NCBI GenBank assembly: GCA_963696465.1
Contig: CAVOKC010000005.1
Coordinates: 37,562 to 101,561, forward strand
Direction of reading: 5' to 3'
DNA: 64,000 bases
DNA from: an uncultured Gammaproteobacteria bacterium
Lineage (GTDB): Bacteria > Pseudomonadota > Gammaproteobacteria > Thiohalobacterales > Thiohalobacteraceae
Notes under the pieces: model-generated
Told to the model about the DNA's origin: nothing
The model's database searches: none
What the model saw: only the letters and a program-made list of their open reading frames with translations
In this document: positions 1 to 64,000 of the stretch, one piece after another
Layout of the letters: the number at the start of each line of letters is the position of its first letter
Numbering within the stretch: position 1 is the stretch's first letter
Translations under genes and position numbers: made by a program

Positions 1-224
1 AAGGTCGATTTGCCTGCGGAAAATGTCCCCAGCACGGAGACCAGCGGCCACCAGGTTACCTGTGTCGCGTAGGATTCATCGCGCCCCAGCAGGCCGGTCA
101 CATAACCGATGCTGGACAACTTGCGGAACCCATCGACCGCCTGTACCAGAAGCGGATTTTCAGTTCGCAGGTGCTGTTCGAGGCTGGTGAGGCGTTTGCG
201 TACACTCTTGTTTGGGACAGCCAT
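1..224 (-). CDS. dynamin-family GTPase, N-terminal fragment (continues past left edge)
   Basis: Reverse-strand ATG at 224 preceded by a GGGAGGAGA Shine-Dalgarno. Translation is MAVPNKSVRKRLTSLEQHLRTENPLLVQAVDGFRKLSSIGYVTGLLGRDESYATQVTWWPLVSVLGTFSAGKST. It ends in a GxxxxGKS/T P-loop in a context typical of bacterial dynamin-like proteins. Absent from the ORF track because it runs off the window. Confidence 0.5.
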   Translation of the reverse strand, partial: MAVPNKSVRKRLTSLEQHLRTENPLLVQAVDGFRKLSSIGYVTGLLGRDESYATQVTWWPLVSVLGTFSAGKST

Positions 225-271
225 CTTGTTATCTCCTCCCTCGCTCGCACGGGCACTGTGATCCCGCGCGA

Positions 272-835
272 TTACCGGGGCACAAAGGCATTCATAAAGC
301 GCATCGGTCCAGTCGAATTCTGGATATTTCGCCCCATCGACCGCGTGTCGTAGCGCATCTCGTAGACGGACACTGACATCATTGCCATAGACTGCGTCAT
401 ACGCTCTATGCTCCCAGACATGGCGATGATCGCCACAGTGTCCTTTTCGATGTCTAAGCTCAGCTTGTCGATATTCCCCGAAATATGATGCACATCCTTG
501 GTCACGTTACTGAAATCTCCAGATACCAGATGCATGTCGTCTGATATCACCACCATCCGCTCTGCTATCACGTCCATACGACCCGTGATGTGACTGACGC
601 TGGCGGTCAACTGGTAAATCAGATAGAACCCATAAGCCGCCAGCAGCACGAAGGCGAACAGCAACGGGTAGACGACCAGCTCCCAACGCCGCGCACTCGC
701 TTCAAAGCTGCGCGCGAATTTATCCATAACAGCGGACATGCCCTGAAACTGATCAGCACCACCACGCCCCTCTTCCGCTGGCCCGCATATTTCAGCAGGT
801 GCCTTATCCTCATCGACGGACGTTGGTTTCGTCAT
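272..835 (-). CDS. membrane-anchored hypothetical protein with heptad-like repeats
   Basis: 187-aa ORF with one central TM segment (WELVVYPLLFAFVLLAAYGFYLIYQL). This is followed by repeated ~12-aa units (ITGRMDVIAERM / VSGDFSNVTKDV / ISGNIDKLSLDI / MSGSIERMTQSM). It lies 47 nt upstream of the GTPase gene on the same strand. No family recognised. Confidence 0.5.
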   Translation of the reverse strand: MTKPTSVDEDKAPAEICGPAEEGRGGADQFQGMSAVMDKFARSFEASARRWELVVYPLLFAFVLLAAYGFYLIYQLTASVSHITGRMDVIAERMVVISDDMHLVSGDFSNVTKDVHHISGNIDKLSLDIEKDTVAIIAMSGSIERMTQSMAMMSVSVYEMRYDTRSMGRNIQNSTGPMRFMNAFVPR

Positions 836-903
836 GTCTTATACAACCTTCTATATAAGATTTCTGGAACTGTGTGCGTCCGTGCGCGTAAGCTCCGCCG
901 GCT

Positions 904-1239
904 TTATCCGCCGCCGACGACACCGGACTCCCAAATAGCCCGTGCGCGCGCTGGATCCAACCCGTCCAGGATCATGAGCATATGTCGCGCATGCGGAATG
1001 TCCCCGCTCTTGGCGAGACGCACCACCGCACCCGCATAGGCTTCAGCCGCTTCGTTCCAGCGCCCCTGCATGTAGTAGAGATTACCAAGTTCACCGAGTG
1101 GCTCCGCGGCAGACGGATCATCTTTGGCAAGTTGCTGATAGAGTTGCTCTGACCGCGGAACATCCTGTGCCCAGAACGCGGCGCGCGCGGCATCCAACGA
1201 GGCGACGCTCTGCATAGCTGGCGCTGCACTGCGCTCCAC
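904..1239 (-). CDS. TPR-repeat protein
   Basis: 111-aa ORF with TPR-like helices (EQLYQQLAKDDPSAAEPLGELGNLYYMQGRWNEAAEAYAGAV). Confidence 0.5.
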   Translation of the reverse strand: MERSAAPAMQSVASLDAARAAFWAQDVPRSEQLYQQLAKDDPSAAEPLGELGNLYYMQGRWNEAAEAYAGAVVRLAKSGDIPHARHMLMILDGLDPARARAIWESGVVGGG

Positions 1240-1259
1240 ATCGGTGTTCGATTGGGGCT

Positions 1260-1649
1260 CTATAGCCGGAGGGGCCGCTGGCGCGGGAGACTGAGCGCCG
1301 CTGGCGCGGGTTCAGGTCTAAACTTCGGCTCGGCCGCGGGCGGCACGAAAGATTCAGATGACTCCTGGTATGGGTTCACTGGAGCCATCGCTGGCCCTGG
1401 TGCTGCCGGCATCTCGGTGACAGGTGCCGGCACGGCCATAACCGGGGGAGGCGCCGGCGTCGCAGTCACCGGCCGTTCTTCCTGGAGTCGTGGCATCTGC
1501 GCCGGTTGCTGTTCAGGTGCCGACGCAGTAAACCAGCTTGGAAATAGCTCAGCACGGAAGTAATAGCCGATGCCAGCCAGTATTGCCAAGGCTATCAGCA
1601 GACTCTTGCTGAGGATGCTTTGTACGATTTTCATGTCGGCAGTCTCCAA
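1260..1649 (-). CDS. membrane-anchored Pro/Ala-rich protein
   Basis: 129-aa ORF with an N-terminal TM anchor (ILSKSLLIALAILAGIGYYF) and a Pro/Ala-rich tail. It is 12 nt downstream of the preceding gene. Confidence 0.45.
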   Translation of the reverse strand: METADMKIVQSILSKSLLIALAILAGIGYYFRAELFPSWFTASAPEQQPAQMPRLQEERPVTATPAPPPVMAVPAPVTEMPAAPGPAMAPVNPYQESSESFVPPAAEPKFRPEPAPAALSLPRQRPLRL

Positions 1650-1661
1650 TGTATTACGTGA

Positions 1662-2469
1662 CTAATGCTGCGCTGGCGTCTTGATTGTTTTGTCAATCGC
1701 CTCGCTGCGTGATTGTGCGGGGATCTCCATACGCCGGTATCCGGCGGGTATGACGAAGAGCCCTTCAGGCTGCACTGCAATCTTGATATTTCGCAATTCT
1801 CGATAACTTCCATCTGTCAGCTCCTCGCGAATTGCAATCTGGAGCTGTGGGTCGTACCACTGAAAGATCCGTTGTGTTTTACCGTCAGGCTGCACGATAG
1901 ATTGCTCCCAGTGCTCGACTTGACGCCCGTTCAGCCACGGTTGGCCACGCAGTTGTAATTCGGTAACGCTGCCGTCAGGCCAGAGTTGTCGCAGTGGCAT
2001 CTGCCGTTGCGGATCGATCCAGTGCAGACTGCGTTCAGTCTTGCCATCGCGCTGTGCGGTCATTTCCCATTTATCGACCGTGATGCCGGACATTGTTTGC
2101 TGTCCGAGATGTTGGCAATGCAGTTCGCGTGCACCCAGACATGGGTTGGTGTCTTCACCCGCACGCCGCTGTACTTTGTTCAGCTCCGCCGCCGCGCCGC
2201 TTTCGATATACGCACGCTGTTGTGGTATCAGGAGGATTGTGCGTCCATGCCCCCAATCCACAATCTCAGCCACCGGCTGCCCTTCCACCAGGTACTCCAT
2301 GCGCACACGCTCGTGACCGACATACATATGCGCCATGCGCATCCGCTCGTCAGAACGAGGTTTGCACTGTCTCGGCGGAAAACTCCATCGCCGGCCCTTG
2401 CGCATGAGGTGCCGTTGCAATCAACGACAACACCATGGCCAGACCAACGGAGGAACGTTTATACGCCAT
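1662..2469 (-). pseudogene. periplasmic LolA-fold/DUF4412-like protein (frameshifted as assembled)
   Basis: ORF 1662..2420 has no signal peptide. An ATG at 2469 in another frame encodes MAYKRSSVGLAMVLSLIATAPHAQG (a Sec signal) and stops after ~40 codons, so one indel near 2350-2400 would join the two. The body (WIDPQRQMPLRQLWPDGS, FQWYDPQLQIAIREELTDGSY) looks like a periplasmic beta-protein. Family assignment is from memory only. Confidence 0.4.
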
Positions 2470-2568
2470 TACCTCTGCCTTACGGATGTCGCCCAACCCC
2501 TGTTGAGCGACACGCTGAGATTAACGAGCGAGACCCGCAGCCTATCTGCGGGCCCCTGCTCGATGTCA

Positions 2569-3101
2569 CTACCGGTTGCCAGCCGGACCCTGCTGCGGCA
2601 CCTGCTGCGGCGCAGCTTGCGGAGGCTGCCCACCATAGCCACCACCGGGATAACCATAGGCGGGCGGTGCACCATAGCCATAGCCACCACCGGGATAACC
2701 ATAGGCGGGCGGTGCACCATAGCCATAGCCCGGACCACCGTAGCCAGGCCCGGACCACCGTAGCCATAACCCGGACCACCGTAACCATAACCCGGGCCAC
2801 CGTAATAGCCGGGACCGTAGCCATAGCCACGACCACCGCCGTATCTGTTATCACCGTAGTAACGATTATTGCCACGACCATAGCCACGACCGCTGCTGCG
2901 ACCGCTTCCGCTAAAGCCCATGTTAAAATCACCGTCGCCGAACATATCGCCAGCGCCGCTGCCGTCACCATAACCATCGTTGTAACTATCGCCCCAACCG
3001 TCACCGTCGTCCCCCCATCCCCATGCCTGGACAGACGAGAGTGGAAGCGCCGTGAGGCTCGCGATGGCCGCTATCAACATTGTCTTTTTGAGTGATGTCA
3101 T
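2569..3101 (-). pseudogene. secreted Gly/Tyr-rich low-complexity protein (one frame break as assembled)
   Basis: Reverse ATG at 3101 gives the signal peptide MTSLKKTMLIAAIASLTALPLSSVQA. An acidic WGWGDDGDGWGD stretch follows, then GYGYGGPGY repeats. The frame breaks near 2745-2750. The alternate frame continues GYGYGAPPAYGYPGG x2 ... QQGPAGNR to a TAG at 2569-2571. Confidence 0.6.
2641..2730. repeat. perfect 45-bp tandem duplication inside the Gly/Tyr-rich gene
   Basis: accaccgggataaccataggcgggcggtgcaccatagccatagcc occurs twice back to back (2641-2685 and 2686-2730). Each copy encodes GYGYGAPPAYGYPGG. Confidence 0.9.
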
Positions 3102-3294
3102 TGCTTGATCCTCTGATCTAATTGAATTTGACCGACACAACAATCGTGTCACCTTCGCCCTCGGTTGTGCCTCGTAACAGTGAGCGGAGGGAAAGCACTC
3201 ACTGTTGGCTGATTCCTATGCGCCTTCGCGATCCATGCCGAACCTCGAAGCGCTTGTTACACCTTCATCTCGATGACTAAACCTCAGGCCATTT

Positions 3295-4190
3295 TCAGCG
3301 GATGATCGGCCATGCCGCGCCCGGATAAGCACCAAACGGCATTCCTCCCCAACCACCCGGCCACGCGCCGGTGCCTGGATACCCTCCACCGAAGCCGCCT
3401 GGCCAACCACCCGGATACTGGCTTGGGTATTGGCCCGGGTATGGCTGGTACTGGCCCGGATACGCGCCGGCAACAGCACCGCCGTAATACGGCGTATTCG
3501 GTACTGGTCGCTGACTGCTACCGTAAACTTGGTCATACGGTGTCACCACGGGCGGTGATGTAGCAGTGGCACGCGTTTCGCCCTCAAGTGGGCGGTAGCG
3601 CCCAGCCGTCGTGTTACCTCCTTGAGCAGCCGAACCCAAAGGTTGGCTGGTAGCCCAACTGTTCGCGTAATGATCTCGCCGTTCCTGCACGAGCCAAGGG
3701 TTGTCGCTCTGACTCGGGGCTGGCACCGGTGTCGCCGCGCCATACTGCGGGGCTGTTTGCGAATACACCTGTGGTTGCTGATATGTCTGTGGCTGCGAAT
3801 ACACCTGTGGTTGCTGATATGTCTGTGGCTGCTGATACGTCTGGGCTGCTGATACGTCTGTGGCTGCTGATACACCTGCGGCTGCTGATACACCTGTGGC
3901 TGCTGATACACCTGCGGCTGCTGGTACACCTGCGGCTGCTGGTACATCTGCGGCTGCTGTGGCGCACCCCAAGGTGCCTGTTGTTGGATGCCCTGCACAT
4001 ACCCCGGCATGGGGTATGTGCCTATTGGCAGCGTTGGCTGCTGTTGCCCCGTTATCACCTGTGCCGGAGCGGCGCCATTGCCATCGCCGCAGCCACTGAT
4101 CATCAGCACCAAGCCCACCGCTGCTAAGCGGCCGCACACAACACTGCGATTGCACTGCAGGGTTTGTGTCAGTGGCACAGACATGCGCAT
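3295..4190 (-). pseudogene. lipoprotein with QQPQ(V/T)Y tandem repeats and a Gly/Pro/Tyr-rich C-terminus (one frame break)
   Basis: ORF 3543..4190 starts MRMSVPLTQ...AAVGLVLMISGC (lipobox ISGC) and runs into (QQPQVY)n. ORF 3295..4329 carries the continuation ...YQQPQTYQQPQVYSQ...YPGQYQPYPGQYPSQYPGGWPGGFGGGYPGTGAWPGGWGG. The switch coincides with a 17-nt unit (gtctgggctg instead of gtctgtggctg, ~3843) in an otherwise 18-nt periodic array. Confidence 0.6.
3761..3960. repeat. 18-bp periodic coding repeat array (QQPQVY/QQPQTY), including a perfect 36-bp duplication
   Basis: gaatacacctgtggttgctgatatgtctgtggctgc occurs at 3761-3796 and again at 3797-3832. It is followed by about nine further ctgatacacctg(c/t)ggctg-type units. 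Confidence 0.85.
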
Positions 4191-4199
4191 CCACCCCGG

Positions 4200-5171
4200 C
4201 TATTGTCCGTAGCCCGGCGGCGGTCCGTAACCCGGCGGCGGCCCGTAGCCCGGCGGCGGTCCATAACCCGGCGGCGGTCCATAGGCATAGCCACCCGGCG
4301 GCGGATACGCACCCTGATTGGGATGCCATTGCGGACCGGGCGGCGTATAGGCAGGCTGGTCATTGGCCGGCGGTGCCGTGATAACCGGCGCCGGCGCCTG
4401 CGCCTGCGGATACGGCTGTCCGTACTGAGGTGCGTAACGTTGGCGTTCTGCTTCCATGGCTTGATCACGCATACGCATCTCTTCATTACGCGCCTGCATT
4501 TCTTTCTGCAGTTCAGCTTTGCGCTGTTCCATGTCCTTCTGGATTTGCGCCTCGCGTTCCTGCAATTCTTTGTACAGCTGATCCTGCTCTGCCTTGTTAT
4601 CTGGCCACGCGGAGGAACCACGTTGCTGCCAGGCCTGATCGTGCCGTGCCTGTGCTTCCTGCATGCGCTTATCCATTTCGGCTCGCCGCTTGGCCTGCTC
4701 GTTCATGAAATCCTCACGGGTGATACCGCCCCGACGTTGGTATCTGTCCGACGGAGACGGCGGCGTCCATGCCGGTGCCGGACTGCCCGTTTGCGGCTGC
4801 GTGCCTGCCGATTGGGCTGGTGCCGATTGTTCTGGTGCGGGTGGTTGCATGCGTCCAGCGTCGAGTTCGGAATCCGGACGGAAACTGGGCGGCGGCATCT
4901 GGCCATAGGCTGGTGGATAACCCGGAGCTACCGCTGCAGGTGCGTACGGACCTGGCGGTGGCGGCACACTGTTCGGCTGTGGAGCATAGGTGTTGCCACC
5001 GGGCGGCTGCCCCCAGCCTGGCGTGGCGGTTGGTGCCTGAGCCGGTGCCACTTCCTGAGCGGAAGCAGTACCGACACAGAGCAGCGATACGATCAGCAAC
5101 CCGATACGTTTATATGCGAATCGGCCTGCCTGGTTGTGCATTGCACGGGTTGTTTTGAATTCATGTTCCAT
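4200..5171 (-). CDS. secreted Pro-rich protein with central charged coiled-coil and C-terminal (GPPPGY)4
   Basis: 323-aa ORF. A probable signal peptide begins at the internal Met (MHNQAGRFAYKRIGLLIVSLLCVGTASA). Pro-rich flanks surround a central E/K/Q/R helix (AKRRAEMDKRMQEAQARHDQ...ELQEREAQIQKDMEQRKAELQKEMQARNEEMRMRDQAMEAERQR). The C-terminus is GPPPGYGPPPGYGPPPGYGPPPGYGQ. It lies 9 nt upstream of the next gene. Confidence 0.6.
   Translation of the reverse strand: MEHEFKTTRAMHNQAGRFAYKRIGLLIVSLLCVGTASAQEVAPAQAPTATPGWGQPPGGNTYAPQPNSVPPPPGPYAPAAVAPGYPPAYGQMPPPSFRPDSELDAGRMQPPAPEQSAPAQSAGTQPQTGSPAPAWTPPSPSDRYQRRGGITREDFMNEQAKRRAEMDKRMQEAQARHDQAWQQRGSSAWPDNKAEQDQLYKELQEREAQIQKDMEQRKAELQKEMQARNEEMRMRDQAMEAERQRYAPQYGQPYPQAQAPAPVITAPPANDQPAYTPPGPQWHPNQGAYPPPGGYAYGPPPGYGPPPGYGPPPGYGPPPGYGQ
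4213..4284. repeat. 18-bp x4 tandem coding repeat (GPPPGY)
   Basis: Four consecutive cccggcggcgg(t/c)cc(g/a)ta(a/g) units. Confidence 0.85.
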
Positions 5172-5276
5172 TGTTTATCCTCCAACTCGACGGCGGTTAC
5201 CGTTTAAACTCACGTAGGCACAGTTGCTCGATTCACCCTGCACCCTGAAGCACTTACTACATCCTCATGACGACAG

Positions 5277-8200
5277 TTAATTCATCGCCGTCTTTGGCGT
5301 TTCTTCCTGCAGCTCGGCGAACTTATGTGGATGGAAATGTTTCTCCGCGCTGATGCAACCAAGCGGAATCACCAACATTGTGAACAGCGTGGCGAAACCG
5401 GTACCGAACAACACGCTCGCGGCCATGCCTTGGAAAATCGGGTCAGAGAGAATGGTCGAGGCACCCGCGATGTTGGTAAGCGAGGTGATCAGGATAGGAC
5501 GCAGACGTGTGCGGCCCGCGTTGATCGCAGCTTCGCGGATCGGTGTACCGGCCTCGACTTCGATCTTGACGAATTCGACGAGCAGAATCGAGTTGCGCAC
5601 AATGATGCCGGCCATGGCGATGAAGCCAATCATCGACGTTGCGGTGAATTGCGCACCTATAATCAGATGTCCGGGAATAATACCGATCAGCGTCAGCGGA
5701 ATGGGCGCCATGATCAGTCCCGCAAGTGTGTAGTTGCGGAACTCGAGGACGATCAGACCGTAGATCAGTACCAGCGCGGCCATGAACGCAAGACCCATGT
5801 CGCGGAAGGTTTCGTAGGTCACGGTCCATTCACCGGTCCATTCGAAGCCACTCTTTTGATCGGTGTCCGGCGGACCAATCAGCCCCGCAGGCATGCCGGT
5901 TATCTTCACGCCATCAGGCGTGGTGTAGTTTTCCAGGAGATCCTCAACGCCATACATACCGTAGATGGGGGCGCCAAGAACGCCTTCCATCTCACCGGTA
6001 ACGTATTCCATCGGCCGCAAGTCGACATGGAAGATGTAAGGATCTTCCGGTACCTGGACGAAATTACCCAATTCACCCAAAGGGATGGTTTGACCATCGG
6101 CGGTCGCAATTGGCAGATTATACAAACGACCCAGCTGTGAGCGAACGGCGAGCGGGGCCTGCAAAACGATGTAGGTCGGCTCCAAGGGAGCAGCACGCTT
6201 CACGTCACCCAGCTTGTGCCCTCCCATCGCCATGGACAGATTGCGGTTGATCGCGTCTGCGTTAATTCCACGCCGAGTGGCTTTCTCCATGTCAATTTCG
6301 AAACGCCAATAGCTGAAGGGGTCTGCCATATAGTTGTCGACATCGACCAGATTTTCGACCTGCTCGAACATGGCGGTCATATCGCGAGCCACTTGGCGTC
6401 GGGTCGCTGCATCCGGGCCGTAGATTTCGGCGGCAACGGTCTGCAATACCGGCGGGCCCGGAGGCATTTCCACAATCTGGATCTTGGCGCCAAGCTGTTT
6501 GGCATACGGCGTGAGCAGTTTGCGCGCGGCCACCGAAAGCTCATGGCTGCTACGCTCACGATCATCCTTATCCGTGAGCATTACCTGTATATCCGCATGC
6601 CAAGGCCGCTGACGTAAATAGTAATGACGCACCAGACCATTGAAATTGTACGGCGAGGCCGTGCCGACATAACTCTGCAATGAAGTCACTTCAGGGATGG
6701 TCTGCAATTGTGCTGCGAGCACTTGCGCAACATTCGCCGTGGTCGGCAGCGCAGTCCCTTCCGGCATATTGATGAGGACATTGAATTCTGGCTTGTTATC
6801 GAACGGCAACATCTTCACCGCAACGGTTTTGGTGTAGAACAGAACGCAGGAGGCTGCCGTGAGCGCAATGACACCGACCAGAAAGATCACACCCAGCGTC
6901 CGATGCTCAATCAGTGGTCTGATGATGGGGTCGTAGTAGCGGCTGATTATTCTGTGTGTGGCCTTCTCGCGTTCTTCAGATTTTCGGAATGCCTCGACGT
7001 TGGCGGGCCGCACTCGCATGGTGAACCAAGGTGTGAATATAAAAGCGGCGACCAGCGAAAAAAACATCGCGCATGCGCCGAGCACCGGTATAGGCCGCAT
7101 ATACGGCCCCATCAAACCACTGACAAAACCCATCGGCAGCAGTGCGGAGATAATGGTCAAGGTGGCAAGAATGGTCGGATTGCCAACCTCGCGCACCGCA
7201 TCGATTGCAACAGTCAGTGTGGTTTTGCCTGCCAACATCCAGCGACGGAAGATGTTTTCCACCACCACCGTCGCGTCGTCAACCAAGATACCGATGGAAA
7301 AGATCAGCGCGAACAGACTGACGCGGTCAATGGTGTATTCAAGCGCCCAGGCGGATGCAATGGTGATCAGAATCACCACCGGGATCACGGTGATCACCAC
7401 GAAGGCCGCACGGAATCCCAGTCCAATCATGCACAGGATAGACACGGCAACGGCCGCCTCGAACAATGCCGTCAGCAATTCGTTGACTTTTGTATTAGCA
7501 GTCTTGCCGTAATCGCGGGTGACGCTGACATGCACATTGTCAGGGATGAGATGGCCTTTGAGCTGTTCCAGCTTGGCGAGAATGTCATTGGCAACAGTAA
7601 CGCCGTTAGAGCCCTCTTTCTTCGCCAGCGCGATCGTTACCGCGGGGAATCCCTGTGACGCATACTTCAGCTGCTCGTCGCCCGCCGGGCCGGAGTAGTA
7701 GGTCACCATGCGCTCGGGTTCGGCAGGCCCGTGAAACACCGACGCCACATCGCGCAGGTAGACGGGGCTTCCCTGGTAGCTACCGATTACCAGTCGGGAA
7801 AGATCCTGGGCGTTGCGCAGAAAGGCGCCGCTGTACACCGAAAAACTGGTGTTACTGGATTCGACTGACCCGACTGGCATCTCGGAATTAGCCGAACTGA
7901 TTGTTTGTGCCAGTTGATCCAGGGTGACGCCATACCCGGTAAGGCGTTCCGGCTGTATCTCGACACGAATCTGCTCTTCACGTCCGCCAACCACGAAACC
8001 CTGACCGGTGTTCGGGATTTCCTGTAAACGCTGCAGCACATCCACGCCCAGGGTGCGCAATGCGGCATCATCAACGGATTCTGACCACATAGTCAGCGTG
8101 ACCACGGGTACATCGTCAATACCCTTTGGTTTCACCAGCGGCATCGAGACGCCGGGCGGAATCTTGTCCAGATTGGATTGCAGTTTGTCATGGACCTTCA

Positions 8201-8672
8201 CAATCGAAGGACCCAGCGGTTCACCCACAATAAAGCGAACTGTCACCATGGCCTGACCACGTTCAGTCATGGAGTACACATGCCGAACACCGGGAATGCC
8301 GCTCATGATGCGTTCGAGAGGCTCAGTGACCAGACTTGCAACCTGCTCTGAAGATGCGCCCGGGTACTGGACGAAGATGTCCACCATCGGCACTGAAATC
8401 TGCGGATCTTCCTGGCGCGGCGTAAAGATGAGACCCATCAGACCAATGGCCAGTGCCGCGAAAAACAGCAGTGGCGTGACTGGAGAGTCGATAAAGACAC
8501 AGGCAATCTTGCCGGCGATGCCAAGTGAGCGCGTGCGCTTCAACTCTTCGACATCGTCCGGTAGTTCATCAACGTGAGTGTGCAGCGTTTGGACCGGTTC
8601 CTGAACCGAATCCTGAACTACGGGTTCATGCTCCCGCGGTTGCTCTGTGTTATTGCCGTTGTCTTCAGCCAT
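5277..8672 (-). CDS. RND efflux permease (AcrB/AcrD/AcrF superfamily), intact
   Basis: Uninterrupted 1131-aa ORF with the typical RND layout (TM1, large periplasmic loop, TM2-7, second loop, TM8-12). Conserved-looking stretches include AIDAVREVGNPTILATLTIISALLPMGFVSGLMGPYMRPIPV and GIIVRNSILLVEFV. It has an unusual ~50-aa acidic N-terminal extension. Confidence 0.9.
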   Translation of the reverse strand: MAEDNGNNTEQPREHEPVVQDSVQEPVQTLHTHVDELPDDVEELKRTRSLGIAGKIACVFIDSPVTPLLFFAALAIGLMGLIFTPRQEDPQISVPMVDIFVQYPGASSEQVASLVTEPLERIMSGIPGVRHVYSMTERGQAMVTVRFIVGEPLGPSIVKVHDKLQSNLDKIPPGVSMPLVKPKGIDDVPVVTLTMWSESVDDAALRTLGVDVLQRLQEIPNTGQGFVVGGREEQIRVEIQPERLTGYGVTLDQLAQTISSANSEMPVGSVESSNTSFSVYSGAFLRNAQDLSRLVIGSYQGSPVYLRDVASVFHGPAEPERMVTYYSGPAGDEQLKYASQGFPAVTIALAKKEGSNGVTVANDILAKLEQLKGHLIPDNVHVSVTRDYGKTANTKVNELLTALFEAAVAVSILCMIGLGFRAAFVVITVIPVVILITIASAWALEYTIDRVSLFALIFSIGILVDDATVVVENIFRRWMLAGKTTLTVAIDAVREVGNPTILATLTIISALLPMGFVSGLMGPYMRPIPVLGACAMFFSLVAAFIFTPWFTMRVRPANVEAFRKSEEREKATHRIISRYYDPIIRPLIEHRTLGVIFLVGVIALTAASCVLFYTKTVAVKMLPFDNKPEFNVLINMPEGTALPTTANVAQVLAAQLQTIPEVTSLQSYVGTASPYNFNGLVRHYYLRQRPWHADIQVMLTDKDDRERSSHELSVAARKLLTPYAKQLGAKIQIVEMPPGPPVLQTVAAEIYGPDAATRRQVARDMTAMFEQVENLVDVDNYMADPFSYWRFEIDMEKATRRGINADAINRNLSMAMGGHKLGDVKRAAPLEPTYIVLQAPLAVRSQLGRLYNLPIATADGQTIPLGELGNFVQVPEDPYIFHVDLRPMEYVTGEMEGVLGAPIYGMYGVEDLLENYTTPDGVKITGMPAGLIGPPDTDQKSGFEWTGEWTVTYETFRDMGLAFMAALVLIYGLIVLEFRNYTLAGLIMAPIPLTLIGIIPGHLIIGAQFTATSMIGFIAMAGIIVRNSILLVEFVKIEVEAGTPIREAAINAGRTRLRPILITSLTNIAGASTILSDPIFQGMAASVLFGTGFATLFTMLVIPLGCISAEKHFHPHKFAELQEETPKTAMN

Positions 8673-8693
8673 GTCGATGCAGCGCCTGAGTAA

Positions 8694-9893
8694 TCAGTTC
8701 GAATCGGTCTGTTGATTAGGGTTTTGCTTCGACCAGCCGGACGCTGTGGACGGTGGCTGGGCAAAGATCCGCTCGCCTACCATCAAACCAGAGAGCACTG
8801 AAACCTGCTGGCCAGCGACATATTCGCCCAACCGGATCAGGCGTAATTGCGGCTGATTATTTTCGTCCAGTACATAGACTGCGGGTAATGCGCCGCGCCA
8901 TAGGACAGCGGAGTCTGGAATAACCGGCACTACGGTTGTGGGTGCGGAACTGTCCGGCAACATGACTTCCGCGTACATGCCAGGCCCGCCTGGCACCCCC
9001 TCAGGCAGATCGAATTTGACGGTGACCGTGTGACGAACCTCATCCGCAGAAGGGAAGATCTGCGCCACGCGAGCTTCTACGCGAGTATTGCCGACATCAA
9101 GCCGTGCCGGCACCAGCATGCCCTTGCTGAGACTCGGCATAAGCCTGGATGGCACATCAACACGCACTTGTAGATAGGTCGTATCTGCATACTCCAACAA
9201 CTGCATGCCTGGCTGAACCGTGTCACCGACCTCGATGACCTTCTTGACGATCACGCCATCGAAGGGCGCGAAAGACCGCGCGTCGCGCAACCGTGCATCA
9301 ATCTGATCAATCTGTGAACGTGCGGTAAGTTCGCCACTCTGGGCCTGACTCAGTCGCGAACCGTAACTGTAAAGATCCGCTTGGCGATCTACATAGCGAT
9401 CACCGCCAGCGTTGCCCGGCATCGCATTCGAGAATGGCTGAGTGAACATCTGATCGAACATGGATGGCATGCCCATACCACCGGAGCGATACAGGCTTTT
9501 TCCCTGGGGCGAGATGAGTTCGCGCGAGTACTGCATCTGCGCATTGCCGATCTCCGCCTGTGCATTGCCAAGTTGCGCCAACGCCGCCCGACGCTGCGCC
9601 AGCAGATCGTCGTCATCAATGGCCACCAGAATATCCTGGGCCTTGAAGCGATCCCCTTCGGTACCGGCTATGAATTCGATCCGTCCGGCTATCTGCGCCG
9701 TTAGCGTCACTTGCTTATAGGCAACCACCGAACCACCAATTGTTACCGAAGCACCGGTCTGCGCTGGCTGTACAACAATGACAGCCGACGTATTTACTGC
9801 TGCAGCGGGCGCGCTGATACTCGGCTGTGCCTGACTTGAGGTACAAAACACAGCTGCGATCCCAGCCAGAATTATTTGTGTCGTTTTATTCAT
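8694..9893 (-). CDS. RND periplasmic adaptor (membrane fusion protein, HlyD_D23-like)
   Basis: 399-aa ORF with signal peptide MNKTTQIILAGIAAVFCTSSQA. It contains a lipoyl/alpha-hairpin/beta-barrel pattern (GRIEFIAGTEGDRFKAQDILVAIDDDDLLAQRRAALAQL ... APFDGVIVKKVIEVGDTVQPG). It is 21 nt upstream of the RND permease. Confidence 0.85.
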   Translation of the reverse strand: MNKTTQIILAGIAAVFCTSSQAQPSISAPAAAVNTSAVIVVQPAQTGASVTIGGSVVAYKQVTLTAQIAGRIEFIAGTEGDRFKAQDILVAIDDDDLLAQRRAALAQLGNAQAEIGNAQMQYSRELISPQGKSLYRSGGMGMPSMFDQMFTQPFSNAMPGNAGGDRYVDRQADLYSYGSRLSQAQSGELTARSQIDQIDARLRDARSFAPFDGVIVKKVIEVGDTVQPGMQLLEYADTTYLQVRVDVPSRLMPSLSKGMLVPARLDVGNTRVEARVAQIFPSADEVRHTVTVKFDLPEGVPGGPGMYAEVMLPDSSAPTTVVPVIPDSAVLWRGALPAVYVLDENNQPQLRLIRLGEYVAGQQVSVLSGLMVGERIFAQPPSTASGWSKQNPNQQTDSN

Positions 9894-10182
9894 TTCTACG
9901 CACTCTTCCTAATCTGACTGGATCAACTAGGTAACCCAGCCGGCCCAGAAAAAAATCGGATCTGATCACCTCACCGCAAACAGGCTGATGCAGGTGTACA
10001 GCCATGCCTTCATCGTGCTTAAAAAGCTAGACGGATTGCGTACACAGAGAAAAACGTAATTTGACGATGCCTGAGTTGTAGCGCACACGACACCGCTGCA
10101 ATGCTTGAGCGGGATTGAGCGGTATCTACGACTGGTATGCATGCCACCTAGAGTGCTCCCCACGTACGGCTGATTCGTTATG

Positions 10183-10204
10183 TGCGTTCTGTCAAGAGAA
10201 CGCA
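10183..10204 (-). promoter_or_regulatory. 8-bp-stem inverted repeat just downstream of the sigma-54 promoter (leader hairpin or operator)
   Basis: TGCGTTCT-gtcaag-AGAACGCA lies ~8-30 nt downstream of the predicted start point of the minus-strand transcript. Confidence 0.3.
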
Positions 10205-10222
10205 TAATTTGCTAATTTCAAT

Positions 10223-10238
10223 TGCAGTCTCCATGCCA
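10223..10238 (-). promoter_or_regulatory. sigma-54 (-24/-12) promoter facing the RND operon
   Basis: The minus strand reads CCTGGCATGGAGACTGCAAT. The -24 GG and -12 GC have canonical spacing, and it matches YTGGCACGrNNNTTGCW at all but two weakly conserved positions. It sits ~330 nt upstream of the adaptor ATG (9893), and a sigma-54 activator gene is divergent from it. Confidence 0.6.
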
Positions 10239-10362
10239 GGCTATAACTGACTGTTATTCATATGTTTTTATCATCGTCAAGGCATTGTCATGCAACACTA
10301 ATCCACACGATGTTTCTGTATTAGCTTTATGATTATGCGTAGGTTTAACATTTGGGCATTGC

Positions 10363-10399
10363 GTTGCACTGCCTATGCAACAGGTGCATCAGTTGCAAC
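10363..10399. promoter_or_regulatory. candidate enhancer (UAS) sites: GTTGCA-N7-TGCAAC palindrome plus an adjacent GTTGCAAC
   Basis: GTTGCActgcctaTGCAAC (10363-10381) and gTGCAtcagTTGCAAC (10384-10399) lie 125-175 bp upstream of the -24 element. A further TGCAAC half-site is at 10291-10296. The position is typical for bEBP binding sites. Confidence 0.4.
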
Positions 10400-10642
10400 G
10401 CCGCGACATAATGAGCGCTCACTACGGATGCAGCGTAAACATGCATGATTCAATCTTGGGTACATGCTGCGTAGCACCCGCCGAAAAGAAACTCAGCGAG
10501 CTTTGCGGGCGAGGTGAAGCCATCCAGGCTGGCGCCAAGCATAAATTCAACAGATTGCTTTACGTAGTGCACCTCGCACTGGCACGTTGGCGAAATATTT
10601 CTGTGCACCGTCAATAATTACGCCAGCACCTATCTTGCTTGC

Positions 10643-11995
10643 TTGAGCTTCGAGGTACTCATGGACACACTTGCACAGCTGACTCCACTCATAGATGCCG
10701 TTGTATCGCATATCCATGAAGGCGTTATTCTTACCGACAGTCGTGGCGCGATTCTGTATAACAATCAGGCCGCCTGCCGACTACTCGGACTCAGCACTCT
10801 CACGTCAGTACATGAAATCAAGCAGAATACCGGCGTCAATTTACCAAAGTCGATTCTGCGTGCAGCTATTGATGCTGGTGATAAAGATGCCGCAGCACGG
10901 CCGTCGATTGATGCACTGGATTTCGAACAGCGTGTTACCTGCGATGGCATAACTCGCTTTGTTCAATTCAAAACCAGAACACTCTTGCTACCTGGAAGCA
11001 CTAATAAAGTCAGATTAATCGTACTCTCGGATATCTCCGAAAGGCGCAAGCTGGAAGCCGTTTTTCACGACAATATGAACAGCGGGCTAATTACACAGGC
11101 ACCGCAAATGTACGAAATCACCGACACAATCGAACAGGTTGCGCCGACGCGAGCGCCCATTGTTCTGCAAGGCGAATCAGGAACCGGAAAAACGCTATTC
11201 GCGCGCATGATCCATAGCAAAAGTAGCTGCAGTAATGGTCCACTGGTCGAGGTTAACTGTGCGGCGATCCCTGAAACGCTCCTGGAGTCGGAATTATTCG
11301 GTCATGTGAAGGGGGCTTTCACCGGGGCGATCAGCGACCGGGCAGGCCGATTACAGGCTGCGAATGGTGGAACTCTTTTTCTCGACGAAATCAGCGAGAT
11401 TCCTTTGCACCTACAGCCAAAGCTTCTCAAAGCATTAGAGGAACAGTGTTTCCAAATGGTAGGGTCGGACAAGAATATTCAAGTGGATATTCGCATCATC
11501 GCCGCCACAAATCGGAATCTGCGCGATATGGTTGATGCTGGCGAATTTCGTGCAGATCTTTACTATCGCCTTGCCGTCATTCCCGTTTACGTGCCCGCAT
11601 TGCGAGAGCGACTCGGCGATATCCCCCTACTGATACGACACATCTTCGACCGATTGGTGAGCAGAGGCTATCCTGACAATGTACAGTTTTCCGAAGACGT
11701 CATGCGGTTACTGATGGACTATCCTTGGCCCGGAAATGTGCGAGAACTTGCCAATGCCATCGAGCACGGGTTAATCCTTGCTAAGAATGGCCGCATCACT
11801 CCGCTCTGCCTGCCCGCAGATGTACGAAACTACTCTAATTACCCACACGCCGACGAAGACCATTTGGAACAGCAACGGCACGAAATTGAGGATGCCCTGA
11901 TCAAAGCCCAAGGCAACCGCGCTGAAGCCGCACGTGCTTTGGGAATTGATCGCAGCACGCTCTGGCGCCGGATGCAGCGACTTGGGTTAGCATAA
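10643..11995 (+). CDS. sigma-54-dependent Fis-family transcriptional activator (PAS - AAA+ - HTH), copy 1
   Basis: 450-aa ORF with an N-terminal PAS-like ~130 aa. The AAA+ domain carries Walker A GESGTGKT, the GAFTGA sigma-54 contact loop and Walker B LFLDE. The C-terminal HTH is [24 protein letters not shown]. The ORF-track start is TTG 10643; ATG 10661 (MDTLAQL) aligns with the paralog start MDALAHL. Confidence 0.9.
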
Positions 11996-12104
11996 TTAAA
12001 TATAATCAGTTAGTTATAATATTTTTATGGCAAACAACTATTGATTAGTAATTTCTAATGTACTAAAATACTGTTCAACAGAATTGAGCAGGGTCACATA
12101 TATT

Positions 12105-12212
12105 ATGATGTTCTTCGACACATTAACTTTGCTAGGTTTTCTTTTCGCTGTCGCCGCCTTAGCCGCCATGTTCTGGGCGATAGGTAACTGCCAGCGTTCT
12201 GGTAGCTGCTAA
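12105..12212 (+). CDS. possible 35-aa hydrophobic peptide (speculative)
   Basis: ATG ATG ... TAA encodes MMFFDTLTLLGFLFAVAALAAMFWAIGNCQRSGSC, one TM-like helix with a Cys-containing tail. It sits in a conspicuously AT-rich spacer. The SD is weak (GAGCAGGG). A 10-bp-stem hairpin follows at 12213-12250. Confidence 0.2.
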   Translation: MMFFDTLTLLGFLFAVAALAAMFWAIGNCQRSGSC

Positions 12213-12272
12213 CCTAAAGTACATCCTAAAAGTACATAAAGTACTTTAGGGATTCGCCAAGCACTGCGGCCG

Positions 12273-12301
12273 TTGACCCAACCCGGGTGCAGCTCTAGAA
12301 T
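12273..12301 (+). promoter_or_regulatory. sigma-70-type promoter upstream of tRNA-Val
   Basis: TTGACC (12273-12278), a 17-bp spacer, then TAGAAT (12296-12301). The tRNA starts 62 nt downstream of the -10. Confidence 0.5.
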
Positions 12302-12363
12302 GCCGTCTCCCGACAGTGGCTATATCCGGCCGCGGGGTCTGCAGTAGTATCAGAAGCAAATAT

Positions 12364-12438
12364 GGGCGCGTAGCTCAGCGGGAGAGCACTCCCTTCACAC
12401 GGGAGGGGTCACAGGTTCAATCCCTGTCGCGCCCACCA
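12364..12438 (+). tRNA. tRNA-Val (anticodon CAC)
   Basis: Manual cloverleaf: acceptor GGGCGCG/CGCGCCC, D-arm GCTC-AGCGGGA-GAGC, anticodon arm CTCCC-TTCACAC-GGGAG (CAC at positions 34-36), variable loop GGGTC, T-arm ACAGG-TTCAATC-CCTGT, discriminator A and an encoded CCA. Confidence 0.9.
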
Positions 12439-12839
12439 TATTTGCCAACCATTTCAAAAATTTCTGCGTGATATGGTATGGCCCGGGGTGGCCCGTACTG
12501 ATACCACCGCCCTCATCTATCTGAATAATTATCTAGTGTCTGCACCAGCCAGGCACACACATCCGGCGTACTGCAACCCACCGTGCGGTATAGTGCGCAC
12601 CAGTTCCGAGATGCGTGGCGAAGATAAAGAGGCCAAGCACCTGGGCCCCGGATCGCTGGACGGCTCGCGAACGGCAAGCACAACGGATACGAAAAGCCCA
12701 GCGCCCATTGGCGCGCGCGCTGTTTCGGCAAGACATCGCCTGCCACTAAATCCACACCGTAGACTATAACTAGCGCATGACAAGAATCTTGACTATGATC
12801 CATTCAATCGAATGATAAAAATCATATCCTGGATATGCG

Positions 12840-14189
12840 GTGGAGGGGTCGCTGATGGATGCGTTAGCACATCTGACATTACTAATGGGCCTTGTTGTCT
12901 CACGCATACGGGACGGCGTAGTGCTCACAGACAATCTTGGTTCCGTCCTATACATCAATCTTGCTGCCTGCTGTCTCTTGGGAATTCCACGTCCCACTGA
13001 TGCACAACCGCTCGCAATCAATCCCAACGTGCAGCTACCTGGCGCATTGCTGAATGCAACTCGAACTTGCTGCGCCAAGCATTCCGCGCAACTGACGGAT
13101 AACCAGCCCCGATATTTCGTCAAGCAACGCATCGAAAACAACGGCGTTACCCGCTTGGTCAACATAGAGATGACCACCGTAACCTTGCCGGACAGCCCCA
13201 CGCCGATGCATCTCATGCTTGTTTCTGATGCAGATGTCAGGCATCGGCCTGCATTAGAGACTCCGCAGACTGTTGCCAGTGATCTGTTCACTGAAACCCC
13301 GCGCATGCTTGAGATCCGTGAGACGCTTGAGCAGATCGCACCGACGATGGCTTCCGTTCTGTTGCAGGGTGAATCTGGCACGGGCAAGACCTTGCTGGCA
13401 CGCATGATCCATGAGCGCAGTGCCCGGGGAAATGCGCCACTGATTGAAGTCAACTGCGCTGCCATTCCAGATAATCTCCTGGAATCTGAACTCTTCGGGC
13501 ATGTGAAGGGCGCCTTCACCGGCGCCGTCAGCGATCGCCCCGGCCGACTGCAGGCGGCTGACGGTGGCACCTTGTTTCTCGACGAGGTGAGCGAGATCCC
13601 GTTGCAACTACAACCGAAACTGCTGAAGGCGTTGGAAGAAAAATGTTTTCAGATGGTGGGTTCGGATAAAAACACCCGCGTCAATGTGCGCATCATCGCT
13701 GCCAGTAACCGTAACCTGCGTGATTTGGTCGATGCCGGTGCTTTCCGTGCCGATCTGTATTATCGGCTCGCCGTGTTCTCACTCACTGTCCCGGCTCTGC
13801 GGGAACGCCCGGACGACATCCCGGCACTGATTCAGCACCTGCACCGGCGCTTCGTCGAACGCGGTTATCCGGGGCTAAAATATTCCGCCGATGCCATGGC
13901 GATGCTGCTTAACTATCCTTGGCCGGGTAACGTTCGCGAGCTGGCCAATGCCGTGGAGCACGCCATGATCCTGGCGAAGGACGGACTGATATCATCAAAA
14001 TGCCTGCCGGGAGATATCCATGATTATCATCTGCGCAAAAACGCATTCTCGCAGCCTGAACAAAAGCCGCGCTGGGAAATCTCGGAAGCTTTAGAGGCCG
14101 CTAATGGCAATCGCGCGGAGGCTGCGCGCATGCTGGGCATCGACCGCACGACATTGTGGCGGCGTATGCACCGCCTGGGATTGTCGTAG
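12840..14189 (+). CDS. sigma-54-dependent Fis-family transcriptional activator (PAS - AAA+ - HTH), copy 2
   Basis: 449-aa ORF collinear with copy 1 ([43 protein letters not shown]). By eye about three quarters of central-domain residues are identical. The likely start is ATG 12855 (MDALAHL). Confidence 0.9.
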
Positions 14190-14196
14190 TCCGAAT

Positions 14197-14215
14197 TTGC
14201 ATCGCGCCGATGCAA
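14197..14215. other. perfect 8-bp-stem palindrome between convergent genes
   Basis: TTGCATCG-cgc-CGATGCAA. There is no flanking T-run on either strand, so it could be a weak bidirectional terminator or a protein-binding site. Confidence 0.3.
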
Positions 14216-14227
14216 TGTACCAGGTTG

Positions 14228-14731
14228 TCAGACGAAAGGCCGGCCTGCTGCACACTCACCAGAGGTAGCCGTGCGGATGTCGAGCACCTCGAACGTGAAC
14301 TCGAGCGGTAATCCGGCCCAGGGATGATTCCCGTCCAGCTGAACCTGATCAGACTCGACGCGTACGACCGTAAACGGGTGTTCACGGCCGTCAGACAATT
14401 CGCCGAACAGCACGCACCCCGGTGTGAGTTCTTCTTCGTCGGGAAGGCTATGCCTAGACTGAACGATGACCAAAGCGGGATCACGCACTCCGTAGCCATC
14501 CTCCGGTTCGAGGGCGACCACTGCACGCTCACCACAGCGAAGCCCGGTGAGCGCCTGCTCCACCCGTGGGAAGACACCGCCAAATCTACCGTGCAAATAC
14601 CAAAGGTCTTCGCCGTATTGAAGCAGTTCCCGGTTGTCGCGCCGCCGCGCCCAGAAGCGCAGACGGACGGCGTGGCCTGCGGCCACGGCGGCAATATCAG
14701 AAGTCACTGCTATATTTAAGCTTGTGGACAT
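14228..14731 (-). CDS. FKBP-type peptidyl-prolyl isomerase, SlyD-like (no His-rich tail)
   Basis: 167-aa ORF collinear with SlyD, including YLHGRFGGVFPRVEQALTGLRCGERAVVALEPEDGYG and VQLDGNHPWAGLPLEFTFEVLDIR. These correspond to SlyD YLHGHG..GLE.AL.G and VDGNHMLAGQNL.F.VEV. Confidence 0.75.
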   Translation of the reverse strand: MSTSLNIAVTSDIAAVAAGHAVRLRFWARRRDNRELLQYGEDLWYLHGRFGGVFPRVEQALTGLRCGERAVVALEPEDGYGVRDPALVIVQSRHSLPDEEELTPGCVLFGELSDGREHPFTVVRVESDQVQLDGNHPWAGLPLEFTFEVLDIRTATSGECAAGRPFV

Positions 14732-14899
14732 GATTCAGGAATCCTGCGTAAGGTATACGCGTACTGGTTGCGGATAAATCCTGTAACGGCAGAGCGTTTT
14801 GGATCTACAGGAAGAAAGTCTACGGACTGCCCATCCGGGGCCGGGTAGCCGTGAGACCTAATAACTTAAATAGGACCCTGATAGCTGGAGGATGTGACC

Positions 14900-15295
14900 A
14901 TGGCAGAACTATTTTCAGAAGAATGGATGAAAAGCTTCATGGCAAAATGGAATGCCGACCCCGATCTCGCCGGCGCGCTCGGCAAGATCGGATTCAATTC
15001 CATAATCGGCTACGGCTTTGACGGTGAGACCAATCCGCGCGGCGTGCTCAAAGTGGACAACGGCCATGCGGTCGACGCCGGCCCCTATACTGGTCAGGAG
15101 TTGAACTGGGATCTGCGCGCAGCACCGGAACACTGGAACAAATGGCTGCGTGACCCGCCGGGCATGATGGGTCTGGGCATGGCCTACACCTCGCGCAAAC
15201 TCAAATTCAAGGTGGGCGACTATGGCGCGATGGTCAAAGACCCACGCATGGCAGGACCGTTCATCAAGAGCTTCAGTGTGATGGGTACGGCCTGA
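14900..15295 (+). CDS. SCP2 (sterol carrier protein 2-like) domain protein
   Basis: ATG 14900 with a GGAGGA SD 7 nt upstream (the ORF-track start is GTG 14894). The sequence WMKSFMAKWNADPDLAGALGKIGFNSIIGYGF...YTSRKLKFKVGDYGAMVKDPRMAGPFIKSF is typical of small SCP2 proteins. Confidence 0.7.
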   Translation: MAELFSEEWMKSFMAKWNADPDLAGALGKIGFNSIIGYGFDGETNPRGVLKVDNGHAVDAGPYTGQELNWDLRAAPEHWNKWLRDPPGMMGLGMAYTSRKLKFKVGDYGAMVKDPRMAGPFIKSFSVMGTA

Positions 15296-15436
15296 GGTAT
15301 GCGGCAATGGGGGTGACGGGTGCAAGCACCGATCCCCGCCGCCCCCAATCCGAATTTCCTATCTGAATTTTCTATCTATTGAATTGCTATCGCGTACAAT
15401 TGAGCCGCTTTGTGCAAGGGTAATCCCCCTTTCACG

Positions 15437-15466
15437 AAAAAAAGAAGGGCGGCGGAGCCGCCCTTC
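15437..15466 (-). terminator. Rho-independent terminator of the cytochrome gene
   Basis: The minus strand reads GAAGGGCGGC-tcc-GCCGCCCTTC followed by TTTTTTT, 22 nt after the TAA at 15488-15490. Confidence 0.8.
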
Positions 15467-15487
15467 GTCAGTTGGTATGACTTGGCC

Positions 15488-17284
15488 TTATTTCTGCTTG
15501 TGGCAGAACCCGCAACCCACCGGTGTACCCTCGGCGATAGTGGCAGTCCCGTCGGCGCAGTCGGTGTTGTAGGGGGCGATGCCCTGCGTGTTCTTGCAGG
15601 TCACTACACGGACGGCGGAGGTCTTCGACAGCACGCTGCCGGTCAGCTTGCCGGTCGCCGTGTTCATGTGGCAGATCTTGCAGTCCGCGAATTGACCAGC
15701 GGTGGAGTTCTTGTGGTTGAGGTTCCACCGGTGGTCGTTGACCGGATGCATACCGTGAGGCCCACCCAAACCGAGCGGCATCGTGAGCTCCCCATTCGCG
15801 CCCCGGGTGTGGCAGGCGTCGCATTCCTGAATCTTGCCGTCGTGGCCCTGAATCTGCTGGGCGGTCCGGTTGTCGTTGGCCCGCGGATTCCCCATTGGCC
15901 ATTCCGCGTGGGTGGCGCCGTGGCAACCCTCGCACATTACACCGCCGTGGCCGGTGCTCACCCGGTAGAGCTGCGGGTTACCCGCGCCCGGGTTTGCGAA
16001 CCCATTGAACGAGACAGGGACCGAAGGCTCCGCGAAGCGCTTGTTGGTCGGCACGATAGGCGTCGCCTTGGGGTCGTTGGTGCGGAAAGCCACTCGCAAG
16101 CGGACGTTGTCGCTCACGCCCGCAGTATCCTTCGTGTTCTTCACCACGTTCGCGGTGTTCGCCAAATTGCTCACGGCGTCGCCGCTGTGGCAAGAACCAC
16201 AACCCGGCTCGTTGGCCCACGGCACCCGCGGGGTGGCGGGATTGGTGTAGAAGTCGTTAGCCAGGATGAATGCGCCCGGGTTGGTTGGAGAAACATTCTT
16301 GGTGAAGTCGTCACCCACGTGCTTCATGTTCCCGTGGCAATCGTTGCAGAGCATTTCTCCGGTACGCATGGCCCCGCGCAAGCACTTGGTGGTCTTGCCC
16401 GGGTGACATTGATAACAGGTTGCATCGAGCGCTGCCACACGGGCGGCCTGGTTGGTGACCATGCCGTTCGCGTCCTGGGTCGGCAGCGGCATGTCGGGGA
16501 AGAGCAAGCTGTTTGCATTATATCCCGTATCGCCTGGTGAGCGCCCGTTCGTGTCGAGGTTGCCATGGTGCCAGTGCATCACGCGGGAGTTGCTTTGGTG
16601 TGCGACCTGGTTGCGGCCGTTGGCGATGGTGCCCACAGGACCGGCCAGTGGTCCTAATTGCGCCAAGTCCAGGGCCGGGGTGTAGTGACAGACCTGGCAG
16701 ACCACCGGCTTTTCCTGAACCAGCGCCTTGTTAATGAGACAGTTGGTGTTGCCGTTCGGGCTGGACGAGCTGATCACGCACGCAGTCGACTGACCTGTGG
16801 GGCCGACATACTTCGACCCGTGCCTCAGGTCATGCAGACGCAGGACATTGATGTCAGTCGCGTACTCGATGCTGACGTTCTCAGGTACGTCGACTGAAGC
16901 CGGGTCCGCCAACTGGTTTACCACCGGCAGGCCAGCGCTTGTCAGGCCAGCCGTTGCCACGCCCTTGGTCGGGCTGTCCGGGACATCCAATGCCGCGGCG
17001 TGACAGTTTTTACAGCTCGCCTCGCCGGAAATGGGGAGCACAGTGTCCAACGTCGCCAGAAGGGTGCCGCCGGTCTTCGTTTTCGCCTGCACCCGCACCA
17101 GCGGGTAGGCGTTCTCGCGACCTTTGTTGTCCCAGGCCGCATAGGGCACACCGGCCGCCTCGAACCATTTGAGATTCTGTGCCACGTAGCCAAATGGGAA
17201 GTTCACGAAGAACGGCTTGACCTCGTAATACTCGTTGGCAGATTGGGGCACGTTGGCATTGTAGGGGCTGGTTATACCAGGCAT
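15488..17284 (-). CDS. multihaem c-type cytochrome, nine CXXCH (intact C-terminal two thirds of a larger gene)
   Basis: The 598-aa ORF contains CKNCH, CQVCH, CYQCH, CNDCH, CGSCH, CEGCH, CDACH, CKICH and CGFCH. It has no signal peptide of its own. Its coding sequence continues upstream in shifted frames (see next feature). Confidence 0.85.
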   Translation of the reverse strand: MPGITSPYNANVPQSANEYYEVKPFFVNFPFGYVAQNLKWFEAAGVPYAAWDNKGRENAYPLVRVQAKTKTGGTLLATLDTVLPISGEASCKNCHAAALDVPDSPTKGVATAGLTSAGLPVVNQLADPASVDVPENVSIEYATDINVLRLHDLRHGSKYVGPTGQSTACVISSSSPNGNTNCLINKALVQEKPVVCQVCHYTPALDLAQLGPLAGPVGTIANGRNQVAHQSNSRVMHWHHGNLDTNGRSPGDTGYNANSLLFPDMPLPTQDANGMVTNQAARVAALDATCYQCHPGKTTKCLRGAMRTGEMLCNDCHGNMKHVGDDFTKNVSPTNPGAFILANDFYTNPATPRVPWANEPGCGSCHSGDAVSNLANTANVVKNTKDTAGVSDNVRLRVAFRTNDPKATPIVPTNKRFAEPSVPVSFNGFANPGAGNPQLYRVSTGHGGVMCEGCHGATHAEWPMGNPRANDNRTAQQIQGHDGKIQECDACHTRGANGELTMPLGLGGPHGMHPVNDHRWNLNHKNSTAGQFADCKICHMNTATGKLTGSVLSKTSAVRVVTCKNTQGIAPYNTDCADGTATIAEGTPVGCGFCHKQK

Positions 17285-18302
17285 GTTGTGCTGGACCGCC
17301 GATAAAACTCGTCGCCACTGTTCACTAGCCCATCCGGACCGATGAAAAGATCCTTGACGTTGGGTACCGGCAGACTCTCGTCAGCCGTGACCGTGAACGG
17401 CGGACCGCAAGTGGAGTAAGTGACTGCGCCGGATTGAAGGGGTCGTAAGCCGGGTAGAACGGATCATAGGCACCCTTCGGGACGATGTTCCAGAAATTGG
17501 TCTTGTAGATGTCAACCACCGTGCTGTTGTTTTTGACTACCCCGGTGAACGGATCGGGATTCGTCTGACTCAGGATCGGGTCCTCGGGGTTCGACGCGGC
17601 CGAGTACAGGAGTCCACCGAATTCGAATTGAGTATCGACGGGTTGGCCCCCTTTTGGATAACCTGAGCCAGGAGCACCTGGAATGGCGGCAAGATACTCG
17701 AGATGCGGGTGTCGTAGTCGCCGCAGTGCATCCCCAAGTCGTTGATGGCAACGAGTTGGTAGCCGATCATGCCGGTGCCCGGTGCCGGGTTGAGTGAGTT
17801 CGCTGGCCGCGGCGCGGCTTGCTCGGGCACGGAGGACAGTTGCCAGGCAAAATTCCGGGGGCGAAGACACCGGAGAAGGTCTGGCTCGTCGAGTTTATTG
17901 ACGTGCCGGTTGATATCGCATTCACCGTAACGTTAACGGTTGCCGTGCAGGTCTTGGGACTACGCGAGTGTTGTCGGTCACCTTGAAGCTCGTGGTGTAA
18001 CTGCCGGCCGCGCTGTAGGTCACGGGCACCGGGGCGGAGGTTCCGCTGGTAGTTGCCCGATTGCGTGTTTGACGTCGGGCTGCCGCCGGGGAAAGTAAAG
18101 TCAAAGCGATACGGCTTCACCCCACCGGCAGCGGTGCCGGTATAGGTGATCTGCCGCCGACTGAGATCGTTGTCGCATTGGCGCTGATACTACAGGTGAG
18201 CGGCGGGGCCGGTGCGGCGGCCCATACCGATGACAGGGGAAACAACAATAACCCCAAGACGACTGTCAGCCCGGGCTGCAAGCGATACGTTGTGGTATTC
18301 AT
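17285..18302 (-). pseudogene. N-terminal part of the same cytochrome: signal peptide + PKD-like domain + conserved linker, broken by at least 6 frame changes
   Basis: ATG 18302 with a GGGGGGAG SD encodes MNTTTYRLQPGLTVVLGLLLFPLSSVWA (a signal peptide). Fragments in alternating frames follow: PLTCSISANATTISVGG, VKPYRFDFTFPGGSPTSNTQSGNYQ, VTYSAAGSYTTSFKVTDNT (PKD signature), TCTATVNVTVNA, YQLVAINDLGMHCGDYDTRISSILPPFQVLLAQVIQKG, PVDTQFEFGGLLYSAASNPEDPIL...AYDPFYPAYDPFNPA and VTYSTCGPPFTVTADESLPVPNVKDLFIGPDG. Confidence 0.6.
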
Positions 18303-18923
18303 AAAACTCCCCCCGCCGCCTCCAGGGCGGCGATCCGTCCACACTCCCGACGCCGATCCTGTCTCCGCGTACGACTCCAATGCGGAAACGCCGTTGTGCC
18401 GATCTCTTTGGCTGAAGGATACCTCCACCGGAGGCGAAGGATTTCCTAATCAATCTCTTTTTTGACCGCTCATAATTGAACAACCCTGAAATTCTGCTCT
18501 TGATCAAATCGAACCAGGGTTAGCGAAAAGTACTCTCTTGTGTATAGCAGGGGATTTTATTTTTACATTAGTATAAATGTGGTCTTCCCTGCGGGTGGGC
18601 GAGCGTCTTCATGAGTGTCTGCCCCCACGAAGTGCTGCGGGCATCACCACGTAGGCAATCGTTTCTTCGACGCTGCCGCCATAGACGCCGGAGCTACTAT
18701 GGGACATTCGACGTCACCAGCGGTGCAAGTACCACGCGGTTGGCGATCGACCGCTCAGCTGTTTGTGTAGAAGGTATAAAATGGCGTGCCGCAACGTCTA
18801 CTGGTAACCCATTAAATGCACCCTGCTTGACCACCGTCAAGCACGCGAGCATCTGGGCTTGATGCCCTGGTTCATGGATGACGATACTTAGAACGTGGCG
18901 GTGGATGACCAGAGGTAACCCGC

Positions 18924-19767
18924 ATGAATATTCGCCATCTGTTCCGCGTAGGCACGTTGCTCGGCATGCTTGCATTGTCACCGGCCAAAGCCGATGTACT
19001 GGTGCTCGTGCATGGCTGGTCGGCTAATGCCGATACTTGGCTGCACAGCGGCGTGCTGGCAAACCTGGCGACGCGCGGCTGGGTCGATGCTGGCGTGGTC
19101 GTAGCGGGACCACAGGGCACGAGGTATCTTCCCACCAACGGCAGCAATACACAGCGCAAAGTCTATCGTGCGCAGCTGACAGCAGAGGCGCCGTTGCTGC
19201 TTCAGGCAAGGCAGTTGCAAGCGGAACTGCAGATGATTCGTCAGCGCCACCCGAATGAGCGCATCACGCTGGCAGGTCACTCCGCAGGGGGTATCGTGGC
19301 GAGACTGACGCTGGTTCACCCGCAAACACCGCCGATGCAGGTACTGATTACACTGGGCAGCCCGAATCTGGGCACGATACGCGCCATCCAGGGGTTGGAC
19401 ATTGTCGAGAAGCAAACCGTTTTTCTGCCCGGGACCGGGAATCGATCTTCTCAAGCATGTGGCCGGTGGCGATGATTATCGCTATCTGCGTGCCTCACGC
19501 GGCGCGCTCTACGATCTGCAACCCGTGTCCTATGGCAGCCTCATCGATTGGCTCAACCATCAGCCGCATCCCGACATCACCTACTATTCTGTGATCCGTG
19601 GCGGTCCAGTCGGTGATGGCGACGAGCTGGTACCCGCTCTCAGCCAGGATCTGAATCAGGTGCCCGTGCTGCGCGGGCGCGTGCACGTACTGGTCGCACC
19701 GACCAGTCATCGGTTGGAACCGCGCGACGGGATATTGCTCGCGGATATTCTGGAGAGAACTAACTGA
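18924..19767 (+). pseudogene. secreted alpha/beta-hydrolase (lipase/esterase-like), one frame break
   Basis: Signal peptide MNIRHLFRVGTLLGMLALSPAKA, then VLVHGW and the nucleophile elbow GHSAGG. The frame changes near 19410-19415 (caaacc). The second frame continues PFFCPGPGIDLLKHVAGGDDY...GDGDELVP...H to a stop at 19767. Confidence 0.65.
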
Positions 19768-20502
19768 TCAATCCGGACCCGCATTTTCGACACCGCTGCG
19801 GCAAGCCATTCTGAACTTTCCGGGATAGACTCCCCACCATATCGTTAGAATCGTTACCGCTACACCCGGCAAACGCAGATATCGGATGGAACCTCCTGCA
19901 GGGTTGGGTGCACACCAAAGCCGACCACCCTGAGCTGCAATCAATTCAGAGGCCATGATCAATGGCACCTCGGCAGTGGCTTTGCCCTCCGCAAGCAGCG
20001 ATTCGAAGATACCTTGAATCTCTGCCAGGCTGACTTCTGCACCCCCGTCCGTAATACTCAACTCGATGCCACCATCCTGAGTAGCACAACCGATCAGTAC
20101 TATGGGTTTACGGACATCCTGGGAAGCCTCCAGCGTGGCCTCGATCGCTTCATGTAAGAGCTCGTGCAGTATCTGCTCCAGGACAACCGGATCCACATCC
20201 GTGGCCGGCAATTCTTTGGCCAAACGTTGTACAACCCGAATACCGTTGGCTTGCAATTCGGTATCGGCCTGCATCAGCACGTTAGCAACATGCTCATAAA
20301 TGTCTACATCTGCAGCGACCGTGGCCAGCGCACTACGAGCAGCTTGCGCTTTCTGTTGAATGGCGCGAAACAGGGTGGCGAATTTATCGGCATCGGTCTT
20401 GCCGCGTTCGATACGCCTTAGCGCGATACGTGTGAATTGCACGATCTCGGTGAGGTCAATCTCCAGCGAATGAGGTATCGAATCATCTTTGCTTGCGGCC
20501 AT
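19768..20502 (-). CDS. histidine-kinase-like ATPase (HATPase_c) protein lacking a recognisable H-box
   Basis: 244-aa ORF with a C-terminal Bergerat-fold pattern (DPVVLEQILHELLHEAIEAT ... IELSITDGGAEVS ... GIFES ... ELIAAQGGRLWCAPNPAGGSIRYLRLP). No HExxxP phospho-acceptor motif was seen. Confidence 0.55.
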   Translation of the reverse strand: MAASKDDSIPHSLEIDLTEIVQFTRIALRRIERGKTDADKFATLFRAIQQKAQAARSALATVAADVDIYEHVANVLMQADTELQANGIRVVQRLAKELPATDVDPVVLEQILHELLHEAIEATLEASQDVRKPIVLIGCATQDGGIELSITDGGAEVSLAEIQGIFESLLAEGKATAEVPLIMASELIAAQGGRLWCAPNPAGGSIRYLRLPGVAVTILTIWWGVYPGKFRMACRSGVENAGPD

Positions 20503-20535
20503 TTGAGCAGGACTGCCCCGCAGGAACCGATTCCA

Positions 20536-21471
20536 CTACTGCCTCAGGTTCAAGCCGTTCCTCGCCCTGAAATCCTGCACCCTAGCCGATGAATCCTGTC
20601 CGACTGGGTCCAGATGCCAGTGTAAATGCAGTGCCTCGCCAGGCGTGGCTCCAGGCAGATAAGAACGGCTGTCGAATCCCTGCCCTGTGGCTGCCACACT
20701 CGACACTCCGGGCGCAGCACTGTTTGATACGGCAATGGACTGCCCGGATTTGACGATGGCTTCGCTGCTGTCGGGCAGCGCTGCGCGCACCGTCGGCTCC
20801 CCCAGCAATCCTGCCGCCAGCATCACCAGCAAGGTCCAGGTGTACGGTGAGAGATAGGCGGCAGACAGCAGCCCCGCACTGATGAACAGATCAATGCCCG
20901 TCGCCGCGCCGAGCAGAAATAGCGCAACCCACCAACCGGTCAGGCCTACTGGTTGTTGGCTAGTCTGCGCGACCTGTCGGGTGCACCAGAGCAGATAACC
21001 CCAGCTCACCGCAATCACCGCATGTACCAGCAACCAGCCCTGGCTGAGACGCCCAATCAAATCGATGCCCGCAGGTGATGGCACCGCCGGCATACTCATC
21101 GGCGTGAAATTGAAATGCACCAGACTGGCCGGCAATGTGAGATTCAGCAGCAATAAACCGCACCACGGCACACTCAGTCCGATCAGCAGCCCCAATCGCT
21201 GCGGTCGGAATAGCAAGGTAACGAGCCAGAGCAAGGTGAACCAACTGAGGAGACCACAGGCAATCACGGCCTTGTCGATTAACGGCATCAACATGGGTGG
21301 CACCGACTGCAACCACGCCTTACTGGCGGCGAAACCCGCCACTGACAAACACAGCAAGGCATAGAGAATGTTTACGGATGCACGCGCGGCCGGCGCATGC
21401 GTGGCCCGAAGGAGAGATTGCACTGCAGCATACAACGCAATGCCGGTACTGATGTACAAAGCGGACGTCAT
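20536..21471 (-). CDS. polytopic membrane protein (about 7 TM), possible sensor module for the downstream HATPase protein
   Basis: 311-aa ORF with ~7 hydrophobic helices and a Ser/Ala-rich soluble tail. Its stop is only 33 nt upstream of the HATPase ORF start. Confidence 0.55.
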   Translation of the reverse strand: MTSALYISTGIALYAAVQSLLRATHAPAARASVNILYALLCLSVAGFAASKAWLQSVPPMLMPLIDKAVIACGLLSWFTLLWLVTLLFRPQRLGLLIGLSVPWCGLLLLNLTLPASLVHFNFTPMSMPAVPSPAGIDLIGRLSQGWLLVHAVIAVSWGYLLWCTRQVAQTSQQPVGLTGWWVALFLLGAATGIDLFISAGLLSAAYLSPYTWTLLVMLAAGLLGEPTVRAALPDSSEAIVKSGQSIAVSNSAAPGVSSVAATGQGFDSRSYLPGATPGEALHLHWHLDPVGQDSSARVQDFRARNGLNLRQ

Positions 21472-21695
21472 GATTATGATGCTGCGGCCCCATCTGAAAT
21501 CGGCGTATTCCCGCCAGCTCGTTGTTATTAATCGGTTGATTCAAGTAGAAACTTTAGCCGCGGAGCCAAACACACTTCGCCAGGTTACACCGGAATCTGT
21601 GCCTCAGCTCCAGCTAAATCACGACGCAAACGGCCCACCCGTCGGAGAGTCTACCGACGGGCAGGCCTGGATAGAGCTCCGCTACGGGATGCGCT

Positions 21696-22069
21696 CTACC
21701 ATCCCCCTCCATAGCCGGGGTACCCCCAACCACCTGGATAGCCAGCACCGGGATAACCCGAATAAGAAGGATAACCACCATAGGGGTAACCGCCCCCGTA
21801 ACCCGGGTAGCCATTGCCAGGATAGCCATATGCAGGGTATCCGTAGCCGTAACCCGGGTAACCATTGCCAGGATAGCCATACCCGGGGTATCCGTAGCCG
21901 TAGCCCGGATAGCCCATGACCAGCCGGGGCCATCATCCCAATCATCACCCCAATCATCACCCCAATCATCGAACCAGTCGCCGGGCCACCAGCTGGCCTG
22001 AGTCTGGGCCATTGGAAGCGCTGTGGCACCTGCCACTATCGCTACCAGCAATAGTTTTTTCAGTGTCAT
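21696..22069 (-). pseudogene. secreted Gly/Tyr-rich low-complexity protein, paralog of 2569..3101 (one frame break)
   Basis: MTLKKLLLVAIVAGATALPMAQTQA (signal peptide) is followed by acidic WWPGDWFDDWGDDWGDDWDDGPGW. The frame changes near 21917-21925. The second frame reads GYPGYGYGYPGYGYPGNGYPGYGYGYPAYGYPGNGYPGYGGGYPYGGYPSYSGYPGAGYPGGWGYPGYGGGW, then a stop. Confidence 0.6.
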
Positions 22070-22284
22070 AAATACCCCCTCGGCAGGCCGAAGATGTGTG
22101 GCCCCCTATTCGAAAAGTTAGCCGAATCGGCGCTATTCGCCAGAGTCACACTCGACAATAAAACCCATTTTTGACCGAAATCAAATTTTCCTGGGTGACA
22201 TACTGCATGCGCGCAGCGCGAAGCCCCCCCTTCTTGAGTAGCACTTGTATTTGGAGTCCAATCCTACGCAGAAGGAGATTGGAC

Positions 22285-22419
22285 ATGAAGAATCGGTATT
22301 CGAAAGTCACTGGCCACGACAAGACCATCAATCGGGTTTTTATGGATATTCTTCACACATGTAACTTACATCAGAGGATGTTTCCCCTTGATGACCTGAT
22401 CCTCCGCTCCGCTCAGTAA
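22285..22419 (+). CDS. possible 44-aa protein (speculative)
   Basis: An AAGGAG SD lies 7 nt before ATG 22285. The product is MKNRYSKVTGHDKTINRVFMDILHTCNLHQRMFPLDDLILRSAQ. The SD lies in the loop and 3' arm of an 8-bp inverted repeat, GTCCAATC...GATTGGAC. The local region is lower in GC. Confidence 0.25.
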   Translation: MKNRYSKVTGHDKTINRVFMDILHTCNLHQRMFPLDDLILRSAQ

Positions 22420-22454
22420 ATGCGATCAGATTAACCATTCGTCCCGTACAACGG

Positions 22455-23679
22455 CTAGGCTGCGCGGCGACGGAGTATCACGAGCCCGATGATGGCGACG
22501 GTGGCAAAGCCGGCACCGGCCAAGAACGTGGCCGAGGGCCCGATGGCGCTCCATAGCGCACCTGCAATCATACTCGCCAGCAGCAGGGCGCCGCCACTGA
22601 CAAGATTGAAGATACCAAACCCGGTGCCGCGCAACGGGGCCGGCACCGTATCCGCGACGAGTTTCGATAAAAGTCCCTGGGTAAAAGCCATGTGCAATCC
22701 CCACAGCGCCGCACCGGCAAACACGGCCAGTGCGTCCGCGGCGACGGCCAACACCACATCGGCGGCGATGAGCAATGCGAGCCCGATCAACAGCAAGGTG
22801 CGTTCGCGGAAGCGGTCGGCCGCGGCGCCGGCCGGATAGGCAGCCGCGGCGTAGAATACGTTCATCACGACCATGACCACCGGCACGTAGCCGAGCTCGA
22901 GACCGACGTCATCGGCGCGCAGCACCAAAAATGCCTCGCTGAAGCGGGCCAGTGTAAAGACGGCGCCTAACACCACGACCTTCCAGTAACGCAGCGGCAG
23001 GCGCTTGATGTCGACGAAGGTGAGCGGCGCTTTGACGTGCCCGGGCACTTGCGCATGCTCCGGCTCGCGCACATAGATCATGAGCAACGCCACGGCAATA
23101 AACGCCGGCACCACGGCTACCCACATCACCGCTCTGATGTCGTTGACGAACCAGATCATGAAGGCCACCGCCAGCAGCGGACCGAGCAAGGCGCCCACGG
23201 AATCGAGCGCTTGGCGCAGCCCGTACGCGGCACCGCGCAAGGGCGCTGGCGTGATGTCGGCCACCAAGGCGTCGCGTGGTGCGCCACGGATGCCTTTGCC
23301 GATGCGATCGACGAAACGTGCCGTGAATACCCAGCCTATCGACGTGGCCAGCGGGAAAATCGGTTTGGTGAAAGCTGCAAGTGCCATAACCGAGGATCAT
23401 CAGGAATTTGCGCTTACCGAGATAATCGCTCAGCGTGCCCGAAAACACCTTCAAGATGGCTGCCGTCGCCTCCGCGATACCTTCGATGACGCCGACAGTC
23501 ACCATCGACACGCCCAGCGTCGTGACCATGAAAATCGGCAGGAGGCTGTGGATCATCTCGGAAGAAATGTCCATGAACAGCGAGCCGAATCCCAAGGCCC
23601 AGATGCCGGCCGGCAACGCGCGCCATGCGGCCGGGCTCCGCGGGCGAGACGGTGAACTGTTCGAAGCTCGTAAGCTCAC
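22455..23679 (-). pseudogene. MFS transporter (one frame break near 23385)
   Basis: The N-terminal half lies in ORF 22909..23850 (WALGFGSLFMDISSEMIHSLLPIFMVTTLGVSMVTVGVIEGIAEATAAILKVFSGTLSDYLGKRK). The C-terminal half is ORF 22455..23387 (FTARFVDRIGKGIRGAPRDALVADITP...). The start is uncertain: GTG 23679, or ATG 23850 giving a 57-aa charged extension. Confidence 0.65.
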
Positions 23680-24238
23680 GCCAGCGACCCAGCGTCGTGC
23701 GAAGCGTGCCAGTTGACTGCGTGCGGTGGTCTCCGCGCTCTGGGCCTGTTGCATGTGTGCCTGTGACTGCCGCAGCTGCGCCTCAAGAACAAAATCGTCC
23801 TCGTCCACGAGGATGTCGGCGATCCGATCAGCGATCTTGGTCGGCGACACCGATCCAGCTTTTGTTCCGATCTCCGATCATGGTTCTTATTCCTTCTGAC
23901 TGATCTGCGTCCGATCAACTGACGTTATTGATTTTTTGCAGACGCCGCGCAGTGCGTCAACACAACGTCCGAGCTGTACTGGCAACTGTTGCCATTACAA
24001 CTGTCACCATTCAAGTATGGCAGAGCCAGGCGAATCCAAACTGACCAGCCGCGACCGACTCAGGCTGACTCACCCGCCAAGGCGACACGGATCAGTTCAC
24101 GGCACACCTCGGCCCGCGGCTTATCCGAGCAGAGATTGTCGGTCGGAGGGACAGGCTTGGCTGACATAGGTAAGAAGTCTCCGGATCGATGCGGAAGAGC
24201 CCCTCCAGGCATATGAAGCACGATAAAAAGCCAACATT

Positions 24239-24260
24239 GAATGAACGTTCATTCTAGAAT
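24239..24260 (+). promoter_or_regulatory. perfect 16-bp palindrome (operator-like) abutting a TAGAAT -10 box upstream of the AcrA-like gene
   Basis: GAATGAAC|GTTCATTC (24239-24254) is followed directly by TAGAAT (24255-24260), 83 nt before ATG 24343. Confidence 0.45.
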
Positions 24261-24342
24261 CGCGCTATGAATTTGCGCGGTGTGTCCGGAGTCCCGGCAC
24301 GTCCAATGCCGTTTCTGAATTTCTGATATCGAGAGGGCAACC

Positions 24343-25569
24343 ATGCAGGCCTACCCCTTGCTTCGCTCCGCGCCATTCAGCGCATTGGCGGGCGTCGTTC
24401 TACTGGCCGCATGCAGCGGCGAGCCACCGCCCGCGCCGGGTGGCGCAGCTCAAGCCGCACCGACCGTCACGGTGCTTACTGTGCAGGCCGAGCGCGTCGC
24501 GCACGTGACTGAATTGCCCGGCCGCACGACGCCCTTCCTGATCGCCGAGGTTCGGCCGCAGGTCACTGGCATCGTACTGCAGCGCAACTTTGACGAAGGC
24601 AGCGAGGTGCAGGCCGATCAGCTGCTGTATCAGATCGATCCCGCGCCTTATAAGGCAAGCTATGACAGCGCCAAGGCCGGACTCGCGCGCGCCGAGGCCG
24701 ATCTCTATGCCGTGCGTCTCAAAGCCGAGCGCTACGCCGAACTGGTGAAGACCAAAGTCATCAGCACCCAAACGAACGATGATGCCGTCGCTGCGCTCAT
24801 GCAGGCACAAGCCAATGTCGCCGCAGCGCAGGCCACGCTGGCAAAAGCGAAGATCGATCTGGATTTCACCCAGGTGAAAGCGCCCATCGCCGGTCGCATC
24901 GGCCGTTCCGCCGTAACGGCGGGCGCGCTGGTGACGGCGAATCAGGCAGCGACGCTCGCCATCGTGCAGCAACTCGATCCAATTTATGTAGACCTCACCC
25001 AGTCCAGCGCCGAACTGCTGCGTCTGCGACGCGATCTCGCCTCCGGCAAGATGCAACGCACCACTGACAACACGCTGCCGGTGAAATTGCTGCTCGAAGA
25101 CGGCAGCGAATATTCTGCCGACGGCACGCTGGCTTTTTCCGAAGTCACAGTGGACGAGACCACCGGCAGTGTGACCCTGCGCGCTGTCTTCCCCAATCCG
25201 AAAAACGAACTGCTGCCTGGCATGTACGTGCGCGCACGCCTGTCGCAAGGCGTGCAGGACAACGCCATTCTGGTGCCGCACGCGGCGCTGACCCGCGATC
25301 CGAAAGGCAATGCTGTCGTGATGGTGATCGGCGCCGAAGACAAGGTCGAAGCGCGCACCGTGCAAACAGCCCAATCGCTCGGCGACAAGTGGGTAGTGAC
25401 CGAGGGACTTGTGCCCGGCGAACGCGTCATCGTCGAGGGTCTGCAACGCGCGCGTCCCGGCACGCAGGTGCAGGCGCAAGAAATGGCTTCGCAGGTCACG
25501 GCGCCGAATGCGCCCGGATCGAATGCGTCGGGACCGAATGCATCGTCGCCCGCGCCCGCGGCCAAGTGA
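24343..25569 (+). CDS. RND multidrug efflux adaptor lipoprotein (AcrA/MexA family)
   Basis: 408-aa ORF with lipoprotein signal [10 protein letters not shown]. Typical MFP motifs are present ([59 protein letters not shown]). Confidence 0.9.
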
Positions 25570-25580
25570 GGTAGCAGAGC

Positions 25581-28500
25581 ATGGCCCACTTCTTCATCGA
25601 CCGCCCCATCTTCGCCTGGGTCATCGCCATCGTCATCATGCTCGCCGGCGGCTTGTCGATCTGTCGCTGCCGGTCGCGCAATACCCGTCCATCGCGCCGC
25701 CGACCATCGCCATCAACGCCAACTATCCGGGCGCGTCGGCAAAGACCGTGCAGGATTCCGTCACCCAGATCATCGAACAGAAGATGACCGGCCTCGACGA
25801 CCTGCTTACATGAGTCGTCGAGCGACTCTTACGGCCGCGCCACGGTGACGCTGACCTTCGACGCCGGCACCGATCCCGACATCGCGCAGGTGCAGACGCA
25901 GAACAAATTGCAGCTGGCTTTGCCGCTGCTGCCCATCGCCGTGCAACAGCAAGGCGTGCAGGTGGCCAAGTCGGCGCGCAATTCCTGCATGGTGGTCGGC
26001 TTCGTCTCCAAGGACGGCACGCACAGCCGCACCGACCTCGCCGACTTCCTCGTCTCCACGGTGCAGGAACCGCTGGCGCGCGTCACCGGCGTCGGCGAGA
26101 TTCAGGTGTTCGGTTCGCAGTACGCCATGCGCATCTGGGTCGATCCGGCCAAGCTGGACAACTACCGGCTCACGCCGATCGACGTGCAAAACGCGCTGCG
26201 CGATCAGAACGCCCAGGTGTCGGCCGGCCAGCTCGGCGGCACGCCCGCCATGCCGGGACAGGGCTTCACCGCGTCCATCACCGTGCAGAACCGCCTCGAG
26301 ACCGCCGAGCAGTTCGAACAGATCCTGCTGCGCAGTTCCACGCAGGGCGGCGAAGTGCGCCTGAAAGATATCGCGCGCATCGAGATCGGCGCCGAGAGCT
26401 ACGGCAACATCGGCCGCTTCAACGGCCAGCCCGCCGCGGGCATCGGCATCAAGCTCGCCGCCGGCGCCAATGCGCTGGATACAGCGGATGCGGTGCAAGC
26501 GCCAAGATCGACAGCCTGGAATCGTATTTCCCTTCCGGCGTCGAAGCGGTGATTCCCTACGACACCACGCCCTTCGTCAAGCTCTCCATCCTGAGCGTGG
26601 TGGAAACGCTGGTCGAGGCGGTCATCCTGGTATTCCTGGTGATGTATCTATTCCTGCAGAATTTCCGCGCGACGATGATCCCGACCATCGCCGTGCCCGT
26701 GGTGCTGCTCGGCACCTTCGGCGTGATGGCGGCATTCGGCTTCTCCATCAACACGCTGACCATGTTCGGCCTGGTGCTCGCCATCGGTCTGCTGGTCGAT
26801 GATGCCATCGTCGTGGTCGAGAATGTCGAGCGCGTCATGAGCGAAGAAGGTCTGTCGCCGAAGGAGGCGACCAGAAATCCATGACGCAGATCACCGGCGC
26901 CCTGGTCGGCATCGGCCTGGTGCTGTCGGCGGTGTTCGTGCCGATGGCCTTCTTCGGCGGCTCCACCGGCGTCATCTACCGGCAGTTCTCGATCACCATC
27001 GTCTCGGCGATGGCGCTGTCGGTGCTGGTGGCGATCATCTTCACGCCGGCCTTGTGCGCCACCATGCTGAAGCCGGTCGAGAAGGGCCACGGCACGGCGA
27101 GGCAGCGATTCGCGGCTTCTTCGGCTGGTTCAACCGCATGTTCGAACGCAGCAGCGAATCGTTACGAATCCGCCGTGGGCAAGATCCTCAATCGCAGCCT
27201 GCGCTTCCTGGCGATCTATGCCGCGATCGTCGGCGTGCTCGGCTGCTGTTTCTGCGCATGCCCACTGCCTTCCTGCCGGAGGAAGACCAGGGCCTGATGT
27301 ACACACAGGTCGTGCTGCCGTCCGGCGCCACCCAGGAACGCACCGTCGAGGTACTGAAGAAGGTCGAGCATCAGTTTCTGGAAAAGGAGAAGGACAACGT
27401 GCGTTCGATCTTCACCATCGCCGGCTTCAGCTTCGGCGGCCAGGGCCAGAACATGGGTCTCGGTTTCGTCAGCATGAAGGACTGGAGCGAACGTCCGGAA
27501 CCGGAACAGGAGATCCACGCCGTCGCGACGCGCGCGATGGGCGCGTTCCAGCAGATCCGCGAAGCGATGGTGTTCGCCTTCGTGCCGCCGGCGGTGATCG
27601 AACTCGGCACGTCGAGCGGCTTCAACGTGCAGCTACAGGATCGCGCCGGCCTGGGCCACGACGCGCTGATCGCGGCGCGCAACCAGTTCCTCGGCCTCGC
27701 GGCGAAGGACCCGCGTCTGGTCGGCGTGCGCCCCAACGGTCAGGACGATGTCGCCGAATACCAATTGGATATCGATTACGCCAAGGCCGGCGCGCTCGGC
27801 GTCTCGGTGGCGGACATCAACAACACGCTGGCGACTGCCTGGGGCGGCACTTACGTCAACGACTTCATCGACCGCGGCCGCATCAAGAAGGTCTATCTGC
27901 AGGCCGAGGCCGAGCGCGCATGAAGCCGGAAGATCTCACGAAATGGTATGTGCGCAACGAACGCGGCGAGATGGTGCCATTGTCGGCGTTCACCACCGCG
28001 CGCTGGACCTACGGCTCGCCGCGCCTGGAACGCTACAACGGCCAGCCCTCGATCGAGATCGCTGGGCCAGGCCGCGCCCGGCTAGCTCGGGCGATGCGAT
28101 GACGGCCGATCGAGGAGATCATGGTGCAATTGCCACCCGGCATCGGCTATGAATGGACCGGCACTTCGTATGAGGAACGCCGCTCCGGCACCCAGGCGCC
28201 GGGCTTGTATGCATTGTCGCTGCTGGTGGTGTTCCTGTGTCTGGCGGCGTTGTACGAAAGCTGGTCGGTGCCGTTCGCGGTCATGCTGGTGGTGCCGCTC
28301 GGGGTGCTCGGCGCGGTGCTCGCCGCGAGCGGCCGCGGCCTGTCGAACGATGTGTATTTCCAGGTCGGCCTGCTCGCCACCATCGGCCTGTCGTCGAAGA
28401 ACGCGATCCTGATCGTGGAGTTCGCCAAGGTGCTCATGGAGAAGGAAGGCAAGGATCTGATCACGGCGACGCTGGAGGCGGTGCGCATGCGGCTGCGTCC

Positions 28501-28729
28501 GATTCTGATGACCTCGCTCGCCTTTGGTTTCGGCGTATTGCCCATGGCGCTCGCCACCGGCGCCGGCTCCGGCAGCCAGAACGCCATCGGCACCGGCGTG
28601 CTCGGCGGCACCATCGCCGGCACCGTGCTCGGCATCTTCTTCATCCCGCTGTTCTACGTGGTGATCAAGCGTATCTTCAAGGCCAAGCCGCTTGCGGATG
28701 CCGCGCCTGCCGCCACGAAGCCGCCCTAG
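25581..28729 (+). pseudogene. RND multidrug efflux permease (AcrB/MexB family), at least 8 frame breaks as assembled
   Basis: Collinear AcrB-like fragments occur in alternating frames: [24 protein letters not shown]; [44 protein letters not shown]; [21 protein letters not shown]...; [56 protein letters not shown]; [38 protein letters not shown]; [24 protein letters not shown]...; and a C-terminal ORF ending [13 protein letters not shown]. No outer-membrane factor gene follows. Confidence 0.85.
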
Positions 28730-28790
28730 CATCTAGCGTCACAACAGCGTGCGCCGTAACAGGCAATAGATGTTTTGCATGAACGGTAAA

Positions 28791-28945
28791 CCTATAAACC
28801 GCATTTGCCACGGAATCACACGGACAAGACCATAAGCTTCGCGCAGGTACCTCCATCACCTGCAAGGTGGTGAATAGTCGCTCCAGGAATGTACTGTGTT
28901 TCAGTGCCTTCCGTGTGCTTCCGTGGCTGGAAAGATTTTTATAGG
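28791..28945 (+). repeat. MITE-like ~155-bp element, copy 1
   Basis: Outer inverted termini are CCTATAAA...TTTATAGG. Sub-terminal inverted repeats are GCCACGGAATCACACGGA...TTCCGTGTGCTTCCGTGGC. By eye it is ~90% identical to the reverse complement of 33474-33637. Confidence 0.75.
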
Positions 28946-28986
28946 GTAAATGATCCGTTCTTTAGTTTGGCGAGTGAACAGTCTGT

Positions 28987-30272
<1,286 letters not shown>

Positions 30273-30304
30273 TCAGAGTCCAATTCGGTTGTTGATTACA
30301 TTTA

Positions 30305-30385
30305 CTCCCTCTCCTTTCGGGAGAGGGTTGGGGTGAGGGAATATCATCAGCCCCCTCACCCTGTCCCTCTCCCGAAGGGCGAGGG
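30305..30385. repeat. REP-like compound palindrome (CCCTCTCC...GAGAGGG / GGTGAGGG...CCCTCACC)
   Basis: ctccctctcctttcgggagagggttggggtgaggg (30305-30339) and ccccctcaccctgtccctctcccgaagggcgaggg (30351-30385). This is an intergenic repeat type seen in many proteobacteria. Confidence 0.6.
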
Positions 30386-30705
30386 AACGCTCATATCATC
30401 AGAAACTATATCTCCAACTGCGCCGGCCAACTCAGAATATGCCAGGTGGGACCAGTCGCGCAGATGCGCGACGATCGCTTCGACGCGCTCGGGTTCGTCG
30501 AAGAACTCGATGACCATGGGCAGATCCAGACCATATCGATCAACTGCGCCGAATGTATGTGGCCATCCTTGCCGAAGCCGCTGATGCCGCGGAACACGGT
30601 GACGCCGCGCACCTTCTCGACATCGTGGAGTCGCGCCATCAGCCGCTGATATTTATCGTGCTCGGTCAGATACACGCGCACGCAGCGCACATCGATGGTG
30701 TTCAT
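30356..30705 (-). pseudogene. DUF190 (PII-like) protein, usual partner of CrcB (frame break near 30525; 3' end approximate)
   Basis: ATG 30705 overlaps the crcB stop (ATGA). The product begins MNTIDVRCVRVYLTEHDKYQRLMARLHDVEKVRGVTVFRGISGFGKDGHIHSAQLID. An alternate frame continues LDLPMVIEFFDEPERVEAIVAHLRD. Confidence 0.55.
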
Positions 30706-31076
30706 ACCTGTCTCCCGATCACGATACCGATAGCCGCTGCACCGACACACAACACTACACTCAGCAGCACATTCACGAGCGCCTTCATGCCCTCGCCCGC
30801 TTCGATCAGATTGACCGTCTCCAGCGAGAAGGTGGAGAAAGTCGTGAACGCGCCGAGCACACCGATCATCAGAAACGCGCGCCACACCGCGCCGCCGTCG
30901 AAGCGCTCCAGCAGCAGCACATACAGAAACCCGATTGCCAGACTGCCAGTGACATTGATGAGCAAGGTGCCATAGGGAAAATCCTTACCCAGCCAGGCGG
31001 CGACGCCGGTGGCAACCCAGAAGCGCAGCAGCGCCCCGAGGGCGCCGCCGGCGGCGATGGCGACGAGTTGGTTCAC
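30702..31076 (-). CDS. crcB: fluoride ion channel CrcB
   Basis: VNQLVAIAAGGALGALLRFWV...FPYGTLLINVTGSLAIGFL...GVLGAFTTFSTFSLET carries the CrcB signatures. The probable GTG start is 31076 (the ORF track extends to 31181). Confidence 0.85.
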   Translation of the reverse strand: MNQLVAIAAGGALGALLRFWVATGVAAWLGKDFPYGTLLINVTGSLAIGFLYVLLLERFDGGAVWRAFLMIGVLGAFTTFSTFSLETVNLIEAGEGMKALVNVLLSVVLCVGAAAIGIVIGRQV

Positions 31077-31222
31077 GCGATCCTGTAGCGGTTGTTGTTC
31101 ATTGGGCGGCAATGGTACATCAAACTGCCCCGGGACTGATTTGAAACCCGTCCCCGTGGGACTCGCAACCCGGGAACGCACCGCCTATCCCGGCTGTATC
31201 GGCGCCACTTCCCAAGCTTAAC

Positions 31223-31293
31223 GTAGCCCGGATGAAGTGAAACGGAATCCGGGTTCGCCGGCCCCGGATTTCGCTGCGCTGCATCCGGGCTAC
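31223..31293. repeat. REP-like palindromic element (GTAGCCCGGATG...CATCCGGGCTAC)
   Basis: GTAGCCCGGATGAAGTGAAACGGAATCCGGG...CCCGGATTTCGCTGCGCTGCATCCGGGCTAC. This is a classic GC-rich extragenic palindrome type. Confidence 0.7.
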
Positions 31294-31312
31294 AGGCTGG
31301 GGAATCGGGGCG

Positions 31313-32633
31313 TTATTTCTTCCCCGCCTTGCGATCCAGTTCGCGCAGATGCGCGAGCTTCTCGGCGATCTTGATCTCCAGGCCGCGCGGCACTGGTGGT
31401 AATAATGTCGCTCTGGCATTTCATCCGGAAAATACTGTTCACCGGCCGCATAAGCTTCCGGCTCATCGTGGGCGTAACGGTAGCGCTCGCCGTAACCCAG
31501 TTCCTTCATCAGCTTGGTCGGCGCGTTGCGCAGATGCAGCGGCACGTCCAACGAGCCGAATTCGGCCGCATCGCGGCGCGCCTGATTGAGGCCATATACA
31601 CGGCGTTGCTCTTGGGCGCACAGGCGAGATAGACGATGGCCTGCGCGAGGGCGAGCTCGCCTTCGGGGCTGCCGAGACGTTCCTGCACATCCCAGGCATT
31701 CACGACCAGTTGCCAGCGCGCGCGGGTCGGCATTGCCGATGTCCTCGCTGGCCATGCGCACAATGCGTCGCGCAATATACAGCGGATCACAGCCGCCATC
31801 GAGCATGCGCGTCAACCAGTACAAGGCCGCGTCCGGGATCGAACCGCGCACGGATTTGTGCAGTGCGGAGATCTGATCGTAGAACGCCTCGCCGCCTTTA
31901 TCGAAACGGCGCAGACCGCCGACGATGACCTCGTTGATGACGGATTCAGTGATGACTTCGCGCCCGTCATCGTTTCTCGGCCAGATCAGCGGCGATTTCC
32001 AGGAGATTGAGTAGCCGGCGCGCGTCGCCGTCGGCGGCCTGGCGAGCAGACGTGCCGCAGCTCCTCGGCCAGTTGCGATGCCGCGCGCCCAGTCCGCGTT
32101 CTGCGTCTGTCAGCGCGCGATCGATGAAGCCGAGCAGGTCGGCGTCTTCGAGCGCCTTCAGCACATAGGTACGGCGCGCGACAACAAGGCGTTGTTCAAT
32201 TCAAACGAAGGATTCTCGGTCGTCGCGCCGACGAAAATCAGCGTGCCGTCCTCGACGTGCGGCAGAAACGCATCCTGCTGCGATTTGTTGAAGCGATGCA
32301 CCTCGTCGACGAACAGCATGGTCTGGCGGCCATAGGCTTACGCTGCGTGCGCGCCTTATCGACCGCCGCGCGAATATCCTTGACCCCGGCGAGCACGGCC
32401 GACAGCGTCGCGAATTCCGCCCCGGCGGTGTGCGCCAGCAAGCGCGCGAGCGTGGTCTTGCCGGTGCCCGGCGGTCCCCACAACACCATCGAATGCAGAC
32501 GGCTGTTCTCGATGGCGAGCCGCAAGGGTTTGCCGGGGCCCAGCAGGTGCTGCTGGCCGACGAACTCATCGAGATTCTGCGGTCGCAGGCGGTCAGCGAG
32601 GGGGCGGTACGGATCGGTGACGGATGTGGGCAT
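31313..32633 (-). pseudogene. rarA: replication-associated recombination protein A (AAA+ ATPase), at least 4 frame breaks
   Basis: The N-terminus is MPTSVTDPYRPLADRLRPQNLDEFVGQQHLLGPGKPLRLAIENSRLHSMVLWGPPGTGKTTLARLLA. Later fragments are [69 protein letters not shown] and YRYAHDEPEAYAAGEQYFPDEMPERHYY. The terminal LEIKIAEKLAHLRELDRKAGKK ends at a TAA at 31313-31315. Confidence 0.85.
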
Positions 32634-32739
32634 GCGTGAAAAAAGGACTAGCGACGGTCGTGTCGGAGCGGCCCGCGGCCGCGAACGGACCCTCTGCCGA
32701 ACTGTTCACATCTACAGGCCGTTCCGACAGGCGAAGGAT

Positions 32740-33411
32740 TCACGGCATCTCACCGATGACATCGACGCCGGCCTTTGGCGTGAAGTTGAACAAACCCGTT
32801 TCGACATGGCCGTTGCGCCGCAAATTGCTGAAGCGGATCAGCGTGGTCTGATCGAAGCCATCGACCAGCTCCATCGCCACCAGCACATCGTTCGCGAAAC
32901 CCAGGCGCAGTTGACTGAATTGCGTATCCGCGAGTCCGTCCTGGGATTTCGGCGTCAGCTCGAACCAAGCCTCGCCGTCACGCGACGCGATAGCCTTCAC
33001 GTCGAACAAAGCTTGCGGTTGCTCCCCCGCACTCAACAACAACGCCGGTGTACCGGCCAATGCATCACCTTGCGGCTTGATCGTGGCCTGTTCCAGATCG
33101 GCATCGTAGGTCCACAGATGCTGACCATCGCCCAACACCAATTGCTCGTAGGGCGTGGTGTAATCCCAGCGAAATTTGCCCGGGCGCTGGATGGTGACCT
33201 TGCCGCTGGCGTTTTGCGTGACGACGCCCTTCGCATCGGTGATGGTCTGATCGAAGCGTGCGGTAAACGTCGATAAGCCGATAAAGAAATGATCCAGCGG
33301 CGTGGATTCGGATTCGACGGCGACGGCCGACGACAGCAACCCGTACAGCAGCAAACCGGCCAAGCTGCGTAGCACGCGGGTCCCGCGCACAAAGTTCATC
33401 ATGTCCTGCAA
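32740..33411 (-). CDS. lolA: outer-membrane lipoprotein carrier protein LolA
   Basis: 223-aa ORF with a signal peptide, then FTARFDQTITDAKGVVTQNASGKVTIQRPGKFRWDYTTPYEQLVLGDGQHLWTYDADLEQATI, the LolA core pattern. Confidence 0.85.
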   Translation of the reverse strand: MQDMMNFVRGTRVLRSLAGLLLYGLLSSAVAVESESTPLDHFFIGLSTFTARFDQTITDAKGVVTQNASGKVTIQRPGKFRWDYTTPYEQLVLGDGQHLWTYDADLEQATIKPQGDALAGTPALLLSAGEQPQALFDVKAIASRDGEAWFELTPKSQDGLADTQFSQLRLGFANDVLVAMELVDGFDQTTLIRFSNLRRNGHVETGLFNFTPKAGVDVIGEMP

Positions 33412-33473
33412 CCTCTTGTTTGATCCAGTATCCGCCGGTTAAGACACCCCGGCGTGCTTCGCGGTTCAATAAA

Positions 33474-33637
33474 CCTAATAAAATCATTTCAGCCACGGAA
33501 ACACACGGAAGACACTGAAACACAGTACATTCATGGAGCGACTATTCACCACCTTGCGGGTAATGGAAGTACCTGCGTGAAGCTTATGATCCTGTCCGTG
33601 TTTTCCGTGTGATTCCGTGGCAAATGCGGTTTATAGG
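33474..33637 (-). repeat. MITE-like element, copy 2 (inverted relative to copy 1)
   Basis: The reverse complement aligns with 28791-28945 along its whole length, apart from a ~6-nt indel and scattered substitutions. Confidence 0.75.
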
Positions 33638-33648
33638 ATAAACAGTGC

Positions 33649-35961
33649 TTAATCTTTCGGCGGCGGCGGTGCCATTACTTCGCGGCTGCCGTTGGATTGC
33701 AGCGGGCCGACGATGCCGGCCATTTCCATGGTCTCGATCATGCGCGCGGCGCGGTTGTAGCCGATCTTCAGACGCCGCTGCACGCCGGAGATCGATGCGC
33801 GTCGCGACTCGGTGACAATGCGCACGGCCTGGTCGTAAAGCGCATCGGATTCGCTGTCCGCGCCGCCCCCGCCCATCTCGGTGAAGCTATCGCCGCTCGG
33901 ATGAATCGCCCTGCAGAATCTCATCGAGGTAATCCGGCTCGGAATTGCCCTTCAGATGATCCACGACGCGATGCACTTCCTGATCCGACGACAAAGGCAC
34001 CATGGATACGCATCGGCACGCCGGTGCCCGGTGCGAGATACAACATATCACCATGACCGAGCAGCGCCTCCGCGCCCATCTGATCGAGGATCGTCCGCGA
34101 ATCGATTTTGCTCGACACCTGAAAAGCGATGCGCGTGGGAATATTCGCCTTGATCAGTCCGGTGATGACGTCCACCGACGGGCGTTGCGTGGCGAGAATC
34201 AGGTGAATACCCGAGGCACGCGCCTTTTGCGCCAGCCGTGCGATCAACTCTTCGACCTTCTTGCCGACCACCATCATCATGTCGGCCAGCTCGTCGATGA
34301 TGACCACGATATACGGCATATGCGTCAACGGCGGCGCCGGCTGTGGGGTCGAGTGTCTTCCGGCTTGTACAGAATGGATCGAGTAATCGGCTCGCCGGCT
34401 TCTGCTGCGCATCCTTGATCTTGCGGTTATGCTGGCGAGTTGCGCACGCCCAGCGCGGCCATAAGTTTGTAACGCCGTTCCATTTCGGCGACACACCAGC
34501 GCAAGCGCGTTGGCGGCCTCTTTCATATCGGTGACCACCGGCGTGAGCAGATGCGGAATGCCTTCGTAAATCGACAGTTCGAGCATTTTCGGGTCGATCA
34601 TGATCAGCCGCACATCTGCCGGCAGCGCCTTGTACAGCAGACTCAGGATCATGGCATTCACGGCCACGGATTTACCCGAGCCGGTGGTGCCCGCGACCAG
34701 CAGATGCGGCATGCGTCCCAGATCCACGACGGTCGGTTGGCCCGGAAATATCCTTACCCAGCGCCAGCGTCAGCGGTGAACCGGCCTCTTCATAATCCTG
34801 CGAGGTGATGATTTCCGAAAGCGAAACAATCTCGCGTTTCTCATTGGGGATTTCCAGGCCGACAAACGATTTGCCCGGGATCACATCGACCACACGCACG
34901 CTGATCGCCGACAAGGCGCGGGCAAGATCTTTGGCGAGATTGCTGATCTGACTGACCTTCACGCCCGAGCCCGGCTGCAATTCGAAGCGCGTGATCACCG
35001 GGCCAGGACTGACGGCGACGACTTCAACCTCGACACCAAAGTCGGCGAGCTTCAATTCCACTAGACGCGACATCGCCTCCAGCGCGGAGTCGGAATAACC
35101 GCCACAGTGGGACGCGCCGGATCGAGCAACGACAGCGGCGGCAGTTCGGAATGTGATGGCGCCATCGAACAGGCGCACTTGGCGCTCCTTCTCGATGCGC
35201 TCGCTGGGCTCGACCTTTTTGATGACCGGTTCGATACGTGGCGGCGGCCGATTCTCGACCTTCTTCTGCTCCTCGCGCACGACTTCCTGACGTTGCATGC
35301 GCATTTGCCGGCTGGCGAGGTAATCCTGCAACTCGTCGATACGGTCGCGCGCCCAATTGACAAAGCGCAGCGTCCAACGCCCGGTGCGGTCGATGACCAC
35401 CAGCCACGACATGCCCGTGAACAGCGTCATGCCCGCGAGGAACAGCGCCAACAGAAACAAGGTCCCGCCGACGTCGCTGAACGGATGCATCAAGTCGTTG
35501 CCGATCAGATCACCGAGAATGCCACCGGCGGATAGGGGCAATACGCCGTAGCCGAGTTTGAGATGCAGACTGGCCAGTCCGCAGCCGGCGCCCAGCGTCA
35601 GCAGAAAACCCAGCCAGCGTAGCGCCAGGGTGTTGTAGTCGATATCACCATCTTGCGTGCGACCGCGGAAAATCAGCCAGCCGCTGTATCCGACCATGAT
35701 CGGAAACAACACGGCGAGGAAACCGAACAGATACAGGAACACATCGGCGAACCAGGCACCCGCCACCCCGCCGATGTTCTGCACGGTGCCACGCGGCCCA
35801 GTATGTGACCAACCGGGATCAGTGCCGTGATAACTCAGTAGCGATACCAGTAGGTACACTGCAATCGCGCTCAGGATAATCAGCGCGCCTTCACGCACGC
35901 CACGACTGACATGGTGCCGCAACGGCGCGGCGTTGAGGTTTTTCTTGCGTGCTTGTGCCAA
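33649..35961 (-). pseudogene. ftsK: DNA translocase FtsK, at least 6 frame breaks
   Basis: N-terminal TM domain (ORF 34672..35961). The ELPPLSLLDP motif appears only in a side frame (35061..35363). Walker [19 protein letters not shown] is in ORF 33921..34727. [24 protein letters not shown] is in a side frame. The C-terminal gamma winged helix is [48 protein letters not shown] (33649..33924). Confidence 0.9.
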
Positions 35962-36181
35962 GGTGGACCCTAAGTGCTGAAAAAGTGCTGCGATTGTATG
36001 TGCGATGGGGGGTTATGACCACCCTTGACGGCGCGAAACTCGGAACTTCCCAGCGTCTCAAACCCCGGAATCCAGATCCTTCGGGATAACTGACCGCGCA
36101 GCCGGTGAGAAACAATGGTTAGTGAGGAATGCCTGTTTGCTACGGGGTCGGGGAATGCGCCGTGTACGCTGGTAGAACTGG

Positions 36182-37660
36182 CTAGCGGGATGCGGGTGGG
36201 GTGCCGCCAAACAATTCTGCCAGCAAGGCATCGGTATCGTCCGCTGCCGGGTCAAGCTTATCGGCGGGTGCAGGTGCGACGGGCGGTGCTGGCGCCGCAT
36301 CCCGAGAAAAACTCGCTAATAAGTCATCGATGTCCACATCGGCTGACACCGACTCGGGCGCCGCCTGGATGGCCGCGGATTCCAGCAGTGCATCGACATC
36401 GATATCCGCCTCGGCCGGCAACGCAGCCACGGCCGTGATCGGTTCGAGTTCTTCTTCGGGAGCTTCCATCGCAACCTGTGTCAGTTCGGGTATTACTTCG
36501 GGTACCACTTCAGGCGCAGTCTGCGAGGCAGTCTCCAGGATGGCGTCGATATCGGTAGCGTCGACAGACCCCGAAGCAGCCTCCGCCGCGTGCGGTTTCG
36601 CATTCAGGCTATCCGCTTCGAGATCGGCGAGGCGCCCGCGCAAGGTTTCGACCTGGCCACGCAACATATTGTTTTCGTCTTCGAGCACCATGACGCAGGA
36701 ATTGAGCTCGTTGTTAGAGCGCTGGATCTTATTGATCGCCTCCTCCAACTCACCGGCCTTGCCGCCTTCAGGTGTTATCGCGCGCAGCATATTGCGCAAT
36801 TTACCGATGGTGCGTTGCTGATCGCCCACAAGGTCGCGCAGTAAATCCGTATCCGGATTGACCACGCCGCCCTTGTGGGTGGCGCCATGACGTGCATCCT
36901 TGAGGCGGTGGTTCTCATGCTCGATGACTTCCAGGCAACGATTCAACTCGACTGCCTGCGCCTCGGCATCGCCCAGTTTACGCAATGCCTCCTGGAGTTC
37001 GTCCGAATCCTCGCCATGCTTATCCAACAAAGCACGCAGTTCGCGCATGGCCGAATGCTGATTGTCGATGACTTTACGCAGATAGCCGATCTGTTCCTGC
37101 ATCTTGTCGATTTCATTGCGGCCTAGAGGCGCCGTTTCACCCGCTGAACTGTCGTCGGTGGGCTCGTCTCCGCCAGGCGGCGCGATGGGTTGCGAGCCCA
37201 GACCGTTGAGTAAGGCCTGCATGCCGCTGACCAGCCGTTGCCGTTGCACCAGCCGATCCTCGTCCTGTGGCGCATTCTGCACATCCAGTTCCAATTGGAG
37301 AAATTGATGGCGCGCGGCCAACATCTGCCGGATGCGGGTCTCGTCTTCGTGTTGCGCGGCCTCCAGCGCATCTTCCGCCTGCTCCGGAATAGCTTCGCCC
37401 AGTAACAGGTTTGAACGCTCGATCTGCTCACGCAGAAAATCCGCGTACTCGGGTGGCGGCGCGCTGGGCTCGCCCGGCGTGTTCATTGGCGCTGCGATGA
37501 TGGGCGAGGAGACTATCGGCGCCTCTTTCAGCTGTTGACGCAACGCTGCGACATCGCGACTCGCACTGCGCCACTTGAAGGACATCACGCCCGCCCACAC
37601 GAGGATGACCGTGATGACTTCCAGGATACCGAGCAGTGCATAGAGATTAAGTGTGTACAT
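36182..37660 (-). CDS. membrane-anchored acidic coiled-coil protein (FimV/HubP-like composition)
   Basis: 492-aa ORF with N-terminal TM LYALLGILEVITVILVWAGVM and long coiled-coil segments. The acidic tail carries repeated DIDAIL / DVDALL / DIDDLL / DTDALLAELFGG motifs. Confidence 0.6.
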   Translation of the reverse strand: MYTLNLYALLGILEVITVILVWAGVMSFKWRSASRDVAALRQQLKEAPIVSSPIIAAPMNTPGEPSAPPPEYADFLREQIERSNLLLGEAIPEQAEDALEAAQHEDETRIRQMLAARHQFLQLELDVQNAPQDEDRLVQRQRLVSGMQALLNGLGSQPIAPPGGDEPTDDSSAGETAPLGRNEIDKMQEQIGYLRKVIDNQHSAMRELRALLDKHGEDSDELQEALRKLGDAEAQAVELNRCLEVIEHENHRLKDARHGATHKGGVVNPDTDLLRDLVGDQQRTIGKLRNMLRAITPEGGKAGELEEAINKIQRSNNELNSCVMVLEDENNMLRGQVETLRGRLADLEADSLNAKPHAAEAASGSVDATDIDAILETASQTAPEVVPEVIPELTQVAMEAPEEELEPITAVAALPAEADIDVDALLESAAIQAAPESVSADVDIDDLLASFSRDAAPAPPVAPAPADKLDPAADDTDALLAELFGGTPPASR

Positions 37661-37671
37661 GCGGGCGACCG

Positions 37672-39363
37672 TTACTTCTCATCGTCCTCAGCAGCGGCAG
37701 CCGCCGCGGCCTTAGCGGCCTTGCGTCGACGCCAGAAAATGAAACCACCGACCGCGCCACCCACAACCAGATTGACCAGCACGAACAACGAAATAATCAG
37801 ACCTATGTTCATGCCCGCTTCGGCCTCGTCCTCGGCCGGCGCCCCCTCTTCAGCGGCAGCTTCATCCTTGGGTGGTTCTTCCTTGGGTGGTTCTTCTGCG
37901 GGCGGCGCCGCTGCGTGCGCGGGCTCCTCGGCGGCCACTGGCGCCGCTTCCACAGGCGGTTGCGTGGTATCCACCGTCGGCACGGCCACCTCGACGATCA
38001 GCGATTTCTCACGCTGGAAGTTTGCATTCTTGGCGATCACCCGCACCTGTTGCTGTCCCGGTTGTGCAAAGCTGGCTGCATTGGCAAATACGCCATCACC
38101 CGCGGCGCGGTCACCACTCTTGCCCAGATCGGCCAAAGGTAATTCGAGCTTCGCGCCGTCGGGTTGGGTGATCTCCATACTGAATTGTGTCTGGCCGAGG
38201 ATTTCCGGCTTGGTGACGACCTCACCCTTGTCCTGCAACCAAGCCTCGCTGGTCTGTTCCGTATTGGCATACAAGGGAGCTTCACCGACGCGCGCGTCCA
38301 GACCGAGATGCGTCACCACATAGGCTTTGTCGCCGCGATTGTCACTGAAGCGCAGATGCCATTGACCTGCCGGCGGCTTGTCGACGGTGATCATGTCGAA
38401 CTGTTCGGACTTGAACCAACGTACCGCTTTGCCCGCGTTGACCGCCTCGATCATGCGGCCATCGGGCATTTCCAGTTTCACTTCCACCTCTGGCGTCGCC
38501 TTGGAAGCGACCACAGTCACTTCCTCGATGGCAGAATCGACCATGAACGCGCCGTCATCCATCGGCAGCATGTCCGGCTGTTTGGCGGATTCGAAAATCT
38601 GGCTGAACACTTCATGCAATTCGCGATCGTTGGACGCCAGTCGCGACAAGGCCGCGGTGCGTTCGGCGACCTCACGCATCAGAGGCATGTCGGAGGCTTC
38701 AGTAAAGGCGATGGTGTAGACCTCGATGCCGTCTTTGATCAGGGCATCGATGGTTTCTTTGCGTATTTTTTCCAGCAGCGCTTGGTCTTGATCGAAGTTA
38801 CCGGTATCCATCTTGCCATCGGACATCAACACCACCATGCGCCGACGCTGGCTGTCGCCTTCGCGCTTGAGCATGTCGTGGCCGCTGGCCAGCGCCGCAT
38901 GCAGATTGGTGTAAGCACCCTTGGAAGAAACTTTTTCAACTGCGGCGAATAATTGCGTCTGGTGCTGCTTGTCGGCCGGCGTCAGATGCAGAACCGGATA
39001 GCCGTTGTCGCTGAAACTGATCAAGCCGACACGATCTTTGGCATTGAGCAGCGAGATGAACATTTTGGCGGCGGGAACCCGTAAGCGGCGCGGATCGGTT
39101 TCCTTCATGCTGCCGGAACTGTCGATCACCAGTACAGCATCGACACCCTCGGTGCGTGGGGCTGACAGGGCGGCCATCGCCGGCGCGGGCTGAGCGGCGG
39201 GCGCCACTGCAGGCGCCACTGCAGGCGACGAGACCGCCGCAGGTTCCGACGCCCAGGGCGTCCCCGTACCGGCACTCAACAGCAGAATTCCGACACAGCC
39301 CAGAACACTGAACAGGTGCCGCCATCTCGTCTGAACTGTCTCTGCTGACCCGCCGCGATTCAT
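37672..39363 (-). CDS. secreted von Willebrand factor A (VWA) domain protein with C-terminal TM anchor
   Basis: 563-aa ORF with a signal peptide. A VWA MIDAS pattern is present (VLVIDSSGSMKETDP...RVGLISFSD...VVLMSDGKMD). A beta-rich middle region is followed by a PPKEEPPKDE linker, the TM IGLIISLFVLVNLVVGGAVGGFIFW and an RRRKAAKAAAAAAAEDDEK tail. Its stop is 11 nt before the next gene. Confidence 0.75.
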   Translation of the reverse strand: MNRGGSAETVQTRWRHLFSVLGCVGILLLSAGTGTPWASEPAAVSSPAVAPAVAPAAQPAPAMAALSAPRTEGVDAVLVIDSSGSMKETDPRRLRVPAAKMFISLLNAKDRVGLISFSDNGYPVLHLTPADKQHQTQLFAAVEKVSSKGAYTNLHAALASGHDMLKREGDSQRRRMVVLMSDGKMDTGNFDQDQALLEKIRKETIDALIKDGIEVYTIAFTEASDMPLMREVAERTAALSRLASNDRELHEVFSQIFESAKQPDMLPMDDGAFMVDSAIEEVTVVASKATPEVEVKLEMPDGRMIEAVNAGKAVRWFKSEQFDMITVDKPPAGQWHLRFSDNRGDKAYVVTHLGLDARVGEAPLYANTEQTSEAWLQDKGEVVTKPEILGQTQFSMEITQPDGAKLELPLADLGKSGDRAAGDGVFANAASFAQPGQQQVRVIAKNANFQREKSLIVEVAVPTVDTTQPPVEAAPVAAEEPAHAAAPPAEEPPKEEPPKDEAAAEEGAPAEDEAEAGMNIGLIISLFVLVNLVVGGAVGGFIFWRRRKAAKAAAAAAAEDDEK

Positions 39364-39537
39364 ACCCGCTACTCCTTAACGCAATTTGATTTCAAACGGT
39401 TACGGGGCAATGCTGCCGATATAGTCATGCCCTCGATGTCCCAATTCCCTGTACCGTTCGCGATACCGATACATAGATGTAGCTGAGATTCAAAGCGTTA
39501 CCTGCAAGAGCTGAGCCAGAAGCGAGCGCCGCCGTGA

Positions 39538-40194
39538 TCACCGGCGCACCAGGCGAAAAACCTGCTCATCCAGGCGGGTCAGACCACGCGCCTGAAAGCG
39601 TGGGTTATCGATGAGGATGTCCTGACCACCGAGCGGGTCGATATGAAAATCGGCGGCGAACAACGCCTCCACCTCGGCCGCACTCACCGCGAACGGCGGG
39701 CCGTCCATTTCCTGGGGCGGATAATCCAGCGTGATCAGCAAGACCGGTACGCCCGAGGGCAGCAACGCGGCCATCTGTTGCGCATAGCGTTTGCGCATCG
39801 GCGGCGGCAAAGCGATCAGCGAGGCGCGGTCGTAGACAGCGGTGATGCCCTGCATATCTGCCTGGGTCAGATCGAAGAAGTCGCCTTCCAGCAGCGTAAT
39901 TTCGTCGGCCTGTCGCCGCACAAAACGGGCATCGGCCTGCGCTGAAAAGGCCAGCGCGTTTTCCTCGAAAAAATCAGCGACCGCAATCGGGCTGAGTTCC
40001 ACCCCCAGCACCCGCTGCCCCTGCCCGGCCAACCACAGCATGTCACGACTCTTGCCGCACAGCGGCACGAACACACAACCGCCCAGCGCGGCCTGCAATA
40101 ACGACCAGTAGTGTTGCAGGTGCGGATTGATTTCCGCCTGGTGAAAACCGATTTCGTCCGCCTGCCAGCGGGCATGCCAGAAACTAGGGTCCAT
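39538..40194 (-). CDS. tpm: thiopurine S-methyltransferase family (Tpm/TmpA)
   Basis: MDPSFWHARWQADEIGFHQAEINPHLQHYW...VFVPLCGKSRDMLWLAGQGQRVLGVELS matches the TPMT N-terminal and SAM-binding signatures. Start taken at the internal ATG 40194. Confidence 0.8.
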   Translation of the reverse strand: MDPSFWHARWQADEIGFHQAEINPHLQHYWSLLQAALGGCVFVPLCGKSRDMLWLAGQGQRVLGVELSPIAVADFFEENALAFSAQADARFVRRQADEITLLEGDFFDLTQADMQGITAVYDRASLIALPPPMRKRYAQQMAALLPSGVPVLLITLDYPPQEMDGPPFAVSAAEVEALFAADFHIDPLGGQDILIDNPRFQARGLTRLDEQVFRLVRR

Positions 40195-40208
40195 CTTCAG
40201 CTCCTCAA

Positions 40209-40956
40209 TTATCCCAATCGCGCCGACAATTCGCGCGCAGTCGCTTTGAGCAATTCGATCCACTCGTCACGCCGGCGTTCTATCGGCGCGGATATCGACA
40301 GACCGGCGACAATCTGACCGCTATCGTCATGCACCAGCACGCCGATACAACCCACGCCGGTCTCGGCCTCTTCATCATCGTAGGCGAATCCCGCACGTAT
40401 GCAGCCGGAGACATGTTGCACCAGTTGCTCCTCGTCGGTGAGACTGTAACGCGTGTAGCCCGGCAGTTGGGTGCGTTGCGCATAGTCGCGACACGCCGCC
40501 TCACTGCCCTCACCCAGCATCAGCTTGCCGACGGCCGTTACATGCAGCGGCGCACGGCTGCCGATGCGCTGCTCGACACGCATCATGCGCTCGGGCAGGG
40601 CACGATCGAGATACACCACTTCATCGCCCTGACGCACGGTGAGATTGACGGTCTCGCCGATCTGGTCGCGCAGCGCCTCCATCAACGGCCGTGCCTCGCG
40701 GCGCAGATCCTGATGCGAGGCGACACGGCTGCCCAGTTGCAGCAAGCCGGATGCCGAGTCGGTAATTGCTGCCCTCGCGCGCGACCAAACCATTTTCGAT
40801 GGCAGCGGCGAAAATACGGAACGCGGTCGACGGATGCAGTTCGGTCTCGGCGGCCAGGACTTTCAGGCTGACCGGATCACGGTTGCGGGCGAGCGCCTCC
40901 AGGAGCGAGGTCAGGCGATCTATGACTTGGATGGAACTGGTTTCTTGCTTGGACAT
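40209..40956 (-). pseudogene. IclR-family transcriptional regulator (one frame break near 40770)
   Basis: ATG 40956 gives MSKQETSSIQVIDRLTSLLEALARNRDPVSLKVLAAETELHPSTAFRIFAAAIENGLVAREGSNYRLG (wHTH). ORF 40209..40793 supplies the effector domain (ETVNLTVRQGDEVVYLDR...GSRAPLHVTAVGKLML...GFAYDDEEAETGVGCIGVLV...AGLSISAP). Confidence 0.8.
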
Positions 40957-41082
40957 ATTTCGTATCGTGGAATCGATTGCGGATTGCGGAATCCTACGCC
41001 GGGCCGTACTGTGTTTGCAACTGAACACTGACCGGCCATACCCGCTTGGCCATGCCCGATTACAAAGACCAGGAGTCCGACC

Positions 41083-43303
41083 ATGAGCACCGCCGCCGAA
41101 CTGAACCTGTCCGCCACCGATTTCCGCGACGGTATCCAATACTTCGCCCAGCCCTGGCCGGGCTCCGACCAGCTCGCCGCCAAACCGGTCATCGGCGCCA
41201 CCCAGACCAGCATTGCCGATCCGTCCGACCCGGCCGCGGTGTTCCAGACCTTATTGGCCGCCGATGCCCTGCGTTATCTGACCCTCCAGATCTGCGGCAG
41301 CAAAGCCTCCGGCCATCCGGGTGGTTATGCCTCGTCCGCCGAGGCGCATGCCGCGCTGATGATGCTCGGCCATAAGCACATCGTCACCGAGGTGGGTCAT
41401 CACGCCCCCGGTTTTTACAGCTCCATGTTCCTCGACCGTTCGCTGGAGGCAATGGACATCCACACCGTGTCCGATCTGCGCGCGCGCTTCCGCGAACGCC
41501 ACGGTCTGCTCGGCCATCTGTCCGGCGCCATCCCCGGCCTGCTCGCGCCGGCCGGACCGTTGGGTCAGGGCCAGCACTTCGCCATGGGCGGTGCGCTGCT
41601 CAACCCCGGCACGCTGTTTCCCCGTGACCATTGGTGATGGCGGTCTGGGCGAGCCCTACATCATGTCGTCGTTCATGCACTTCAAGACCGCGTTACCCGC
41701 AGGTGACCAACTTCCTGCCGGTGCTGGTGTGGAACGGTTACAGCCAGGAACATCATTCCATGGTGTCGCTGATGTCCAACGAGGCGATGACCGCCTATTG
41801 GAAGGCGCACGGCTTCGACGACGTGATCCTGATCGATGCAAAGGAATTCGACGATGCCGATCAAGACGGCGCCTATGTCGACAGCACGCGCTTCTCGCAT
41901 GTCGCAGCGGCTCGCTTTCCAGGGCGCGGTGCTCGAAGGTATCGACGCGCGCGGCCAAACAGGCACGCTCCGGCACGCTCACCGCCTTCATCATCAAGCA
42001 GCTCAAGGGTGCCGGCGTGCATGCCATCGGCGCCAAGGCACACAACCTGTATCCGGCCGACACGCTGGATGCCGAGCACATCATCAGCGGTCTGAAACGC
42101 CGTGCGTTGAACGCAGAAGCCTGGGAACTGGTGCGCACGAATCTATCGCGCGCCGGTGGTGGCCCTGCCGGAAAAACCGTTGCGACCGAGCGTGAACGCG
42201 CCTTGCCGGATCTCGGCACATTGCCGCTGCAGGATTTCCCGTTGGGTGAAAACCAAGTGCCGGCGACCGCTTTCGGCGCCGTGGTCGCCGCCGTGGGTCA
42301 ACGTGATCCGGCGTTCGTGGTGAGTAATGCCGATGGTAACGAGGCGTCGGCGATGAAGAACATCAACGATGCGCTGAAGATCCGCCATCCGACGACGGAT
42401 CCGCTCTACAACCAGTCGCCGAACGGCCAGGTGTATGAGCCGCTCAACGAAGATGCCTGCGCCGGTCTGGCCGCCGCCATTGCATTGTTCGGCGGCCGCT
42501 CGCTGTGGCTGTCCTACGAGAGCTTCGCCATCAACGGCTGGCCGATTGTGCAGACCGTGTCGCAGGCGATGGCCGAACTGCGCCGCAAGACGCCTTCGCA
42601 GGTGGTGATGTTCACCGCCGGTGCGTTGGAGCAAGGCCGCAACGGCTGGACGCATCAGCGTCCCGAGATCGAATCCTACTGTGCGGCGATGATGCGCAAC
42701 GGCAATCACTACCCGTTGTTCCCCTGCGATGCCAATATGATCCAAGTGGCGTATGACTGGGCGCTCGGCACCACAATAAGTCGATTGCCATCTTCGCCTC
42801 GAAGACCGCTCTGCCGGTGCGGACCACACTGACGCAGGCGAGCATCGCCATCGAAGACGGCGCGGTGAGCCTGTATGAAACGGCCACTGGCAAAGGCCCG
42901 CTGATCGTGCTGGCCGTGGCCGGCGACATGGTGTTGTTGCCCGCGTTCACGGCGCGCGACGCACTTGAAAAGGCCGGCGCCCGCGTGCGCATCGTCTGCA
43001 TCGCCAACCCGCGTCGCTTGTACCGTCCCAGTGATGTGAGCTGGAACAGTGTCAGCGAACCGGATGGTCAGTTCATGGACGATGCGAGCTTCAACGAACT
43101 TTTCGGCGGCGATGCCCTGCTCGCCATCAGCGGCGGACCGAGCGCGACACTCGAACCGGTGTTGCTGCGCAGCTCGAGCCAAACGTGACGCCCTGTGCTG
43201 GCAGCGCGGCGAAACCGTCGCCGCCGCCAGTGAACTGATGAGCTTCAACGGCGTGGATGCACCGGCCATCGAGGCACGGGCGCGGGCGTTGTTGGGATTG
43301 TAA
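41083..43303 (+). pseudogene. divergent ThDP-dependent enzyme of the phosphoketolase/transketolase superfamily (~740 aa, at least 5 frame breaks)
   Basis: Collinear fragments: SGHPGGYASSAEAHAALMMLG, GPLGQGQHFAMGGAL, VTIGDGGLGEPYIMSS, LPVLVWNGYSQEHHSM, SNADGNEASAMKNINDAL, GRNGWTHQRPEIESYCAAMMRNGNHYPLFPCDANM (compare phosphoketolase NGFSHQDPG ... Y.P.DAN), LAVAGDMVLLPAFTARDALEKAGARVRIVCIANPRRL and a terminal WQRGETVAAASELMSFNG. Confidence 0.6.
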
Positions 43304-43336
43304 TCCACACCCTGTAGCCTGGGTGAGCACAGCGAC

Positions 43337-43503
43337 GTAGGATGGGTGGAGGCGTATTTTGTCGCAACCCATCACAGCGGATCGATGGGTTGCGCTCGCT
43401 CCACCCATCCTACGGTAGCGAGTGACGTAGGATGGGTGGAGGCGTTGTTTGCCGCAACCCATCGCGACAACCGATGGGTTACGCTGCGCTCCACCCATCC
43501 TAC
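43337..43503. repeat. two tandem 77-bp REP-like palindromic units (GTAGGATGGGTGGAG...CTCCACCCATCCTAC)
   Basis: Units lie at 43337-43413 and 43427-43503. Each has perfect 15-bp outer inverted arms and an inner AACCCATC...GATGGGTT inverted pair. Confidence 0.85.
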
Positions 43504-43531
43504 AATACTAAGACACCGAGAAAGGCTTTTC

Positions 43532-43688
43532 GAACCGCAAAGGCGCAAAGAACGATTTATTGAAATTAATGTAATGTTGCTTTGACATTTTCATTTGTCT
43601 TTCTTGGCGCCTTTGCGCCTTGGCGGTTCAATAATCTTTTCGCCCTTGGCGGTTCAATAATCTTGGCGTCCTTGGCGGTTCAATAATC
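43532..43688. repeat. MITE/REP-like element of the 'CTTGGCGCCTTTGCGCCTTGGCGGTTC' family with a 3x 26-bp tandem tail
   Basis: The left arm gaaccgcaaaggcgcaaagaa (43532-43552) is inverted relative to ttcttggcgcctttgcgccttggcggttc (43601-). ccttggcggttcaataatc repeats at 43618, 43644 and 43670. Confidence 0.75.
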
Positions 43689-43707
43689 AACAGGCATGAG
43701 ATAGACC

Positions 43708-45056
43708 ATGACCGAAACCAAACTCGTAGTGCTCGACGATGATCCGACCGGTTCGCAGACGGTGCACAGCTGCCTGCTGCTCACCCGTTGGGATGTGGAC
43801 ACGCTGCGTGAGGCGTTGCTGGATGCGGCACCGCTGTTCTTCGTCTTGACCAACACGCGTGGCATGGATGCACAACGGGCTGAGACGATCACCCGCGAGG
43901 TTTGTCAGAATCTCAAAGTTACATTGGATGATCTGGCGCGCTCCGGCCGCGTCATCGAACCGATTGTAATCAGCCGCTCCGATTCGACTCTGCGTGGACA
44001 TTATCCGGTCGAGACCGATGTGATCGCCGAGGAATTGGGGCCATTCGATGCGCATTTCCTGATCCCCGCCTTTATCGAGGGCGGACGCATCACGCGGGAC
44101 GGGATACATTACCTGTTGGTCGATGGCAAACCGGTTCCGGTCAACGAGACCGAATTCGCCCGCGACTCAGTGTTCGGCTATAAGCACGCCTTTCTGCCGG
44201 ACTACATCGAGGAAAAGACGCGCGGCCGCATCCACGCCGATCAGGTCGAACGCTTCAATCTTGCAGATATCCGTAGCGGCTGCCTGGATCGTCTGTTGGC
44301 ATTGCGTGGTAATGTCGCCTGTGTGGTCGACGCCGAATCGTATGCTGATCTGTCCGCCTTCGCCGCGGATCTCAAGGCCGCTGCACAACAGGGCAAGCGT
44401 TTCCTGTGCCGTAGCGCGGCGGGCATTATCAGTGCGCTCGCCGCCTTGCCGCCGCAACCGATTGCGGCCGAAGACATGCGCCGCAGCGTGCGCAGCGATC
44501 GACCTGGCGCGGTAGTGGTCGGCTCGCATGTCAACAAGACCACGCGTCAATTGCAGCAACTGCTGGCCGAACCGGATACCGCACCAATCGAAGTGGATGT
44601 CACGCGTCTACCGGATCATTCGAAGGCGCTGCTTGGCAACGTGCTCGAACGCATCGAGACCGCCCACGCCCAGCATCTGAGCTCGGTGATCTTCACCAGC
44701 CGCACCGAGTTAGCTTCGACATCGAGGAGACGCGGCTCGCCTTCGGTGAAATGGTCTCCGCATTCCTGATGGAGGTGGTACATCATCTGCCGGCCGATAT
44801 CAGTTTCCTGATCAGTAAGGGCGGCATAACCTCCAACGATATGCTGTCGCAGGGATTGAGCTTGCGCACCGCACGCGTGTTGGGCCAGATTCTGCCCGGC
44901 TGCTCGGTGGTACTCTGCCCCGAGGACCACCCGCAGTATCCGCATCTGCCGGTGGTGATCTTTCCCGGCAATGTCGGTGACGATGGCGCGTTGGCGACCG
45001 TCTTCCGGCGACTTGCAGGGCCTGCGCCGATACAACAGCATCGGAATCAAATGTAG
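43708..45056 (+). pseudogene. four-carbon acid-sugar kinase family protein (DUF1537; OtnK/DtnK-like), one frame break near 44720
   Basis: The N-terminus LVVLDDDPTGSQTVH is the DUF1537 DDxTGS signature. SDSTLRGHYPVE and a nucleotide-binding C-domain follow. ORF 44751..45056 supplies ISFLISKGGITSNDMLSQGL...VIFPGNVGDDGAL. Confidence 0.7.
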
Positions 45057-45198
45057 TTCGCATCGCAAAATTTGATGTAGGAACAGCCCTGGCCGCGAAC
45101 TTATATTCAGGCCACATCGCTCGCATGGGTGATATCACCGCACAATAGACAGTGGTTGTGGCTGGTCGCGGCATGGCAACATCCGGATAATCGCAGGC

Positions 45199-46764
45199 AT
45201 GACTGAATTGGCACGGCATCACATAAACCCGACCCAACGCGCACAGACGCAACGCGACCTAGCCGCCGCGCTGCTTGCGATCTTGCCGGCCGATGCGATC
45301 CTGGCGAACGATGAATCACTGCGCCCCTATGAATGCGACGGACTGTCCGCCTATCGGTGTGTGCCACTGGCGGTAGTCTTACCCGACAGCGTCGAGCAGG
45401 TACGCGCCATTTTGAAACTCTGTCATGCACGCAAGATACCGGTCGTGGCGCGCGGTGCCGGCACCGGTCTATCGGGCGGTGCACTGCCACATGCCGATGG
45501 ATTGGTCCTCAGCCTCGCGCGTTTTAATAAAATTTTGTCGATCGATCCTGAGCAGCGCAGCGCCCGCGTGCAACCCGGTGTGCGCAACCTCGCCATTTCC
45601 GAAGCTGCCAAGCCGCTGGGTTTGTATTACGCGCCCGACCCTTCTTCGCAGATCGCCTGCACCATCGGCGGCAATGTCGCGGAGAATTCCGGTGGCGTGC
45701 ATTGTCTGAAATACGGATTGACGGTGCATAACATCCTGCGGGTGGAAATGCTCACCATCGACGGTGAATCGCTCACCCTCGGCAGTGATGCATTGGATGC
45801 AGCCGGTTACGATCTGCTCGCACTCATCACCGGCTCTGAAGGCATGCTCGGTGTGCTGACGGAAATCACCGTGCGCCTGCTGCCGATTCCGCAACGCGCG
45901 CAAGTCGTACTCGCCGCCTTTGATGACATCGAAAAGGCCGGTCGGGCCGTGGGCGATATCATTGGCGCCGGCGTGATTCCCGCCGGTCTGGAAATGATGG
46001 ACCGCCTCGCCATCCGCGCCGCCGAGGATTTCGTCCACGCCGATTACCCAGATTGTGAGGCCATCCTGCTCTGCGAAGTCGATGGTACCAACGAGGAAGT
46101 CTCAGAACACATCACGCAGGTGCGCGCACTGTTACTCGCCGCCGGCGCTATCGAAGTTCGCACTGCGCGCGACGATGCCGAGCGGCAGCTGTTCTGGAAG
46201 GGCCGCAAGGCCGCCTTCCCCGCCGTCGGCCGCCTGTCGCCCGATTATTACTGCATGGACGGCACCATCCCACGCCGGCATCTGCCGCAGGTACTCAAAC
46301 GCATCGGCGAACTCTCGCAGGAATATGGCCTGCCGGTGGCGAACGTATTTCACGCCGGCGACGGCAATCTGCATCCGCTGATTCTCTACGATGCCAACAA
46401 GCCCGGCGAACTGGAACGTACCGAGGCCTTCGGCAGCAAGATTCTGGAACTGTGCGTCGAGGTCGGCGGCACCATCACCGGCGAACACGGCGTGGGCATG
46501 GAAAAGATCAACCAGATGTGCGTGCAGTTCGCCTCGGCGGAGCTACAGCAGTTCCATGCCGTGAAGGCCGCCTTCGATCCAGACGGCCTCTTGAATCCCG
46601 GCAAGGCCGTGCCGACGCTGCACCGCTGCGCCGAATTCGGCGCCATGCATGTGCATCACGGTCAACTGGTGCATCCGGAACTTGGAGCGGTTCTGATGGC
46701 TTCTACCGCCATGACGGCAATTATGTTGAACCGCCAAGGCGCAAAGACGCCAAGAAATTCGTAA
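45199..46764 (+). CDS. glcD: glycolate oxidase FAD-binding subunit GlcD (ORF artificially extended by a 1-nt insertion near 46684)
   Basis: Collinear with GlcD throughout (VVARGAGTGLSGGALP, GGNVAENSGGVHCLKYG, GEHGVGMEK, LLNPGKAVPTLHRCAEFGAMHVHHG). Removing one G from ttggag (46683-46687) restores PELERF followed by TGA (46694-46696). As assembled, the ORF reads on into a repeat element. Confidence 0.9.
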   Translation: MTELARHHINPTQRAQTQRDLAAALLAILPADAILANDESLRPYECDGLSAYRCVPLAVVLPDSVEQVRAILKLCHARKIPVVARGAGTGLSGGALPHADGLVLSLARFNKILSIDPEQRSARVQPGVRNLAISEAAKPLGLYYAPDPSSQIACTIGGNVAENSGGVHCLKYGLTVHNILRVEMLTIDGESLTLGSDALDAAGYDLLALITGSEGMLGVLTEITVRLLPIPQRAQVVLAAFDDIEKAGRAVGDIIGAGVIPAGLEMMDRLAIRAAEDFVHADYPDCEAILLCEVDGTNEEVSEHITQVRALLLAAGAIEVRTARDDAERQLFWKGRKAAFPAVGRLSPDYYCMDGTIPRRHLPQVLKRIGELSQEYGLPVANVFHAGDGNLHPLILYDANKPGELERTEAFGSKILELCVEVGGTITGEHGVGMEKINQMCVQFASAELQQFHAVKAAFDPDGLLNPGKAVPTLHRCAEFGAMHVHHGQLVHPELGAVLMASTAMTAIMLNRQGAKTPRNS

Positions 46765-46920
46765 ATATTGTGTGAAACGTACAAGCCGGTTGTATATCTG
46801 TCGGAATGGTTCAGGGTATGCGACTCTCGAGGCGCCCGAATGACACATCAATGAATTCATCTTGGCGTCTTTGCGCCTTGGCGGTTGAAAAAAGTTTTCC
46901 TTTGTATCTTGGCGGTTCAG
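46726..46920. repeat. MITE-like element of the CTTGGCG...GCCTTGGCGGTT family between glcD and glcE
   Basis: A near-perfect ~29-bp terminal inverted repeat, ttgaaccgccaaggcgcaaagacgccaagaa (46726-46756) and tcttggcgtctttgcgccttggcggttgaa (46860-46889), flanks ~100 bp. An extra half-copy atcttggcggttcag is at 46906-46920. Confidence 0.8.
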
Positions 46921-46927
46921 ACAACCC

Positions 46928-47991
46928 ATGTCTGACAAAACTGCAGCCGATACAATCGTTGAACAGGTGCGCGCGGCCGCCGCGCAGGCCACGCCGTTGG
47001 TCATCCGCGGCGGCGGCAGCAAGGATTTTCTGGTCGACGCACGAAAGGAACGACGCTCGATGTCAGCGGACTACAAGGCATCGTGCATTACGAACCCACC
47101 GAACTCGTCATCACCGCGCGTGCCGGTACGCCGCTGATAGAAGTTGAAGCCGCACTGGCGGACCGCGGTCAGATACTCGGTTTCGAACCGCCGCATTTCG
47201 CAGCGAATGCCACACTCGGCGGCACACTTGCCTGCGGCCTGTCCGGACCGGCGCGGCCGTTCCGCGGGAGCGCGCGGGATTTCGTGCTCGGTACAAAGAT
47301 CATCAACGGCATGGGCGAGCCATTGAGCTTCGGCGGCGAAGTGATGAAGAACGTCGCCGGCTATGACGTCTCACGCTTGATGTGCGGTGCCTATGGAACG
47401 CTCGGGGTACTGCTCGAAGTCTCACTCAAAGTCCTGCCCCGTCCGGCCAGCGAAATAACCCTCACGTTGGAACTCGATCACCACGACGCCATCACGCGCA
47501 TGAGCGAATGGCAACGCGATCCACTGCCGCTATCCGGCCTGTGTTATGACGGCGACCGCTTGCATGTGCGTCTGTCGGGAGCCGAACAGGCGGTCAGCGC
47601 GGCAAGGCGTCGCCTCGGTGGCGAGATTGAAGTCGACGGGGCCACATTCTGGGAACGCCTGCGCGAGCAACGCGGCGCCTTCTTCGAAGGCACTGGCGAG
47701 CTCTGGCGCCTCTCCGTTGCCTCGACAACGCGCACGATCGCGGTCACCGGCAAGCAGTTCATCGACTGGGGCGGCGCCCTGCGTTGGCTGAAGACGACAG
47801 AGCACGCGGAGAACATATTTGCTGCGGCCAGCGCAGCGGGCGGTCATGCTATGCGCTTTCGCGGCACAGCCGCTGCGCACCAAGTTTTTCAACCCTTGCC
47901 GGCGCCCTTACTCGCCCTGCATCAGCGTCTGAAAAAATCATTCGATCCACACGGCATCTTCAATCCCGGCCGCCTGTACCCGGAGTTTTGA
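46928..47991 (+). pseudogene. glcE: glycolate oxidase FAD-binding subunit GlcE (one frame break near 47045-47080)
   Basis: MSDKTAADTIVEQVRAAAAQATPLVIRGGGSKDFL is followed, in the second frame, by IVHYEPTELVITARAGTPLIEVEAALADRGQILGFEPPHF...MKNVAGYDVSRLMCGAYGTLGVLLEVSLKV.... Confidence 0.85.
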
Positions 47992-49208
47992 ATGCAGACC
48001 TCGCTCACGACAGCGTTCCTGAAAACAAACGAAGGCCAGGAGGCAGATGCCATCTTGCGCAGCTGTGTGCATTGCGGTTTCTGCACCGCGACCTGCCCGA
48101 CCTATCAGCTCTTGGGAGACGAACTCGACGGCCCGCGCGGACGCATCTATCTCATCAAGCAGATGCTCGAAGGTCAGCCGGTCACACGCGAGACGCAGTT
48201 GCATCTCGACCGTTGCCTGACCTGCCGCGCCTGCGAGACCACCTGCCCTTCGGGCGTTCGGTATGGACGGCTGGCCGACATCGGTCGCGGTATCGCCGAA
48301 CAGCAGATCAACCGTCCCTGGCTGGAGCGCCTGCTTTCGTCGCTTGCTGCGTGCGGTCATTCCATACGCCACGCGCTTCGGTGTACTGCTGCGCATTGGT
48401 CAGGCACTGCGACCTGCATTGCCGGCCGCACTGCGCCGCAAGATTCCTGCACGGCAAGCGCCTGGCGTCTGGCCGTTGCCACGGCATGCACGACGCATGC
48501 TGGTGCTCGCCGGCTGCGCGCAATCCAACACAACACCCAACACCAATGCCGCTACCGCACGCGTACTCGATCGGCTGGGAATATCACTCATCGTTGCACC
48601 CGCGGCAGGTTGCTGCGGCGCACTCAGCCATCATCTCAGTGCCGAGGATGAAGCCTTGAACTTCATGCGCCGCAACATCGATGCCTGGTGGCCGTCTATC
48701 GAGCAGCGGCATCGAGGCCATCGTCATGACCGCGAGTGGCTGCGGGGTGATGGTCAAGGATTACGGTGCGTTGCTCAAGGACGACACGACCTATGCAGCG
48801 AAGGCCGCCAAGGTCACGAGTTTGACGCGCGATCTGAGTGAAATACTCGCGACAGAGGATCTTTCCGCCTTGCGCGTATCCGGCAAAAAACGCCGCATCG
48901 CCTTCCACGCGCCCTGCACTTTGCAGCACGGCCAGAAATTGACTGGCGCGGTGGAAAGTATCCTGATGAAGTTGGGTTTCGAACTCACCGACGTGCACGA
49001 CGGCCATTTGTGCTGCGGCTCGGCGGGCAGCTATTCGCTGCTGCAGCCGGAACTGTCGATACGGTTGCGCGACAACAAGCTGAATGCGTTACAGGCTGAG
49101 ACACCGGAATTGATCGCGACGGCGAACGTAGGTTGTCAGTTGCATCTTGCCACCGGCAGTGATGTGCCGGTGCTGCATTGGATCGAACTGCTGGATACGC
49201 CTGCCTGA
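47992..49208 (+). pseudogene. glcF: glycolate oxidase iron-sulfur subunit GlcF (two frame breaks)
   Basis: CVHCGFCTATCP and CLTCRACETTCP ferredoxin motifs lie in ORF 47992... The middle part is in ORF 48263..48841 (LVLAGCAQSNTTPNTNAATARVLDRLGISL...GCCGALSHH). The C-terminal CCG domains are in ORF 48681..49208 (AFHAPCTLQHGQK, CCGSAGSYSLLQPE, ANVGCQLHL). Confidence 0.85.
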
Positions 49209-49385
49209 TCAGAAATTCAATAGACGCCGTTTTAGCGGCGGGCGTCCCTGCCCACCAACCGTCAGACCTTTGCCATGCTATCGAGAATGACCAGACACTT
49301 CGACCTACCCTCGAGCTCGGCGCTGAAACGCCACACCTCATTTCTCTCCCGCACAACGCACGCCTTCATGACGGCTAATTGGTCG

Positions 49386-50822
49386 TCAGACGATTTTGCA
49401 AACTGCGGATGAGAATGCGGACACTCCAACCGTGTTGTAAGCCCTCACTCGGAAGCAAACTTGCGCCCCGGTCTGTAAGTTCAGATCATTGGCCAAGGTT
49501 GTGTAGGTGGTTGATGTACCCGGCACAGTAGACGCAAAGGTGCTTACGGTGCTGGAGGTTGCGCCGTAATAAACATAATAACCCAGGACACCACCTGAAC
49601 TCGCACTCCAGGAGACGCTCAGGCTTTTGCTGGTCACGCTGGCGCAGGTCGAGCAGGTCACTTTGATCGATACCGTTGCTGTGGCTATATCACCATCGGC
49701 ATCCTTCACTCGATAGGTGAAGCTATCGCTGCCGGCGAATCCACTGGTGGGCGTATATAGAATTTTATTACCCGTTTGAACGCTGGCCTTGCCGTGTGAC
49801 GGTACAGAAATTACCGAGACGGTAACCGGTGTATTCGCCAACCCAGTGTCATTTGCCAACGGGCTGATTGTAACCGCCGTACCCGTGCTGCTAGCACTGT
49901 CATTGACCGCAACCGGTACCGTGTCGACACTCGTCGCCGCAGCGGTGTTCGTAGTCGTAGTCGTGCTCGTAGTGGTGCTGACAGGCGCATTGCTACCCGC
50001 CGTATAGGCCTGACTCACCTCGGTGGCAGTGAATGCACGATCGTAGATGGCAAGCCGATGGAAGCTGCCTAACCAGGGACGACCACCGGTCAGCTCATTG
50101 CCCAGCCCCAGCCGATAGGTACCATCCCAGTTACTGAAATCGCCGCCTCGGGTGGTCTGTAGCTTCTTGACGCCATTAAGATACAGCGTGACAGTGCCAC
50201 TGGCATTGCGGGTGTAAACCACATGCGTCAGGTTCGCACTGAGCGTACCTGCAGCACTGGAAACTTCCGGCTTCCCACTGGTGTCTGTATTGGTAGTACG
50301 CAGACGTACGTCGTAGCTAGCCTGCTCTTGGCCAAGGGTGAAGTTGCGCAGGGTGGGCTCCTTGGACAGCGTAAGAATGCGCGCTGGGCCATTCTGCGTC
50401 GTGTTGGCCGGCTGAACCCAGGCGTCGATCGTCACCGCATTGCTGACCTTGAGCGCAGTATTCACCTTGGTGGCGGCGATGCCGGAGGAAATCAGTGTAG
50501 CGGAATTGATTTTCAAGCTGCCGTAGGCAGACCAAGTCACTGCTGCCGGGTTGGCAATGGTCAGATTAAGGGGGAGTCCTGTCCCGCTGACGTCGTATAC
50601 CGTACTGCCACTGCCCTCATTGAACGTGTAGAGGACCAGTGGTGCGCTCCCAGCAACTGCGAGGCTGAAAGAACTCGACGCAGCGACCAAACCGCTAGCA
50701 AGGATGCATCGATATGCAACTCGCGCGACAATTCGACGGACCGTGCGCAAAATTTGCAAGGTGTATACAGCATTCGATTTATTAACCGATGAAACATTTA
50801 TTACATACGGCATGACTGGCAT
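49386..50822 (-). CDS. secreted multidomain surface protein: LamG/concanavalin-like + Thr-rich linker + cadherin/VCBS-like Ig + fibronectin type III
   Basis: 478-aa ORF. The LamG-like block is LVLYTFNEGSGSTVYDVSG...LTHVVYTRNASGTVTLYLNG...WLGSFHRLAIYDRAFT. The linker is TTTSTTTTTNTAAATS. The VPVAVNDSASSTGTAVTISPLANDTG...DSFTYRVKDADGDIATATVSIKV domain follows. The FN3-like C-terminus is LSVSWSAS...GYYVYYG...FRVRAYN. The gene and its upstream spacer are visibly less GC-rich than neighbouring genes. Confidence 0.7.
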   Translation of the reverse strand: MPVMPYVINVSSVNKSNAVYTLQILRTVRRIVARVAYRCILASGLVAASSSFSLAVAGSAPLVLYTFNEGSGSTVYDVSGTGLPLNLTIANPAAVTWSAYGSLKINSATLISSGIAATKVNTALKVSNAVTIDAWVQPANTTQNGPARILTLSKEPTLRNFTLGQEQASYDVRLRTTNTDTSGKPEVSSAAGTLSANLTHVVYTRNASGTVTLYLNGVKKLQTTRGGDFSNWDGTYRLGLGNELTGGRPWLGSFHRLAIYDRAFTATEVSQAYTAGSNAPVSTTTSTTTTTNTAAATSVDTVPVAVNDSASSTGTAVTISPLANDTGLANTPVTVSVISVPSHGKASVQTGNKILYTPTSGFAGSDSFTYRVKDADGDIATATVSIKVTCSTCASVTSKSLSVSWSASSGGVLGYYVYYGATSSTVSTFASTVPGTSTTYTTLANDLNLQTGAQVCFRVRAYNTVGVSAFSSAVCKIV

Positions 50823-51394
50823 CTGCTATTGGCTCAACTCGACGCGAATCCTACCAATGCAAGACAGCAGACTATGTGACTCGTGTCTCAATGCGAGCCA
50901 TTGCCTATCAGAGTGTTGAATCATTTCGTGTTACATAATATCGACGATTGTAATAACTGCTAACAAGCACGCTTGATCTTGCTCAAGATGATCCGCTGCT
51001 ATTCAGATGTTTGGTCGTAGAAAAGAATGCGGCAATCATTGCGCCCACGCAGGGCAATGCAACATGAAACAAACTAAGTAGTGGGATTTGATTCCAGGTG
51101 AGGTACACCCAGATGTTTCCGGACGAAGAAAATTATCTGGTTGAATGCACCATCTAACAACGGCATCTACAAATATGTTCTAACGTCGCGATGCATGGAT
51201 CGGCGCTGGATGTGATAACTCACGACTGGAGGTTGACCATTAGGTCAGGTCATAGCCTGGCCAGTATTGCCAGACTATGACGCTGTGGACTTTGCGCAGA
51301 TTGAGGGTAAACCCGCGTTTGATGTGTATGACCCTTACTTACTTCTAAAATAAATCATACTTTTACCGGCGACTCCCGACCTCTGACCTAAGGA

Positions 51395-51877
51395 TCAGTG
51401 GTTATGTCCACCCGGACCATGGACATGGCCATGCTCCATTTCTTCCTCTGAGGCGTCGCGCACATCGACGATGGTGACGTCGAAATTGAGTGTCTGACCG
51501 GCCAGCGGATGATTGCCGTCGACTGTGATATGCGTTTCGGTCACACCGACCACGGTCACCACATGCATATTGTCGCCATCGCTGGCGTGGAATTGCATGC
51601 CGACCTGGATCTCGTCCGCACCGTCGAACATTTCCCGCGGGACTTCCTGTTGCATGGCATCGTTGCGCTCACCATAGCCTTCACCGGGTGCGACCGAAAC
51701 CTGCAGCGAATCGCCCGCCTGTTTGCCGGCGAGCGCATTTTCCAAGCCGGGAATGATGTTGTTCATACCCTGGATATAGGCCATCGGCTCGCCGCCTTTG
51801 GAACTGTCGATGACGGTACCTTGGTCGTCGGTGAGTGTGTAGTCGATGATCACGACCTTGTGCTTGGCAACTTGCAT
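51395..51877 (-). CDS. slyD: FKBP-type peptidyl-prolyl isomerase/metallochaperone SlyD
   Basis: From ATG 51877: MQVAKHKVVIIDYTLTDDQGTVIDSSKGGEPMAYIQGMNNIIPGLENALAGKQAGDSLQVSV...HITVDGNHPLAGQTLNFDVTIVDVRDASEEEMEHGHVHGPGGHNH. It is collinear with SlyD, including a short His-rich tail. Confidence 0.85.
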   Translation of the reverse strand: MQVAKHKVVIIDYTLTDDQGTVIDSSKGGEPMAYIQGMNNIIPGLENALAGKQAGDSLQVSVAPGEGYGERNDAMQQEVPREMFDGADEIQVGMQFHASDGDNMHVVTVVGVTETHITVDGNHPLAGQTLNFDVTIVDVRDASEEEMEHGHVHGPGGHNH

Positions 51878-52424
51878 GACGGGAGTACCTGCTCGAAAAA
51901 AGGAGGGCACATTGTAGTAGTTCAGCCCGCGCCTGCCAATGACAGCAGTCGTCGACATCCGCCAGGCTGCTGGGTATTAACCGGTGTATATCCGGGGCCA
52001 GCGGTGAAATATCAACAGGATGGAAGCCGATAGTGGTGTCGGCTAAGAACACCGCCGACGCCATGTGACAACATTACGACTCGAGCGATGGGTGAGATAT
52101 ACAGGAGATCTCTGCCCCAGCCGCCGCCACCGATAGCCGCATCGTGGTGATGCCAGCGCTCCGCAATTCACCCACGATTCTGGCCGTAATGCGACTCTAT
52201 GGTGTTGTGACCCCGATCCATCTGGCCGTATCTCAAAATGATGCGGCCTACGGAGGTAGCCAGTGAACTACTTATGATGGTGCATGCTGTACTCACATGC
52301 AAGGTGCACGCAGAAACTATTACCGCCTGAGGCAATGCCGCAGATCCCGCCAGAGCGCACTGTGATAATGCGATGAACCTTATATTTGGCTATCTCCGAG
52401 TAAAGCGCCGGAACCGCGCAGCAG

Positions 52425-52757
52425 TTACATGGAGGCTAGAAACTGATCGAGGACTTCCTGGTCGCGCGGGGAAATATCGATGACTTGAAAGCCGATCCAA
52501 AACTGTTCCTGGTCGTCGGTGGCATTGCACCAAAGAGTCTCGGCGCCGAAATACAGGGTCTTCACGCCGTGAATGATTCTCGGGAGTGACATACTTAATT
52601 GGAAGACCAAGTGGGCAGGTCGCGGATCGTGGCTCAACACCATGAACCCTGCAGTGGAAATATTTGCCAGGTCGCCCACCAGCACGCCGGTATTGACGTC
52701 GATCACCGGCAGACGAACCGCCACGTCCACGCGCATCTGTTTACGTTTGTCGGACAT
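52425..52757 (-). CDS. PilZ domain protein
   Basis: 110-aa ORF with RxxxR (KRKQMR) and D/NxSxxG (NISTAG) c-di-GMP-binding signatures at the correct spacing. Confidence 0.75.
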   Translation of the reverse strand: MSDKRKQMRVDVAVRLPVIDVNTGVLVGDLANISTAGFMVLSHDPRPAHLVFQLSMSLPRIIHGVKTLYFGAETLWCNATDDQEQFWIGFQVIDISPRDQEVLDQFLASM

Positions 52758-52796
52758 AAATCTCCCCAGTCGAACTGTGCACCGACGCTGCGGCGG

Positions 52797-55096
52797 TCAG
52801 GCCATGGTTTCCGTTTTAGTGCGTCCCACCCAGGTCAGGATCGTCTCCAGCGCCCGATCGAGGAACGGTTTATTTAGCATCGGCAGGAGGCGTGCATCTC
52901 CGGAGCACATCATGCGCGCGAGATCGAGCCAGTTGAATTCCGCCACCTTCACGCCCATCGCATCGACAAACATGTAGTTCGACGAAATCTTGCTATACCA
53001 GGCCAGTTTCAGACGCCGCTGACGGGTATCTTCAGTCGCGGCGAACTCGAACCAGGTATCGAAATCCAATCCGCCCAACAGATCGACCATCTCCTGCATT
53101 TCATCCGACAGCGTCACCTCCTCCTCAGAAGCTGGGGCGGGAATCGGCGGAACATCCGGTGCCGGCATCGCGACATCCGGAACAAGCACGGGCTTGGCCA
53201 GCGCCAGATCCTGCCAGTCGCAGATCTGCGCAAATATCCGGTCATTGTCGTGGCGCCCATAGGCCTGTAATTCATCCAGGCCCGCGCGCAGATCGGCGCG
53301 CAATTTAGGCAGGGCATCGTGGAGACGGTCACGTTCGGCCTGCTCTGTATGCAGCCCCATGCTCCAGGCCAGATCCCAGGCCAGCTTTGCAGCCAGTACC
53401 CACGCAGGGCTCATTTCAGCATCGTGTTCACGCAGCAGGATGAACGTGAGTTTTTCCGCCCATACCTGTCGCATAAAGGCCTGTGCATCCGCCGCCAAGT
53501 GCCTCATGTACAGGCAAGCGCCGATTTCGTTATTGGCCCGGTTACGCGCAATCTGTAGCCGCGCTTGACCGTCGGCGGCCTCCACCGTGCGATGTTCGAT
53601 CACCTGCGCCTTCTGTTCGACATCGCGCAGATGCGCTGAAAAATCGGCCAGCAGTTCGTCGAATAGGCTTAGATCATCTTTGAAGTCACGCAGGATGCGT
53701 TCGACCACCGCGCGCATGCCGGGAAAGATGCCGCGCTCCAGATTTTCTTCCGTCACCCATTTAGAACCGGCATCCACCATCACATCCAGAAGACGCCGGC
53801 ATGGATGATTTTTTTCTGTAAATAATTGCCGATCGAGAATCGCCACCTTGAGGAAGGGTGTATGCAGCCGGCTCAGCAGCGCCTTTGCGGCATTCGGTAA
53901 GCGCTCGTCCTGTAGCATGTATTCGAACAACATGCCGACCAGATCGATGAGATCCGCATCCGCGCCAGCCACTTTGCGGCGGTCGACGCCGCCGTACAGG
54001 CGTTGCCGTTCCTCCGCAAACGTCGTTCTGATTTTCCCCAGCAGATCCTTGTCAGTACCGATATTATCGATGACCTCGCTGTGGAAACGTGCGGAGGATT
54101 CGGTATCGCTGTATTCGTGCTGGATATTATGGATAGTGCCCAGAATGGTCGCCCGCGAGGTGGCCGCAACGACATCGCTGATCACATCACCCGAGGCTGA
54201 TCCAACGGTTCCAGGCGCATAGGTACCACTACCACCGCGACCACGCGCCATCATTTCGAGAATTGCCTGAAAGGCCTCCTCGCCGACCGACTGCGCCATA
54301 GCCGTTCCAGCCGCCTTCGTCGTATCCGCGCCTTTCGGCCCCGGGGCCGGACCTGTTGCCGGCGTCACCCGTCGGGGATCGTGCTGCTTGCGGATTTCAT
54401 ATTTGAGGTTTGGCAGAACCCCGGCATCGACCAGGCGCCGGTTGTATTCGTCGTAATCCCGGCAAGCTCGCGCATTACATAACGATCGAACACGGCATAG
54501 ATCACCATGCGGGTCTTGCCGTCCATGTCCAGCAGATTGAAGGCACTGCGCGCGGCCTCGGCCACCAGCACCGGCCCACCGGGCAGAGCCGCCTCGGGCA
54601 CGCGGGAACCACCATTGATCACAGCGAGCCGTTGATTGAGACCATACAGATGCTCGCTGTAATTGGCGTTGGCCTTGGCGATCATATTCTGCACCGGCAA
54701 GGCCGCTTCGACTTCGAGCTTATCGACCAAGCTTAATTTCGGTATCGTCTTGCCGTCCGGATTTTGCGCTGCGGACCTCGCGCTGACGTTACCGTCGATG
54801 AAATCCCGGAAGCCGGCGTCGACGGATTTATGAAAGGCCCGTTCGATGTCGTCGTGCTTGCGTTTAAAATCCTGCATGGCCTCGAAGAACTTGCTCTGCA
54901 TGGCATTGCTTTCAGCCTTGCTGGCGAACTCCAGCAGCGCAATGTCGCCGTTCTCCAGCAGTTCCTGGAACAACGGCACCAGATGACTGCGCACCATCTC
55001 GCGGCAGCCCTGCATAAGTTCCCTAAAGCGCGGCGGGAGCGTTCCAGTTCGAGAGTAATCGTGTGAATTCATAACCGTCCTGTGCACCGCAGACAC
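52797..55096 (-). pseudogene. DUF1631 family protein (~760 aa), one frame break near 54460
   Basis: ORFs 54365..55096 and 52797..54368 are collinear parts of one protein. The frame of the downstream ORF, read upstream of its Met, continues with ...DEYNRRLVDAGVLPNLKYEIRKQHDP-like sequence. The family call is from memory of Pseudomonas/Xanthomonas DUF1631 proteins. Confidence 0.55.
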
Positions 55097-55236
55097 CTGT
55101 ATAGTATCAACTATCGGCGGTTGGGTAGTGAATGATCGGCTGTCGGACCAGCAACTTTAAAGTACCGCAAATCGTTCGGCGTCGCGACCGTTTCAGACGG
55201 GAACGGGTTCTGTAGGAGCGGTACATGCCTGCAGGC

Positions 55237-58151
<2,915 letters not shown>

Positions 58152-58154
58152 ATC

Positions 58155-61100
58155 GCTTCGCTCTGCGCCTTACGAGCGACCAGTTGCACGGCCTCGTCGA
58201 CATCCACCGCCACCAGCCGCGACACACCCGCTTCATGCATGGTCACGCCGGTGAGCTGGTTGGCCATTTCCATGGTGGTCTTGTTGTGGGTGATGTAGAT
58301 GAACTGCACGCGCTCGGACATTTCGCGCACCAGCGCGCAGAAGCGGCCGACGTTGGCGTCGTCGAGCGGCGCGTCGACCTCGTCGAGCATGCAGAACGGC
58401 GAGGGATTGAGTTCGAAGATCGCGAACACCAGCGCCACGGCGGTCAGCGCCTTCTCGCCGCCGGACAGCAGAGTGAATATTGCTGATGCGTTTGCCGGGC
58501 GGCCGCGCCATGATGGCGATACCGGTATCGAGCAGGTCTTCGCCGATCAGTTCCAGATGCGCCTGACCGCCGCCGAACAGGCGCGGGAACATGCGACTGC
58601 AAACCGTTATTGACCTTGTCGAAGGTTTCCTGGAAACGCGTGCGGGTCTCGCGATCGATTTTGCGGATGGCGTTTTCCAGCGTCTCCAGCGCCTCGGTCA
58701 GATCGGCATTCTGCGCGTCCAGATAGGTCTTGCGCTGACTTTGCTCGGCGAATTCGTCGATGGCGGCGAGATTGATCGGACCCAGGCGCTGAATGCGCGC
58801 GGCGATGCGTTCCATATTTTCGTGCCAGAGCGGTCTATCCGCCTCCGGCGGCAGTGCGGCCAGCAAAGTCTGCAACTCGATCTCGGTCTCGGCGAGTTGT
58901 TCCAGCAAGCGTCTGGCGGCGGACCTTGATCTCCTGCCAGGCGAGCCGTTCTTGCTCCAGCGCGCTGCGCAGTTCCTGGGCGAAAACGTTTCGTGATTGT
59001 GACGTTCCTGCTCGTGGTCGACGCAGCGCCTCTTCGATCTCCTCGCGATGGTGACGGCGCCGTGGTCAGTTCGGCTTCGACCTGCGATACGCTTGGCGAG
59101 CCAGCGTTTCCAGTTCCTGTGCGAGTGCGGCGAGCGGTACTCGCGCGTCGGCGACGGCGGCGCGCAAATGCACGCTGCGTTCATTCAAGGCGACCTGCTG
59201 TCCTGCATACGTTTCAGGTTCTGTTCCGGACCGGCACGCGCCGCGCGTTGCGATTCGATGCGCAAGGCCAGTTCATGCGCGCTGTTGCGGCAGTTGCGGG
59301 CCTGTTCGCGTGCCTCATCGAGGCGCGTGACGCAGTTCGTCGCGCTGGGCATTGAGCGGCGCGCGTTCCTGGGTGTTCGCCTCCATCAGGTCGAGCGCCT
59401 GCTGCAGGCGTTCGTGCGCGGTGCGCTGTTCATCCTGATCGTGGCTGATCTGCGCGCCGATTTCCTCGCAGTTCCTGGCGCACGCGGACTCGCGCGCCTC
59501 GCCTGTGCCAGACGGGTGCGCCGCGCGCCGAGCTGGGCTTGTGATTCGGCATGCTGGCGGTGCGCGATATTGAGTTCGAGTTGAATGGCATCGCGCTGTT
59601 GCTCCAGCTCGACCAATTGCGCGCGGCCCTGTGCTTCGTTCTTCCAGTGCGCCGACGCGCTGCCTCAATGTATCAGTTGCGCCTGCAACTCGGCGATTTC
59701 TTTTTCCCGCGCCAGCACGCCCTGGCGTCTCATCCGCATCGCGCGCCACGCGCAACCAGTTGCGACCCAGCCAGACGCCGTCGCGGGTGATGACGGATTC
59801 GTGCGCGTCCAATTGGCCGCGCAGTTTCAGCGCGTCCTGATCAGGCTGTCGGCGCAGTAGACGCCGCCGAGCAATGCACCGAGCGAGCGAGGATTGCGAC
59901 TTGCACAGCATGGTGACAGCGGTGTGCAGTGGCCGGCGACGGCGGCTGGTGGCGCGAGCGATCGAACAGCGAGAGCGAACCGTGCTGCAGACCCGCTCAG
60001 CACACCCGCCACGGCATCGATGCCATCCACACACACGGCTTCCAGATAATCGCCGAGCACGGTTTCGAGGCGCGTTCCCATTCCGGCGCGATGCGGACCT
60101 GTTGCGCCAGGCGCGGCGCACTCGCCGAGTCCCTGACCGTTCAGCCAATCGCTGACCGCGCCGGCATTGCGACCCAATGCGGCCTGCTGCAAGGCCTGCA
60201 GTGAAACCAGACGGCCGTGCGTGTCCTGCTATTCGGCCGCGCGCGCTAGTAGTTCGACGGGTGATGCTGCTGGTACTGTTCGCGGCGTGCGGTGAGTTGT
60301 TCGGCAGGATTCCTGCACCAGAATTGAGTTGCTGGAAGGCCTGCTGCGGCCGTGGCTTCCGGTTGCTCGACCTGCGGCGATCTCGTCGAACAGGCTGGCT
60401 GGATGCGATGCGTGGCGCGCTCTTCTTCCAGACGCGTGCGGCGCTGGTCGAGTTGGCCGAGGTGACGATCGAACTGATCGATGCGCGCGCGCTCGACTTC
60501 GCTGATGCGGGTCGGTTCGGCGGCGCGCTGGTTGAATTCTTCCCACGCGGACTGCCAGTCGTGCATGGACTGCTCGGCGCTGTTCAGACGGGCGGTGGCC
60601 TCGCTTCTCGGCCACGCGGGCCTGTAGCCCATGCCGGGCGTTTCGTCCAGGGTCTCGTGCCATTTCGGTGAGTGCGTTGCTGTCATGCTCGATGTGCGCT
60701 GTACATCCTGTTGAGGCCTGTTCGGCCTGGGCCAGATCCTGCTGCTGGCGTGCGCGGGTGTCCTTGGCGTGCTGGATGCTCTGTTCGAGGCGGGCGATGT
60801 CGGCGCCCACGCCATAGAAGCGGCCCTGCACAACATTGAAGGCATCGTTGGCTTCGGTGTGCGCGTCGCGGGCCTTCTCGATGGCGGCCTCCATGCGCGC
60901 GCTGATCGGCGATCACGCCTTCCAGGCGCGTCTCCGCTCGCTGATGGCGCGTTCCTGGCGTGCCGCCGGCTTCTTCCAGTGCGCGCAGGCGCAGCGCCAG
61001 CAGTTCGGCCTTGACCTGACGCTCTTCCTGTTTCAGTTCTTTGTACTTCTCGGCGGCCTTGCGCTTGGCGCTGCAGATGCGTCCAGCTGCTTCTCGATTT

Positions 61101-61700
61101 CATCGCGCAGATCGTTGAGGCGCGCCATGTTCTCGCGTGTGCTGTGGATACGGCTCTCGGTTTCCTTGCGGCGTTCTTTGTATTTGGAGATGCCGGCGGC
61201 CTCTTCCAGGAACACGCGCAGTTCTTCCGGGCTTGGCCTCGATCAGACGCGAGATCATGCCCTGCTCGATGATGGCATAGCTGCGCGGACCAAGGCCGGT
61301 GCCGAGGAAGATGTCGGTGATGTCACGGCGGCGGCAGCGCGTGCCGTTGAGGAAGTACACCGACTGGCCGTCACGCGATACCTGGCGCTTGATGGAAATT
61401 TCGGCGTAGCTGGCGTACTGGCCGCCCAGGCCTGCCGTCGCTGTTGTCGAACACCAGTTCAATGGTGGCATGACCGACCGGTTTGCGGGCGCTGGAGCCG
61501 TTGAAGATGACGTCGGCCATGGACTCGCCGCGCAGCTGCTTGGCCGAGCTTTCGCCCATGACCCAGCGTACGGCGTCGATGACGTTGGATTTGCCGCAAC
61601 CGTTCGGCCCGACGATGCCGATCAGATTGCTCGGCATGTGGATGGTGGTGGGGTCGACGAACGATTTGAAGCCGGCCAGTTTGATTTTAGTCAGGCGCAT
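58155..61700 (-). pseudogene. smc: chromosome segregation protein SMC, more than 10 frame breaks (3' end approximate)
   Basis: ATG 61700 gives [50 protein letters not shown]. Coiled-coil fragments lie in many frames. The C-terminal head is [77 protein letters not shown]. Confidence 0.85.
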
Positions 61701-61927
61701 GGGCCGGAAAAATACAAGACTCAACCCGTAATGTACAAGGATTGACAGACCCGCCTCGCTCTGCGCCAGCGCTTGCCCGGCATGCGCCCGATAAGCGCCC
61801 GTCAAATCACCGGACGCGAGATCGCAGCCGGCCCGGAGGAGGCGCCGCAAACGACTTGTTTTTGCTTGTATCCGAGCGGGTATCCCGCCTTGTATCAGGG
61901 GGTGCGCCTCCTGTATCTTTGCGCGCC

Positions 61928-62317
61928 ATGAGCACCCAACCCAGCAAAGACCTCGAGACCTTCGCCAACCCGCAGCCGGGTCGCGATTACACCATCCGCA
62001 TCCGTATGCCGGAGTTCACCTGCCTGTGCCCGAAAACCGGCCAGCCGGACTTCGCCACGCTGCATTTGGAATACATTCCGGAGACGCTGTGCGTGGAGCT
62101 GAAATCACTCAAGCTCTACATCTGGTCGTTCCGCGACGAAGGCGCATTCCATGAGGACGTGACCAACCGCATCCTGGACGATCTGGTCGCCGCCACCGCT
62201 CCGCGCTTCATGCGCCTGACGGCCGAATTCATGGTCCGCGGCGGCATCTACACCACCGTCGTCGCCGAACACCGCGCCGCGACCTGGCAGCCGGCCATCA
62301 AGGTCGAACTGCCGTAA
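61928..62317 (+). CDS. queF: NADPH-dependent 7-cyano-7-deazaguanine reductase (type I QueF)
   Basis: From ATG 61928: [76 protein letters not shown]. The catalytic Cys and the QueF motif E(L)KS.KLY are present. Confidence 0.85.
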
Positions 62318-62333
62318 CTCCGCTCAGGCCCAC

Positions 62334-63641
62334 TTGGCCGTGACCTCACAGTTTCTCGGTATCGACGTCGGCACCTCCGGGGTACGCGCCTGCCTGATCG
62401 ACGCCGACGCGCGACTTCTCGATAGCGTCCATACCCCGCTTCCACTGCCGCGGCATGATGGCGCCCACTGCGAACAAGACCCGCAACTCTGGTGGCAGGC
62501 GCTCACGCACGTCCTTGATGAACTCGCGGCCCACCGCGACCTGCACGCCGTGACGGCGATGGCCCTTGATGCTACCTCGTCCACGCTGCTCGCCTGCAAT
62601 GCGCAAGGCGAACCCTTAGCGCCGGCACTGATGTACAACGATCGCCGCGCCGTTGACGAAGCCGCGCGCATCGCCGCCATCGCCCCGCGCGCGAGCGGCG
62701 CGCACGGCGCAAGCAGCAGCCTGTCCAAGGCGCTGTGGTTTTCGGCGCAAGCGCAGACACGCGCGGCGCATGGGTTCCTGCATCAGGCCGATTGGCTGAG
62801 CGGCCGACTGCTCGGACGCTTCGGCCACAGCGATGAAAACAATGCGCTCAAACTCGGCTACGATCCGATTGAGCGTTGTTGGCCAGACTGGATCGGCCAA
62901 TTGGACATAGACGCCACGCAGCTACCGTCCGTGGTCCCACCCGGCACCGACCTCGGCGCGTTGCACACGACCTGGGCACAGCGTTGGGGTATGCCGCACG
63001 CACACCTCCTGGCCGGCACCACCGACAGCACCGCCGCCTTTCTCGCCACCGGCGCGGATCGCATCGGCCAAGCTGTCACCAGTTTGGGCAGCACGCTGGT
63101 ATTGAAAATATTCGCCGAACGCCCAGTATTCGCGCCGGAGTACGGCGTCTACAGTCATCGTCTCGGTGATCGTTGGTTGGTCGGCGGCGCCTCCAACAGC
63201 GGTGGCGCAGTGTTACGGCAATTCTTCAGCGATGCACAGTTGCGCGCACTGGAGACACAACTGCATCCACAGACGCCTACCGGGCTCGATTACTATCCGC
63301 TCCCAAGTTGTGGCGAACGTTTTCCGATCAACGACCCGACGCTAGCACCGCGCATGGAACCACGTCCGGCCGATGCCATACAGTTTCTGCAAGGTCTGCT
63401 GGAAGGCATCGCAGGTATCGAACAACGTGGTTATGAATTGCTGCACAGCCTCGGCGCGCCTTACCCCAGCGAGGTCATCAGCAGCGGCGGTGGTGCCGCC
63501 AATGCGCCCTGGCGGCAGATACGCGCACGGTTGCTCGGTATCCCCGTGCGTCTCGCGCAACACCAGGATGCGGCATATGGTGCGGCACTCCTGGCACGTC
63601 AAGGAATCCAAACGCAATCACGGGAGCCCAGAACCACATGA
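62334..63641 (+). CDS. FGGY-family carbohydrate kinase
   Basis: 435-aa ORF with the N-terminal FLGIDVGTSGVRACLID motif and C-terminal GGGAANAPWRQIRARLLG. Substrate not assignable. Confidence 0.75.
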   Translation: MAVTSQFLGIDVGTSGVRACLIDADARLLDSVHTPLPLPRHDGAHCEQDPQLWWQALTHVLDELAAHRDLHAVTAMALDATSSTLLACNAQGEPLAPALMYNDRRAVDEAARIAAIAPRASGAHGASSSLSKALWFSAQAQTRAAHGFLHQADWLSGRLLGRFGHSDENNALKLGYDPIERCWPDWIGQLDIDATQLPSVVPPGTDLGALHTTWAQRWGMPHAHLLAGTTDSTAAFLATGADRIGQAVTSLGSTLVLKIFAERPVFAPEYGVYSHRLGDRWLVGGASNSGGAVLRQFFSDAQLRALETQLHPQTPTGLDYYPLPSCGERFPINDPTLAPRMEPRPADAIQFLQGLLEGIAGIEQRGYELLHSLGAPYPSEVISSGGGAANAPWRQIRARLLGIPVRLAQHQDAAYGAALLARQGIQTQSREPRTT

Positions 63642-64000
63642 ACGAAATCCTCAAAGGCTTTGGCTATGTGCTGGAGGGCCTGCGCCTGATCCGCGTAGCC
63701 GGATTGCGACGCTTTGTATTGGTGCCATTGTTGGTGAATACCGTGCTGTTCACCGGCCTGATGTTCGCCGCCGTCAGTGGTTTTGAACGACTACTCGACT
63801 ATCTGCTCGGCTTCCTGCCGGAGTGGCTGCATTGGCTGCAATATCTGCTGTGGCCGTTGTTTGCCGTCAGCGTGCTGTTGATTCTGGTCTACAGCTTCAC
63901 CCTGATAGCCAACCTCATCGCCGCGCCGTTCAATGGCATCCTCGCCGAGGCGGTTGAAAAACACCTCACCGGTCAAGCGCTGGAACAAACCGGCAATTGG
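63638..64000 (+). CDS. cysZ: sulfate transporter CysZ (5' part; runs off right edge)
   Basis: ATG 63638 overlaps the preceding stop (ATGA). The product is MNEILKGFGYVLEGLRLIRVAGLRRFVLVPLLVNTVLFTGLMF...FLPEWLHWLQYLLWPLFAVSVLLILVYSFTLIANLIAAPFNGILAEAVEKHLTG, collinear with CysZ. Confidence 0.75.
   Translation, partial: MNEILKGFGYVLEGLRLIRVAGLRRFVLVPLLVNTVLFTGLMFAAVSGFERLLDYLLGFLPEWLHWLQYLLWPLFAVSVLLILVYSFTLIANLIAAPFNGILAEAVEKHLTGQALEQTGNW

Follow-up and report, generated by a model that had tools for sequence, protein, structure and literature searches.

Sulfur globules lie in the periplasm inside a protein coat, and the interaction and assembly of the coat proteins have been described as open (PMC10386293). 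The sgp genes of Allochromatium vinosum are reported to be transcribed as separate units from scattered places in the genome (PMC10386293). The proteins SgpA/SgpB (CV1/CV2) of Chromatiaceae (PF17228) resemble one product of the locus considered here, LC3, which has a Sec signal peptide, Gly/Tyr repeats and an SgpA/SgpB-type core, AWWG...GDG.GD..GDGDF.M.FSGRG.G.GRGY. Unlike the sgp genes of A. vinosum, the LC3 gene (sgp) sits in a fixed slot of a pump/carrier/GTPase cluster and is flanked by a structured leader and a 3' hairpin of its own. A second product, LC1, is similar by description to SgpD (Alvin_2515), a secreted, very hydrophilic protein of the globules with predicted helices and regularly spaced prolines. 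The A. vinosum sgpD likewise adjoins a gene for a hydrophobe/amphiphile exporter; this is a different exporter, since Alvin_1759-1764, the A. vinosum core of the cluster, lies far from Alvin_2515.

Among solved structures, the permease and adaptor are most closely related to the TriABC-OpmH and MexJK proteins of Pseudomonas aeruginosa. These are distant (best full-length E 3.7e-67), and the cluster differs from them in an insertion at the adaptor hairpin tip, in missing the NCBIfam subfamily cutoffs and in an entirely different gene context. The DUF4412 protein has the open beta-barrel fold of the LolA/LolB/RseB/LprG superfamily, which supplied all top Foldseek matches; it is set apart by TM values of 0.2-0.5, an invariant P-C-x7-C loop, four invariant Trp and the lack of a Lol gene context. 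The GTPase recalls BDLP, DynA, LeoA and the EHD ATPases in the Dynamin_N domain of its orthologue at locus L001 and in hydrophobic segments predicted by eye near the C-terminus. In contrast to those proteins it is about 503 aa long, single-copy and very weakly similar to PDB entries, and the G4 motif of the L001 orthologue reads NQID in place of N/TKxD. FisR of Cupriavidus and Acinetobacter is a divergent sigma-54 activator that drives a sulfide oxidation operon (PMC7315123). The cluster also has a divergently transcribed sigma-54 activator, but this one would sense through a PAS domain, for whose cysteines no conservation was found among orthologues, and its targets are structural and transport genes rather than sqr or pdo.

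The window, i.e., the whole 64-kb stretch of DNA that was analysed, contains a real row of genes (Table 1), and some 80 sulfur-oxidising bacterial species share a conserved version of it. The region may be regarded as the type A version of an envelope cluster that is conserved among sulfur-oxidising Gammaproteobacteria and linked to sulfur globules. This reading is given a probability of roughly 0.55, and the best reading of the cluster is as a module for building or handling the globules. Several observations count against it: the Chromatiaceae, the best-studied globule formers, carry sgp outside the cluster, and the adaptor and RND permease are nearest to ordinary drug/solvent pumps (TriABC, MexJK). 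The steady level of the A. vinosum core in one published table, the missing Pfam match of the stitched window SGP, the low TM values of the DUF4412 model and the lack of sox and dsr genes in the window, all given below, weigh in the same direction.

Table 1. Features of the region, with positions in the window, strand and basis of assignment.
Feature	Position	Strand	Basis
Dynamin-like GTPase, first 74 codons, up to P-loop GTFSAGKST	1..224	-	translation
DUF948-like single-pass membrane protein	272..835	-	DUF948 match weak, under cutoff
Inner-membrane-anchored Pro-rich linker + TPR protein, frame change near 1290	904..1649	-	orthologues
DUF4412 periplasmic protein, LolA-superfamily fold, frame change near 2380	1662..2469	-	orthologue, model
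Two strong hairpins right 3' of the sgp stop	2471..2562 (2525-2562, 2471-2521)	-	folding
LC3, secreted Gly/Tyr-repeat sulfur globule protein (SGP family), frame change near 2750	2569..3101	-	homology via orthologues
Structured RNA leader 5' of sgp	3133..3207	-	alignment of 11 loci, RNAalifold, pair counts
LC2, lipoprotein (lipobox ISGC), frame change near 3850	3295..4190	-	three-frame translation
LC1, secreted Pro-rich protein	4200..5171	-	translation
RND permease, 1131 aa, HAE-1-like but divergent	5277..8672	-	ACR_tran 482 bits
RND periplasmic adaptor, 399 aa	8694..9893	-	TIGR01730 147.8 bits vs cutoff 94.9; HlyD_D23, HlyD_3
Sigma-54 promoter, -24 GG / -12 GC, TGGCATggagaCTGCA	10223..10238	-	motif match
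Candidate activator site, palindrome TTGCA-N7-TGCAA	10364..10380	-	~142 nt upstream of promoter
Divergent sigma-54 activator: PAS, AAA+ with GAFTGA, Fis-type HTH	10643..11995	+	Pfam Sigma54_activat 229.8 bits, PAS, HTH_8

Conservation of the row is extensive. Wherever a contig covers them, the adaptor, RND, DUF4412 and DUF948-like genes, mostly together with the GTPase gene, are syntenic in 80 species loci, across which DUF4412 identity falls to ~35%; homologues of the neighbourhood, with one or more secreted disordered proteins encoded between the pump and DUF4412 genes, co-occur in ~80 species and in three architectures. Nearly all hosts with names oxidise sulfur, among them Allochromatium, Thiocapsa, Thiocystis, Chromatium, Thiogranum and Thiohalobacter. 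The two exceptions are a MAG labelled Bdellovibrio (L064) and a protein from a MAG labelled Sphingobacteriia (P0206), and both have the look of Chromatiaceae contigs that were binned wrongly. The 64-kb window lacks sox and dsr genes, so that sulfur oxidation by its host is deduced from relatives. The preliminary description proposed a candidate undescribed envelope system; in the literature searched no description of the cluster was found and the A. vinosum genes Alvin_1759-1764 were not named. One published table lists no marked change of Alvin_1759-1764 between pyrite and elemental sulfur.

The three secreted low-complexity proteins provide the link to globules. The Gly/Tyr-repeat protein LC3 is a member of the sulfur globule protein family (PF17228), a placement supported by sequence comparison. 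The stitched window protein has no Pfam match, but its 76%-identical orthologues do: four pass PF17228 with 30.4-60.2 bits (cutoff 26.7). Profile searches matched proteins annotated as sulfur globule protein CV1 or sulfur globule family protein, and hhalign against named SGPs gave a probability of 99.9%. An SGP gene lies immediately 5' of the DUF4412 gene in 42 loci from several families. LC1, which matches nothing in Pfam or NCBIfam, has a helical segment rich in Q/E/R at its centre, a single FRPD motif and a PPPGYG tail; LC2 combines QQPQVY repeats with a YRPLEGE motif and a tail of Gly, Tyr, Trp and Pro. Orthologues of LC1 occupy the equivalent slot in 21 loci and those of LC2 are also found in 21, and in each set 20/21 carry [FYW]RP[LDE]. 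Chromatiaceae have a single secreted protein in place of LC1, LC2 and SGP, and it shares this motif with LC1 and LC2 at 50-100x over background; in these organisms the core is retained but has no sgp gene, and sgp genes lie elsewhere in the genome. That the repeat proteins are structural material, as originally suggested, holds in direction, the Gly/Tyr protein belonging to the SGP family, and a coat-protein part for the cluster is supported by homology.

The membrane-associated and periplasmic proteins are open to a different explanation. LolA-superfamily and MlaC-family proteins are carriers of hydrophobic ligands or lipids. The region could then be a general module for envelope lipid/lipoprotein trafficking and membrane repair under stress, in which the RND pump, LolA-like carrier, MlaC-like protein and dynamin-like GTPase maintain both membranes and sgp and the low-complexity genes are co-regulated passengers; this is considered unlikely, if the strongest of the alternatives. 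The LolA-like fold seen by the preliminary description was confirmed with an AlphaFold model (pLDDT 81.5), for which the top Foldseek matches were LolA3, LolA, LolB, RseB, LprG and EPDR1, with probability 1.0 and TM of only 0.2-0.5. A MlaC Pfam match above cutoff occurs in L002, a full Mla operon lies near the cluster in L004, pgpA adjoins it in A. vinosum and L006, and the Chromatiaceae core persists without sgp. However, the Cys pair of P-C-x7-C, invariant in 83/83 DUF4412 orthologues, is not a LolA feature. The predominance of sulfur oxidisers among named hosts, the fixed SGP slot in 42 loci and the retention there, in Chromatiaceae, of a secreted protein with the shared motif argue further against mere passengers. 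As for the remaining core proteins, the DUF948-like protein (81/88 sources scanned) has a helical-repeat domain rich in Met and ends in a conserved GPMRFMNxFMPW, with Met making up 10.2% of residues family-wide. The 74 GTPase residues are 91% identical to the L001 orthologue (503 aa), and the dynamin-like call holds through that full-length protein only (Dynamin_N 48.7 bits, cutoff 27; weak PDB matches to EHD4, EHD2 and BDLP, E-values 7e-4 to 0.1). ParA/MipZ domains occur in cluster types B and C.

Pfam and NCBIfam confirm the RND adaptor and permease. An ordinary sigma-54 efflux operon for toxic hydrophobics or metals such as copper, with its outer-membrane factor elsewhere and chance neighbours, would explain why the pair is closest to TriABC and MexJK (best PDB match of the permease 6vej_A, TriC, E 3.7e-67), why the adaptor has a barrel-sandwich match of CzcB/CusB type, and why the DUF948-like protein is 10% Met, reminiscent of Cu(I)-binding Met motifs. 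The absence of an outer-membrane factor, pointed out earlier, is not unusual by this comparison, since TriABC and MexJK have theirs encoded elsewhere, with no such gene in their operons. Nevertheless, this explanation is improbable: the downstream genes are syntenic with the pump in 80 species and three architectures, and the permease, at a best NCBIfam subfamily score of 429 bits (cutoff 1250), falls far under every curated subfamily cutoff. The adaptor alpha-hairpin also carries at its tip, where outer-membrane factors normally dock, an odd Met/Gly/Pro/Phe-rich insertion of ~35 residues (~131-165 unaligned with TriA/TriB and MexJ).

The gene models required some revision. Minus-strand ORFs were found where expected, and intergenic gaps of 21, 105, 9, 193, 99, 12, 20, 68 and 47 nt were reproduced after bridging. 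The row has nine genes and not ten, since the "Pro-rich anchor" and "TPR protein" are a single gene in every related locus with called genes (238-277 aa in L001, L002 and L004). Its TPR call stands through the L001 orthologue (TPR_19, 28.0 vs 25), whereas the window matches are all under Pfam gathering scores. Four genes treated as intact are readable only across frameshifts, which had been bridged without mention: tblastn against intact orthologues placed frame changes in LC2 (two frames against L001), the Gly/Tyr protein, the LolA-like protein and the anchor/TPR protein (also two frames), at the positions in Table 1. A decaying remnant with four pseudogenes might be read from four frame changes within 2.6 kb, but it is very improbable: splits or truncations also affect the essential genes ligA, ftsK and serS in other parts of the window, which points to assembly indel errors, an intact, 97% identical DUF4412 copy of 268 aa exists (P0001), and both pump genes are intact, the permease being 89% identical to that of L001 with no frameshift. 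The window ends after 74 GTPase codons, and beyond this point related loci go on with the GTPase remainder and a MlaC-like gene.

Control at -24/-12 by sigma-54 is backed by phylogenetic footprinting. TGGCATggagaCTGCA has a single match across 64 kb, between the adaptor gene and the divergent activator. Activator orthologues adjoin the cluster in 24 loci, and a sigma-54 motif lies 5' of the adaptor gene in 22/24 of these vs 1/35 loci without an adjacent activator (22/2/1/34). A similar palindrome, TTGCA-N5-8-TGCAA, lies 142-181 nt 5' of the promoter in L001, L008, L004, L002 and L009 and was not found in L015, L016, L021, L031 and L058, a recurrence of 6/11 loci checked; it may be the activator-binding site. 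An AT-rich, IHF-like stretch comes after the candidate palindrome.

RNA structures bracket sgp. The leader, without an Rfam match, forms a hairpin of 12 bp, the CCCUC loop of which pairs with GAGGG further downstream to give a 5-bp pseudoknot, and then an 8-bp hairpin. Across 11 loci, 94.1% of cells are paired and 16/25 pairs have changed on both sides; 0/500 shuffles were as good, and slid controls reached <=55%. Contrary to the earlier view that the row has no intrinsic terminator, a GC-rich, 16-bp hairpin (2525-2562) starts just past the sgp stop codon; the hairpins there have an MFE of -53.2 kcal/mol (z = -5.65, 0/200 shuffles folding equally well). An equivalent is kept in nearly all SGP loci folded, in many with a U tract; the U tract in the window is weak, and a simple terminator scan therefore misses the hairpin. 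These hairpins are likely a leaky terminator or mRNA stabiliser. Because leader and terminator-like hairpin bracket sgp, a single 10-kb transcript is doubtful.

For a sulfur-globule module, the following scheme can be proposed. The PAS-domain activator would bind the palindrome ~140 nt upstream and switch on the promoter. LC1 with its central helical segment, the lipoprotein LC2 and the SGP-family protein would be exported via Sec as likely coat material for periplasmic elemental-sulfur deposits, with the pseudoknotted leader and strong 3' hairpin probably making sgp output much higher and tuned separately from that of its neighbours. The core (RND adaptor and permease, LolA-fold protein with its Cys pair, Met-rich membrane protein, membrane-anchored TPR protein or ParA-like ATPase, dynamin-like GTPase and MlaC-like protein) may handle a hydrophobic cargo, whether lipid or chains of sulfur, on its way between inner membrane and growing globule, and may reshape or position membrane around the globule. 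Of the regulated machine for an extracytoplasmic layer or inclusion first envisaged, the SGP family, conservation in sulfur oxidisers and sigma-54 control favour the general idea, while the roles of the RND pump, LolA-like carrier and GTPase are presumed from gene context. The cluster offers testable candidates for the building of sulfur storage globules in bacteria.

The row of genes at the start of the window is a real and widely conserved envelope cluster of sulfur-oxidising bacteria that carries a gene for a sulfur globule protein, and it is regulated by sigma-54 in two of its three architectures (types A and B). This much is well supported. The preliminary description had asked whether the neighbourhood recurs in other genomes, and it does: the same gene order is found on contigs whose LolA-like homologues are 63%, 57%, 47% and 43% identical to that of the window. 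The conserved order is an activator, then an adaptor, an RND permease, three small proteins with no Pfam match, a DUF4412 protein (the LolA-like carrier), a TPR protein, a DUF948-like protein, a Dynamin_N protein of about 505 aa and an MlaC-like protein. A scan with one genome per species recovered 80 loci, and tblastn and HMM searches built from intact copies define three architectures. Type A, to which the window belongs, has the order just given. In type B a ParA/MipZ-like ATPase is inserted after the DUF4412 gene. Type C, the form in Chromatiaceae, consists of adaptor, RND permease, one secreted protein, DUF4412, ParA-like and DUF948-like proteins; the GTPase gene is usually divergent upstream, and there is no adjacent activator.

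The named hosts are nearly all sulfur oxidisers. They include Allochromatium, Thiocapsa, Thiocystis, Thiorhodococcus, Chromatium okenii, C. weissei, Thermochromatium, Thiogranum and Thiohalobacter, along with MAGs of Ectothiorhodospiraceae, Granulosicoccaceae and Thioalkalispiraceae. The exceptions are a locus in a MAG labelled Bdellovibrio (L064) and a protein from one labelled Sphingobacteriia (P0206); both are 52-57% identical to Chromatiaceae sequences and are probably mis-binned. In A. vinosum DSM 180 the core is Alvin_1759-1764, between the rib-nusB genes and thiL-pgpA. The cluster of a type B MAG (L006) is likewise flanked by ribBA-ribH-nusB and thiL-pgpA, and this shared chromosomal position suggests vertical descent from a common ancestor. 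Type B loci also have an extra 132-aa gene, with no Pfam match, that separates the sigma-54 promoter from the adaptor gene. At the 3' end of some clusters a gene on the opposite strand converges on the row. In A. vinosum this is Alvin_1758, an ExeA-like AAA protein with an OmpA domain, and the converging 644-aa ORF of A. warmingii appears by eye to be of the same kind.

The gene row of the window was confirmed, with minus-strand ORFs across 1-9893, but four of its genes can be read only after frame changes are bridged (see the table). With this done, all nine of the intergenic gaps first listed are recovered. A Pro-rich anchor and a TPR protein had been counted as two genes; in related loci they form one gene of 238-277 aa. 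Frame changes are not confined to the cluster. Elsewhere in the window serS is shortened, ftsK is represented by its N-terminal part only, the DUF1631 gene is in two pieces, and a single ORF holds only the C-terminal part of ligA. The rate of assembly indel errors, estimated by eye, is about one per 5 kb. An intact DUF4412 protein, 97% identical, exists in public data. The four frame changes are therefore most likely assembly errors, and the cluster genes are treated as functional; a pseudogene reading was set aside, given that essential genes in other parts of the window are just as damaged. Just past the cluster are a tRNA-Val gene, another sigma-54 activator paralogue and a multihaem cytochrome c of 598 aa. 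Two activators are also found side by side in a related locus, L004.

Features of the window and of related loci. Frame changes were located by three-frame translation and tblastn against intact orthologues.
Sequence	Feature	Position	Strand	Reading frame
Window	DUF948-like protein	272-835	-	
Window	Anchor/TPR protein	904-1649	-	frame change ~1290
Window	LolA-like (DUF4412) protein	1662-2469	-	frame change ~2380
Window	Paired hairpins after sgp	2471-2562	-	
Window	LC3, Gly/Tyr-repeat protein (sgp)		-	frame change ~2750
Window	Conserved RNA upstream of sgp	3133-3207	-	
Window	LC2, QQPQVY-repeat lipoprotein	3295-4190	-	frame change ~3850
Window	LC1, secreted Pro-rich protein	4200-5171	-	
Window	RND permease	5277-8672	-	intact
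Window	RND adaptor	8694-9893	-	intact
Window	Sigma-54 promoter motif	10223-10238	-	
Window	Divergent activator	10643-11995	+	
Window	tRNA-Val	12364-12438	+	
Window	Second activator paralogue	12840-14189	+	
Window	Multihaem cytochrome c	15488-17284	-	
Window	serS, ftsK, DUF1631 gene, ligA	29121-30269, 33921-35961, 52797-55096, 55237-57352, others		cut or split into adjoining ORFs
L006 (type B MAG)	Flanking genes	1-1154, 16795-18259		
L006	Extra 132-aa gene	1610-2008		
L055 (A. warmingii)	RND permease	5806-9516		
L055	Converging gene	11917-13851	-	
L083 (Chromatiaceae)	Single secreted protein	8967-9755		
L088 (A. vinosum)	Locus in CP001896	2.005-2.026 Mb		
L088	Converging gene (Alvin_1758)	12121-14163	-	

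LC3 is the Gly/Tyr-repeat protein encoded by sgp. Its N-terminus reads as a Sec signal peptide (MTSLKKTMLIAAIASLTALPLSSVQA, followed by W), after which come GYGYGGPGYGYGG Gly/aromatic-rich repeats. The stitched window protein has no match to Pfam PF17228, so its membership of the family rests on orthologues in L001 and L002, to which it is 76% identical, and on profile comparison. With a gathering threshold of 26.7 bits, orthologues score 30.4 (L001), 30.9 (L002), 60.2 (L004) and 33.6 bits (L006). A profile built from five loci retrieves PF17228 proteins named "sulfur globule protein CV1" or "sulfur globule family protein", and hhalign of the cluster alignment, with the window LC3 as its first row, against named sulfur globule proteins gives a probability of 99.9% (E 3.5e-34). 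Judged by these comparisons, LC3 is most likely a sulfur globule protein. A gene of this family stands directly upstream of the DUF4412 gene in 42 loci. One of the known coat proteins, SgpD, has been placed on globules with a fluorescent fusion (PMC10386293).

The proposed sigma-54 promoter stood up well. Its -24 GG / -12 GC motif, TGGCATggagaCTGCA, is the only match in the 64-kb window and lies in the right intergenic region and orientation. The divergent activator scores 229.8 bits for Sigma54_activat and contains GAFTGA. When the 1 kb that precedes the adaptor gene was examined for the motif, 22 loci had both motif and adjacent activator, 2 the activator only, 1 the motif only, and 34 neither. 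A candidate activator site, the palindrome TTGCA-N7-TGCAA followed by an AT-rich stretch, is found about 142 nt upstream of the window promoter. Of the eleven loci checked, six (the window and five related loci) have a candidate palindrome some 140-180 nt upstream; in the other five it was not found. Cysteine sensing of the Cupriavidus FisR type was rejected for the activator, since a comparison of 18 distinct N-terminal (PAS) domains shows no conserved Cys column. The 320-nt leader that precedes the adaptor gene was searched for a conserved small ORF, and none was convincing.

Two RNA elements frame sgp. The 193-nt gap upstream of the gene holds a conserved RNA with two hairpins, the first of 12 bp and the second of 8 bp; the CCCUC loop of the first forms a 5-bp pseudoknot with GAGGG further downstream. 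In the leader alignment base pairing holds in 94.1% of cells, and changes on both sides are seen in 16 of the 25 pairs. None of 500 shuffles paired as well, and slid controls reached at most 55%. Both hairpins covary, and the loop-linker helix of the pseudoknot has two covarying positions. No Rfam 15 family matches this leader. Its CCCUCC loop resembles an anti-Shine-Dalgarno sequence. On the other side of sgp, two hairpins of high stability form in the 99-nt gap (-53.2 kcal/mol, z = -5.65). The preliminary description had seen no intrinsic terminator in the row; a simple scan likewise finds no canonical one on the minus strand, but a strong hairpin follows the sgp stop codon directly in almost every related locus; from locus to locus it is unrelated in sequence, and it often has a U tract. 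These hairpins suggest a leaky terminator or a 3' stabiliser. We infer that the sgp segment is stabilised or has its expression tuned on its own, with the genes downstream depending on read-through, which makes a single 10-kb transcript doubtful.

The RND pump is as it was first described. The permease scores 482 bits for ACR_tran and the adaptor 147.8 bits for TIGR01730 (cutoff 94.9). None of the curated NCBIfam multidrug RND subfamilies accepted the permease, the best score being 429.5 bits against a cutoff of 1250, and apart from the pump no protein of the cluster was assigned to a specific NCBIfam family. Among solved structures, the permease is nearest to TriC and MexK, and the adaptor to TriA/TriB and MexJ. 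In the loci where genes were called, none of those in the cluster has an OEP-family Pfam match. For pumps of the TriABC and MexJK type the outer-membrane factor is encoded at another site; a partner may likewise lie elsewhere in these genomes, and the absent gene is not odd in itself. The adaptor carries a conserved insertion of about 35 residues, rich in Met, Gly, Pro and Phe (residues ~131-165, GGMGMPxMFDQMFTQP...). It is unaligned to solved adaptors, and we read it as placed between the two hairpin helices, at the tip of the alpha-hairpin. The Met-rich DUF948-like protein and a CzcB-like adaptor might indicate a copper or other metal pump; this idea was set aside, as the permease resembles HAE-1 pumps most and its surroundings are sulfur-related. 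In Chromatiaceae (L027, L055, L083, L084 and L088) the RND permeases have a Lys/Ala/Pro-rich, histone H1-like C-terminal extension ending in RRGIRLKxDD, of about 150-170 residues by length difference in A. warmingii and A. vinosum. The window permease lacks this tail; it is extended instead at its N-terminus, by an acidic stretch of about 55 residues. The sgpD gene adjoins an exporter gene (PMC10386293). That exporter is not the cluster pump, as the A. vinosum cluster is not near sgpD (Alvin_2515).

The call of a LolA-like periplasmic protein is borne out at the superfamily level only, for the Foldseek TM-scores are just 0.2-0.5. The family model has a pLDDT of 81.5, and nearly all of the best 50 PDB matches (probability 0.93-1.0) have a LolA-superfamily fold or are related to it in structure, including LolA3, LolA, LolB, RseB, MucB, LprG, EPDR1 and DUF1329; the exception is a set of PNGase F-II entries. 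The A. vinosum orthologue is named 'LolA-like protein' by NCBI. A P-C-x7-C motif and four Trp residues are invariant in all 83 distinct orthologues. The motif (residues NPC...LHC in the window) lies in a loop predicted with low model confidence. In sulfur bacteria, a cysteine pair in a predicted periplasmic carrier of hydrophobic ligands invites the idea that the protein may carry sulfane sulfur.

The DUF948-like protein has a single membrane pass and averages 10.2% methionine across 81 orthologues, with Met at regular spacing and a conserved end, GPMRFMNxFMPW. A dynamin-like GTPase had been placed at the end of the cluster and does belong there, but only residues 1-74, up to and including the P-loop, are inside the window. 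These are 91% identical to the L001 orthologue, which scores 48.7 bits for Dynamin_N (cutoff 27) and matches EHD and BDLP proteins weakly. The gene downstream of the GTPase, outside the window, scores 35 bits for MlaC in L002 (cutoff 26) and 16.5 bits in L001.

LC1 and LC2 are conserved across loci in position and composition. Each contains one copy of the motif [FYW]RP[LDE], followed by acidic residues, in 20 of 21 loci. The single secreted protein that occupies the same slot in Chromatiaceae (for example in L083) has it once or twice in 29 of 31 loci. The density of [FYW]RP[LDE], 3.3-7.0 per 1000 residues against a background of 0.07, is 50-100 times above background. Some TPR-anchor proteins, that of the window among them, have the motif as well. 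The shared motif links the secreted protein of Chromatiaceae (A. vinosum Alvin_1762) with LC1 and LC2 and suggests a binding partner common to them all. From their context, LC1 and LC2 may be further coat components.

Context likewise suggests that the pump and the LolA-like carrier may move hydrophobic cargo to or from the globule, and that the GTPase and the Met-rich, TPR or ParA and MlaC-like proteins may reshape, supply or position the membrane around it. In its fullest form this reading makes the cluster a dedicated machine for an organelle-like inclusion, the periplasmic sulfur globule. The coat proteins would share a short FRP(L/D) docking motif. The remodelled tip of the RND adaptor would dock on something other than an outer-membrane channel, and the pump would deliver hydrophobic sulfur together with the Cys-pair LolA-like carrier. 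The dynamin-like GTPase, and in other lineages the ParA-like ATPase, would shape and position the membrane pocket that holds the globule, while the new pseudoknotted RNA leader would tune the output of coat protein. We put the probability that the cluster is such a machine at about 0.3. The main rival is a lipid or lipoprotein trafficking and membrane-maintenance module to which the coat genes are attached for co-regulation. Three points speak against the sulfur reading: the location of the Chromatiaceae sgp genes elsewhere in the genome, the lack of notable change in Alvin_1759-1764 between pyrite and elemental sulfur, and the finding of no sulfur-oxidation genes in the 64-kb window. What the cluster contributes is the arrangement itself, in which a coat-protein gene has a fixed slot beside a transporter, a hydrophobic-ligand carrier, membrane-remodelling or positioning proteins and a dedicated regulator in about 80 species.

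For the interactions of globule proteins, much further work has been called for (PMC10386293). The published literature searched contains no mention of the A. vinosum locus tags Alvin_1759-1764, nor of this gene combination. Sulfur globules are a classic bacterial inclusion, and A. vinosum is a genetically tractable model. To our knowledge only the coat proteins (SgpA-D) are known, and we know of no described machinery that delivers sulfur to the globule or removes it, nor of any that opens up space in the periplasm and at the inner membrane for a body of micrometre size. Each of the parts comes from a known family; what is new is that sgp loci or RND operons are joined here in one conserved cluster of several components. 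As by-products, the analysis yielded a short peptide motif and a covarying RNA motif, both of them new. Since the core is present in tractable A. vinosum, the question can be tested now. If the cluster is a true globule-biogenesis machine, it would be a new kind of system.

Follow-up and report, generated by a model that had tools for sequence, protein, structure and literature searches.

The frame breaks that run through this stretch of DNA are, with a probability which we put at roughly 0.93, consensus errors in the deposited assembly and not mutations of the organism. The window, i.e., the whole stretch of 64,000 nucleotides analyzed here, is part of a 123.7-kb contig of a sediment bacterium, an uncultured Acidiferrobacteraceae-like gammaproteobacterium, and this contig probably stems from a long-read metagenome assembly. 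The analysis showed that the breaks are present, that they are confined to this contig and consist of indels only, and that the signature of purifying selection is intact. Six independent lines of evidence support the core of the original prediction, which had ascribed the breaks to indel errors of the assembly rather than to genome decay.

Distribution of the frame breaks

We aligned proteins of intact relatives to the DNA in a frameshift-aware manner and counted 88 or more events, which fall into 23 of the approximately 44 genes assessed. The pervasive ±1 breaks are present in the deposited sequence, and the earlier tallies (about 25 genes, with at least 8 breaks in acrB, over 10 in smc and at least 6 in ftsK) are all consistent with these counts. 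At the protein level there are 12 events in acrB, 8 in rarA, 10 in the C-terminal 653 codons of ftsK, about 22 in smc (range 21–28), 6 in the XFP phosphoketolase gene, 7 in the cytochrome c/PKD gene, 3 in the DUF190 gene, and 2 each in glcF and the histidine kinase gene. A single protein-level event was found in each of serS, glcD, glcE, ligA, zipA, the MFS, IclR, four-carbon-acid kinase, DUF1631 and hydrolase genes, and the four small genes at 0.9–4.2 kb. In the following list of broken regions the events in acrB, rarA, ftsK and serS are given at the DNA level relative to the 94% identical relative L081.

907..4184, − strand: four small genes (243, 268, 171 and 284 aa in the relative L166), one frame-shifting difference each (−1 at 1295; +1 at 2354; 20-nt duplication at 2728; −1 at 3844)
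15491..18302, − strand: cytochrome c/PKD gene, 937 aa, 87% amino acid identity to the Sulfuricaulis limicola protein P0271
18924..19767, + strand: alpha/beta hydrolase gene, extra A at 19410
19855..21471, − strand: histidine kinase gene, 539 aa, split into ORFs of 311 and 244 aa by −1 (20563) and +1 (20516)
22458..23679, − strand: MFS transporter gene, +1 at 23383
25581..28755, + strand: acrB-like RND permease gene, hot block, 20 frame-shifting indels (14 of −1, 5 of +1, 1 of +2) with a cluster at 27092–27155
28990..30269, − strand: serS, 4 events (−1 at 29377; three 1-nt insertions at 29594–29603 with a net effect of one codon)
30409..32633, − strand: hot block of DUF190 (three −1), crcB (clean) and rarA (15 events)
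33652..35613, − strand: C-terminal 653 codons of ftsK, hot block, 16 events, with a garbled patch at 34347–34397 and the pair 35104/35162
40212..45050: block of IclR (+1 at 40747), XFP and four-carbon-acid kinase (−1 at 44712) genes
41083–43300: XFP phosphoketolase gene within this block (+1 at 41617, 41693, 41899, 41945 and 43177; −1 at 42772)
45199..49202, + strand: glcD (+1 at 46683), glcE (−1 at 47032) and glcF (+1 near 48330–48334 and +1 at 48704)
52800..58438, − strand: DUF1631 (−1 at 54456), ligA (+1 at 56389–56392) and zipA (1-nt deletions at 57798 and 57805)
58444..61700, − strand: smc, densest hot block, 21–28 frame shifts, mainly 1-nt insertions

The insertion in glcD lies four codons ahead of the stop codon, and the ORF thereby runs to 46764. 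The event at 3844 sits within a 36-nt tandem repeat, the protein alignment placing it as +2 at 3869; this repeat-associated difference and the 20-nt duplication at 2728 could be real variation. All seven breaks of the cytochrome c/PKD gene (6 deletions and 1 insertion) fall into a hot block at 17304–18152, and 15491–17284 is without breaks. The apparently clean 598-aa ORF at 15488–17284 is accordingly the unbroken two-thirds of this gene.

The breaks are clustered as predicted: 46% of the gaps between events are 25 nt or shorter compared to a Poisson expectation of 12.6%, and the variance/mean ratio in 1-kb bins is 2.8. Hot patches lie at 17.3–18.2, 25.6–28.6, 30.4–32.4, 33.9–35.2, 41.6–43.2 and 58.4–61.7 kb. 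The long ORFs previously regarded as clean, namely those of the RND permease (1131 aa), both sigma-54 activators, and the VWA and LamG proteins, are indeed unbroken, and the MFP, acrA, 492-aa and FGGY kinase ORFs can be added. The clean regions are as follows.

5277..14189, mixed strands: clean block, GC 0.48–0.57, with the next four entries
5277–8672, − strand: RND permease gene
8694–9893, − strand: MFP gene
10643–11995 and 12840–14189, + strand: sigma-54 activator genes
12364–12438: tRNA-Val
24343..25569, + strand: acrA-like adaptor gene, intact at GC 0.642
36182..40194, − strand: clean block of the 492-aa ORF, the VWA protein (563 aa) and TPMT genes
49386..52757, − strand: clean block of the LamG/Big/fn3 protein (478 aa), FKBP and PilZ genes, GC 0.53–0.56
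62334..63641, + strand: FGGY-family sugar kinase gene, one intact 435-aa ORF, GC 0.638

Within 5277..14189 the coding indels relative to the 97% identical relatives L166–L169 are exclusively multiples of 3. The acrA-like gene differs from L081 by two 3-nt in-frame indels and by no others, and these are the only in-frame indels within 22.4–35.6 kb.

Comparison with related populations

Among the relatives used were two contigs of long-read style, contig_9974 (L081/L165, 94% identity) and contig_10646 (L082), both with Flye-style names. For the short-read comparison we used the runs X1, X12, X25, X26 and X2–X4 and the megahit contigs L166–L169, whose populations are 95–99% identical and may not be the same strain. 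About 33 break sites were covered by short-read contigs from several independent metagenomes; all of them were found in the unbroken state, and support for the broken state of the window was found at none of these sites. The contradicted sites comprise 1295 and 2354 (X12, X1, L166), eleven sites in acrB (25660, 25806, 25814, 25981, 25989, 27092, 27241, 28060, 28081, 28085 and 28109), 30529 and 32336 in the DUF190/rarA block (X25 and X1), six sites in ftsK (X1, X25, X26), 48704 in glcF (X1, X12, X25), the ligA and zipA sites (X26 and X1), and 61229 and 61433 in smc (X25). L081/L165 has intact orthologues, as do the short-read assemblies L083/L084 and L166–L169, and after frame correction the proteins of the window are 93–98% identical to those of the nearest relatives.

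The individual events which had been reconstructed by eye could be verified. The compensating pair in ftsK is real (35104, −1, and 35162, +1, as judged from L081 and the short-read contigs of X25 and X1), as are the surplus A in the hydrolase gene, which is absent in X12, X26 and L168, and the surplus T in glcD. In acrB one base is absent at 25660–25662; this base is C in X1/X25, as guessed, but A in L081.

The relatives have breaks of their own at other positions, and among relatives at 94–99% identity no common lesions were found. At the sites broken in the window contig_9974 is clean; it shows a separate hot patch with 11 breaks in ligA, a gene with a single break in the window. In XFP of contig_10646 we counted 26 breaks, which lie at codons other than those affected in the window. 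The sole near-coincident site is codon 237–239 of glcF with +1 in the window versus +7 in L165, which is a different event, and the short-read contigs are without either indel.

None of the indexed public runs contained the whole contig, the best ones holding 0.25, 0.56 and 0.21 of the 31-mers of the window, and no long-read or NANOPORE label was found among the best-matching runs. The consensus is good across most of the contig, and the kb-scale patches fit near-raw long-read quality with about 0.5–1% random 1-nt insertions and deletions independent of homopolymers. Which platform was used and why the errors are patchy we only infer. Thin and irregular read coverage, incomplete polishing in patches, or both would most likely account for the patchiness, with a degree of GC dependence. 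Each 1-nt indel shifts the frame, so that a single real gene is called as several fragments.

Possible sources of error in the consensus

Several related populations occur together in every metagenome examined, and it is conceivable, though in our view unlikely, that mixed-strain collapse was the main source of the errors: reads of relatives at 89–98% identity would map to the wrong strain in conserved genes and corrupt the consensus there. In a variant covered by the same estimate, a hybrid assembler would fill tangles of the short-read graph at conserved genes with raw long-read sequence. In either case the breaks would still be artefacts, but their patchiness would have another origin. The most strongly affected genes acrB, rarA, ftsK, xfp and smc do belong to the conserved core and most clean ORFs to the poorly conserved accessory genes, there is a mild excess of substitutions within 15 nt of indels (2.1 vs 1.5), and, by analogy, collapsed alleles led to apparent frameshifts in a eukaryote assembly (PMC8445201). 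However, the breaks per bin do not correlate significantly with the depth of the related short-read contigs in two regions (rho about 0.1), just 1–4 events fall in each of the strongly conserved genes glcD, serS and ligA, and a hot block lies in the strain-specific cytochrome island, which is absent from X12, X1 and L168.

Systematic context-dependent errors at adequate depth, i.e., miscalls governed by homopolymer length or methylation motifs and left by incomplete polishing, are very improbable. Some events do fall into short runs (19410, A to AA; 46683, T to TT; 33601, a T run; 25660, CC in X1/X25), and a few adjoin GATC. The original prediction had generalized such cases to 1-nt changes in homopolymers of 2–3 nt, a rule which does not hold: the 57 coding 1-nt events were distributed over non-repeated bases, 2-nt runs and longer runs in proportions of 61/37/2%, compared to 60/32/8% in the background, so that no homopolymer enrichment was found, and 15 of 22 inserted bases (68%) are unlike either neighbor. 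Events within 4 nt of GATC (9.7% vs 6.8% background) were not enriched, and a search around the events gave no dominant k-mer. Moreover, context errors would be expected wherever the same contexts occur along the contig and not in kb-scale blocks. A homopolymer bias would be typical of nanopore or HiFi consensus at good coverage. Its absence here counts against our own explanation, which requires the local depth to have been very low.

The suspected link to GC content stands in part. Break density rises with GC at the gene scale (rho 0.47) and at the 1-kb scale (rho 0.54, p = 5e-6), but the GC-rich acrA, FGGY kinase, TPMT and crcB genes and the unaffected part of the cytochrome gene, likewise GC-rich, have no breaks, and the local GC at break sites inside broken genes is slightly below background (0.615 vs 0.629). 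We counted the kb-scale correlation against our explanation, since it is without a mechanism.

Tests for genome decay

Real and recent massive pseudogenization in a degenerating lineage (a nascent symbiont or a mismatch-repair-deficient mutator), with the genes truly inactivated, would also account for breaks in about half of the assessed genes of the deposited sequence; we regard it as hardly credible. Internal nonsense substitutions were not found in the well-aligned frame-corrected genes. In-frame stops were flagged only in the poorly aligned coiled-coil of smc (references of 55% identity), where they vanish with the 84% reference P0241, and in one small gene at five codons from its end. 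Decay with indels and substitutions at 1:10 should have left about 15 nonsense codons in the five broken genes syntenic with L081 (0 observed, P about 4e-7), and even at 1:3 their absence has a P of 0.012. The dN/dS relative to L081 is not raised, being 0.07–0.20 in broken and 0.12–0.25 in intact genes. GC is about 60%, and a self-similarity search showed no IS expansion.

The frame-shifting indels are nearly all of 1–2 nt without a broad deletion spectrum: the 62 coding ones at 22.4–35.6 kb comprise 57 of 1 nt, 4 of 2 nt and a lone larger one of 7 nt, the latter in the divergent 3′ end of lolA. The 1-nt deletions outnumber the insertions by 35:22 in this region, with the ratio reversed in XFP and smc. 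By block the deletion:insertion ratios are 6:1, 14:6, 13:5, 7:9, 1:5 and 3:21 (chi-square 26.7, p = 7e-5), a variation that is not expected of a genome-wide mutational process. Up to 20 events in one gene next to neighbors with zero, and the intact state of all covered sites in related populations, likewise contradict decay. Finally, serS, ligA and ftsK, normally indispensable in bacteria, are among the broken genes, and that such genes are broken, many of them repeatedly, is evidence for an artefact over decay.

Comparison with known systems

Pseudogenes accumulate during reductive evolution, e.g., in Mycobacterium leprae, Sodalis and recently host-restricted bacteria. The window resembles such genomes in that many neighboring genes are frameshifted; unlike them it is without nonsense codons, relaxed selection, large deletions, IS expansion and AT drift, genes normally indispensable in bacteria are repeatedly broken in it, and no related population has the breaks in common. 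Programmed ribosomal frameshifting and transcriptional slippage, as in prfB and dnaX, likewise change the frame by ±1 within a functional gene, at a single conserved slippery-motif site common to orthologues. Here as many as 20 sites occur within a gene, there is no motif and the orthologues are unshifted, and we rejected this possibility.

The same fragmentation of long-read genes by indels was reportedly dealt with by Watson and Warr in 2019 and by proovframe. Nanopore errors are dominated by indels, which inflate the pseudogene counts of MAGs, and more strongly when coverage is low; frameshift-aware correction addresses the resulting gene fragmentation in long-read assemblies and MAGs (PMC8103633; Kastor, PMC12007338). 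The window shares with Nanopore and PacBio CLR assemblies the splitting of genes by 1-nt indels into adjacent ORFs in different frames, the inflated pseudogene counts with uneven severity between contigs and regions, equally defective relatives with Flye-style names (L082, L165), and the recovery of relative-like proteins upon frame correction. It differs from them by lacking the homopolymer or methylation-motif bias usual in residual errors of well-covered nanopore and HiFi data, and by its kb-scale hot blocks with block-specific deletion/insertion bias and GC correlation.

A real and extreme burst of indel mutations alone, for example after loss of proofreading or mismatch repair, in a free-living Acidiferrobacteraceae population and too recent for substitutions is, to our mind, scarcely conceivable; if it were true, the cells would survive by a second intact genome copy or by complementation at the population level. 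With consensus errors as the preferred reading, the one-letter indels, absent from every relative, are almost certainly errors of sequencing and assembly and not signs of dying genes.

Distribution of the frame breaks

Frame shifts were mapped with a purpose-written, validated frameshift-aware dynamic programme that aligns proteins to DNA. This alignment gave at least 88 frame shifts spread over 23 of the approximately 44 genes assessed. Among the broken genes are the following:

25581..28755, + strand, acrB
30409..32633, − strand, stretch containing rarA
33652..35613, − strand, C-terminal part of ftsK
45199..49202, + strand, glcDEF
58444..61700, − strand, smc

The heavy damage to acrB, ftsK and smc claimed in the original prediction was confirmed, with 12 breaks in acrB (20 at the DNA level), 10 (16) in the C-terminal 653 codons of ftsK and 21–28 in smc, and the compensating pair in ftsK proved to be real (−1 at 35104, +1 at 35162). 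For Smc we used the reference protein P0241 and six full-length Smc proteins from metagenome loci; at about 60% identity these metagenome proteins could be used for frame mapping and not for base-level polarity. The long open reading frames that had been named as clean are indeed free of breaks, as are acrA, the FGGY kinase gene and a 492-aa open reading frame. The 598-aa open reading frame at 15488–17284, also called clean, is two-thirds of a 937-aa cytochrome c/PKD gene with seven breaks in its other third (reference proteins P0271 and P0274), and the frames at 19768–20502 and 20536–21471 are the two halves of a single 539-aa histidine kinase (references P0281 and P0282). At 60% GC the noise in a GC3 frame plot was too strong for the reading frame to be traced.

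The 492-aa open reading frame (36182–37660, − strand) encodes a coiled-coil protein and lies beside the VWA gene. Compared with its 472-aa orthologue on the related contig L165 it has a 1-nt indel at 36296, near the 3′ end. Because this indel could belong to either assembly, the C-terminus may be wrong despite the clean status of the frame.

Mutation or assembly error

Sediment, wetland and freshwater metagenomes contain populations related to the window, which is part of a 123,655-bp contig and has a GC content of about 60% and one tRNA-Val. Among the matches listed from GTDB species representatives, its GlcD reaches no more than 78% identity. Part of 40500–49300, perhaps a conserved one such as the phosphoketolase gene or glcD, apparently matches human-associated sequencing data. 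From 22.4 to 56.3 kb the window is syntenic, at 92–96% nucleotide identity, with L081 and L165, which are neighbouring pieces of the 547-kb contig_9974 of ENA assembly ERZ25039597. The more distant references L083 and L084 (75–86% identical) are short-read assemblies, and L166–L169, megahit or JGI contigs, cover window positions 1–21.6 kb at 96–98% identity.

In the coding sequence between 22.4 and 35.6 kb there are 62 frame-shifting indels, 57 of them of 1 nt (35 deletions and 22 insertions) and four of 2 nt; the sole larger one lies at the divergent 3′ end of lolA. Only two indels in this coding sequence are in frame, both in acrA. After frame correction no internal nonsense substitution was found in any gene. 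Substitutions usually exceed indels roughly tenfold. If neutral indels had come with such an excess, the five broken genes syntenic with L081 should by themselves contain about 15 stops, and the probability of finding none is about 4e-7 (0.012 even with a 1:3 ratio). The dN/dS values against L081 are 0.07–0.20 for the broken genes and 0.12–0.25 for their intact neighbours, with similar dS.

We also aligned on the window the Logan contigs of four metagenome runs (X1, X12, X25 and X26; likeness 94–96% or better), and included L166–L169 when asking whether breaks are private to the window. All indel differences seen in the short-read contigs match, in position and direction, breaks to which L081, L165 or the protein alignments point. 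At the approximately 33 sites covered, no contig of X1, X12, X25, X26 or L166–L169 agrees with the broken state of the window.

Break sites at which short-read contigs have the unbroken state (window positions)
2354, 19410, 25660, 25806, 25814, 25981, 25989, 28060–28109
30529, 32336, 33897, 33990, 34503, 34739, 35103, 35162
48704, 56389, 57798, 57805, 61229, 61433

In the clean left part of the window the coding differences from L166–L169 and the short-read relatives are in-frame indels of 3, 6 and 12 nt, as is expected for real variation.

The relatives served as a reciprocal control. Two contigs of ERZ25039597, both with Flye-style names, have break patches of their own. L082 (17 kb; contig_10646) has 26 breaks in XFP, 7 in a kinase and 7 in DUF1631, and L165 has 11 in ligA within a 1.1-kb patch and one each in XFP, glcF and DUF1631. 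The codons always differ from those broken in the window, and acrB, rarA, serS and ftsK are intact in these relatives. Dense frame breaks are common in the data type of ERZ25039597.

Dense frame-break patches in relatives
L165 (contig_9974), 20.3–21.4 kb: ligA
L082, 1–2000, 2082–3421 and 11355–13641: XFP, kinase, DUF1631

A glcF break common to the window and L165 was considered and rejected: at codons 237–239 the window has +1 and L165 has +7, which are two events, both absent from the short-read contigs.

Hot blocks differ sharply in their deletion:insertion ratio, with extremes of 6:1 (cytochrome gene) and 3:21 (smc); the chi-square is 26.7 with 5 df (p 7e-5). Such a block-specific bias is unlike one genome-wide mutational bias; it is as expected if each patch had different reads or a different polishing history.

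Indel spectrum, missing stops, dN/dS, privacy of the breaks, reciprocal control and direction bias all support the original reading that we are dealing with assembly indel errors and not with decaying genes, to which we assign a probability of roughly 0.93.

Kind of error

The events are clumped, 46% of the gaps being 25 nt or shorter (12.6% expected), and window-wide twelve 1-kb bins contain 58 of the 88 events. The hot blocks are:

17.3–18.2 kb
25.6–28.6 kb
30.4–32.4 kb
33.9–35.2 kb
41.6–43.2 kb
58.4–61.7 kb

Although the original prediction was largely right, its two rules on where errors fall fared less well. The rule that clean genes are less GC-rich holds as a correlation on the kilobase scale (rho 0.54, p 5e-6, for 1-kb bins; 0.47 for genes) and was overstated, since acrA, FGGY, TPMT and crcB are GC-rich yet unbroken. 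Local GC is not raised at the break sites, and site-level GC was rejected as cause. Reads cross-mapped from co-occurring relatives might garble conserved genes, but break density shows no correlation with the depth of related short-read contigs, our proxy for cross-mapping (rho about 0.1 at bin scale), and the strain-specific cytochrome island includes one hot block. The homopolymer rule failed: affected bases have the run lengths of the background (61/37/2% versus 60/32/8%), where the base lost at deletions is inferred from L081 and closer relatives can differ (at 25660 it is C according to X1 and X25 and A according to L081). Independently of the inferred lost base, 15 of the 22 inserted bases match neither neighbour. 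A Dam/GATC or other k-mer motif was rejected, neither GATC nor any k-mer being enriched.

With random, context-free 1-nt indels at 0.5–1%, the hot patches look like near-raw long-read sequence. From this look we infer as the cause of the patchiness a very thin read depth in these places, patchy polishing, or both. The window shows the same symptom as nanopore MAGs, in which indels are the main error and produce an excess of pseudogenes, an effect worsened by low coverage (PMC8103633).

Strain variation and a repeat element

The segment at 15.3–18.8 kb with the 937-aa multihaem cytochrome c/PKD gene (87% amino acid identity to Sulfuricaulis limicola BAV34682.1, Acidiferrobacteraceae) is missing in the 97% identical relatives L168, X12 and X1, where a 131-aa gene adjoins the hydrolase gene. 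The segment is a strain-specific insertion, and an error hot block lies inside it all the same.

Two paralogous sigma-54 activator genes (74% nucleotide identity over 380 nt) lie at 10.6–14.2 kb, in the lowest-GC part of the window (0.48–0.52), on either side of the tRNA-Val (12364–12438). The tRNA is a synteny breakpoint: the MFS gene comes less than 1 kb after it in L081 and at a distance of 10 kb in the window, and the genes upstream are wholly different. The intergenic region at 12.1–12.65 kb has many small indels relative to L168 and L169, including a +1/−1 pair within the tRNA (12389/12392), and these may represent either errors or real variation. Small genes of unknown function contain a 36-nt tandem repeat (3758–3959) and a 20-nt direct duplication (2728–2747). 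Their copy number varies between the relatives L166 and L167, and the frame differences at these sites may therefore be genuine repeat variation and not errors.

An intergenic repeat of about 170 nt occurs between acrB and serS (28791–28957) and, inverted and 86% identical, between lolA and ftsK (33462–33637), and also in L081 (19097–19260). Long inverted repeats mark its ends, and its predicted fold is stable (−65.6 kcal/mol, z −5.5). The element reaches hundreds-fold depth in sediment and wetland metagenomes, where many contigs suit both places, and has no match in Rfam. It resembles a MITE or a REP-like element widespread in the lineage.

Consequences

The breaks hold no biological novelty; the result is one of quality control, yet consequential. 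Within the hot blocks pseudogene calls, open reading frame boundaries and protein fragments from this contig are all unreliable. Public protein collections already contain such fragments, namely a 521-aa GlcD with a false C-terminus, the 598-aa piece of the 937-aa cytochrome and the 311-aa and 244-aa halves of the same histidine kinase, and these can seed spurious families and skew the figures for genome completeness or for the number of pseudogenes. The public relatives L082 and L165 share the defect and need equal caution. Annotation calls for frameshift-aware translation or re-polished sequence, and repair tools for such indel damage exist (PMC12007338). Genome reduction should not be inferred from this contig, and the value of the finding lies in flagging the contig, the deposited protein fragments and the public relatives for re-polishing or frameshift-aware annotation.

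What the first reader, a model, noticed from the sequence alone, without database searches (positions are those of the whole stretch)
15488..18302. ~940-aa exported PKD-domain + nine-haem c-type cytochrome, a candidate extracellular or periplasmic electron conduit, with its N-terminal third shredded by frame breaks
The gene has a signal peptide and strong SD at 18302, a PKD-like Ig domain and a conserved-looking module (YQLVAINDLGMHCGDYD...ILPPFQVLLAQVIQKG). An intact 598-aa region with nine CXXCH motifs follows, and the gene ends in a textbook terminator. Large PKD or Ig-decorated multihaem cytochromes are typical of extracellular electron transfer (iron or electrode oxidation or reduction), yet no porin or partner cytochrome gene is adjacent. 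Frame breaks are very unevenly distributed: at least 6 in the first 1 kb and none in the following 1.8 kb. A weak GG-N10-GC element (minus strand TGGACGGATCGCCGC, 18344-18330) lies just upstream of the SD.
Basis: partly seen in the sequence, partly recalled or inferred. Interest (0 to 1): 0.7.

Follow-up and report, generated by a model that had tools for sequence, protein, structure and literature searches.

The report
Secreted nine-haem cytochrome, c553O family
This is a gene for a large exported nine-haem cytochrome from a widespread but functionally unsolved family; a Methylococcus relative is found outside the cell, and the "shredded" front third is almost certainly sequencing or assembly error, not gene decay.

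Summary
A minus-strand gene at 18302..15488 has a signal peptide, one PKD-like Ig domain, a conserved beta-rich module, nine CXXCH motifs and a strong terminator. Seven 1-nt frame breaks all lie between 18151 and 17304.

The breaks are best read as assembly errors:
- serS, ftsK, ligA, smc and about eight other genes in the window are broken the same way.
- After frame correction, the broken part shows the same purifying selection as the intact part (dN/dS 0.145 vs 0.152).
- The corrected protein has no internal stops and keeps 173 of 175 family-invariant residues.

The protein is 84% identical to a 937-aa "cytochrome C" of Sulfuricaulis limicola. It belongs to a large, mainly gammaproteobacterial family found in 343 species genomes, always with nine haems. 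The Methylococcus capsulatus member is annotated "cytochrome c5530 family protein". At 101 kDa it matches MCA0338, which was detected on the cell surface and in culture supernatant.

The gene is normally standalone, with no porin or partner cytochrome, so the missing partner here is typical. The sigma-54 element is not supported.

The most likely function is a secreted or surface electron-transfer cytochrome, but the substrate is unknown. This is a new member of a known, uncharacterised kind.

The parts
15488..18302 (-). Whole cytochrome gene, about 937 codons once seven 1-nt indels are corrected. Orthologue of the S. limicola 'cytochrome C' (P0001).
   Evidence: 84% aa identity, 100% coverage; 87% nt identity.
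18307..18310 (-). Shine-Dalgarno core GGAG, 4 nt upstream of the ATG.
   Evidence: Conserved in S. limicola.
18219..18302 (-). Sec (signal peptidase I type) signal peptide, 28 aa, ending VWA|AAP. No lipobox.
   Evidence: Read from the translation. Homologues carry the same N-terminal organisation.
17925..18200 (-). PKD-like Ig beta-sandwich domain. Contains frame breaks at ~18151, 18051 and 17968.
   Evidence: Pfam PKD E=0.015. Profile hits to collagenase PKD domains. AF2 pLDDT ~90 for residues 34-124 of the orthologue. Ig-like Foldseek hits.
17030..17905 (-). Family-specific conserved non-haem module, beta-rich, with the SINSTSQ, NDLGMHCGDxDTR, ILPPFQ, KTNFW and PVPNV motifs. Contains frame breaks at ~17835, 17611, 17407 and 17304.
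   Evidence: Invariant columns in the 38- and 120-sequence alignments. Strands in the AF2 model. Motif coordinates.
15491..17014 (-). Nine-haem region, from CKNCH (17014-17000) to CGFCH (15514-15500).
   Evidence: All 120 closest homologues have exactly nine CXXCH. Nine further invariant His are available as distal ligands.
17304..18151 (-). Span that holds all seven frame-breaking 1-nt indels (six deletions, one insertion).
   Evidence: DNA alignment; tblastn frame changes.
15444..15466 (-). Intrinsic terminator: 10-bp stem with 8 G-C pairs, then T7.
18303..18541 (-). 5' leader and upstream region conserved with S. limicola, although the flanking genes differ.
   Evidence: 82% mean column identity.

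Best explanation
The locus encodes a functional, monocistronic gene for a Sec-exported nonahaem c-type cytochrome of about 937 aa. Its frame breaks are artefacts of an indel-prone assembly.

**Layout:** signal peptide, one PKD-like Ig domain, a linker, a conserved beta-rich module of about 290 aa (NDLGMHCGD motif), then a region of about 510 aa with nine CXXCH haems.

**Family:** it belongs to the family whose M. capsulatus member is annotated 'cytochrome c5530 (c553O) family protein' and matches MCA0338.

**Inferred mechanism:**
1. After export and haem attachment in the periplasm, the protein is released to the cell surface or medium, probably by type II secretion as predicted for MCA0338.
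2. There its chain of (probably all bis-His) haems passes electrons between the cell envelope and an external redox partner such as a mineral, a metal ion, a soluble shuttle or another cell.
3. The variable N-terminal Ig-type domain(s) probably act as a spacer or attachment module.

**Shown here:** gene structure, family membership, nine invariant haem motifs, standalone context, and the artefactual nature of the breaks.

**Taken from the literature on the orthologue or a listed family member:** extracellular location, and a link to current production.

**Inferred only:** direction of electron flow, the partner, and the secretion route in this organism.
For: **The frame breaks are artefacts**
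- Frameshifts in the same window split serS, phosphoketolase (three times) and an IclR regulator.
- They also split an MFS transporter and a second AcrB gene, ftsK, and ligA, smc and DUF1631.
- The frame-corrected broken part has dN/dS 0.145 against 0.152 for the intact part, with no in-frame stops.
- The corrected protein keeps 173 of 175 invariant family residues.

**Family**
- 1120 hits in the first search; the best is S. limicola at 84% identity and 100% coverage.
- 343 species genomes carry a relative.
- 515 clusters at 50% identity match with E<=1e-30.
- All 120 best hits have exactly nine CXXCH.
- The M. capsulatus homologue is AAU90385.1, 'cytochrome c5530 family protein', with a computed mass of 101.0 kDa.

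**Location and function, from the literature**
- MCA0338 (101 kDa, c5530 family, PKD) was detected with 59 unique peptides in culture supernatant at all growth phases. It had earlier been found in the surface fraction and is a predicted T2SS substrate (PMC4257694).
- MCA0338 is listed among the c553o family members (PMC517821).
- Deleting MCA0421 lowers anodic current (PMC6281684).
- 23 of 38 family members match the Pfam MtrC/MtrF domain II/IV model over haems 6-9 at E<=0.01. Four of eight checked, including the M. capsulatus protein, reach the 30-bit cut-off.

**Haem ligation**
- Nine invariant His lie outside the motifs, enough for bis-His ligation of all nine haems.
Against: - No experiment exists for this organism or for any sulfur oxidiser.
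- The extracellular location is transferred from an orthologue that is only about 51% identical to the S. limicola protein.
- The window protein itself gives no PF22113 hit.
- The fold search found no similarity to MtrC or any solved cytochrome (best MtrC hit E~0.9).
- The family is unusually conserved for a mere electron conduit: 175 invariant columns in 120 sequences, many of them in the non-haem module. That pattern fits an enzyme or a very specific partner better.
- The break density in the N-terminal third (7 in 0.85 kb) is several-fold higher than in the other broken genes (about 1-2 per kb). This local excess is not explained without reads.
- One family-invariant residue is substituted in the intact part (D392N, S. 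limicola numbering).
Confidence: 0.55

Rival explanations
1. It is an extracellular or periplasmic multihaem enzyme rather than a passive conduit. The conserved non-haem N-terminal module (NDLGMHCGDxDTR, with invariant Met-His-Cys) would form a substrate or active site next to one haem. The other haems would feed or drain electrons, for example for a sulfur, nitrogen or metal (Cu or Fe) substrate.
For: - Conservation is very high across distant hosts: 50-60% identity, and 175 invariant columns with many Asp, Asn, Arg, Tyr and Lys in the non-haem module.
- The gene is standalone with its own leader and terminator. That is typical of self-contained enzymes.
- There is an invariant Cys192 next to His191.
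- Per the authors cited in PMC4831470 and PMC6281684, surface c553O-family proteins in M. capsulatus respond to copper.
Against: - Exactly nine invariant non-motif His exist, one potential distal ligand per haem, so no haem is obviously open.
- There is no sequence or fold similarity to NrfA, HAO, OTR, MccA or any solved enzyme.
- The partial Pfam similarity is to MtrC/MtrF electron-transfer domains.
Confidence: 0.25
2. It is a real pseudogene. The N-terminal third has truly accumulated seven frameshifts, so no exported protein is made. At most, a 598-aa fragment without a signal peptide could be translated in the cytoplasm, where it could not receive haem.
For: - The sequence as given is broken seven times.
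- The break density here is several-fold higher than in other broken genes of the window.
- One invariant residue is changed (D392N).
Against: - Essential single-copy genes (serS, ligA, ftsK, smc) in the same window are also frameshifted, which cannot be real in a viable cell.
- All seven events are 1-nt indels.
- There are no stops, no larger deletions and no rise in dN/dS after correction (0.145 vs 0.152).
- 173 of 175 invariant residues are kept.
- The leader, Shine-Dalgarno sequence and terminator are intact and conserved.
Confidence: 0.1
3. It is a periplasmic electron carrier or 'wire' that stays inside the outer membrane. It would link inner-membrane quinol or cytochrome complexes with periplasmic sulfur-oxidation enzymes.
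For: - It has a Sec signal peptide and no lipobox.
- No porin or dedicated secretion gene lies nearby.
- The hosts are mostly sulfur oxidisers with rich periplasmic redox chemistry.
Against: - The M. capsulatus orthologue is found outside the cell (PMC4257694).
- The variable N-terminal Ig, PKD, FN3, cadherin and Calx-beta decorations are typical of surface or secreted proteins.
- There is no conserved periplasmic partner gene.
Confidence: 0.1

Closest known systems
Methylococcus capsulatus Bath MCA0338 (AAU90385.1 / Q60BX5), 'cytochrome c5530 (c553O) family protein'
   Same: - It is a full-length homologue with the same layout: signal peptide, Ig/PKD domains, the NDLGMHC module and nine CXXCH.
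- It is about 51% identical to the S. limicola orthologue.
- It is also a standalone gene.
- It was found experimentally in culture supernatant and the surface fraction (PMC4257694).
   Different: - It has extra N-terminal Ig domains (969 aa; Big_6 plus PKD).
- The host is a methanotroph, not a sulfur oxidiser.
- Equating AAU90385.1 with locus tag MCA0338 is inferred from annotation, PKD content and mass (101.0 kDa). No accession table confirmed it.
Cytochrome c553O itself and MCA0421 of M. capsulatus (Bergmann et al. 1999; Karlsen et al. 2008; Tanaka et al. 2018)
   Same: - They are listed in one family with MCA0338 by the genome authors (PMC517821).
- They are high-molecular-mass, multi-c-haem, surface-associated proteins.
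- Deleting MCA0421 lowers anodic current (PMC6281684).
- From my own recollection of the Bergmann abstract: c553O is a homodimer of ~124-kDa subunits with about 8 low-spin haems each, and the neighbouring ORF1 has nine motifs.
   Different: - They sit in a copper-regulated cytochrome cluster that also encodes a beta-barrel protein (PMC4831470), whereas this gene is standalone.
- I could not obtain their sequences, so direct similarity to the window protein was not tested (one search failed, paper not held).
MtrC/OmcA/MtrF/UndA outer-membrane multihaem cytochromes of Shewanella (Pfam PF22113)
   Same: - They are secreted multihaem electron-transfer proteins that combine beta-rich and haem domains.
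- Haems 6-9 of many family members match PF22113 positions ~84-167 near the curated cut-off.
   Different: - This protein has nine haems, not ten or eleven.
- It has one beta module plus an Ig domain, instead of two split-barrel domains.
- It has a signal peptidase I signal, not a lipoprotein signal.
- There are no adjacent mtrAB-type genes.
- The window protein gives no PF22113 hit, and fold similarity is absent (6qyc E~0.9, TM ~0.1).
OcwA, the nonahaem surface cytochrome of Thermincola potens (PMC6703420)
   Same: It has nine haems, sits at the cell surface, and has been characterised as a cell-surface terminal reductase (title of PMC6703420).
   Different: - There is no detectable sequence or fold similarity.
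- OcwA comes from a Gram-positive host.
- From my own knowledge, OcwA is related to NrfA/OTR-type cytochromes. Any resemblance here is in haem number only.

Membership tests
Cytochrome c553O ('c5530') family of M. capsulatus | Large (about 90-125 kDa) exported c-type cytochrome with 8-9 CXXCH motifs. | tested here: met
   About 937 aa, signal peptide, nine CXXCH.
Cytochrome c553O ('c5530') family of M. capsulatus | Full-length homology to a protein annotated as a family member. | tested here: met
   The M. capsulatus homologue found with the family profile (L061; 51% identity over residues 72-934 of the S. limicola protein) is AAU90385.1, 'cytochrome c5530 family protein'. All invariant motifs are shared.
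Cytochrome c553O ('c5530') family of M. capsulatus | Direct sequence similarity to purified cytochrome c553O (occ, MCA0423) or to MCA0421. | not tested
Ten long representative hits were looked up and none came from Methylococcus. Bergmann 1999 is not held.
Cytochrome c553O ('c5530') family of M. capsulatus | Cell-surface or extracellular location. | not testable with these tools
   Known only for MCA0338, MCA0421 and MCA0423 in M. capsulatus (PMC4257694; PMC4831470).
MtrC/OmcA-type outer-membrane decahaem cytochromes | Match to Pfam PF22113 (MtrC/MtrF domains II/IV) at the curated cut-off. | tested here: not met
   The window protein has no hit at E<=1. S. limicola has none at E<=0.01. Some relatives reach 30-32 bits against a 30-bit cut-off.
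MtrC/OmcA-type outer-membrane decahaem cytochromes | Ten or eleven haems in two pentahaem domains alternating with two beta-barrel domains; lipoprotein signal. | tested here: not met
   Nine haems in all 120 relatives. One beta module ahead of all the haems. No lipobox.
MtrC/OmcA-type outer-membrane decahaem cytochromes | Encoded next to a porin and a periplasmic decahaem partner (mtrAB-like). | tested here: not met
   No other CXXCH ORF in 64 kb. Neighbours are regulators, efflux pumps and a hydrolase. No conserved partner across 86 loci.
MtrC/OmcA-type outer-membrane decahaem cytochromes | Fold similarity to solved MtrC, OmcA or MtrF. | tested here: not met
   Foldseek with the pLDDT 78 / pTM 0.86 model: best MtrC hit 6qyc at E~0.9, probability 0.02, TM ~0.1. 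The model lacks haems, so this is weak negative evidence.
PKD domain (PF00801 / PF18911) | Match to the Pfam model at the curated cut-off, or an Ig-like beta-sandwich fold. | tested here: inconclusive
   Pfam PKD 15.7 bits against a 23.5-bit cut-off. Family profile against PDB collagenase PKD domains gives E=0.0025. A confident beta-sandwich is modelled, with Ig-like structural hits. So it is clearly Ig-like, and PKD-like by weak sequence evidence.
Catalytic multihaem enzymes (NrfA, HAO, OTR, MccA, TvNiR) | Sequence or fold similarity to these enzymes; a haem with an open or unusual distal ligand. | tested here: not met
   No PDB sequence hit in the haem region. No fold hit at E<0.1. Nine invariant spare His exist for nine haems. 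The ligand assignments themselves could not be checked without model coordinates.
Sigma-54-dependent promoter | Conserved -24 GG and -12 GC (TGGCAC-N5-TTGCW) upstream of the gene. | tested here: not met
No upstream site has fewer than 3 mismatches, and window-wide matches are not above shuffles.

The most novel reading that the evidence does not exclude
This family is a structurally new class of secreted nonahaem cytochromes, with no detectable relative in the PDB. Sulfur-oxidising, symbiotic and methanotrophic Gammaproteobacteria would use it for porin-independent redox exchange with the outside, such as minerals, Cu or Fe ions, shuttles or host or partner cells. Alternatively it is an extracellular enzyme whose active site is built by the invariant NDLGMHCGD module.
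Probability: 0.3. Interest if true: 0.6.

Novelty: new member of a known kind. Interest (0 to 1): 0.3.

Why it matters
For this locus the practical message is a caution. The broken reading frame is an assembly problem, not biology, and the gene should be annotated as an intact nine-haem cytochrome.

The family itself deserves attention for four reasons:
- It occurs in at least 343 species genomes. These include purple sulfur bacteria, chemosynthetic symbionts (Solemya, Lamellibrachia, Ca. Thiodiazotropha), Halieaceae and Methylococcus.
- It is very strongly conserved.
- It has no solved or recognisably similar structure.
- Its only experimental data are localisation of one member outside the cell.

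If it mediates extracellular electron exchange in sulfur oxidisers, it would add a standalone, porin-independent component to known extracellular electron transfer systems.

Tried and rejected
- **First AlphaFold run** (38 sequences, 937 aa): pLDDT 52, and only the Ig domain was usable. Its Foldseek hits were generic Ig proteins. A second run with 120 sequences on a 789-aa member gave pLDDT 78 and pTM 0.86, but no PDB match at E<0.1.
- **NCBIfam:** no hits.
- **Sequence search against the PDB,** with a profile and with a single sequence: only PKD domains and one chance hit.
- **Synteny with S. limicola:** homology runs only from 15437 to 18541, and the flanks differ.
- **Same-species accurate genome:** none was found among the GTDB representatives. 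The best are S. limicola (86% nt) and a groundwater MAG (78% nt). The indels therefore could not be checked against an independent assembly.
- **Conserved partner genes:**
  - ORFs from 86 loci were clustered, and no universal partner emerged.
  - Sigma-54 activators near 11 loci share only the generic AAA+ and HTH part with the window's two activators.
  - Sigma-54-like promoter matches lie upstream of 8 of 83 loci, against 3 of 83 in the reverse-complement control.
- **Rfam and folding of the conserved leader:** nothing significant (z = -1.5).
- **Sequences of MCA0421 and MCA0423:** looked for among representative hits, without success.
- **Literature leads that turned out unrelated:**
  - The Ferrigenium nonahaem cytochrome is membrane-anchored with an Fe-S partner.
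  - MtoC is an inner-membrane cytochrome.
  - The Allochromatium vinosum pyrite study found no nine-haem cytochrome in that genome.
- **Codon-usage frame plot to count frameshifts window-wide:** too noisy. Homology-based checks were used instead.
Full report
**What is in the sequence**

On the minus strand, an ATG at 18302 is preceded by GGAG 4 nt upstream. It opens a typical Sec signal peptide, MNTTTYRLQPGLTVVLGLLLFPLSSVWA|AAP, with no lipobox. The reading frame then changes repeatedly until 17304. From 17284 to 15488 there is one intact 598-aa ORF with nine CXXCH motifs. It ends 22 nt before a strong intrinsic terminator at 15466-15444, which has a 10-bp stem with 8 G-C pairs followed by T7. 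No other ORF with haem motifs lies anywhere in the 64 kb.

The neighbours are:
- two paralogous sigma-54 activators on the other strand (10643-11995 and 12840-14189);
- two small genes without Pfam hits;
- a divergent alpha/beta hydrolase (18924-19767);
- a histidine-kinase fragment;
- an RND efflux pair.

The gene is therefore monocistronic.

**The frame breaks**

The closest relative found is a 937-aa "cytochrome C" of Sulfuricaulis limicola (P0001; 84% aa identity over the full length; 87% nt identity). Aligning the two genes gives seven net frame-breaking 1-nt indels in the window. Six are deletions and one is an insertion. They lie at about 18151, 18051, 17968, 17835, 17611, 17407 and 17304, with none in the remaining 1.8 kb. 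The frame changes in tblastn agree.

The breaks are not specific to this gene. Homology checks show the following genes split in the same window:

| Gene | Approximate position of breaks |
|---|---|
| serS | ~29385 |
| Phosphoketolase | ~41615, ~42770, ~43180 (three breaks) |
| IclR regulator | ~40740 |
| MFS transporter | ~23380 |
| Second AcrB gene | several pieces, 25.8-28.8 kb |
| rarA/mgsA | |
| ftsK | ~34700 |
| DUF1631 | ~54368 |
| ligA | ~56300 |
| smc | at least five pieces, 57.7-61.9 kb |

In contrast, 5.2-14.2 kb and several other long genes are clean. Essential single-copy genes cannot all be dead, so the assembly carries patchy indel errors.

The cytochrome gene itself points the same way:
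- After projecting the window onto the S. limicola codons, the broken part (codons 44-340) has dN/dS 0.145 and 89% aa identity. The intact part has dN/dS 0.152 and 87% identity.
- No in-frame stops appear.
- The corrected protein keeps 173 of 175 residues that are invariant in 120 homologues. One of the two exceptions is an X at an indel site. The other is D392N, in the intact part.

I conclude, at about 85-90% confidence, that the gene is intact in the organism. The local error density is unexplained: 7 per 0.85 kb, against roughly 1-2 per kb in the other broken genes. Low local coverage or strain heterogeneity in the variable N-terminal region would explain it, but that needs the reads.

**The family**

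The first search returned 1120 hits. A profile search of 1.84 billion cluster representatives gave 2677 hits at E<=1e-3 and 515 at E<=1e-30. A scan of one genome per GTDB species found 343 species with a relative. The 80 best hits are almost all Gammaproteobacteria:
- Chromatiaceae (Thiodictyon, Thiocystis, Thiohalocapsa);
- Thiohalomonadaceae, Sedimenticolaceae and Thiogranum;
- Ca. Thiodiazotropha, and the Solemya velum and Lamellibrachia symbionts;
- Halioglobus and other Halieaceae;
- Methylococcus capsulatus.

All 120 closest homologues have exactly nine CXXCH. The core from the NDLGMHC motif to the C-terminus is about 700-760 aa. The part ahead of it varies from about 60 to 500 aa and carries zero to several PKD, FN3, Big, cadherin-like or Calx-beta domains.

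Conservation is high. There are 175 invariant columns in 120 sequences. They include nine His outside the haem motifs (191, 490, 576, 579, 785, 798, 820, 849, 852 in S. limicola numbering) and four extra Cys (192, 508, 521, 640). Nine spare invariant His for nine haems suggests bis-His ligation throughout, including one His supplied by the non-haem module.

**Structure and remote homology**

Only generic multihaem Pfam models hit the window protein (Cytochrome_C7). NCBIfam gives nothing. Sequence searches of the PDB find only PKD domains. A 120-sequence AlphaFold model of a 789-aa member reached pLDDT 78 and pTM 0.86. It shows a beta-rich N-terminal module followed by a mostly helical and coil haem region. 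Foldseek against the PDB found nothing at E<0.1, and MtrC (6qyc) appears only at E~0.9.

There is one weak link to MtrC. In 23 of 38 family members, haems 6-9 match Pfam PF22113 (MtrC/MtrF domains II/IV) at E<=0.01. Four of the eight members checked individually reach the 30-bit cut-off, including the M. capsulatus protein at 31.6 bits. The window and S. limicola proteins do not match this model.

**Genomic context in relatives**

Five annotated contexts and a clustering of all ORFs in 86 loci show no universal partner. An OmpR-type two-component pair is adjacent in about 14-16 loci, and a sigma-54 activator in 11. Those activators resemble the window's two only in the generic AAA+ and HTH part. 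The absence of a porin or partner cytochrome is therefore the norm for this family.

In S. limicola the GG reads TGC, inside a leader that is otherwise 82% conserved over about 240 nt. Sigma-54 consensus matches in the window are not above shuffles.

Homology to S. limicola runs only from the leader to just past the terminator (15437-18541). Both flanks differ, so the gene with its leader and terminator sits in different neighbourhoods in the two genomes.

**Link to known biology**

The M. capsulatus homologue (969 aa, nine CXXCH) is AAU90385.1 / WP_010959699 / Q60BX5, named "cytochrome c5530 family protein". Its computed mass is 101.0 kDa. This matches MCA0338 as described in the secretome study of strain Bath. 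That study lists a c5530 family protein of 101 kDa with a PKD domain. It was a predicted type II secretion substrate and was identified with 59 unique peptides in culture supernatant at all growth phases. It had earlier been found in the surface-associated fraction (PMC4257694).

The genome paper lists MCA0338 with MCA0421, MCA0423, MCA0424, MCA2160 and MCA2259 as the cytochrome c553o family, and then called that family unique to M. capsulatus (PMC517821). The present data show that at least the MCA0338 branch is widespread. Surface c553O-family proteins respond to copper (PMC4831470). Deleting MCA0421 lowers anodic current (PMC6281684). I could not obtain the MCA0421 or MCA0423 sequences, so their similarity to the window protein rests on the published family assignment.

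**Mechanism**

The best-supported picture has three steps:
1. Sec export and periplasmic haem attachment.
2. Release to the surface or medium, with type II secretion inferred from the M. capsulatus prediction.
3. Electron transfer along nine closely packed, probably bis-His, haems to or from an external partner. The Ig-type N-terminal domain would act as spacer or anchor.

Direction and partner are unknown. In a Sulfuricaulis-like sulfur oxidiser, either electron uptake from reduced solids or disposal to oxidised ones is conceivable. The main rival is an enzyme whose site is built by the invariant NDLGMHCGD module. The unusually high conservation favours this idea. The ligand count and the lack of any similarity to catalytic multihaem enzymes count against it.

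**Verdict**

The striking features have ordinary explanations. The shredded N-terminus comes from an error-prone assembly, the missing partner is typical of the family, and the sigma-54 element is chance. The gene is a new member (84% identical to an already deposited protein) of a known but functionally uncharacterised family. Interest is modest for this locus (0.3). The family as a whole is a fair target for structural and genetic work.

Noticed in passing
window 22455-23850, 25845-28729, 28999-30269, 31120-32633, 33921-35961, 40212-40992, 41104-43297, 52797-55096, 55237-57352, 57710-61850: Many genes are split by frameshifts. These include the essential genes serS, ftsK, ligA and smc, plus phosphoketolase (three breaks), an IclR regulator, an MFS transporter, a second AcrB gene, rarA/mgsA and DUF1631. 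Other stretches are clean, for example 5.2-14.2 kb. The assembly has patchy 1-nt indel errors, so any pseudogene call in this window is unsafe.
   Followed up: partly
window 10643-14189: Two tandem paralogous PAS-type sigma-54 enhancer-binding proteins (58% identical, 450 and 449 aa) flank a tRNA-Val(CAC) at 12364-12438. No convincing sigma-54 promoter was found near the cytochrome gene, so their target is unknown.
   Followed up: partly
window 18303-18541 vs L001:9757-10000: The ~240-nt region upstream of the cytochrome gene is about 82% conserved with S. limicola, although the flanking genes differ entirely. Homology stops just past the terminator on the other side (15437). The gene, its leader and its terminator behave as a unit that sits in different neighbourhoods. 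The leader has no Rfam match, and its predicted fold is not significant (z = -1.5).
   Followed up: partly
window about 17128-17126 (codon for residue 392 in S. limicola numbering; WDNKGRE): Asp392, invariant in 120 homologues, is Asn in the window, inside the otherwise intact ORF. This could be a real lineage-specific change or a substitution error.
   Followed up: no
L004, L007, L010, L013, L019, L023, L030, L053, L057 and others; L024, L025, L027, L029, L030, L057: In a minority of family loci the cytochrome gene lies next to an OmpR-type response regulator plus sensor kinase (about 14-16 of 86 loci) or next to a sigma-54 activator (11 loci). The Thiodictyon loci L027 and L029 also have good TGGC-N..-TTGC matches 220-290 nt upstream. 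Regulation may be lineage-specific.
   Followed up: partly
window 49386-50822 (-) and 36182-39363 (-): There is another probable secreted or surface protein (Laminin_G_3, Big_9/cadherin-like and FN3 domains, 478 aa). Separately, a VWA-domain protein (563 aa) sits next to a 492-aa ORF with no Pfam match.
   Followed up: no
window 40212-43297 vs L004:509-3888: The IclR regulator and phosphoketolase (XFP) pair, followed by a sugar-binding SBD_N/NBD_C protein (43708-44769), has the same order as in a gammaproteobacterial MAG contig that also carries a cytochrome of this family a few kb away (L004).
   Followed up: no

Follow-up and report, generated by a model that had tools for sequence, protein, structure and literature searches.

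Xu5P/F6P phosphoketolases of the Xfp type (such as those of Bifidobacterium breve, 3AHC, and B. longum, 3AI7) and transketolases (TktA, CbbT) are the described ThDP enzymes closest to the one considered here. The characterised DUF1537 kinases OtnK, DtnK and DenK combine an SBD_N with an NBD_C domain, and in Escherichia coli the family member YgbK is encoded in an operon (ygbJKLM) that brings together a dehydrogenase, an isomerase and a decarboxylase; phosphorylation of the terminal CH2OH group of 3-oxo-tetronate is known OtnK chemistry. Glyoxylate-responsive regulators of the IclR family include BhcR, IclR and AllR. The glc operon of E. coli, which carries malate synthase, is controlled by GlcC, a regulator of the GntR type.

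The window, a stretch of 64,000 nucleotides from an uncultured gammaproteobacterium (contig CAVOKC010000005.1), carries within 9 kb the following genes and elements:

40209..40956, minus strand: IclR-family regulator (Pfam IclR_C and HTH_IclR; tblastn against intact orthologues), with a frame break near 40745
40951..40998, no strand: operator-like conserved region between IclR and PKL, at the IclR start codon (motif comparison)
41083..43303, plus strand: PKL, a ThDP enzyme of ~738 residues (Pfam XFP/Transket_pyr; intact orthologue), with 6 frame breaks
43331..43695, no strand: REP/MITE-like repeat island in the PKL-kinase spacer (repeat search)
43708..45056, plus strand: DUF1537-family kinase, SBD_N + NBD_C (Pfam, tblastn), with a frame break near 44711-44721
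45199..46700, plus strand: glcD, FAD subunit of glycolate oxidase (NCBIfam GlcD, TIGR00387), with a frame error at ~46683
46719..46924, no strand: MITE-like element in the glcD-glcE spacer (repeat search)
46928..47991, plus strand: glcE, glycolate oxidase subunit (NCBIfam GlcE, tblastn), with a frame break near 47025
47992..49208, plus strand: glcF, Fe-S subunit of glycolate oxidase (tblastn in three frames), with breaks near 48340 and 48707

This gene set, with its order and positions, is as an earlier note on the DNA had given it, and the motifs listed there for the ThDP enzyme (GHPGG, GPLGQG, GDGG, NGWTHQRPE and YPLFPCDAN) are all found in a three-frame translation of the PKL gene. The kinase was said to follow the ThDP gene directly; it is in fact separated from it by a spacer of 404 nt, against a median of ~70 nt in related loci. 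The repeat island in this spacer consists of two 43-nt units, 31-nt inverted arms and three 26-nt tandem copies; related-strain contigs omit parts of it, joining 43324 to 43424 and 43468 to 43708, and it is thus a variable insertion. The MITE-like element between glcD and glcE has 37-nt inverted arms and shares a core of ~13 nt with the repeats at 43520-43695. An Rfam scan of 39500-49500 gave no match.

As assembled, the 9 kb carry 12 frame breaks: one each in IclR, the kinase, glcD and glcE, two in glcF and six in PKL (at about 41617, 41695, 41900, 41947, 42772 and 43177), where the earlier note had rightly seen breaks and had put their number at five or more. In glcD, a 1-nt error deletes the true stop, and the assembled reading frame extends to 46764. 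The indels at 41617, 41694, 42771, 43176/7 and 44711 are missing from independent short-read contigs, against which the one in the kinase is judged to be a 1-nt insertion; a further contig of 137 nt over 41844-41982, which spans the breaks at ~41900 and ~41947, is identical in sequence, two gaps being the sole difference. (The sequencing runs served indel checking alone; the best-matching run contains 0.31 of the sampled words.) The rpoB gene of the same metagenome-assembled genome (MAG) lies in at least six frame pieces. On the evidence of these contigs and of the equally shattered rpoB, all 12 breaks are assembly errors, not gene decay, and the genes are therefore not dead. Intact PKL orthologues of 738 residues exist within the genus, and protein identity to the intact orthologue is 93-97%, with no excess of substitutions. 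What the window holds is thus a conserved module of IclR regulator, PKL and divergent DUF1537 kinase, in a copy that works but is poorly assembled.

PKL falls outside the ordinary phosphoketolases (PKs) and transketolases (TKs), as the earlier note had supposed; the tree, the NCBIfam scores and a gap in the representative library agree on this. In a tree with a TK outgroup, PKL is monophyletic (99 SH-aLRT), lies outside the canonical phosphoketolase clade and is separated by stems of 1.65 and 1.84 from all other PKs. Clade members are at least 57% identical to one another, and the intact orthologue P0001 (738 residues) is 97% identical to the window's PKL over the central part. A library of 1.84 billion 50%-identity representatives contains a single full-length relative, at 57%, followed by matches of at most 30% identity and 84 bits. 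NCBIfam PK models score PKL at 93 bits at best, against a cut-off of 777 (the equivalog model at 81 against 1518), and TK models (TIGR00232/NF0045xx) at 31-41 bits against cut-offs of 488-788; the Pfam scores of the intact orthologue from genome G039 (XFP 49.7, XFP_N 38.4 and XFP_C 26.8 bits) are all just above gathering. In Foldseek, PKs (E 5e-29, TM 0.68-0.71) come narrowly ahead of TKs (E 5e-26, TM 0.61-0.65). PKL is about equally distant from canonical phosphoketolases and transketolases. The 57% outlier P0121 sits at the start of a contig, with its upstream side cut off and no kinase downstream; P0221, a candidate relative at 26% identity, has glycosyltransferase and methyltransferase genes around it and is a member of a different group. 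A search for fused forms gave no protein above 1293 residues; in the length range below this, into which a PKL-kinase fusion (~1190 residues) would fall, it took in the best 120 matches. Databases label PKL a phosphoketolase.

The active site was mapped over 81 PKL sequences with the PK residue list of PMC10547157, leaving out Ser440. His64, His97, His142, Gly155, His320, Glu479, Tyr501, Gln546, Asn549 and His553 are invariant; Trp65 and Glu156 are always replaced by Pro, which is the TK state at both positions, Gln321 by Asn, Asp547 by Gly and His548 by Arg. Ten of the 12 mapped residues on the list are thereby invariant, Gln321 and His548 being the exceptions. Xfp is the closest match in sequence (E 2e-28) and in fold (TM ~0.7), and shares with PKL the residues His64, His97, His142, His320, Glu479, Tyr501, Gln546, Asn549 and His553 and the NGY loop; PKL is, however, only 17-19% identical to it and shorter (~738 against ~800-825 residues), has GHPGG in place of GHWGT and GPLGQG in place of GGELGY, differs at positions 321 and 548, and always occurs with a DUF1537 kinase. 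To the transketolases PKL is linked by the N-terminal GHPG and GPLGQG motifs, the five active-site histidines and fold scores near those for PKs, whereas its middle domain is PK-like and places Asn at the acceptor-binding Asp of TKs, Gln at a TK Leu and Arg at a TK Glu. True transketolases are encoded elsewhere in PKL-carrying genomes. Since the five histidines are common to PKs and TKs, the case for PK chemistry comes down to Gln546, Asn549 and the way the middle domain is laid out. The retention of Gln546 and Asn549, together with Tyr501 and His553, points to an acyl phosphate as the product, not to free glycolaldehyde; a C2 unit feeding glycolate oxidation, as the earlier note had proposed, thus fits these PK-type residues poorly. 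The TK-like N-terminal motifs could nevertheless mean ketol transfer instead of PK-type elimination.

The kinase of the window matches Pfam SBD_N (PF07005) with 192 bits (E 2e-56) and NBD_C (PF17042) in two pieces with 41 and 70 bits; an intact orthologue scores 184 and 134 bits. Comparisons with DtnK, YgbK and the PDB were made on intact orthologues (from locus L021; alignment A1, 21 orthologues) in place of the window sequence. NCBIfam DtnK, the sole model of a characterised member to be matched, gives 76 bits (cut-off 450); E. coli YgbK is 25% identical, with an hhalign probability of 92%. A single kinase sequence finds no match in the PDB, where DUF1537 entries are reached by profile alone (E 5.5e-5). 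By these scores the kinase represents a divergent DUF1537 subfamily, not an equivalog of DtnK, OtnK or DenK; because it is far from both OtnK and DtnK, their specificity is not transferable to it. It is like them in its domains but differs in its company: it is paired with a ThDP enzyme and lacks the set of dehydrogenase, isomerase and decarboxylase that the E. coli operon provides. That characterised DUF1537 kinases are not paired with a ThDP enzyme agrees with the literature, in which we found no paper tying DUF1537 to a PK-like enzyme; two JBC papers of 2026 on tetronate and apionate enzymes name no ThDP partner for DUF1537.

The pieces of the regulator in the window match Pfam IclR_C (E 6e-41) and HTH_IclR (E 1e-8), the domains of BhcR, IclR and AllR. 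All three corresponding NCBIfam models are matched, but under every equivalog cut-off; the nearest is BhcR, with 169 bits against 350 (measured on the orthologue of locus L044). The regulator may sense a small acid of the 2-oxo or 2-hydroxy type, for example glyoxylate. Its start coincides with an operator-like motif of ~40 nt with the core TTGTGAAAACGATT and half-sites ATTTC../..GCGAAAT; a loose pattern finds it in 31 of the 65 intergenic regions compared, which come from relatives in several families, and its place is the IclR start every time. The variant in the window keeps this layout but reads GGAAT where the motif has GAAAT. This conservation suggests that the motif functions as an operator. 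As in the E. coli glc operon, the divergent regulator lies beside glycolate oxidase genes. GlcD is 86% identical to its same-genus orthologue and stays just below the cut-offs of two models (NCBIfam GlcD, 864 against 897 bits; TIGR00387, 556 against 568). GlcE reaches 466-497 bits against a cut-off of 284 (466 on the large piece in the window), and GlcF, by tblastn in three frames, is 70-84% identical to same-genus GlcF, which itself scores 664 bits against 333. On these matches, glcDEF is assigned as the three subunits of glycolate oxidase.

Among the related loci that reach far enough, all 77 have a divergent IclR gene and all 75 have the kinase behind PKL; several gene pairs overlap by 1-4 nt. 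The adjacency of ThDP enzyme, DUF1537 kinase and IclR regulator is thus conserved, and the trio is an obligatory unit. The same is not true of glcDEF, which the earlier note had joined to it: these genes follow the trio in the window's genus and recur in many lineages (23 of 57 loci; their scatter across the PKL tree requires 7-10 changes or more), but at ~40% of loci they are accessory, not core. About a dozen loci consist of the trio without further partners. Elsewhere it is accompanied by lutABC/glcG, by a lactate-type TRAP transporter, or by a LIV-type ABC transporter with methylmalonate-semialdehyde dehydrogenase (MMSDH) and tartronate-semialdehyde reductase (TSR), the latter above cut-off in 9 related clusters; MMSDH together with a HIBADH-family reductase is found within clusters of Gallionellaceae. 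In at least 19 of 57 loci, a TRAP or LIV-type ABC transporter comes after the kinase. The TRAP binding protein matches the lactate-binding protein of Thermus (2ZZV) with 423 bits; the LIV-type binding protein has only weak matches, to structures that contain no useful ligand. A class II ketose-bisphosphate aldolase adjoins the kinase in three loci and lies nearby in two more. The trio is therefore repeatedly joined to genes for the import and oxidation of small 2-hydroxy acids: glcDEF, glcG, lutABC and the lactate-type TRAP binding protein.

In a survey of 200 families, with about one genome per family, Rubisco is present in all 16 PKL-positive genomes, against 76 of the 184 PKL-negative ones (41%); among the genomes sampled, the trio occurs only where Rubisco is present. 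Rubisco was not found in the window's own MAG, which is 74% complete and full of frameshifts. The five genomes examined have glycolate oxidase; a search of these five found neither glyoxylate carboligase (Gcl, at cut-off) nor malate synthase, nor a GlxK-type kinase, nor a reductase above the TSR cut-off, and a glycerate kinase of the MOFRL type in four. Canonical xfp is also retained: in four near-complete genomes it was found next to ackA (G011, G005, G039) or, in Mariprofundus ferrooxydans PV-1, as xfp. Cultured carriers of the trio include this strain (locus L071) and Thioalkalivibrio sulfidiphilus. An "orphan" acetate kinase, considered as a sign of acetyl phosphate, was discarded, since ackA adjoins canonical xfp in the first three.

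These considerations suggest that the trio probably marks an undescribed step in the handling of glycolate or glyoxylate. The reading we prefer, which is plausible if not quite probable, is that kinase and PKL act in sequence on a hydroxy-oxo acid of three to five carbons at the glyoxylate node, under a regulator that senses a glyoxylate-like acid. A committed version of it, which we regard as rather unlikely though worth stating, has the kinase act first and PKL then split the product with phosphate as the leaving group, giving acetyl phosphate and either glyoxylate or tartronate semialdehyde. The kinase would act on a ketol acid of the 3-oxo-tetronate type and phosphorylate its terminal CH2OH; the ThDP of PKL would attack the adjacent carbonyl, and cleavage of the C-C bond would set glyoxylate free (tartronate semialdehyde if the substrate is longer); phosphate would then leave, where water leaves in phosphoketolase, and PKL would release acetyl phosphate. 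Either the phosphate or the carboxylate would be held in place by the Arg that is invariant at PK position 548. In a reverse variant, a ketol would be transferred onto glyoxylate and then phosphorylated. Against such a commitment, no gene of the window's cluster would make an acid of the 3-oxo-tetronate type, and glcDEF is missing from 60% of loci.

The rival that survives best has nothing to do with the glycolate that Rubisco itself generates. In it, the operon is catabolic (mixotrophic) and serves a small organic acid from outside: once a hydroxy acid or acid sugar has been taken up by a transporter, the kinase would activate it and PKL cleave it, with glcDEF and lutABC as mere neighbours. 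The transporters behind the kinase, the lactate-type binding protein and the MMSDH and HIBADH-family genes of the Gallionellaceae speak for it, as does the fact that catabolic operons are the usual targets of IclR regulators; but most loci, including the window, have no transporter in the cluster, every sampled PKL-positive genome has Rubisco, and many of the carriers, Mariprofundus and Gallionella among them, are described in the literature as obligate autotrophs. We consider it rather unlikely. Still less probable is the narrower proposal that PKL and kinase form an undescribed phosphoglycolate-salvage route of Rubisco bacteria, in which a phosphorylated ketol acid is split at the glyoxylate node in the manner of a phosphoketolase, with phosphate departing and acetyl phosphate formed beside glyoxylate or tartronate semialdehyde, or the same bond is made on glyoxylate; the substrate could be 3-oxo-tetronate 4-phosphate or a C5 homologue from DHAP and glyoxylate, which the class II aldolase of some clusters would make.

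Very doubtful is a non-orthologous glycerate pathway, in which PKL would join two glyoxylate molecules to tartronate semialdehyde with loss of CO2, as a glyoxylate carboligase does, with a HIBADH-family reductase yielding D-glycerate and the DUF1537 kinase as glycerate kinase. It fits the adjacency of glcDEF, the glyoxylate-type regulator, the TSR of the 9 related clusters and the five genomes without Gcl above cut-off or a GlxK-type kinase; yet the MOFRL-type kinase is already in place in four of these, none of their reductases attains the TSR cut-off, and the retained PK-type residues would be needless in a carboligase. Known Gcl enzymes, moreover, belong to a different ThDP fold family.

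There is equally little to recommend PKL as an ordinary second Xu5P/F6P phosphoketolase, with the kinase as an unrelated neighbour. This is the role assumed for Synechocystis sll0529, a possible member of the PKL clade, which modelling papers treat as pket2/xfp2 (PMC7744508, PMC9034593); the database name, the retention of most PK catalytic residues and, as a lead only, the look-alike clusters of ~735 residues, commonest in cyanobacteria, go in the same direction. PMC7744508 itself, however, calls the putative pket2 of cyanobacteria unverified in its activity, and PKL scores far under every PK cut-off, has the invariant His548Arg and TK-type motifs, and is absolutely linked to kinase and IclR. 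Because related complete genomes also have canonical xfp-ackA, PKL is very probably not a spare phosphoketolase; the "phosphoketolase" annotations of the clade, and flux models counting it as a second Xfp, are unsupported. That the cluster is decaying into pseudogenes, which the earlier note had allowed for and for which the 12 breaks might be taken, is next to impossible given the five sites clear of indels in independent contigs and two more under an otherwise identical one, the similarly broken rpoB and the orthologue identity without excess substitutions.

Returning to kinase and PKL acting in sequence at the glyoxylate node, the disposal of glyoxylate after Rubisco oxygenation is unsettled for many non-plant chemolithoautotrophs, and the PKL-kinase pair offers a concrete candidate for such a missing step, one that can be cloned, on account of its strict linkage, extreme conservation, restriction to Rubisco carriers in the sample, recurrent neighbours for glycolate or lactate oxidation, and a regulator with an operator-like site of its own. 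If the salvage reading were true, both the ThDP reaction and the natural photorespiratory bypass of which it forms part would be new; and should an acid derived from glyoxylate prove to be the source from which PKL makes acetyl phosphate, the enzyme would be of interest to designers of carbon-conserving photorespiratory bypasses.

The gene order claimed in the earlier note at 40209-49208 is borne out by an ORF listing, three-frame translation and Pfam scans, and all of the motifs cited there for the ~738-aa ThDP enzyme (here PKL) are found in the translation:

40209-40956, minus strand, IclR-family gene (ORFs, Pfam)
41083-43303, plus strand, PKL, the ThDP enzyme gene (ORFs, Pfam, translation)
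43708-45056, plus strand, DUF1537 kinase gene (ORFs, Pfam)
45199-49208, plus strand, glcD, glcE and glcF in that order (ORFs, Pfam)

The kinase gene does follow PKL, though not immediately: the spacer between them measures 404 nt and contains REP/MITE-like repeats. These repeats occur at 43331-43695 (PKL-kinase) and 46719-46924 (glcD-glcE), the two islands sharing a ~13-nt core, TTGGCGGTTCAAT / TTGGCGGTTCA, with the near-variant TTGGCGGTTGAA; portions of the 43331-43695 island are missing from contigs of related strains, and the repeats are thus recent, variable insertions within the operon. Against NCBIfam models, glcE and glcF (the latter via a same-genus orthologue) reach their equivalog cut-offs, with glcD slightly under its own. 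Just before the IclR gene lies a thiopurine S-methyltransferase family gene (39538-40263, minus strand; PF05724, E 6e-74), which is intact, with no frame breaks, unlike the neighbouring genes.

For context comparison, 80 related loci were collected from Gallionellaceae, Sideroxydans, Sulfuriferula, Hydrogenophilaceae, Thiogranum, Sedimenticola, Thioalkalispiraceae, Acidiferrobacterales, Mariprofundus and the window's own genus. The proposed pairing is conserved throughout: a DUF1537 gene lies immediately 3' of PKL on the same strand in all 75 loci that extend 300 nt past PKL (median gap ~70 nt, with overlaps of 1-4 nt in some pairs), and the gene upstream of PKL is a divergent IclR in 77 loci out of 77. 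At the IclR start, the IclR-PKL intergenic region carries a conserved, operator-like motif of ~40 nt with the core TTGTGAAAACGATT, found by a loose pattern in 31 of 65 such regions and present as a variant at 40951-40998 in the window.

An intact PKL orthologue shows weak XFP_N, XFP, XFP_C and Transket_pyr domains in Pfam, and PKL scores at most 93 bits against NCBIfam phosphoketolase (PK) models (cut-offs at least 777) and 31-41 bits against transketolase (TK) models (cut-offs 488-788). The closest solved structure is the Bifidobacterium phosphoketolase (E 2e-28); the AlphaFold model (pLDDT 79, pTM 0.82) matches PKs (E 5e-29, TM 0.68-0.71) by little more than TKs (E 5e-26, TM 0.61-0.65), with 17-19% identity to both. 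HMMER, run in full against 1.84 billion representatives at 50% identity, returns one full-length relative at 57% identity, the next proteins reaching at most 30% identity and 84 bits. In a tree that includes canonical and short phosphoketolases and the TKs of related genomes, PKL is monophyletic (99% SH-aLRT) with short internal branches, and long stems (1.65 and 1.84) lie between it and all other phosphoketolases. The low model scores, the identity gap and the separate clade place PKL outside both the ordinary phosphoketolases and the transketolases. The sole distant full-length clade member (P0121, L096:180-2423; 57% identity) is followed by a GntR-aminotransferase gene and an Opp-type ABC transporter, with no kinase downstream; its upstream side is lost at the contig end.

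When 81 PKL sequences are aligned with canonical enzymes, using the active-site residue list of the Bifidobacterium phosphoketolase (PMC10547157) and its numbering, His64, His97, His142, Gly155, His320, Glu479, Tyr501, Gln546, Asn549 and His553 are invariant. In all PKL sequences Trp65 and Glu156 are replaced by Pro, as in TK, Gln321 by Asn, Asp547 by Gly and His548 by Arg, this last residue being found in the PKL clade alone. The active-site histidines are common to TK and PKL, whereas TK has Leu and Asp where PKL has the PK-type Gln546 and Asn549. This pattern suggests chemistry like that of PK, acting on another and probably anionic substrate. The kinase contains both DUF1537 domains; an intact orthologue scores 76 bits against the DtnK model (cut-off 450). 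Intact orthologues share its domains but only 25% identity with E. coli YgbK, a putative 3-oxo-tetronate kinase, and find no PDB match by single sequence; a profile search reaches the PDB at E 5.5e-5 at best. By these comparisons the kinase lies far from characterised DUF1537 members.

We infer that the kinase works in sequence with PKL, on a short hydroxy-oxo acid, and that the regulator senses a glyoxylate-like ligand. OtnK phosphorylates the ketol CH2OH of 3-oxo-tetronate. Our preferred scheme, drawn by analogy and held tentatively, joins a phosphorylation of this type to a PK-type cleavage: the kinase would phosphorylate the ketol CH2OH of a 3-oxo-tetronate-type acid; the ThDP of PKL would attack the ketone, and cleavage of the C-C bond that joins it to the hydroxy-acid part would give glyoxylate; phosphate, not water, would be the leaving group; and acetyl-ThDP would release acetyl phosphate. 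A C5 homologue would instead yield tartronate semialdehyde, a product in keeping with the reductase and aldolase of some clusters. One weakness of the scheme is that the window's cluster holds no gene for making a 3-oxo-tetronate-type acid. Another is that the TK-like motifs of PKL could point to the reverse reaction, in which a ketol group is transferred to glyoxylate.

The accessory genes were surveyed in the 57 loci that extend 3.2 kb or more downstream, and their shared theme is small 2-hydroxy-acid uptake and oxidation. glcDEF lies 3' of the kinase in 23 loci, which represent every main branch of the PKL tree and imply at least 7-10 gains or losses, so that its adjacency, seen earlier in the window, recurs. 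A LIV-type ABC transporter takes this place in 15 loci, all Gallionellaceae-like, usually with a CoA-acylating methylmalonate-semialdehyde dehydrogenase, often with a tartronate-semialdehyde reductase over its equivalog cut-off, and usually with lutABC and glcG upstream. A TRAP transporter occurs in at least four loci (3' of the kinase at L012:4157-7653, L051:5246-8745 and L084:14564-16512) and in the related genome G039; its binding protein scores 423 bits against the Thermus lactate-binding protein TTHA0766 (2ZZV). Such transporters would suit an operon that breaks down an acid taken up from outside, a reading we consider doubtful; about a dozen loci hold the trio of regulator, PKL and kinase without accessory genes. 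A class II ketose-bisphosphate aldolase homologue (280-308 aa, below equivalog cut-offs in all cases) lies directly 3' of the kinase in three loci (L084:13678-14520, L058:13613-14488, L039:5766-6692), preceding glcDEF in two of them, and nearby in two more. Three relatives, including the closest, G006, have a GlcF-like Fe-S protein after the kinase, without glcD or glcE (L016:4830-6035, L038:13614-14831, L089:3973-5289).

Five genomes were surveyed for their metabolism: the window's own MAG (G000), the related G011, G005 and G039, and Mariprofundus. No glyoxylate carboligase over cut-off, GlxK-type glycerate kinase, malate synthase or tartronate-semialdehyde reductase over cut-off turned up in any of them, and glyoxylate made by GlcDEF is thus left without an assigned fate, a setting which leaves room for kinase and PKL. 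A MOFRL-type glycerate kinase is found in four of the five. That PKL is a carboligase working with a glycerate kinase, as an analogue of the glycerate pathway, is unlikely. It is equally improbable that PKL is an ordinary Xfp isozyme: a canonical xfp (~800 aa; XFP_N 576-613 bits) is also present in G011, G005, G039 and Mariprofundus PV-1. PKL is not a spare phosphoketolase. In G011, G005 and G039 Pta was looked for and not found, and xfp adjoins ackA (for example L099, G039:C1:1559000-1574000, and L100, G011:C84); ackA without pta, once taken as a hint of acetyl phosphate from PKL, was dropped as an argument because ackA sits by the canonical xfp.

By tblastn with intact same-genus orthologues, the window carries 12 frame shifts (IclR 1, PKL 6, kinase 1, glcD 1, glcE 1, glcF 2); PKL is indeed broken as assembled, with six breaks where at least five had been counted. 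These breaks are assembly errors. In four independent public metagenome runs, the contigs that align to 41000-45200 lack the indels at 41617, 41694, 42771, 43176/7 and 44711, and a 137-nt contig with no substitutions shows only two gaps across 41844-41982, the region of the two remaining PKL breaks. In G000 (34 contigs, 74% complete) rpoB itself is broken into six or more frame pieces and contains in-frame TGA stops (C19:69413-73472, L098); indel errors are thus genome-wide, and all ORF calls in the window need frameshift-aware reading. Related genomes encode uninterrupted PKL proteins of 738-773 aa (at most 97% identity over the compared part). The objection that the PKL gene might be dead thereby falls, and pseudogenes are a most improbable account of the module; owing to assembly quality, the window copy is a poor exemplar of it.

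Of 200 genomes sampled across the class (roughly one for each family, at least 90% complete), 16 carry PKL; a Rubisco large subunit is present in all 16 of these, against 76 of the 184 PKL-negative genomes. The PKL tree departs from organismal relationships, Mariprofundus clustering with Sulfuriferula; the cassette therefore moves among Rubisco-bearing lineages. Look-alike clusters in the ESM Atlas (~735 aa), a lead only, are mostly cyanobacterial. Regulator, PKL and kinase form a single unit that differs from known enzymes and is tied to Rubisco and to 2-hydroxy-acid genes.

Among the publications searched, none joins DUF1537 with a phosphoketolase-like enzyme, and the pair goes unmentioned in a genomic comparison of bacteria that use the Calvin cycle; Synechocystis sll0529 has been modelled as a second phosphoketolase, its activity stated to be unverified (PMC7744508). 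Of the C2/C4 route first envisaged, the separate clade, the conserved linkage and the live genes stand, and the specific role is plausible but unproven. Taken as a whole, the module is genuine and conserved, an uncharacterised variation on known kinds of enzyme that may plausibly work at the glyoxylate node.
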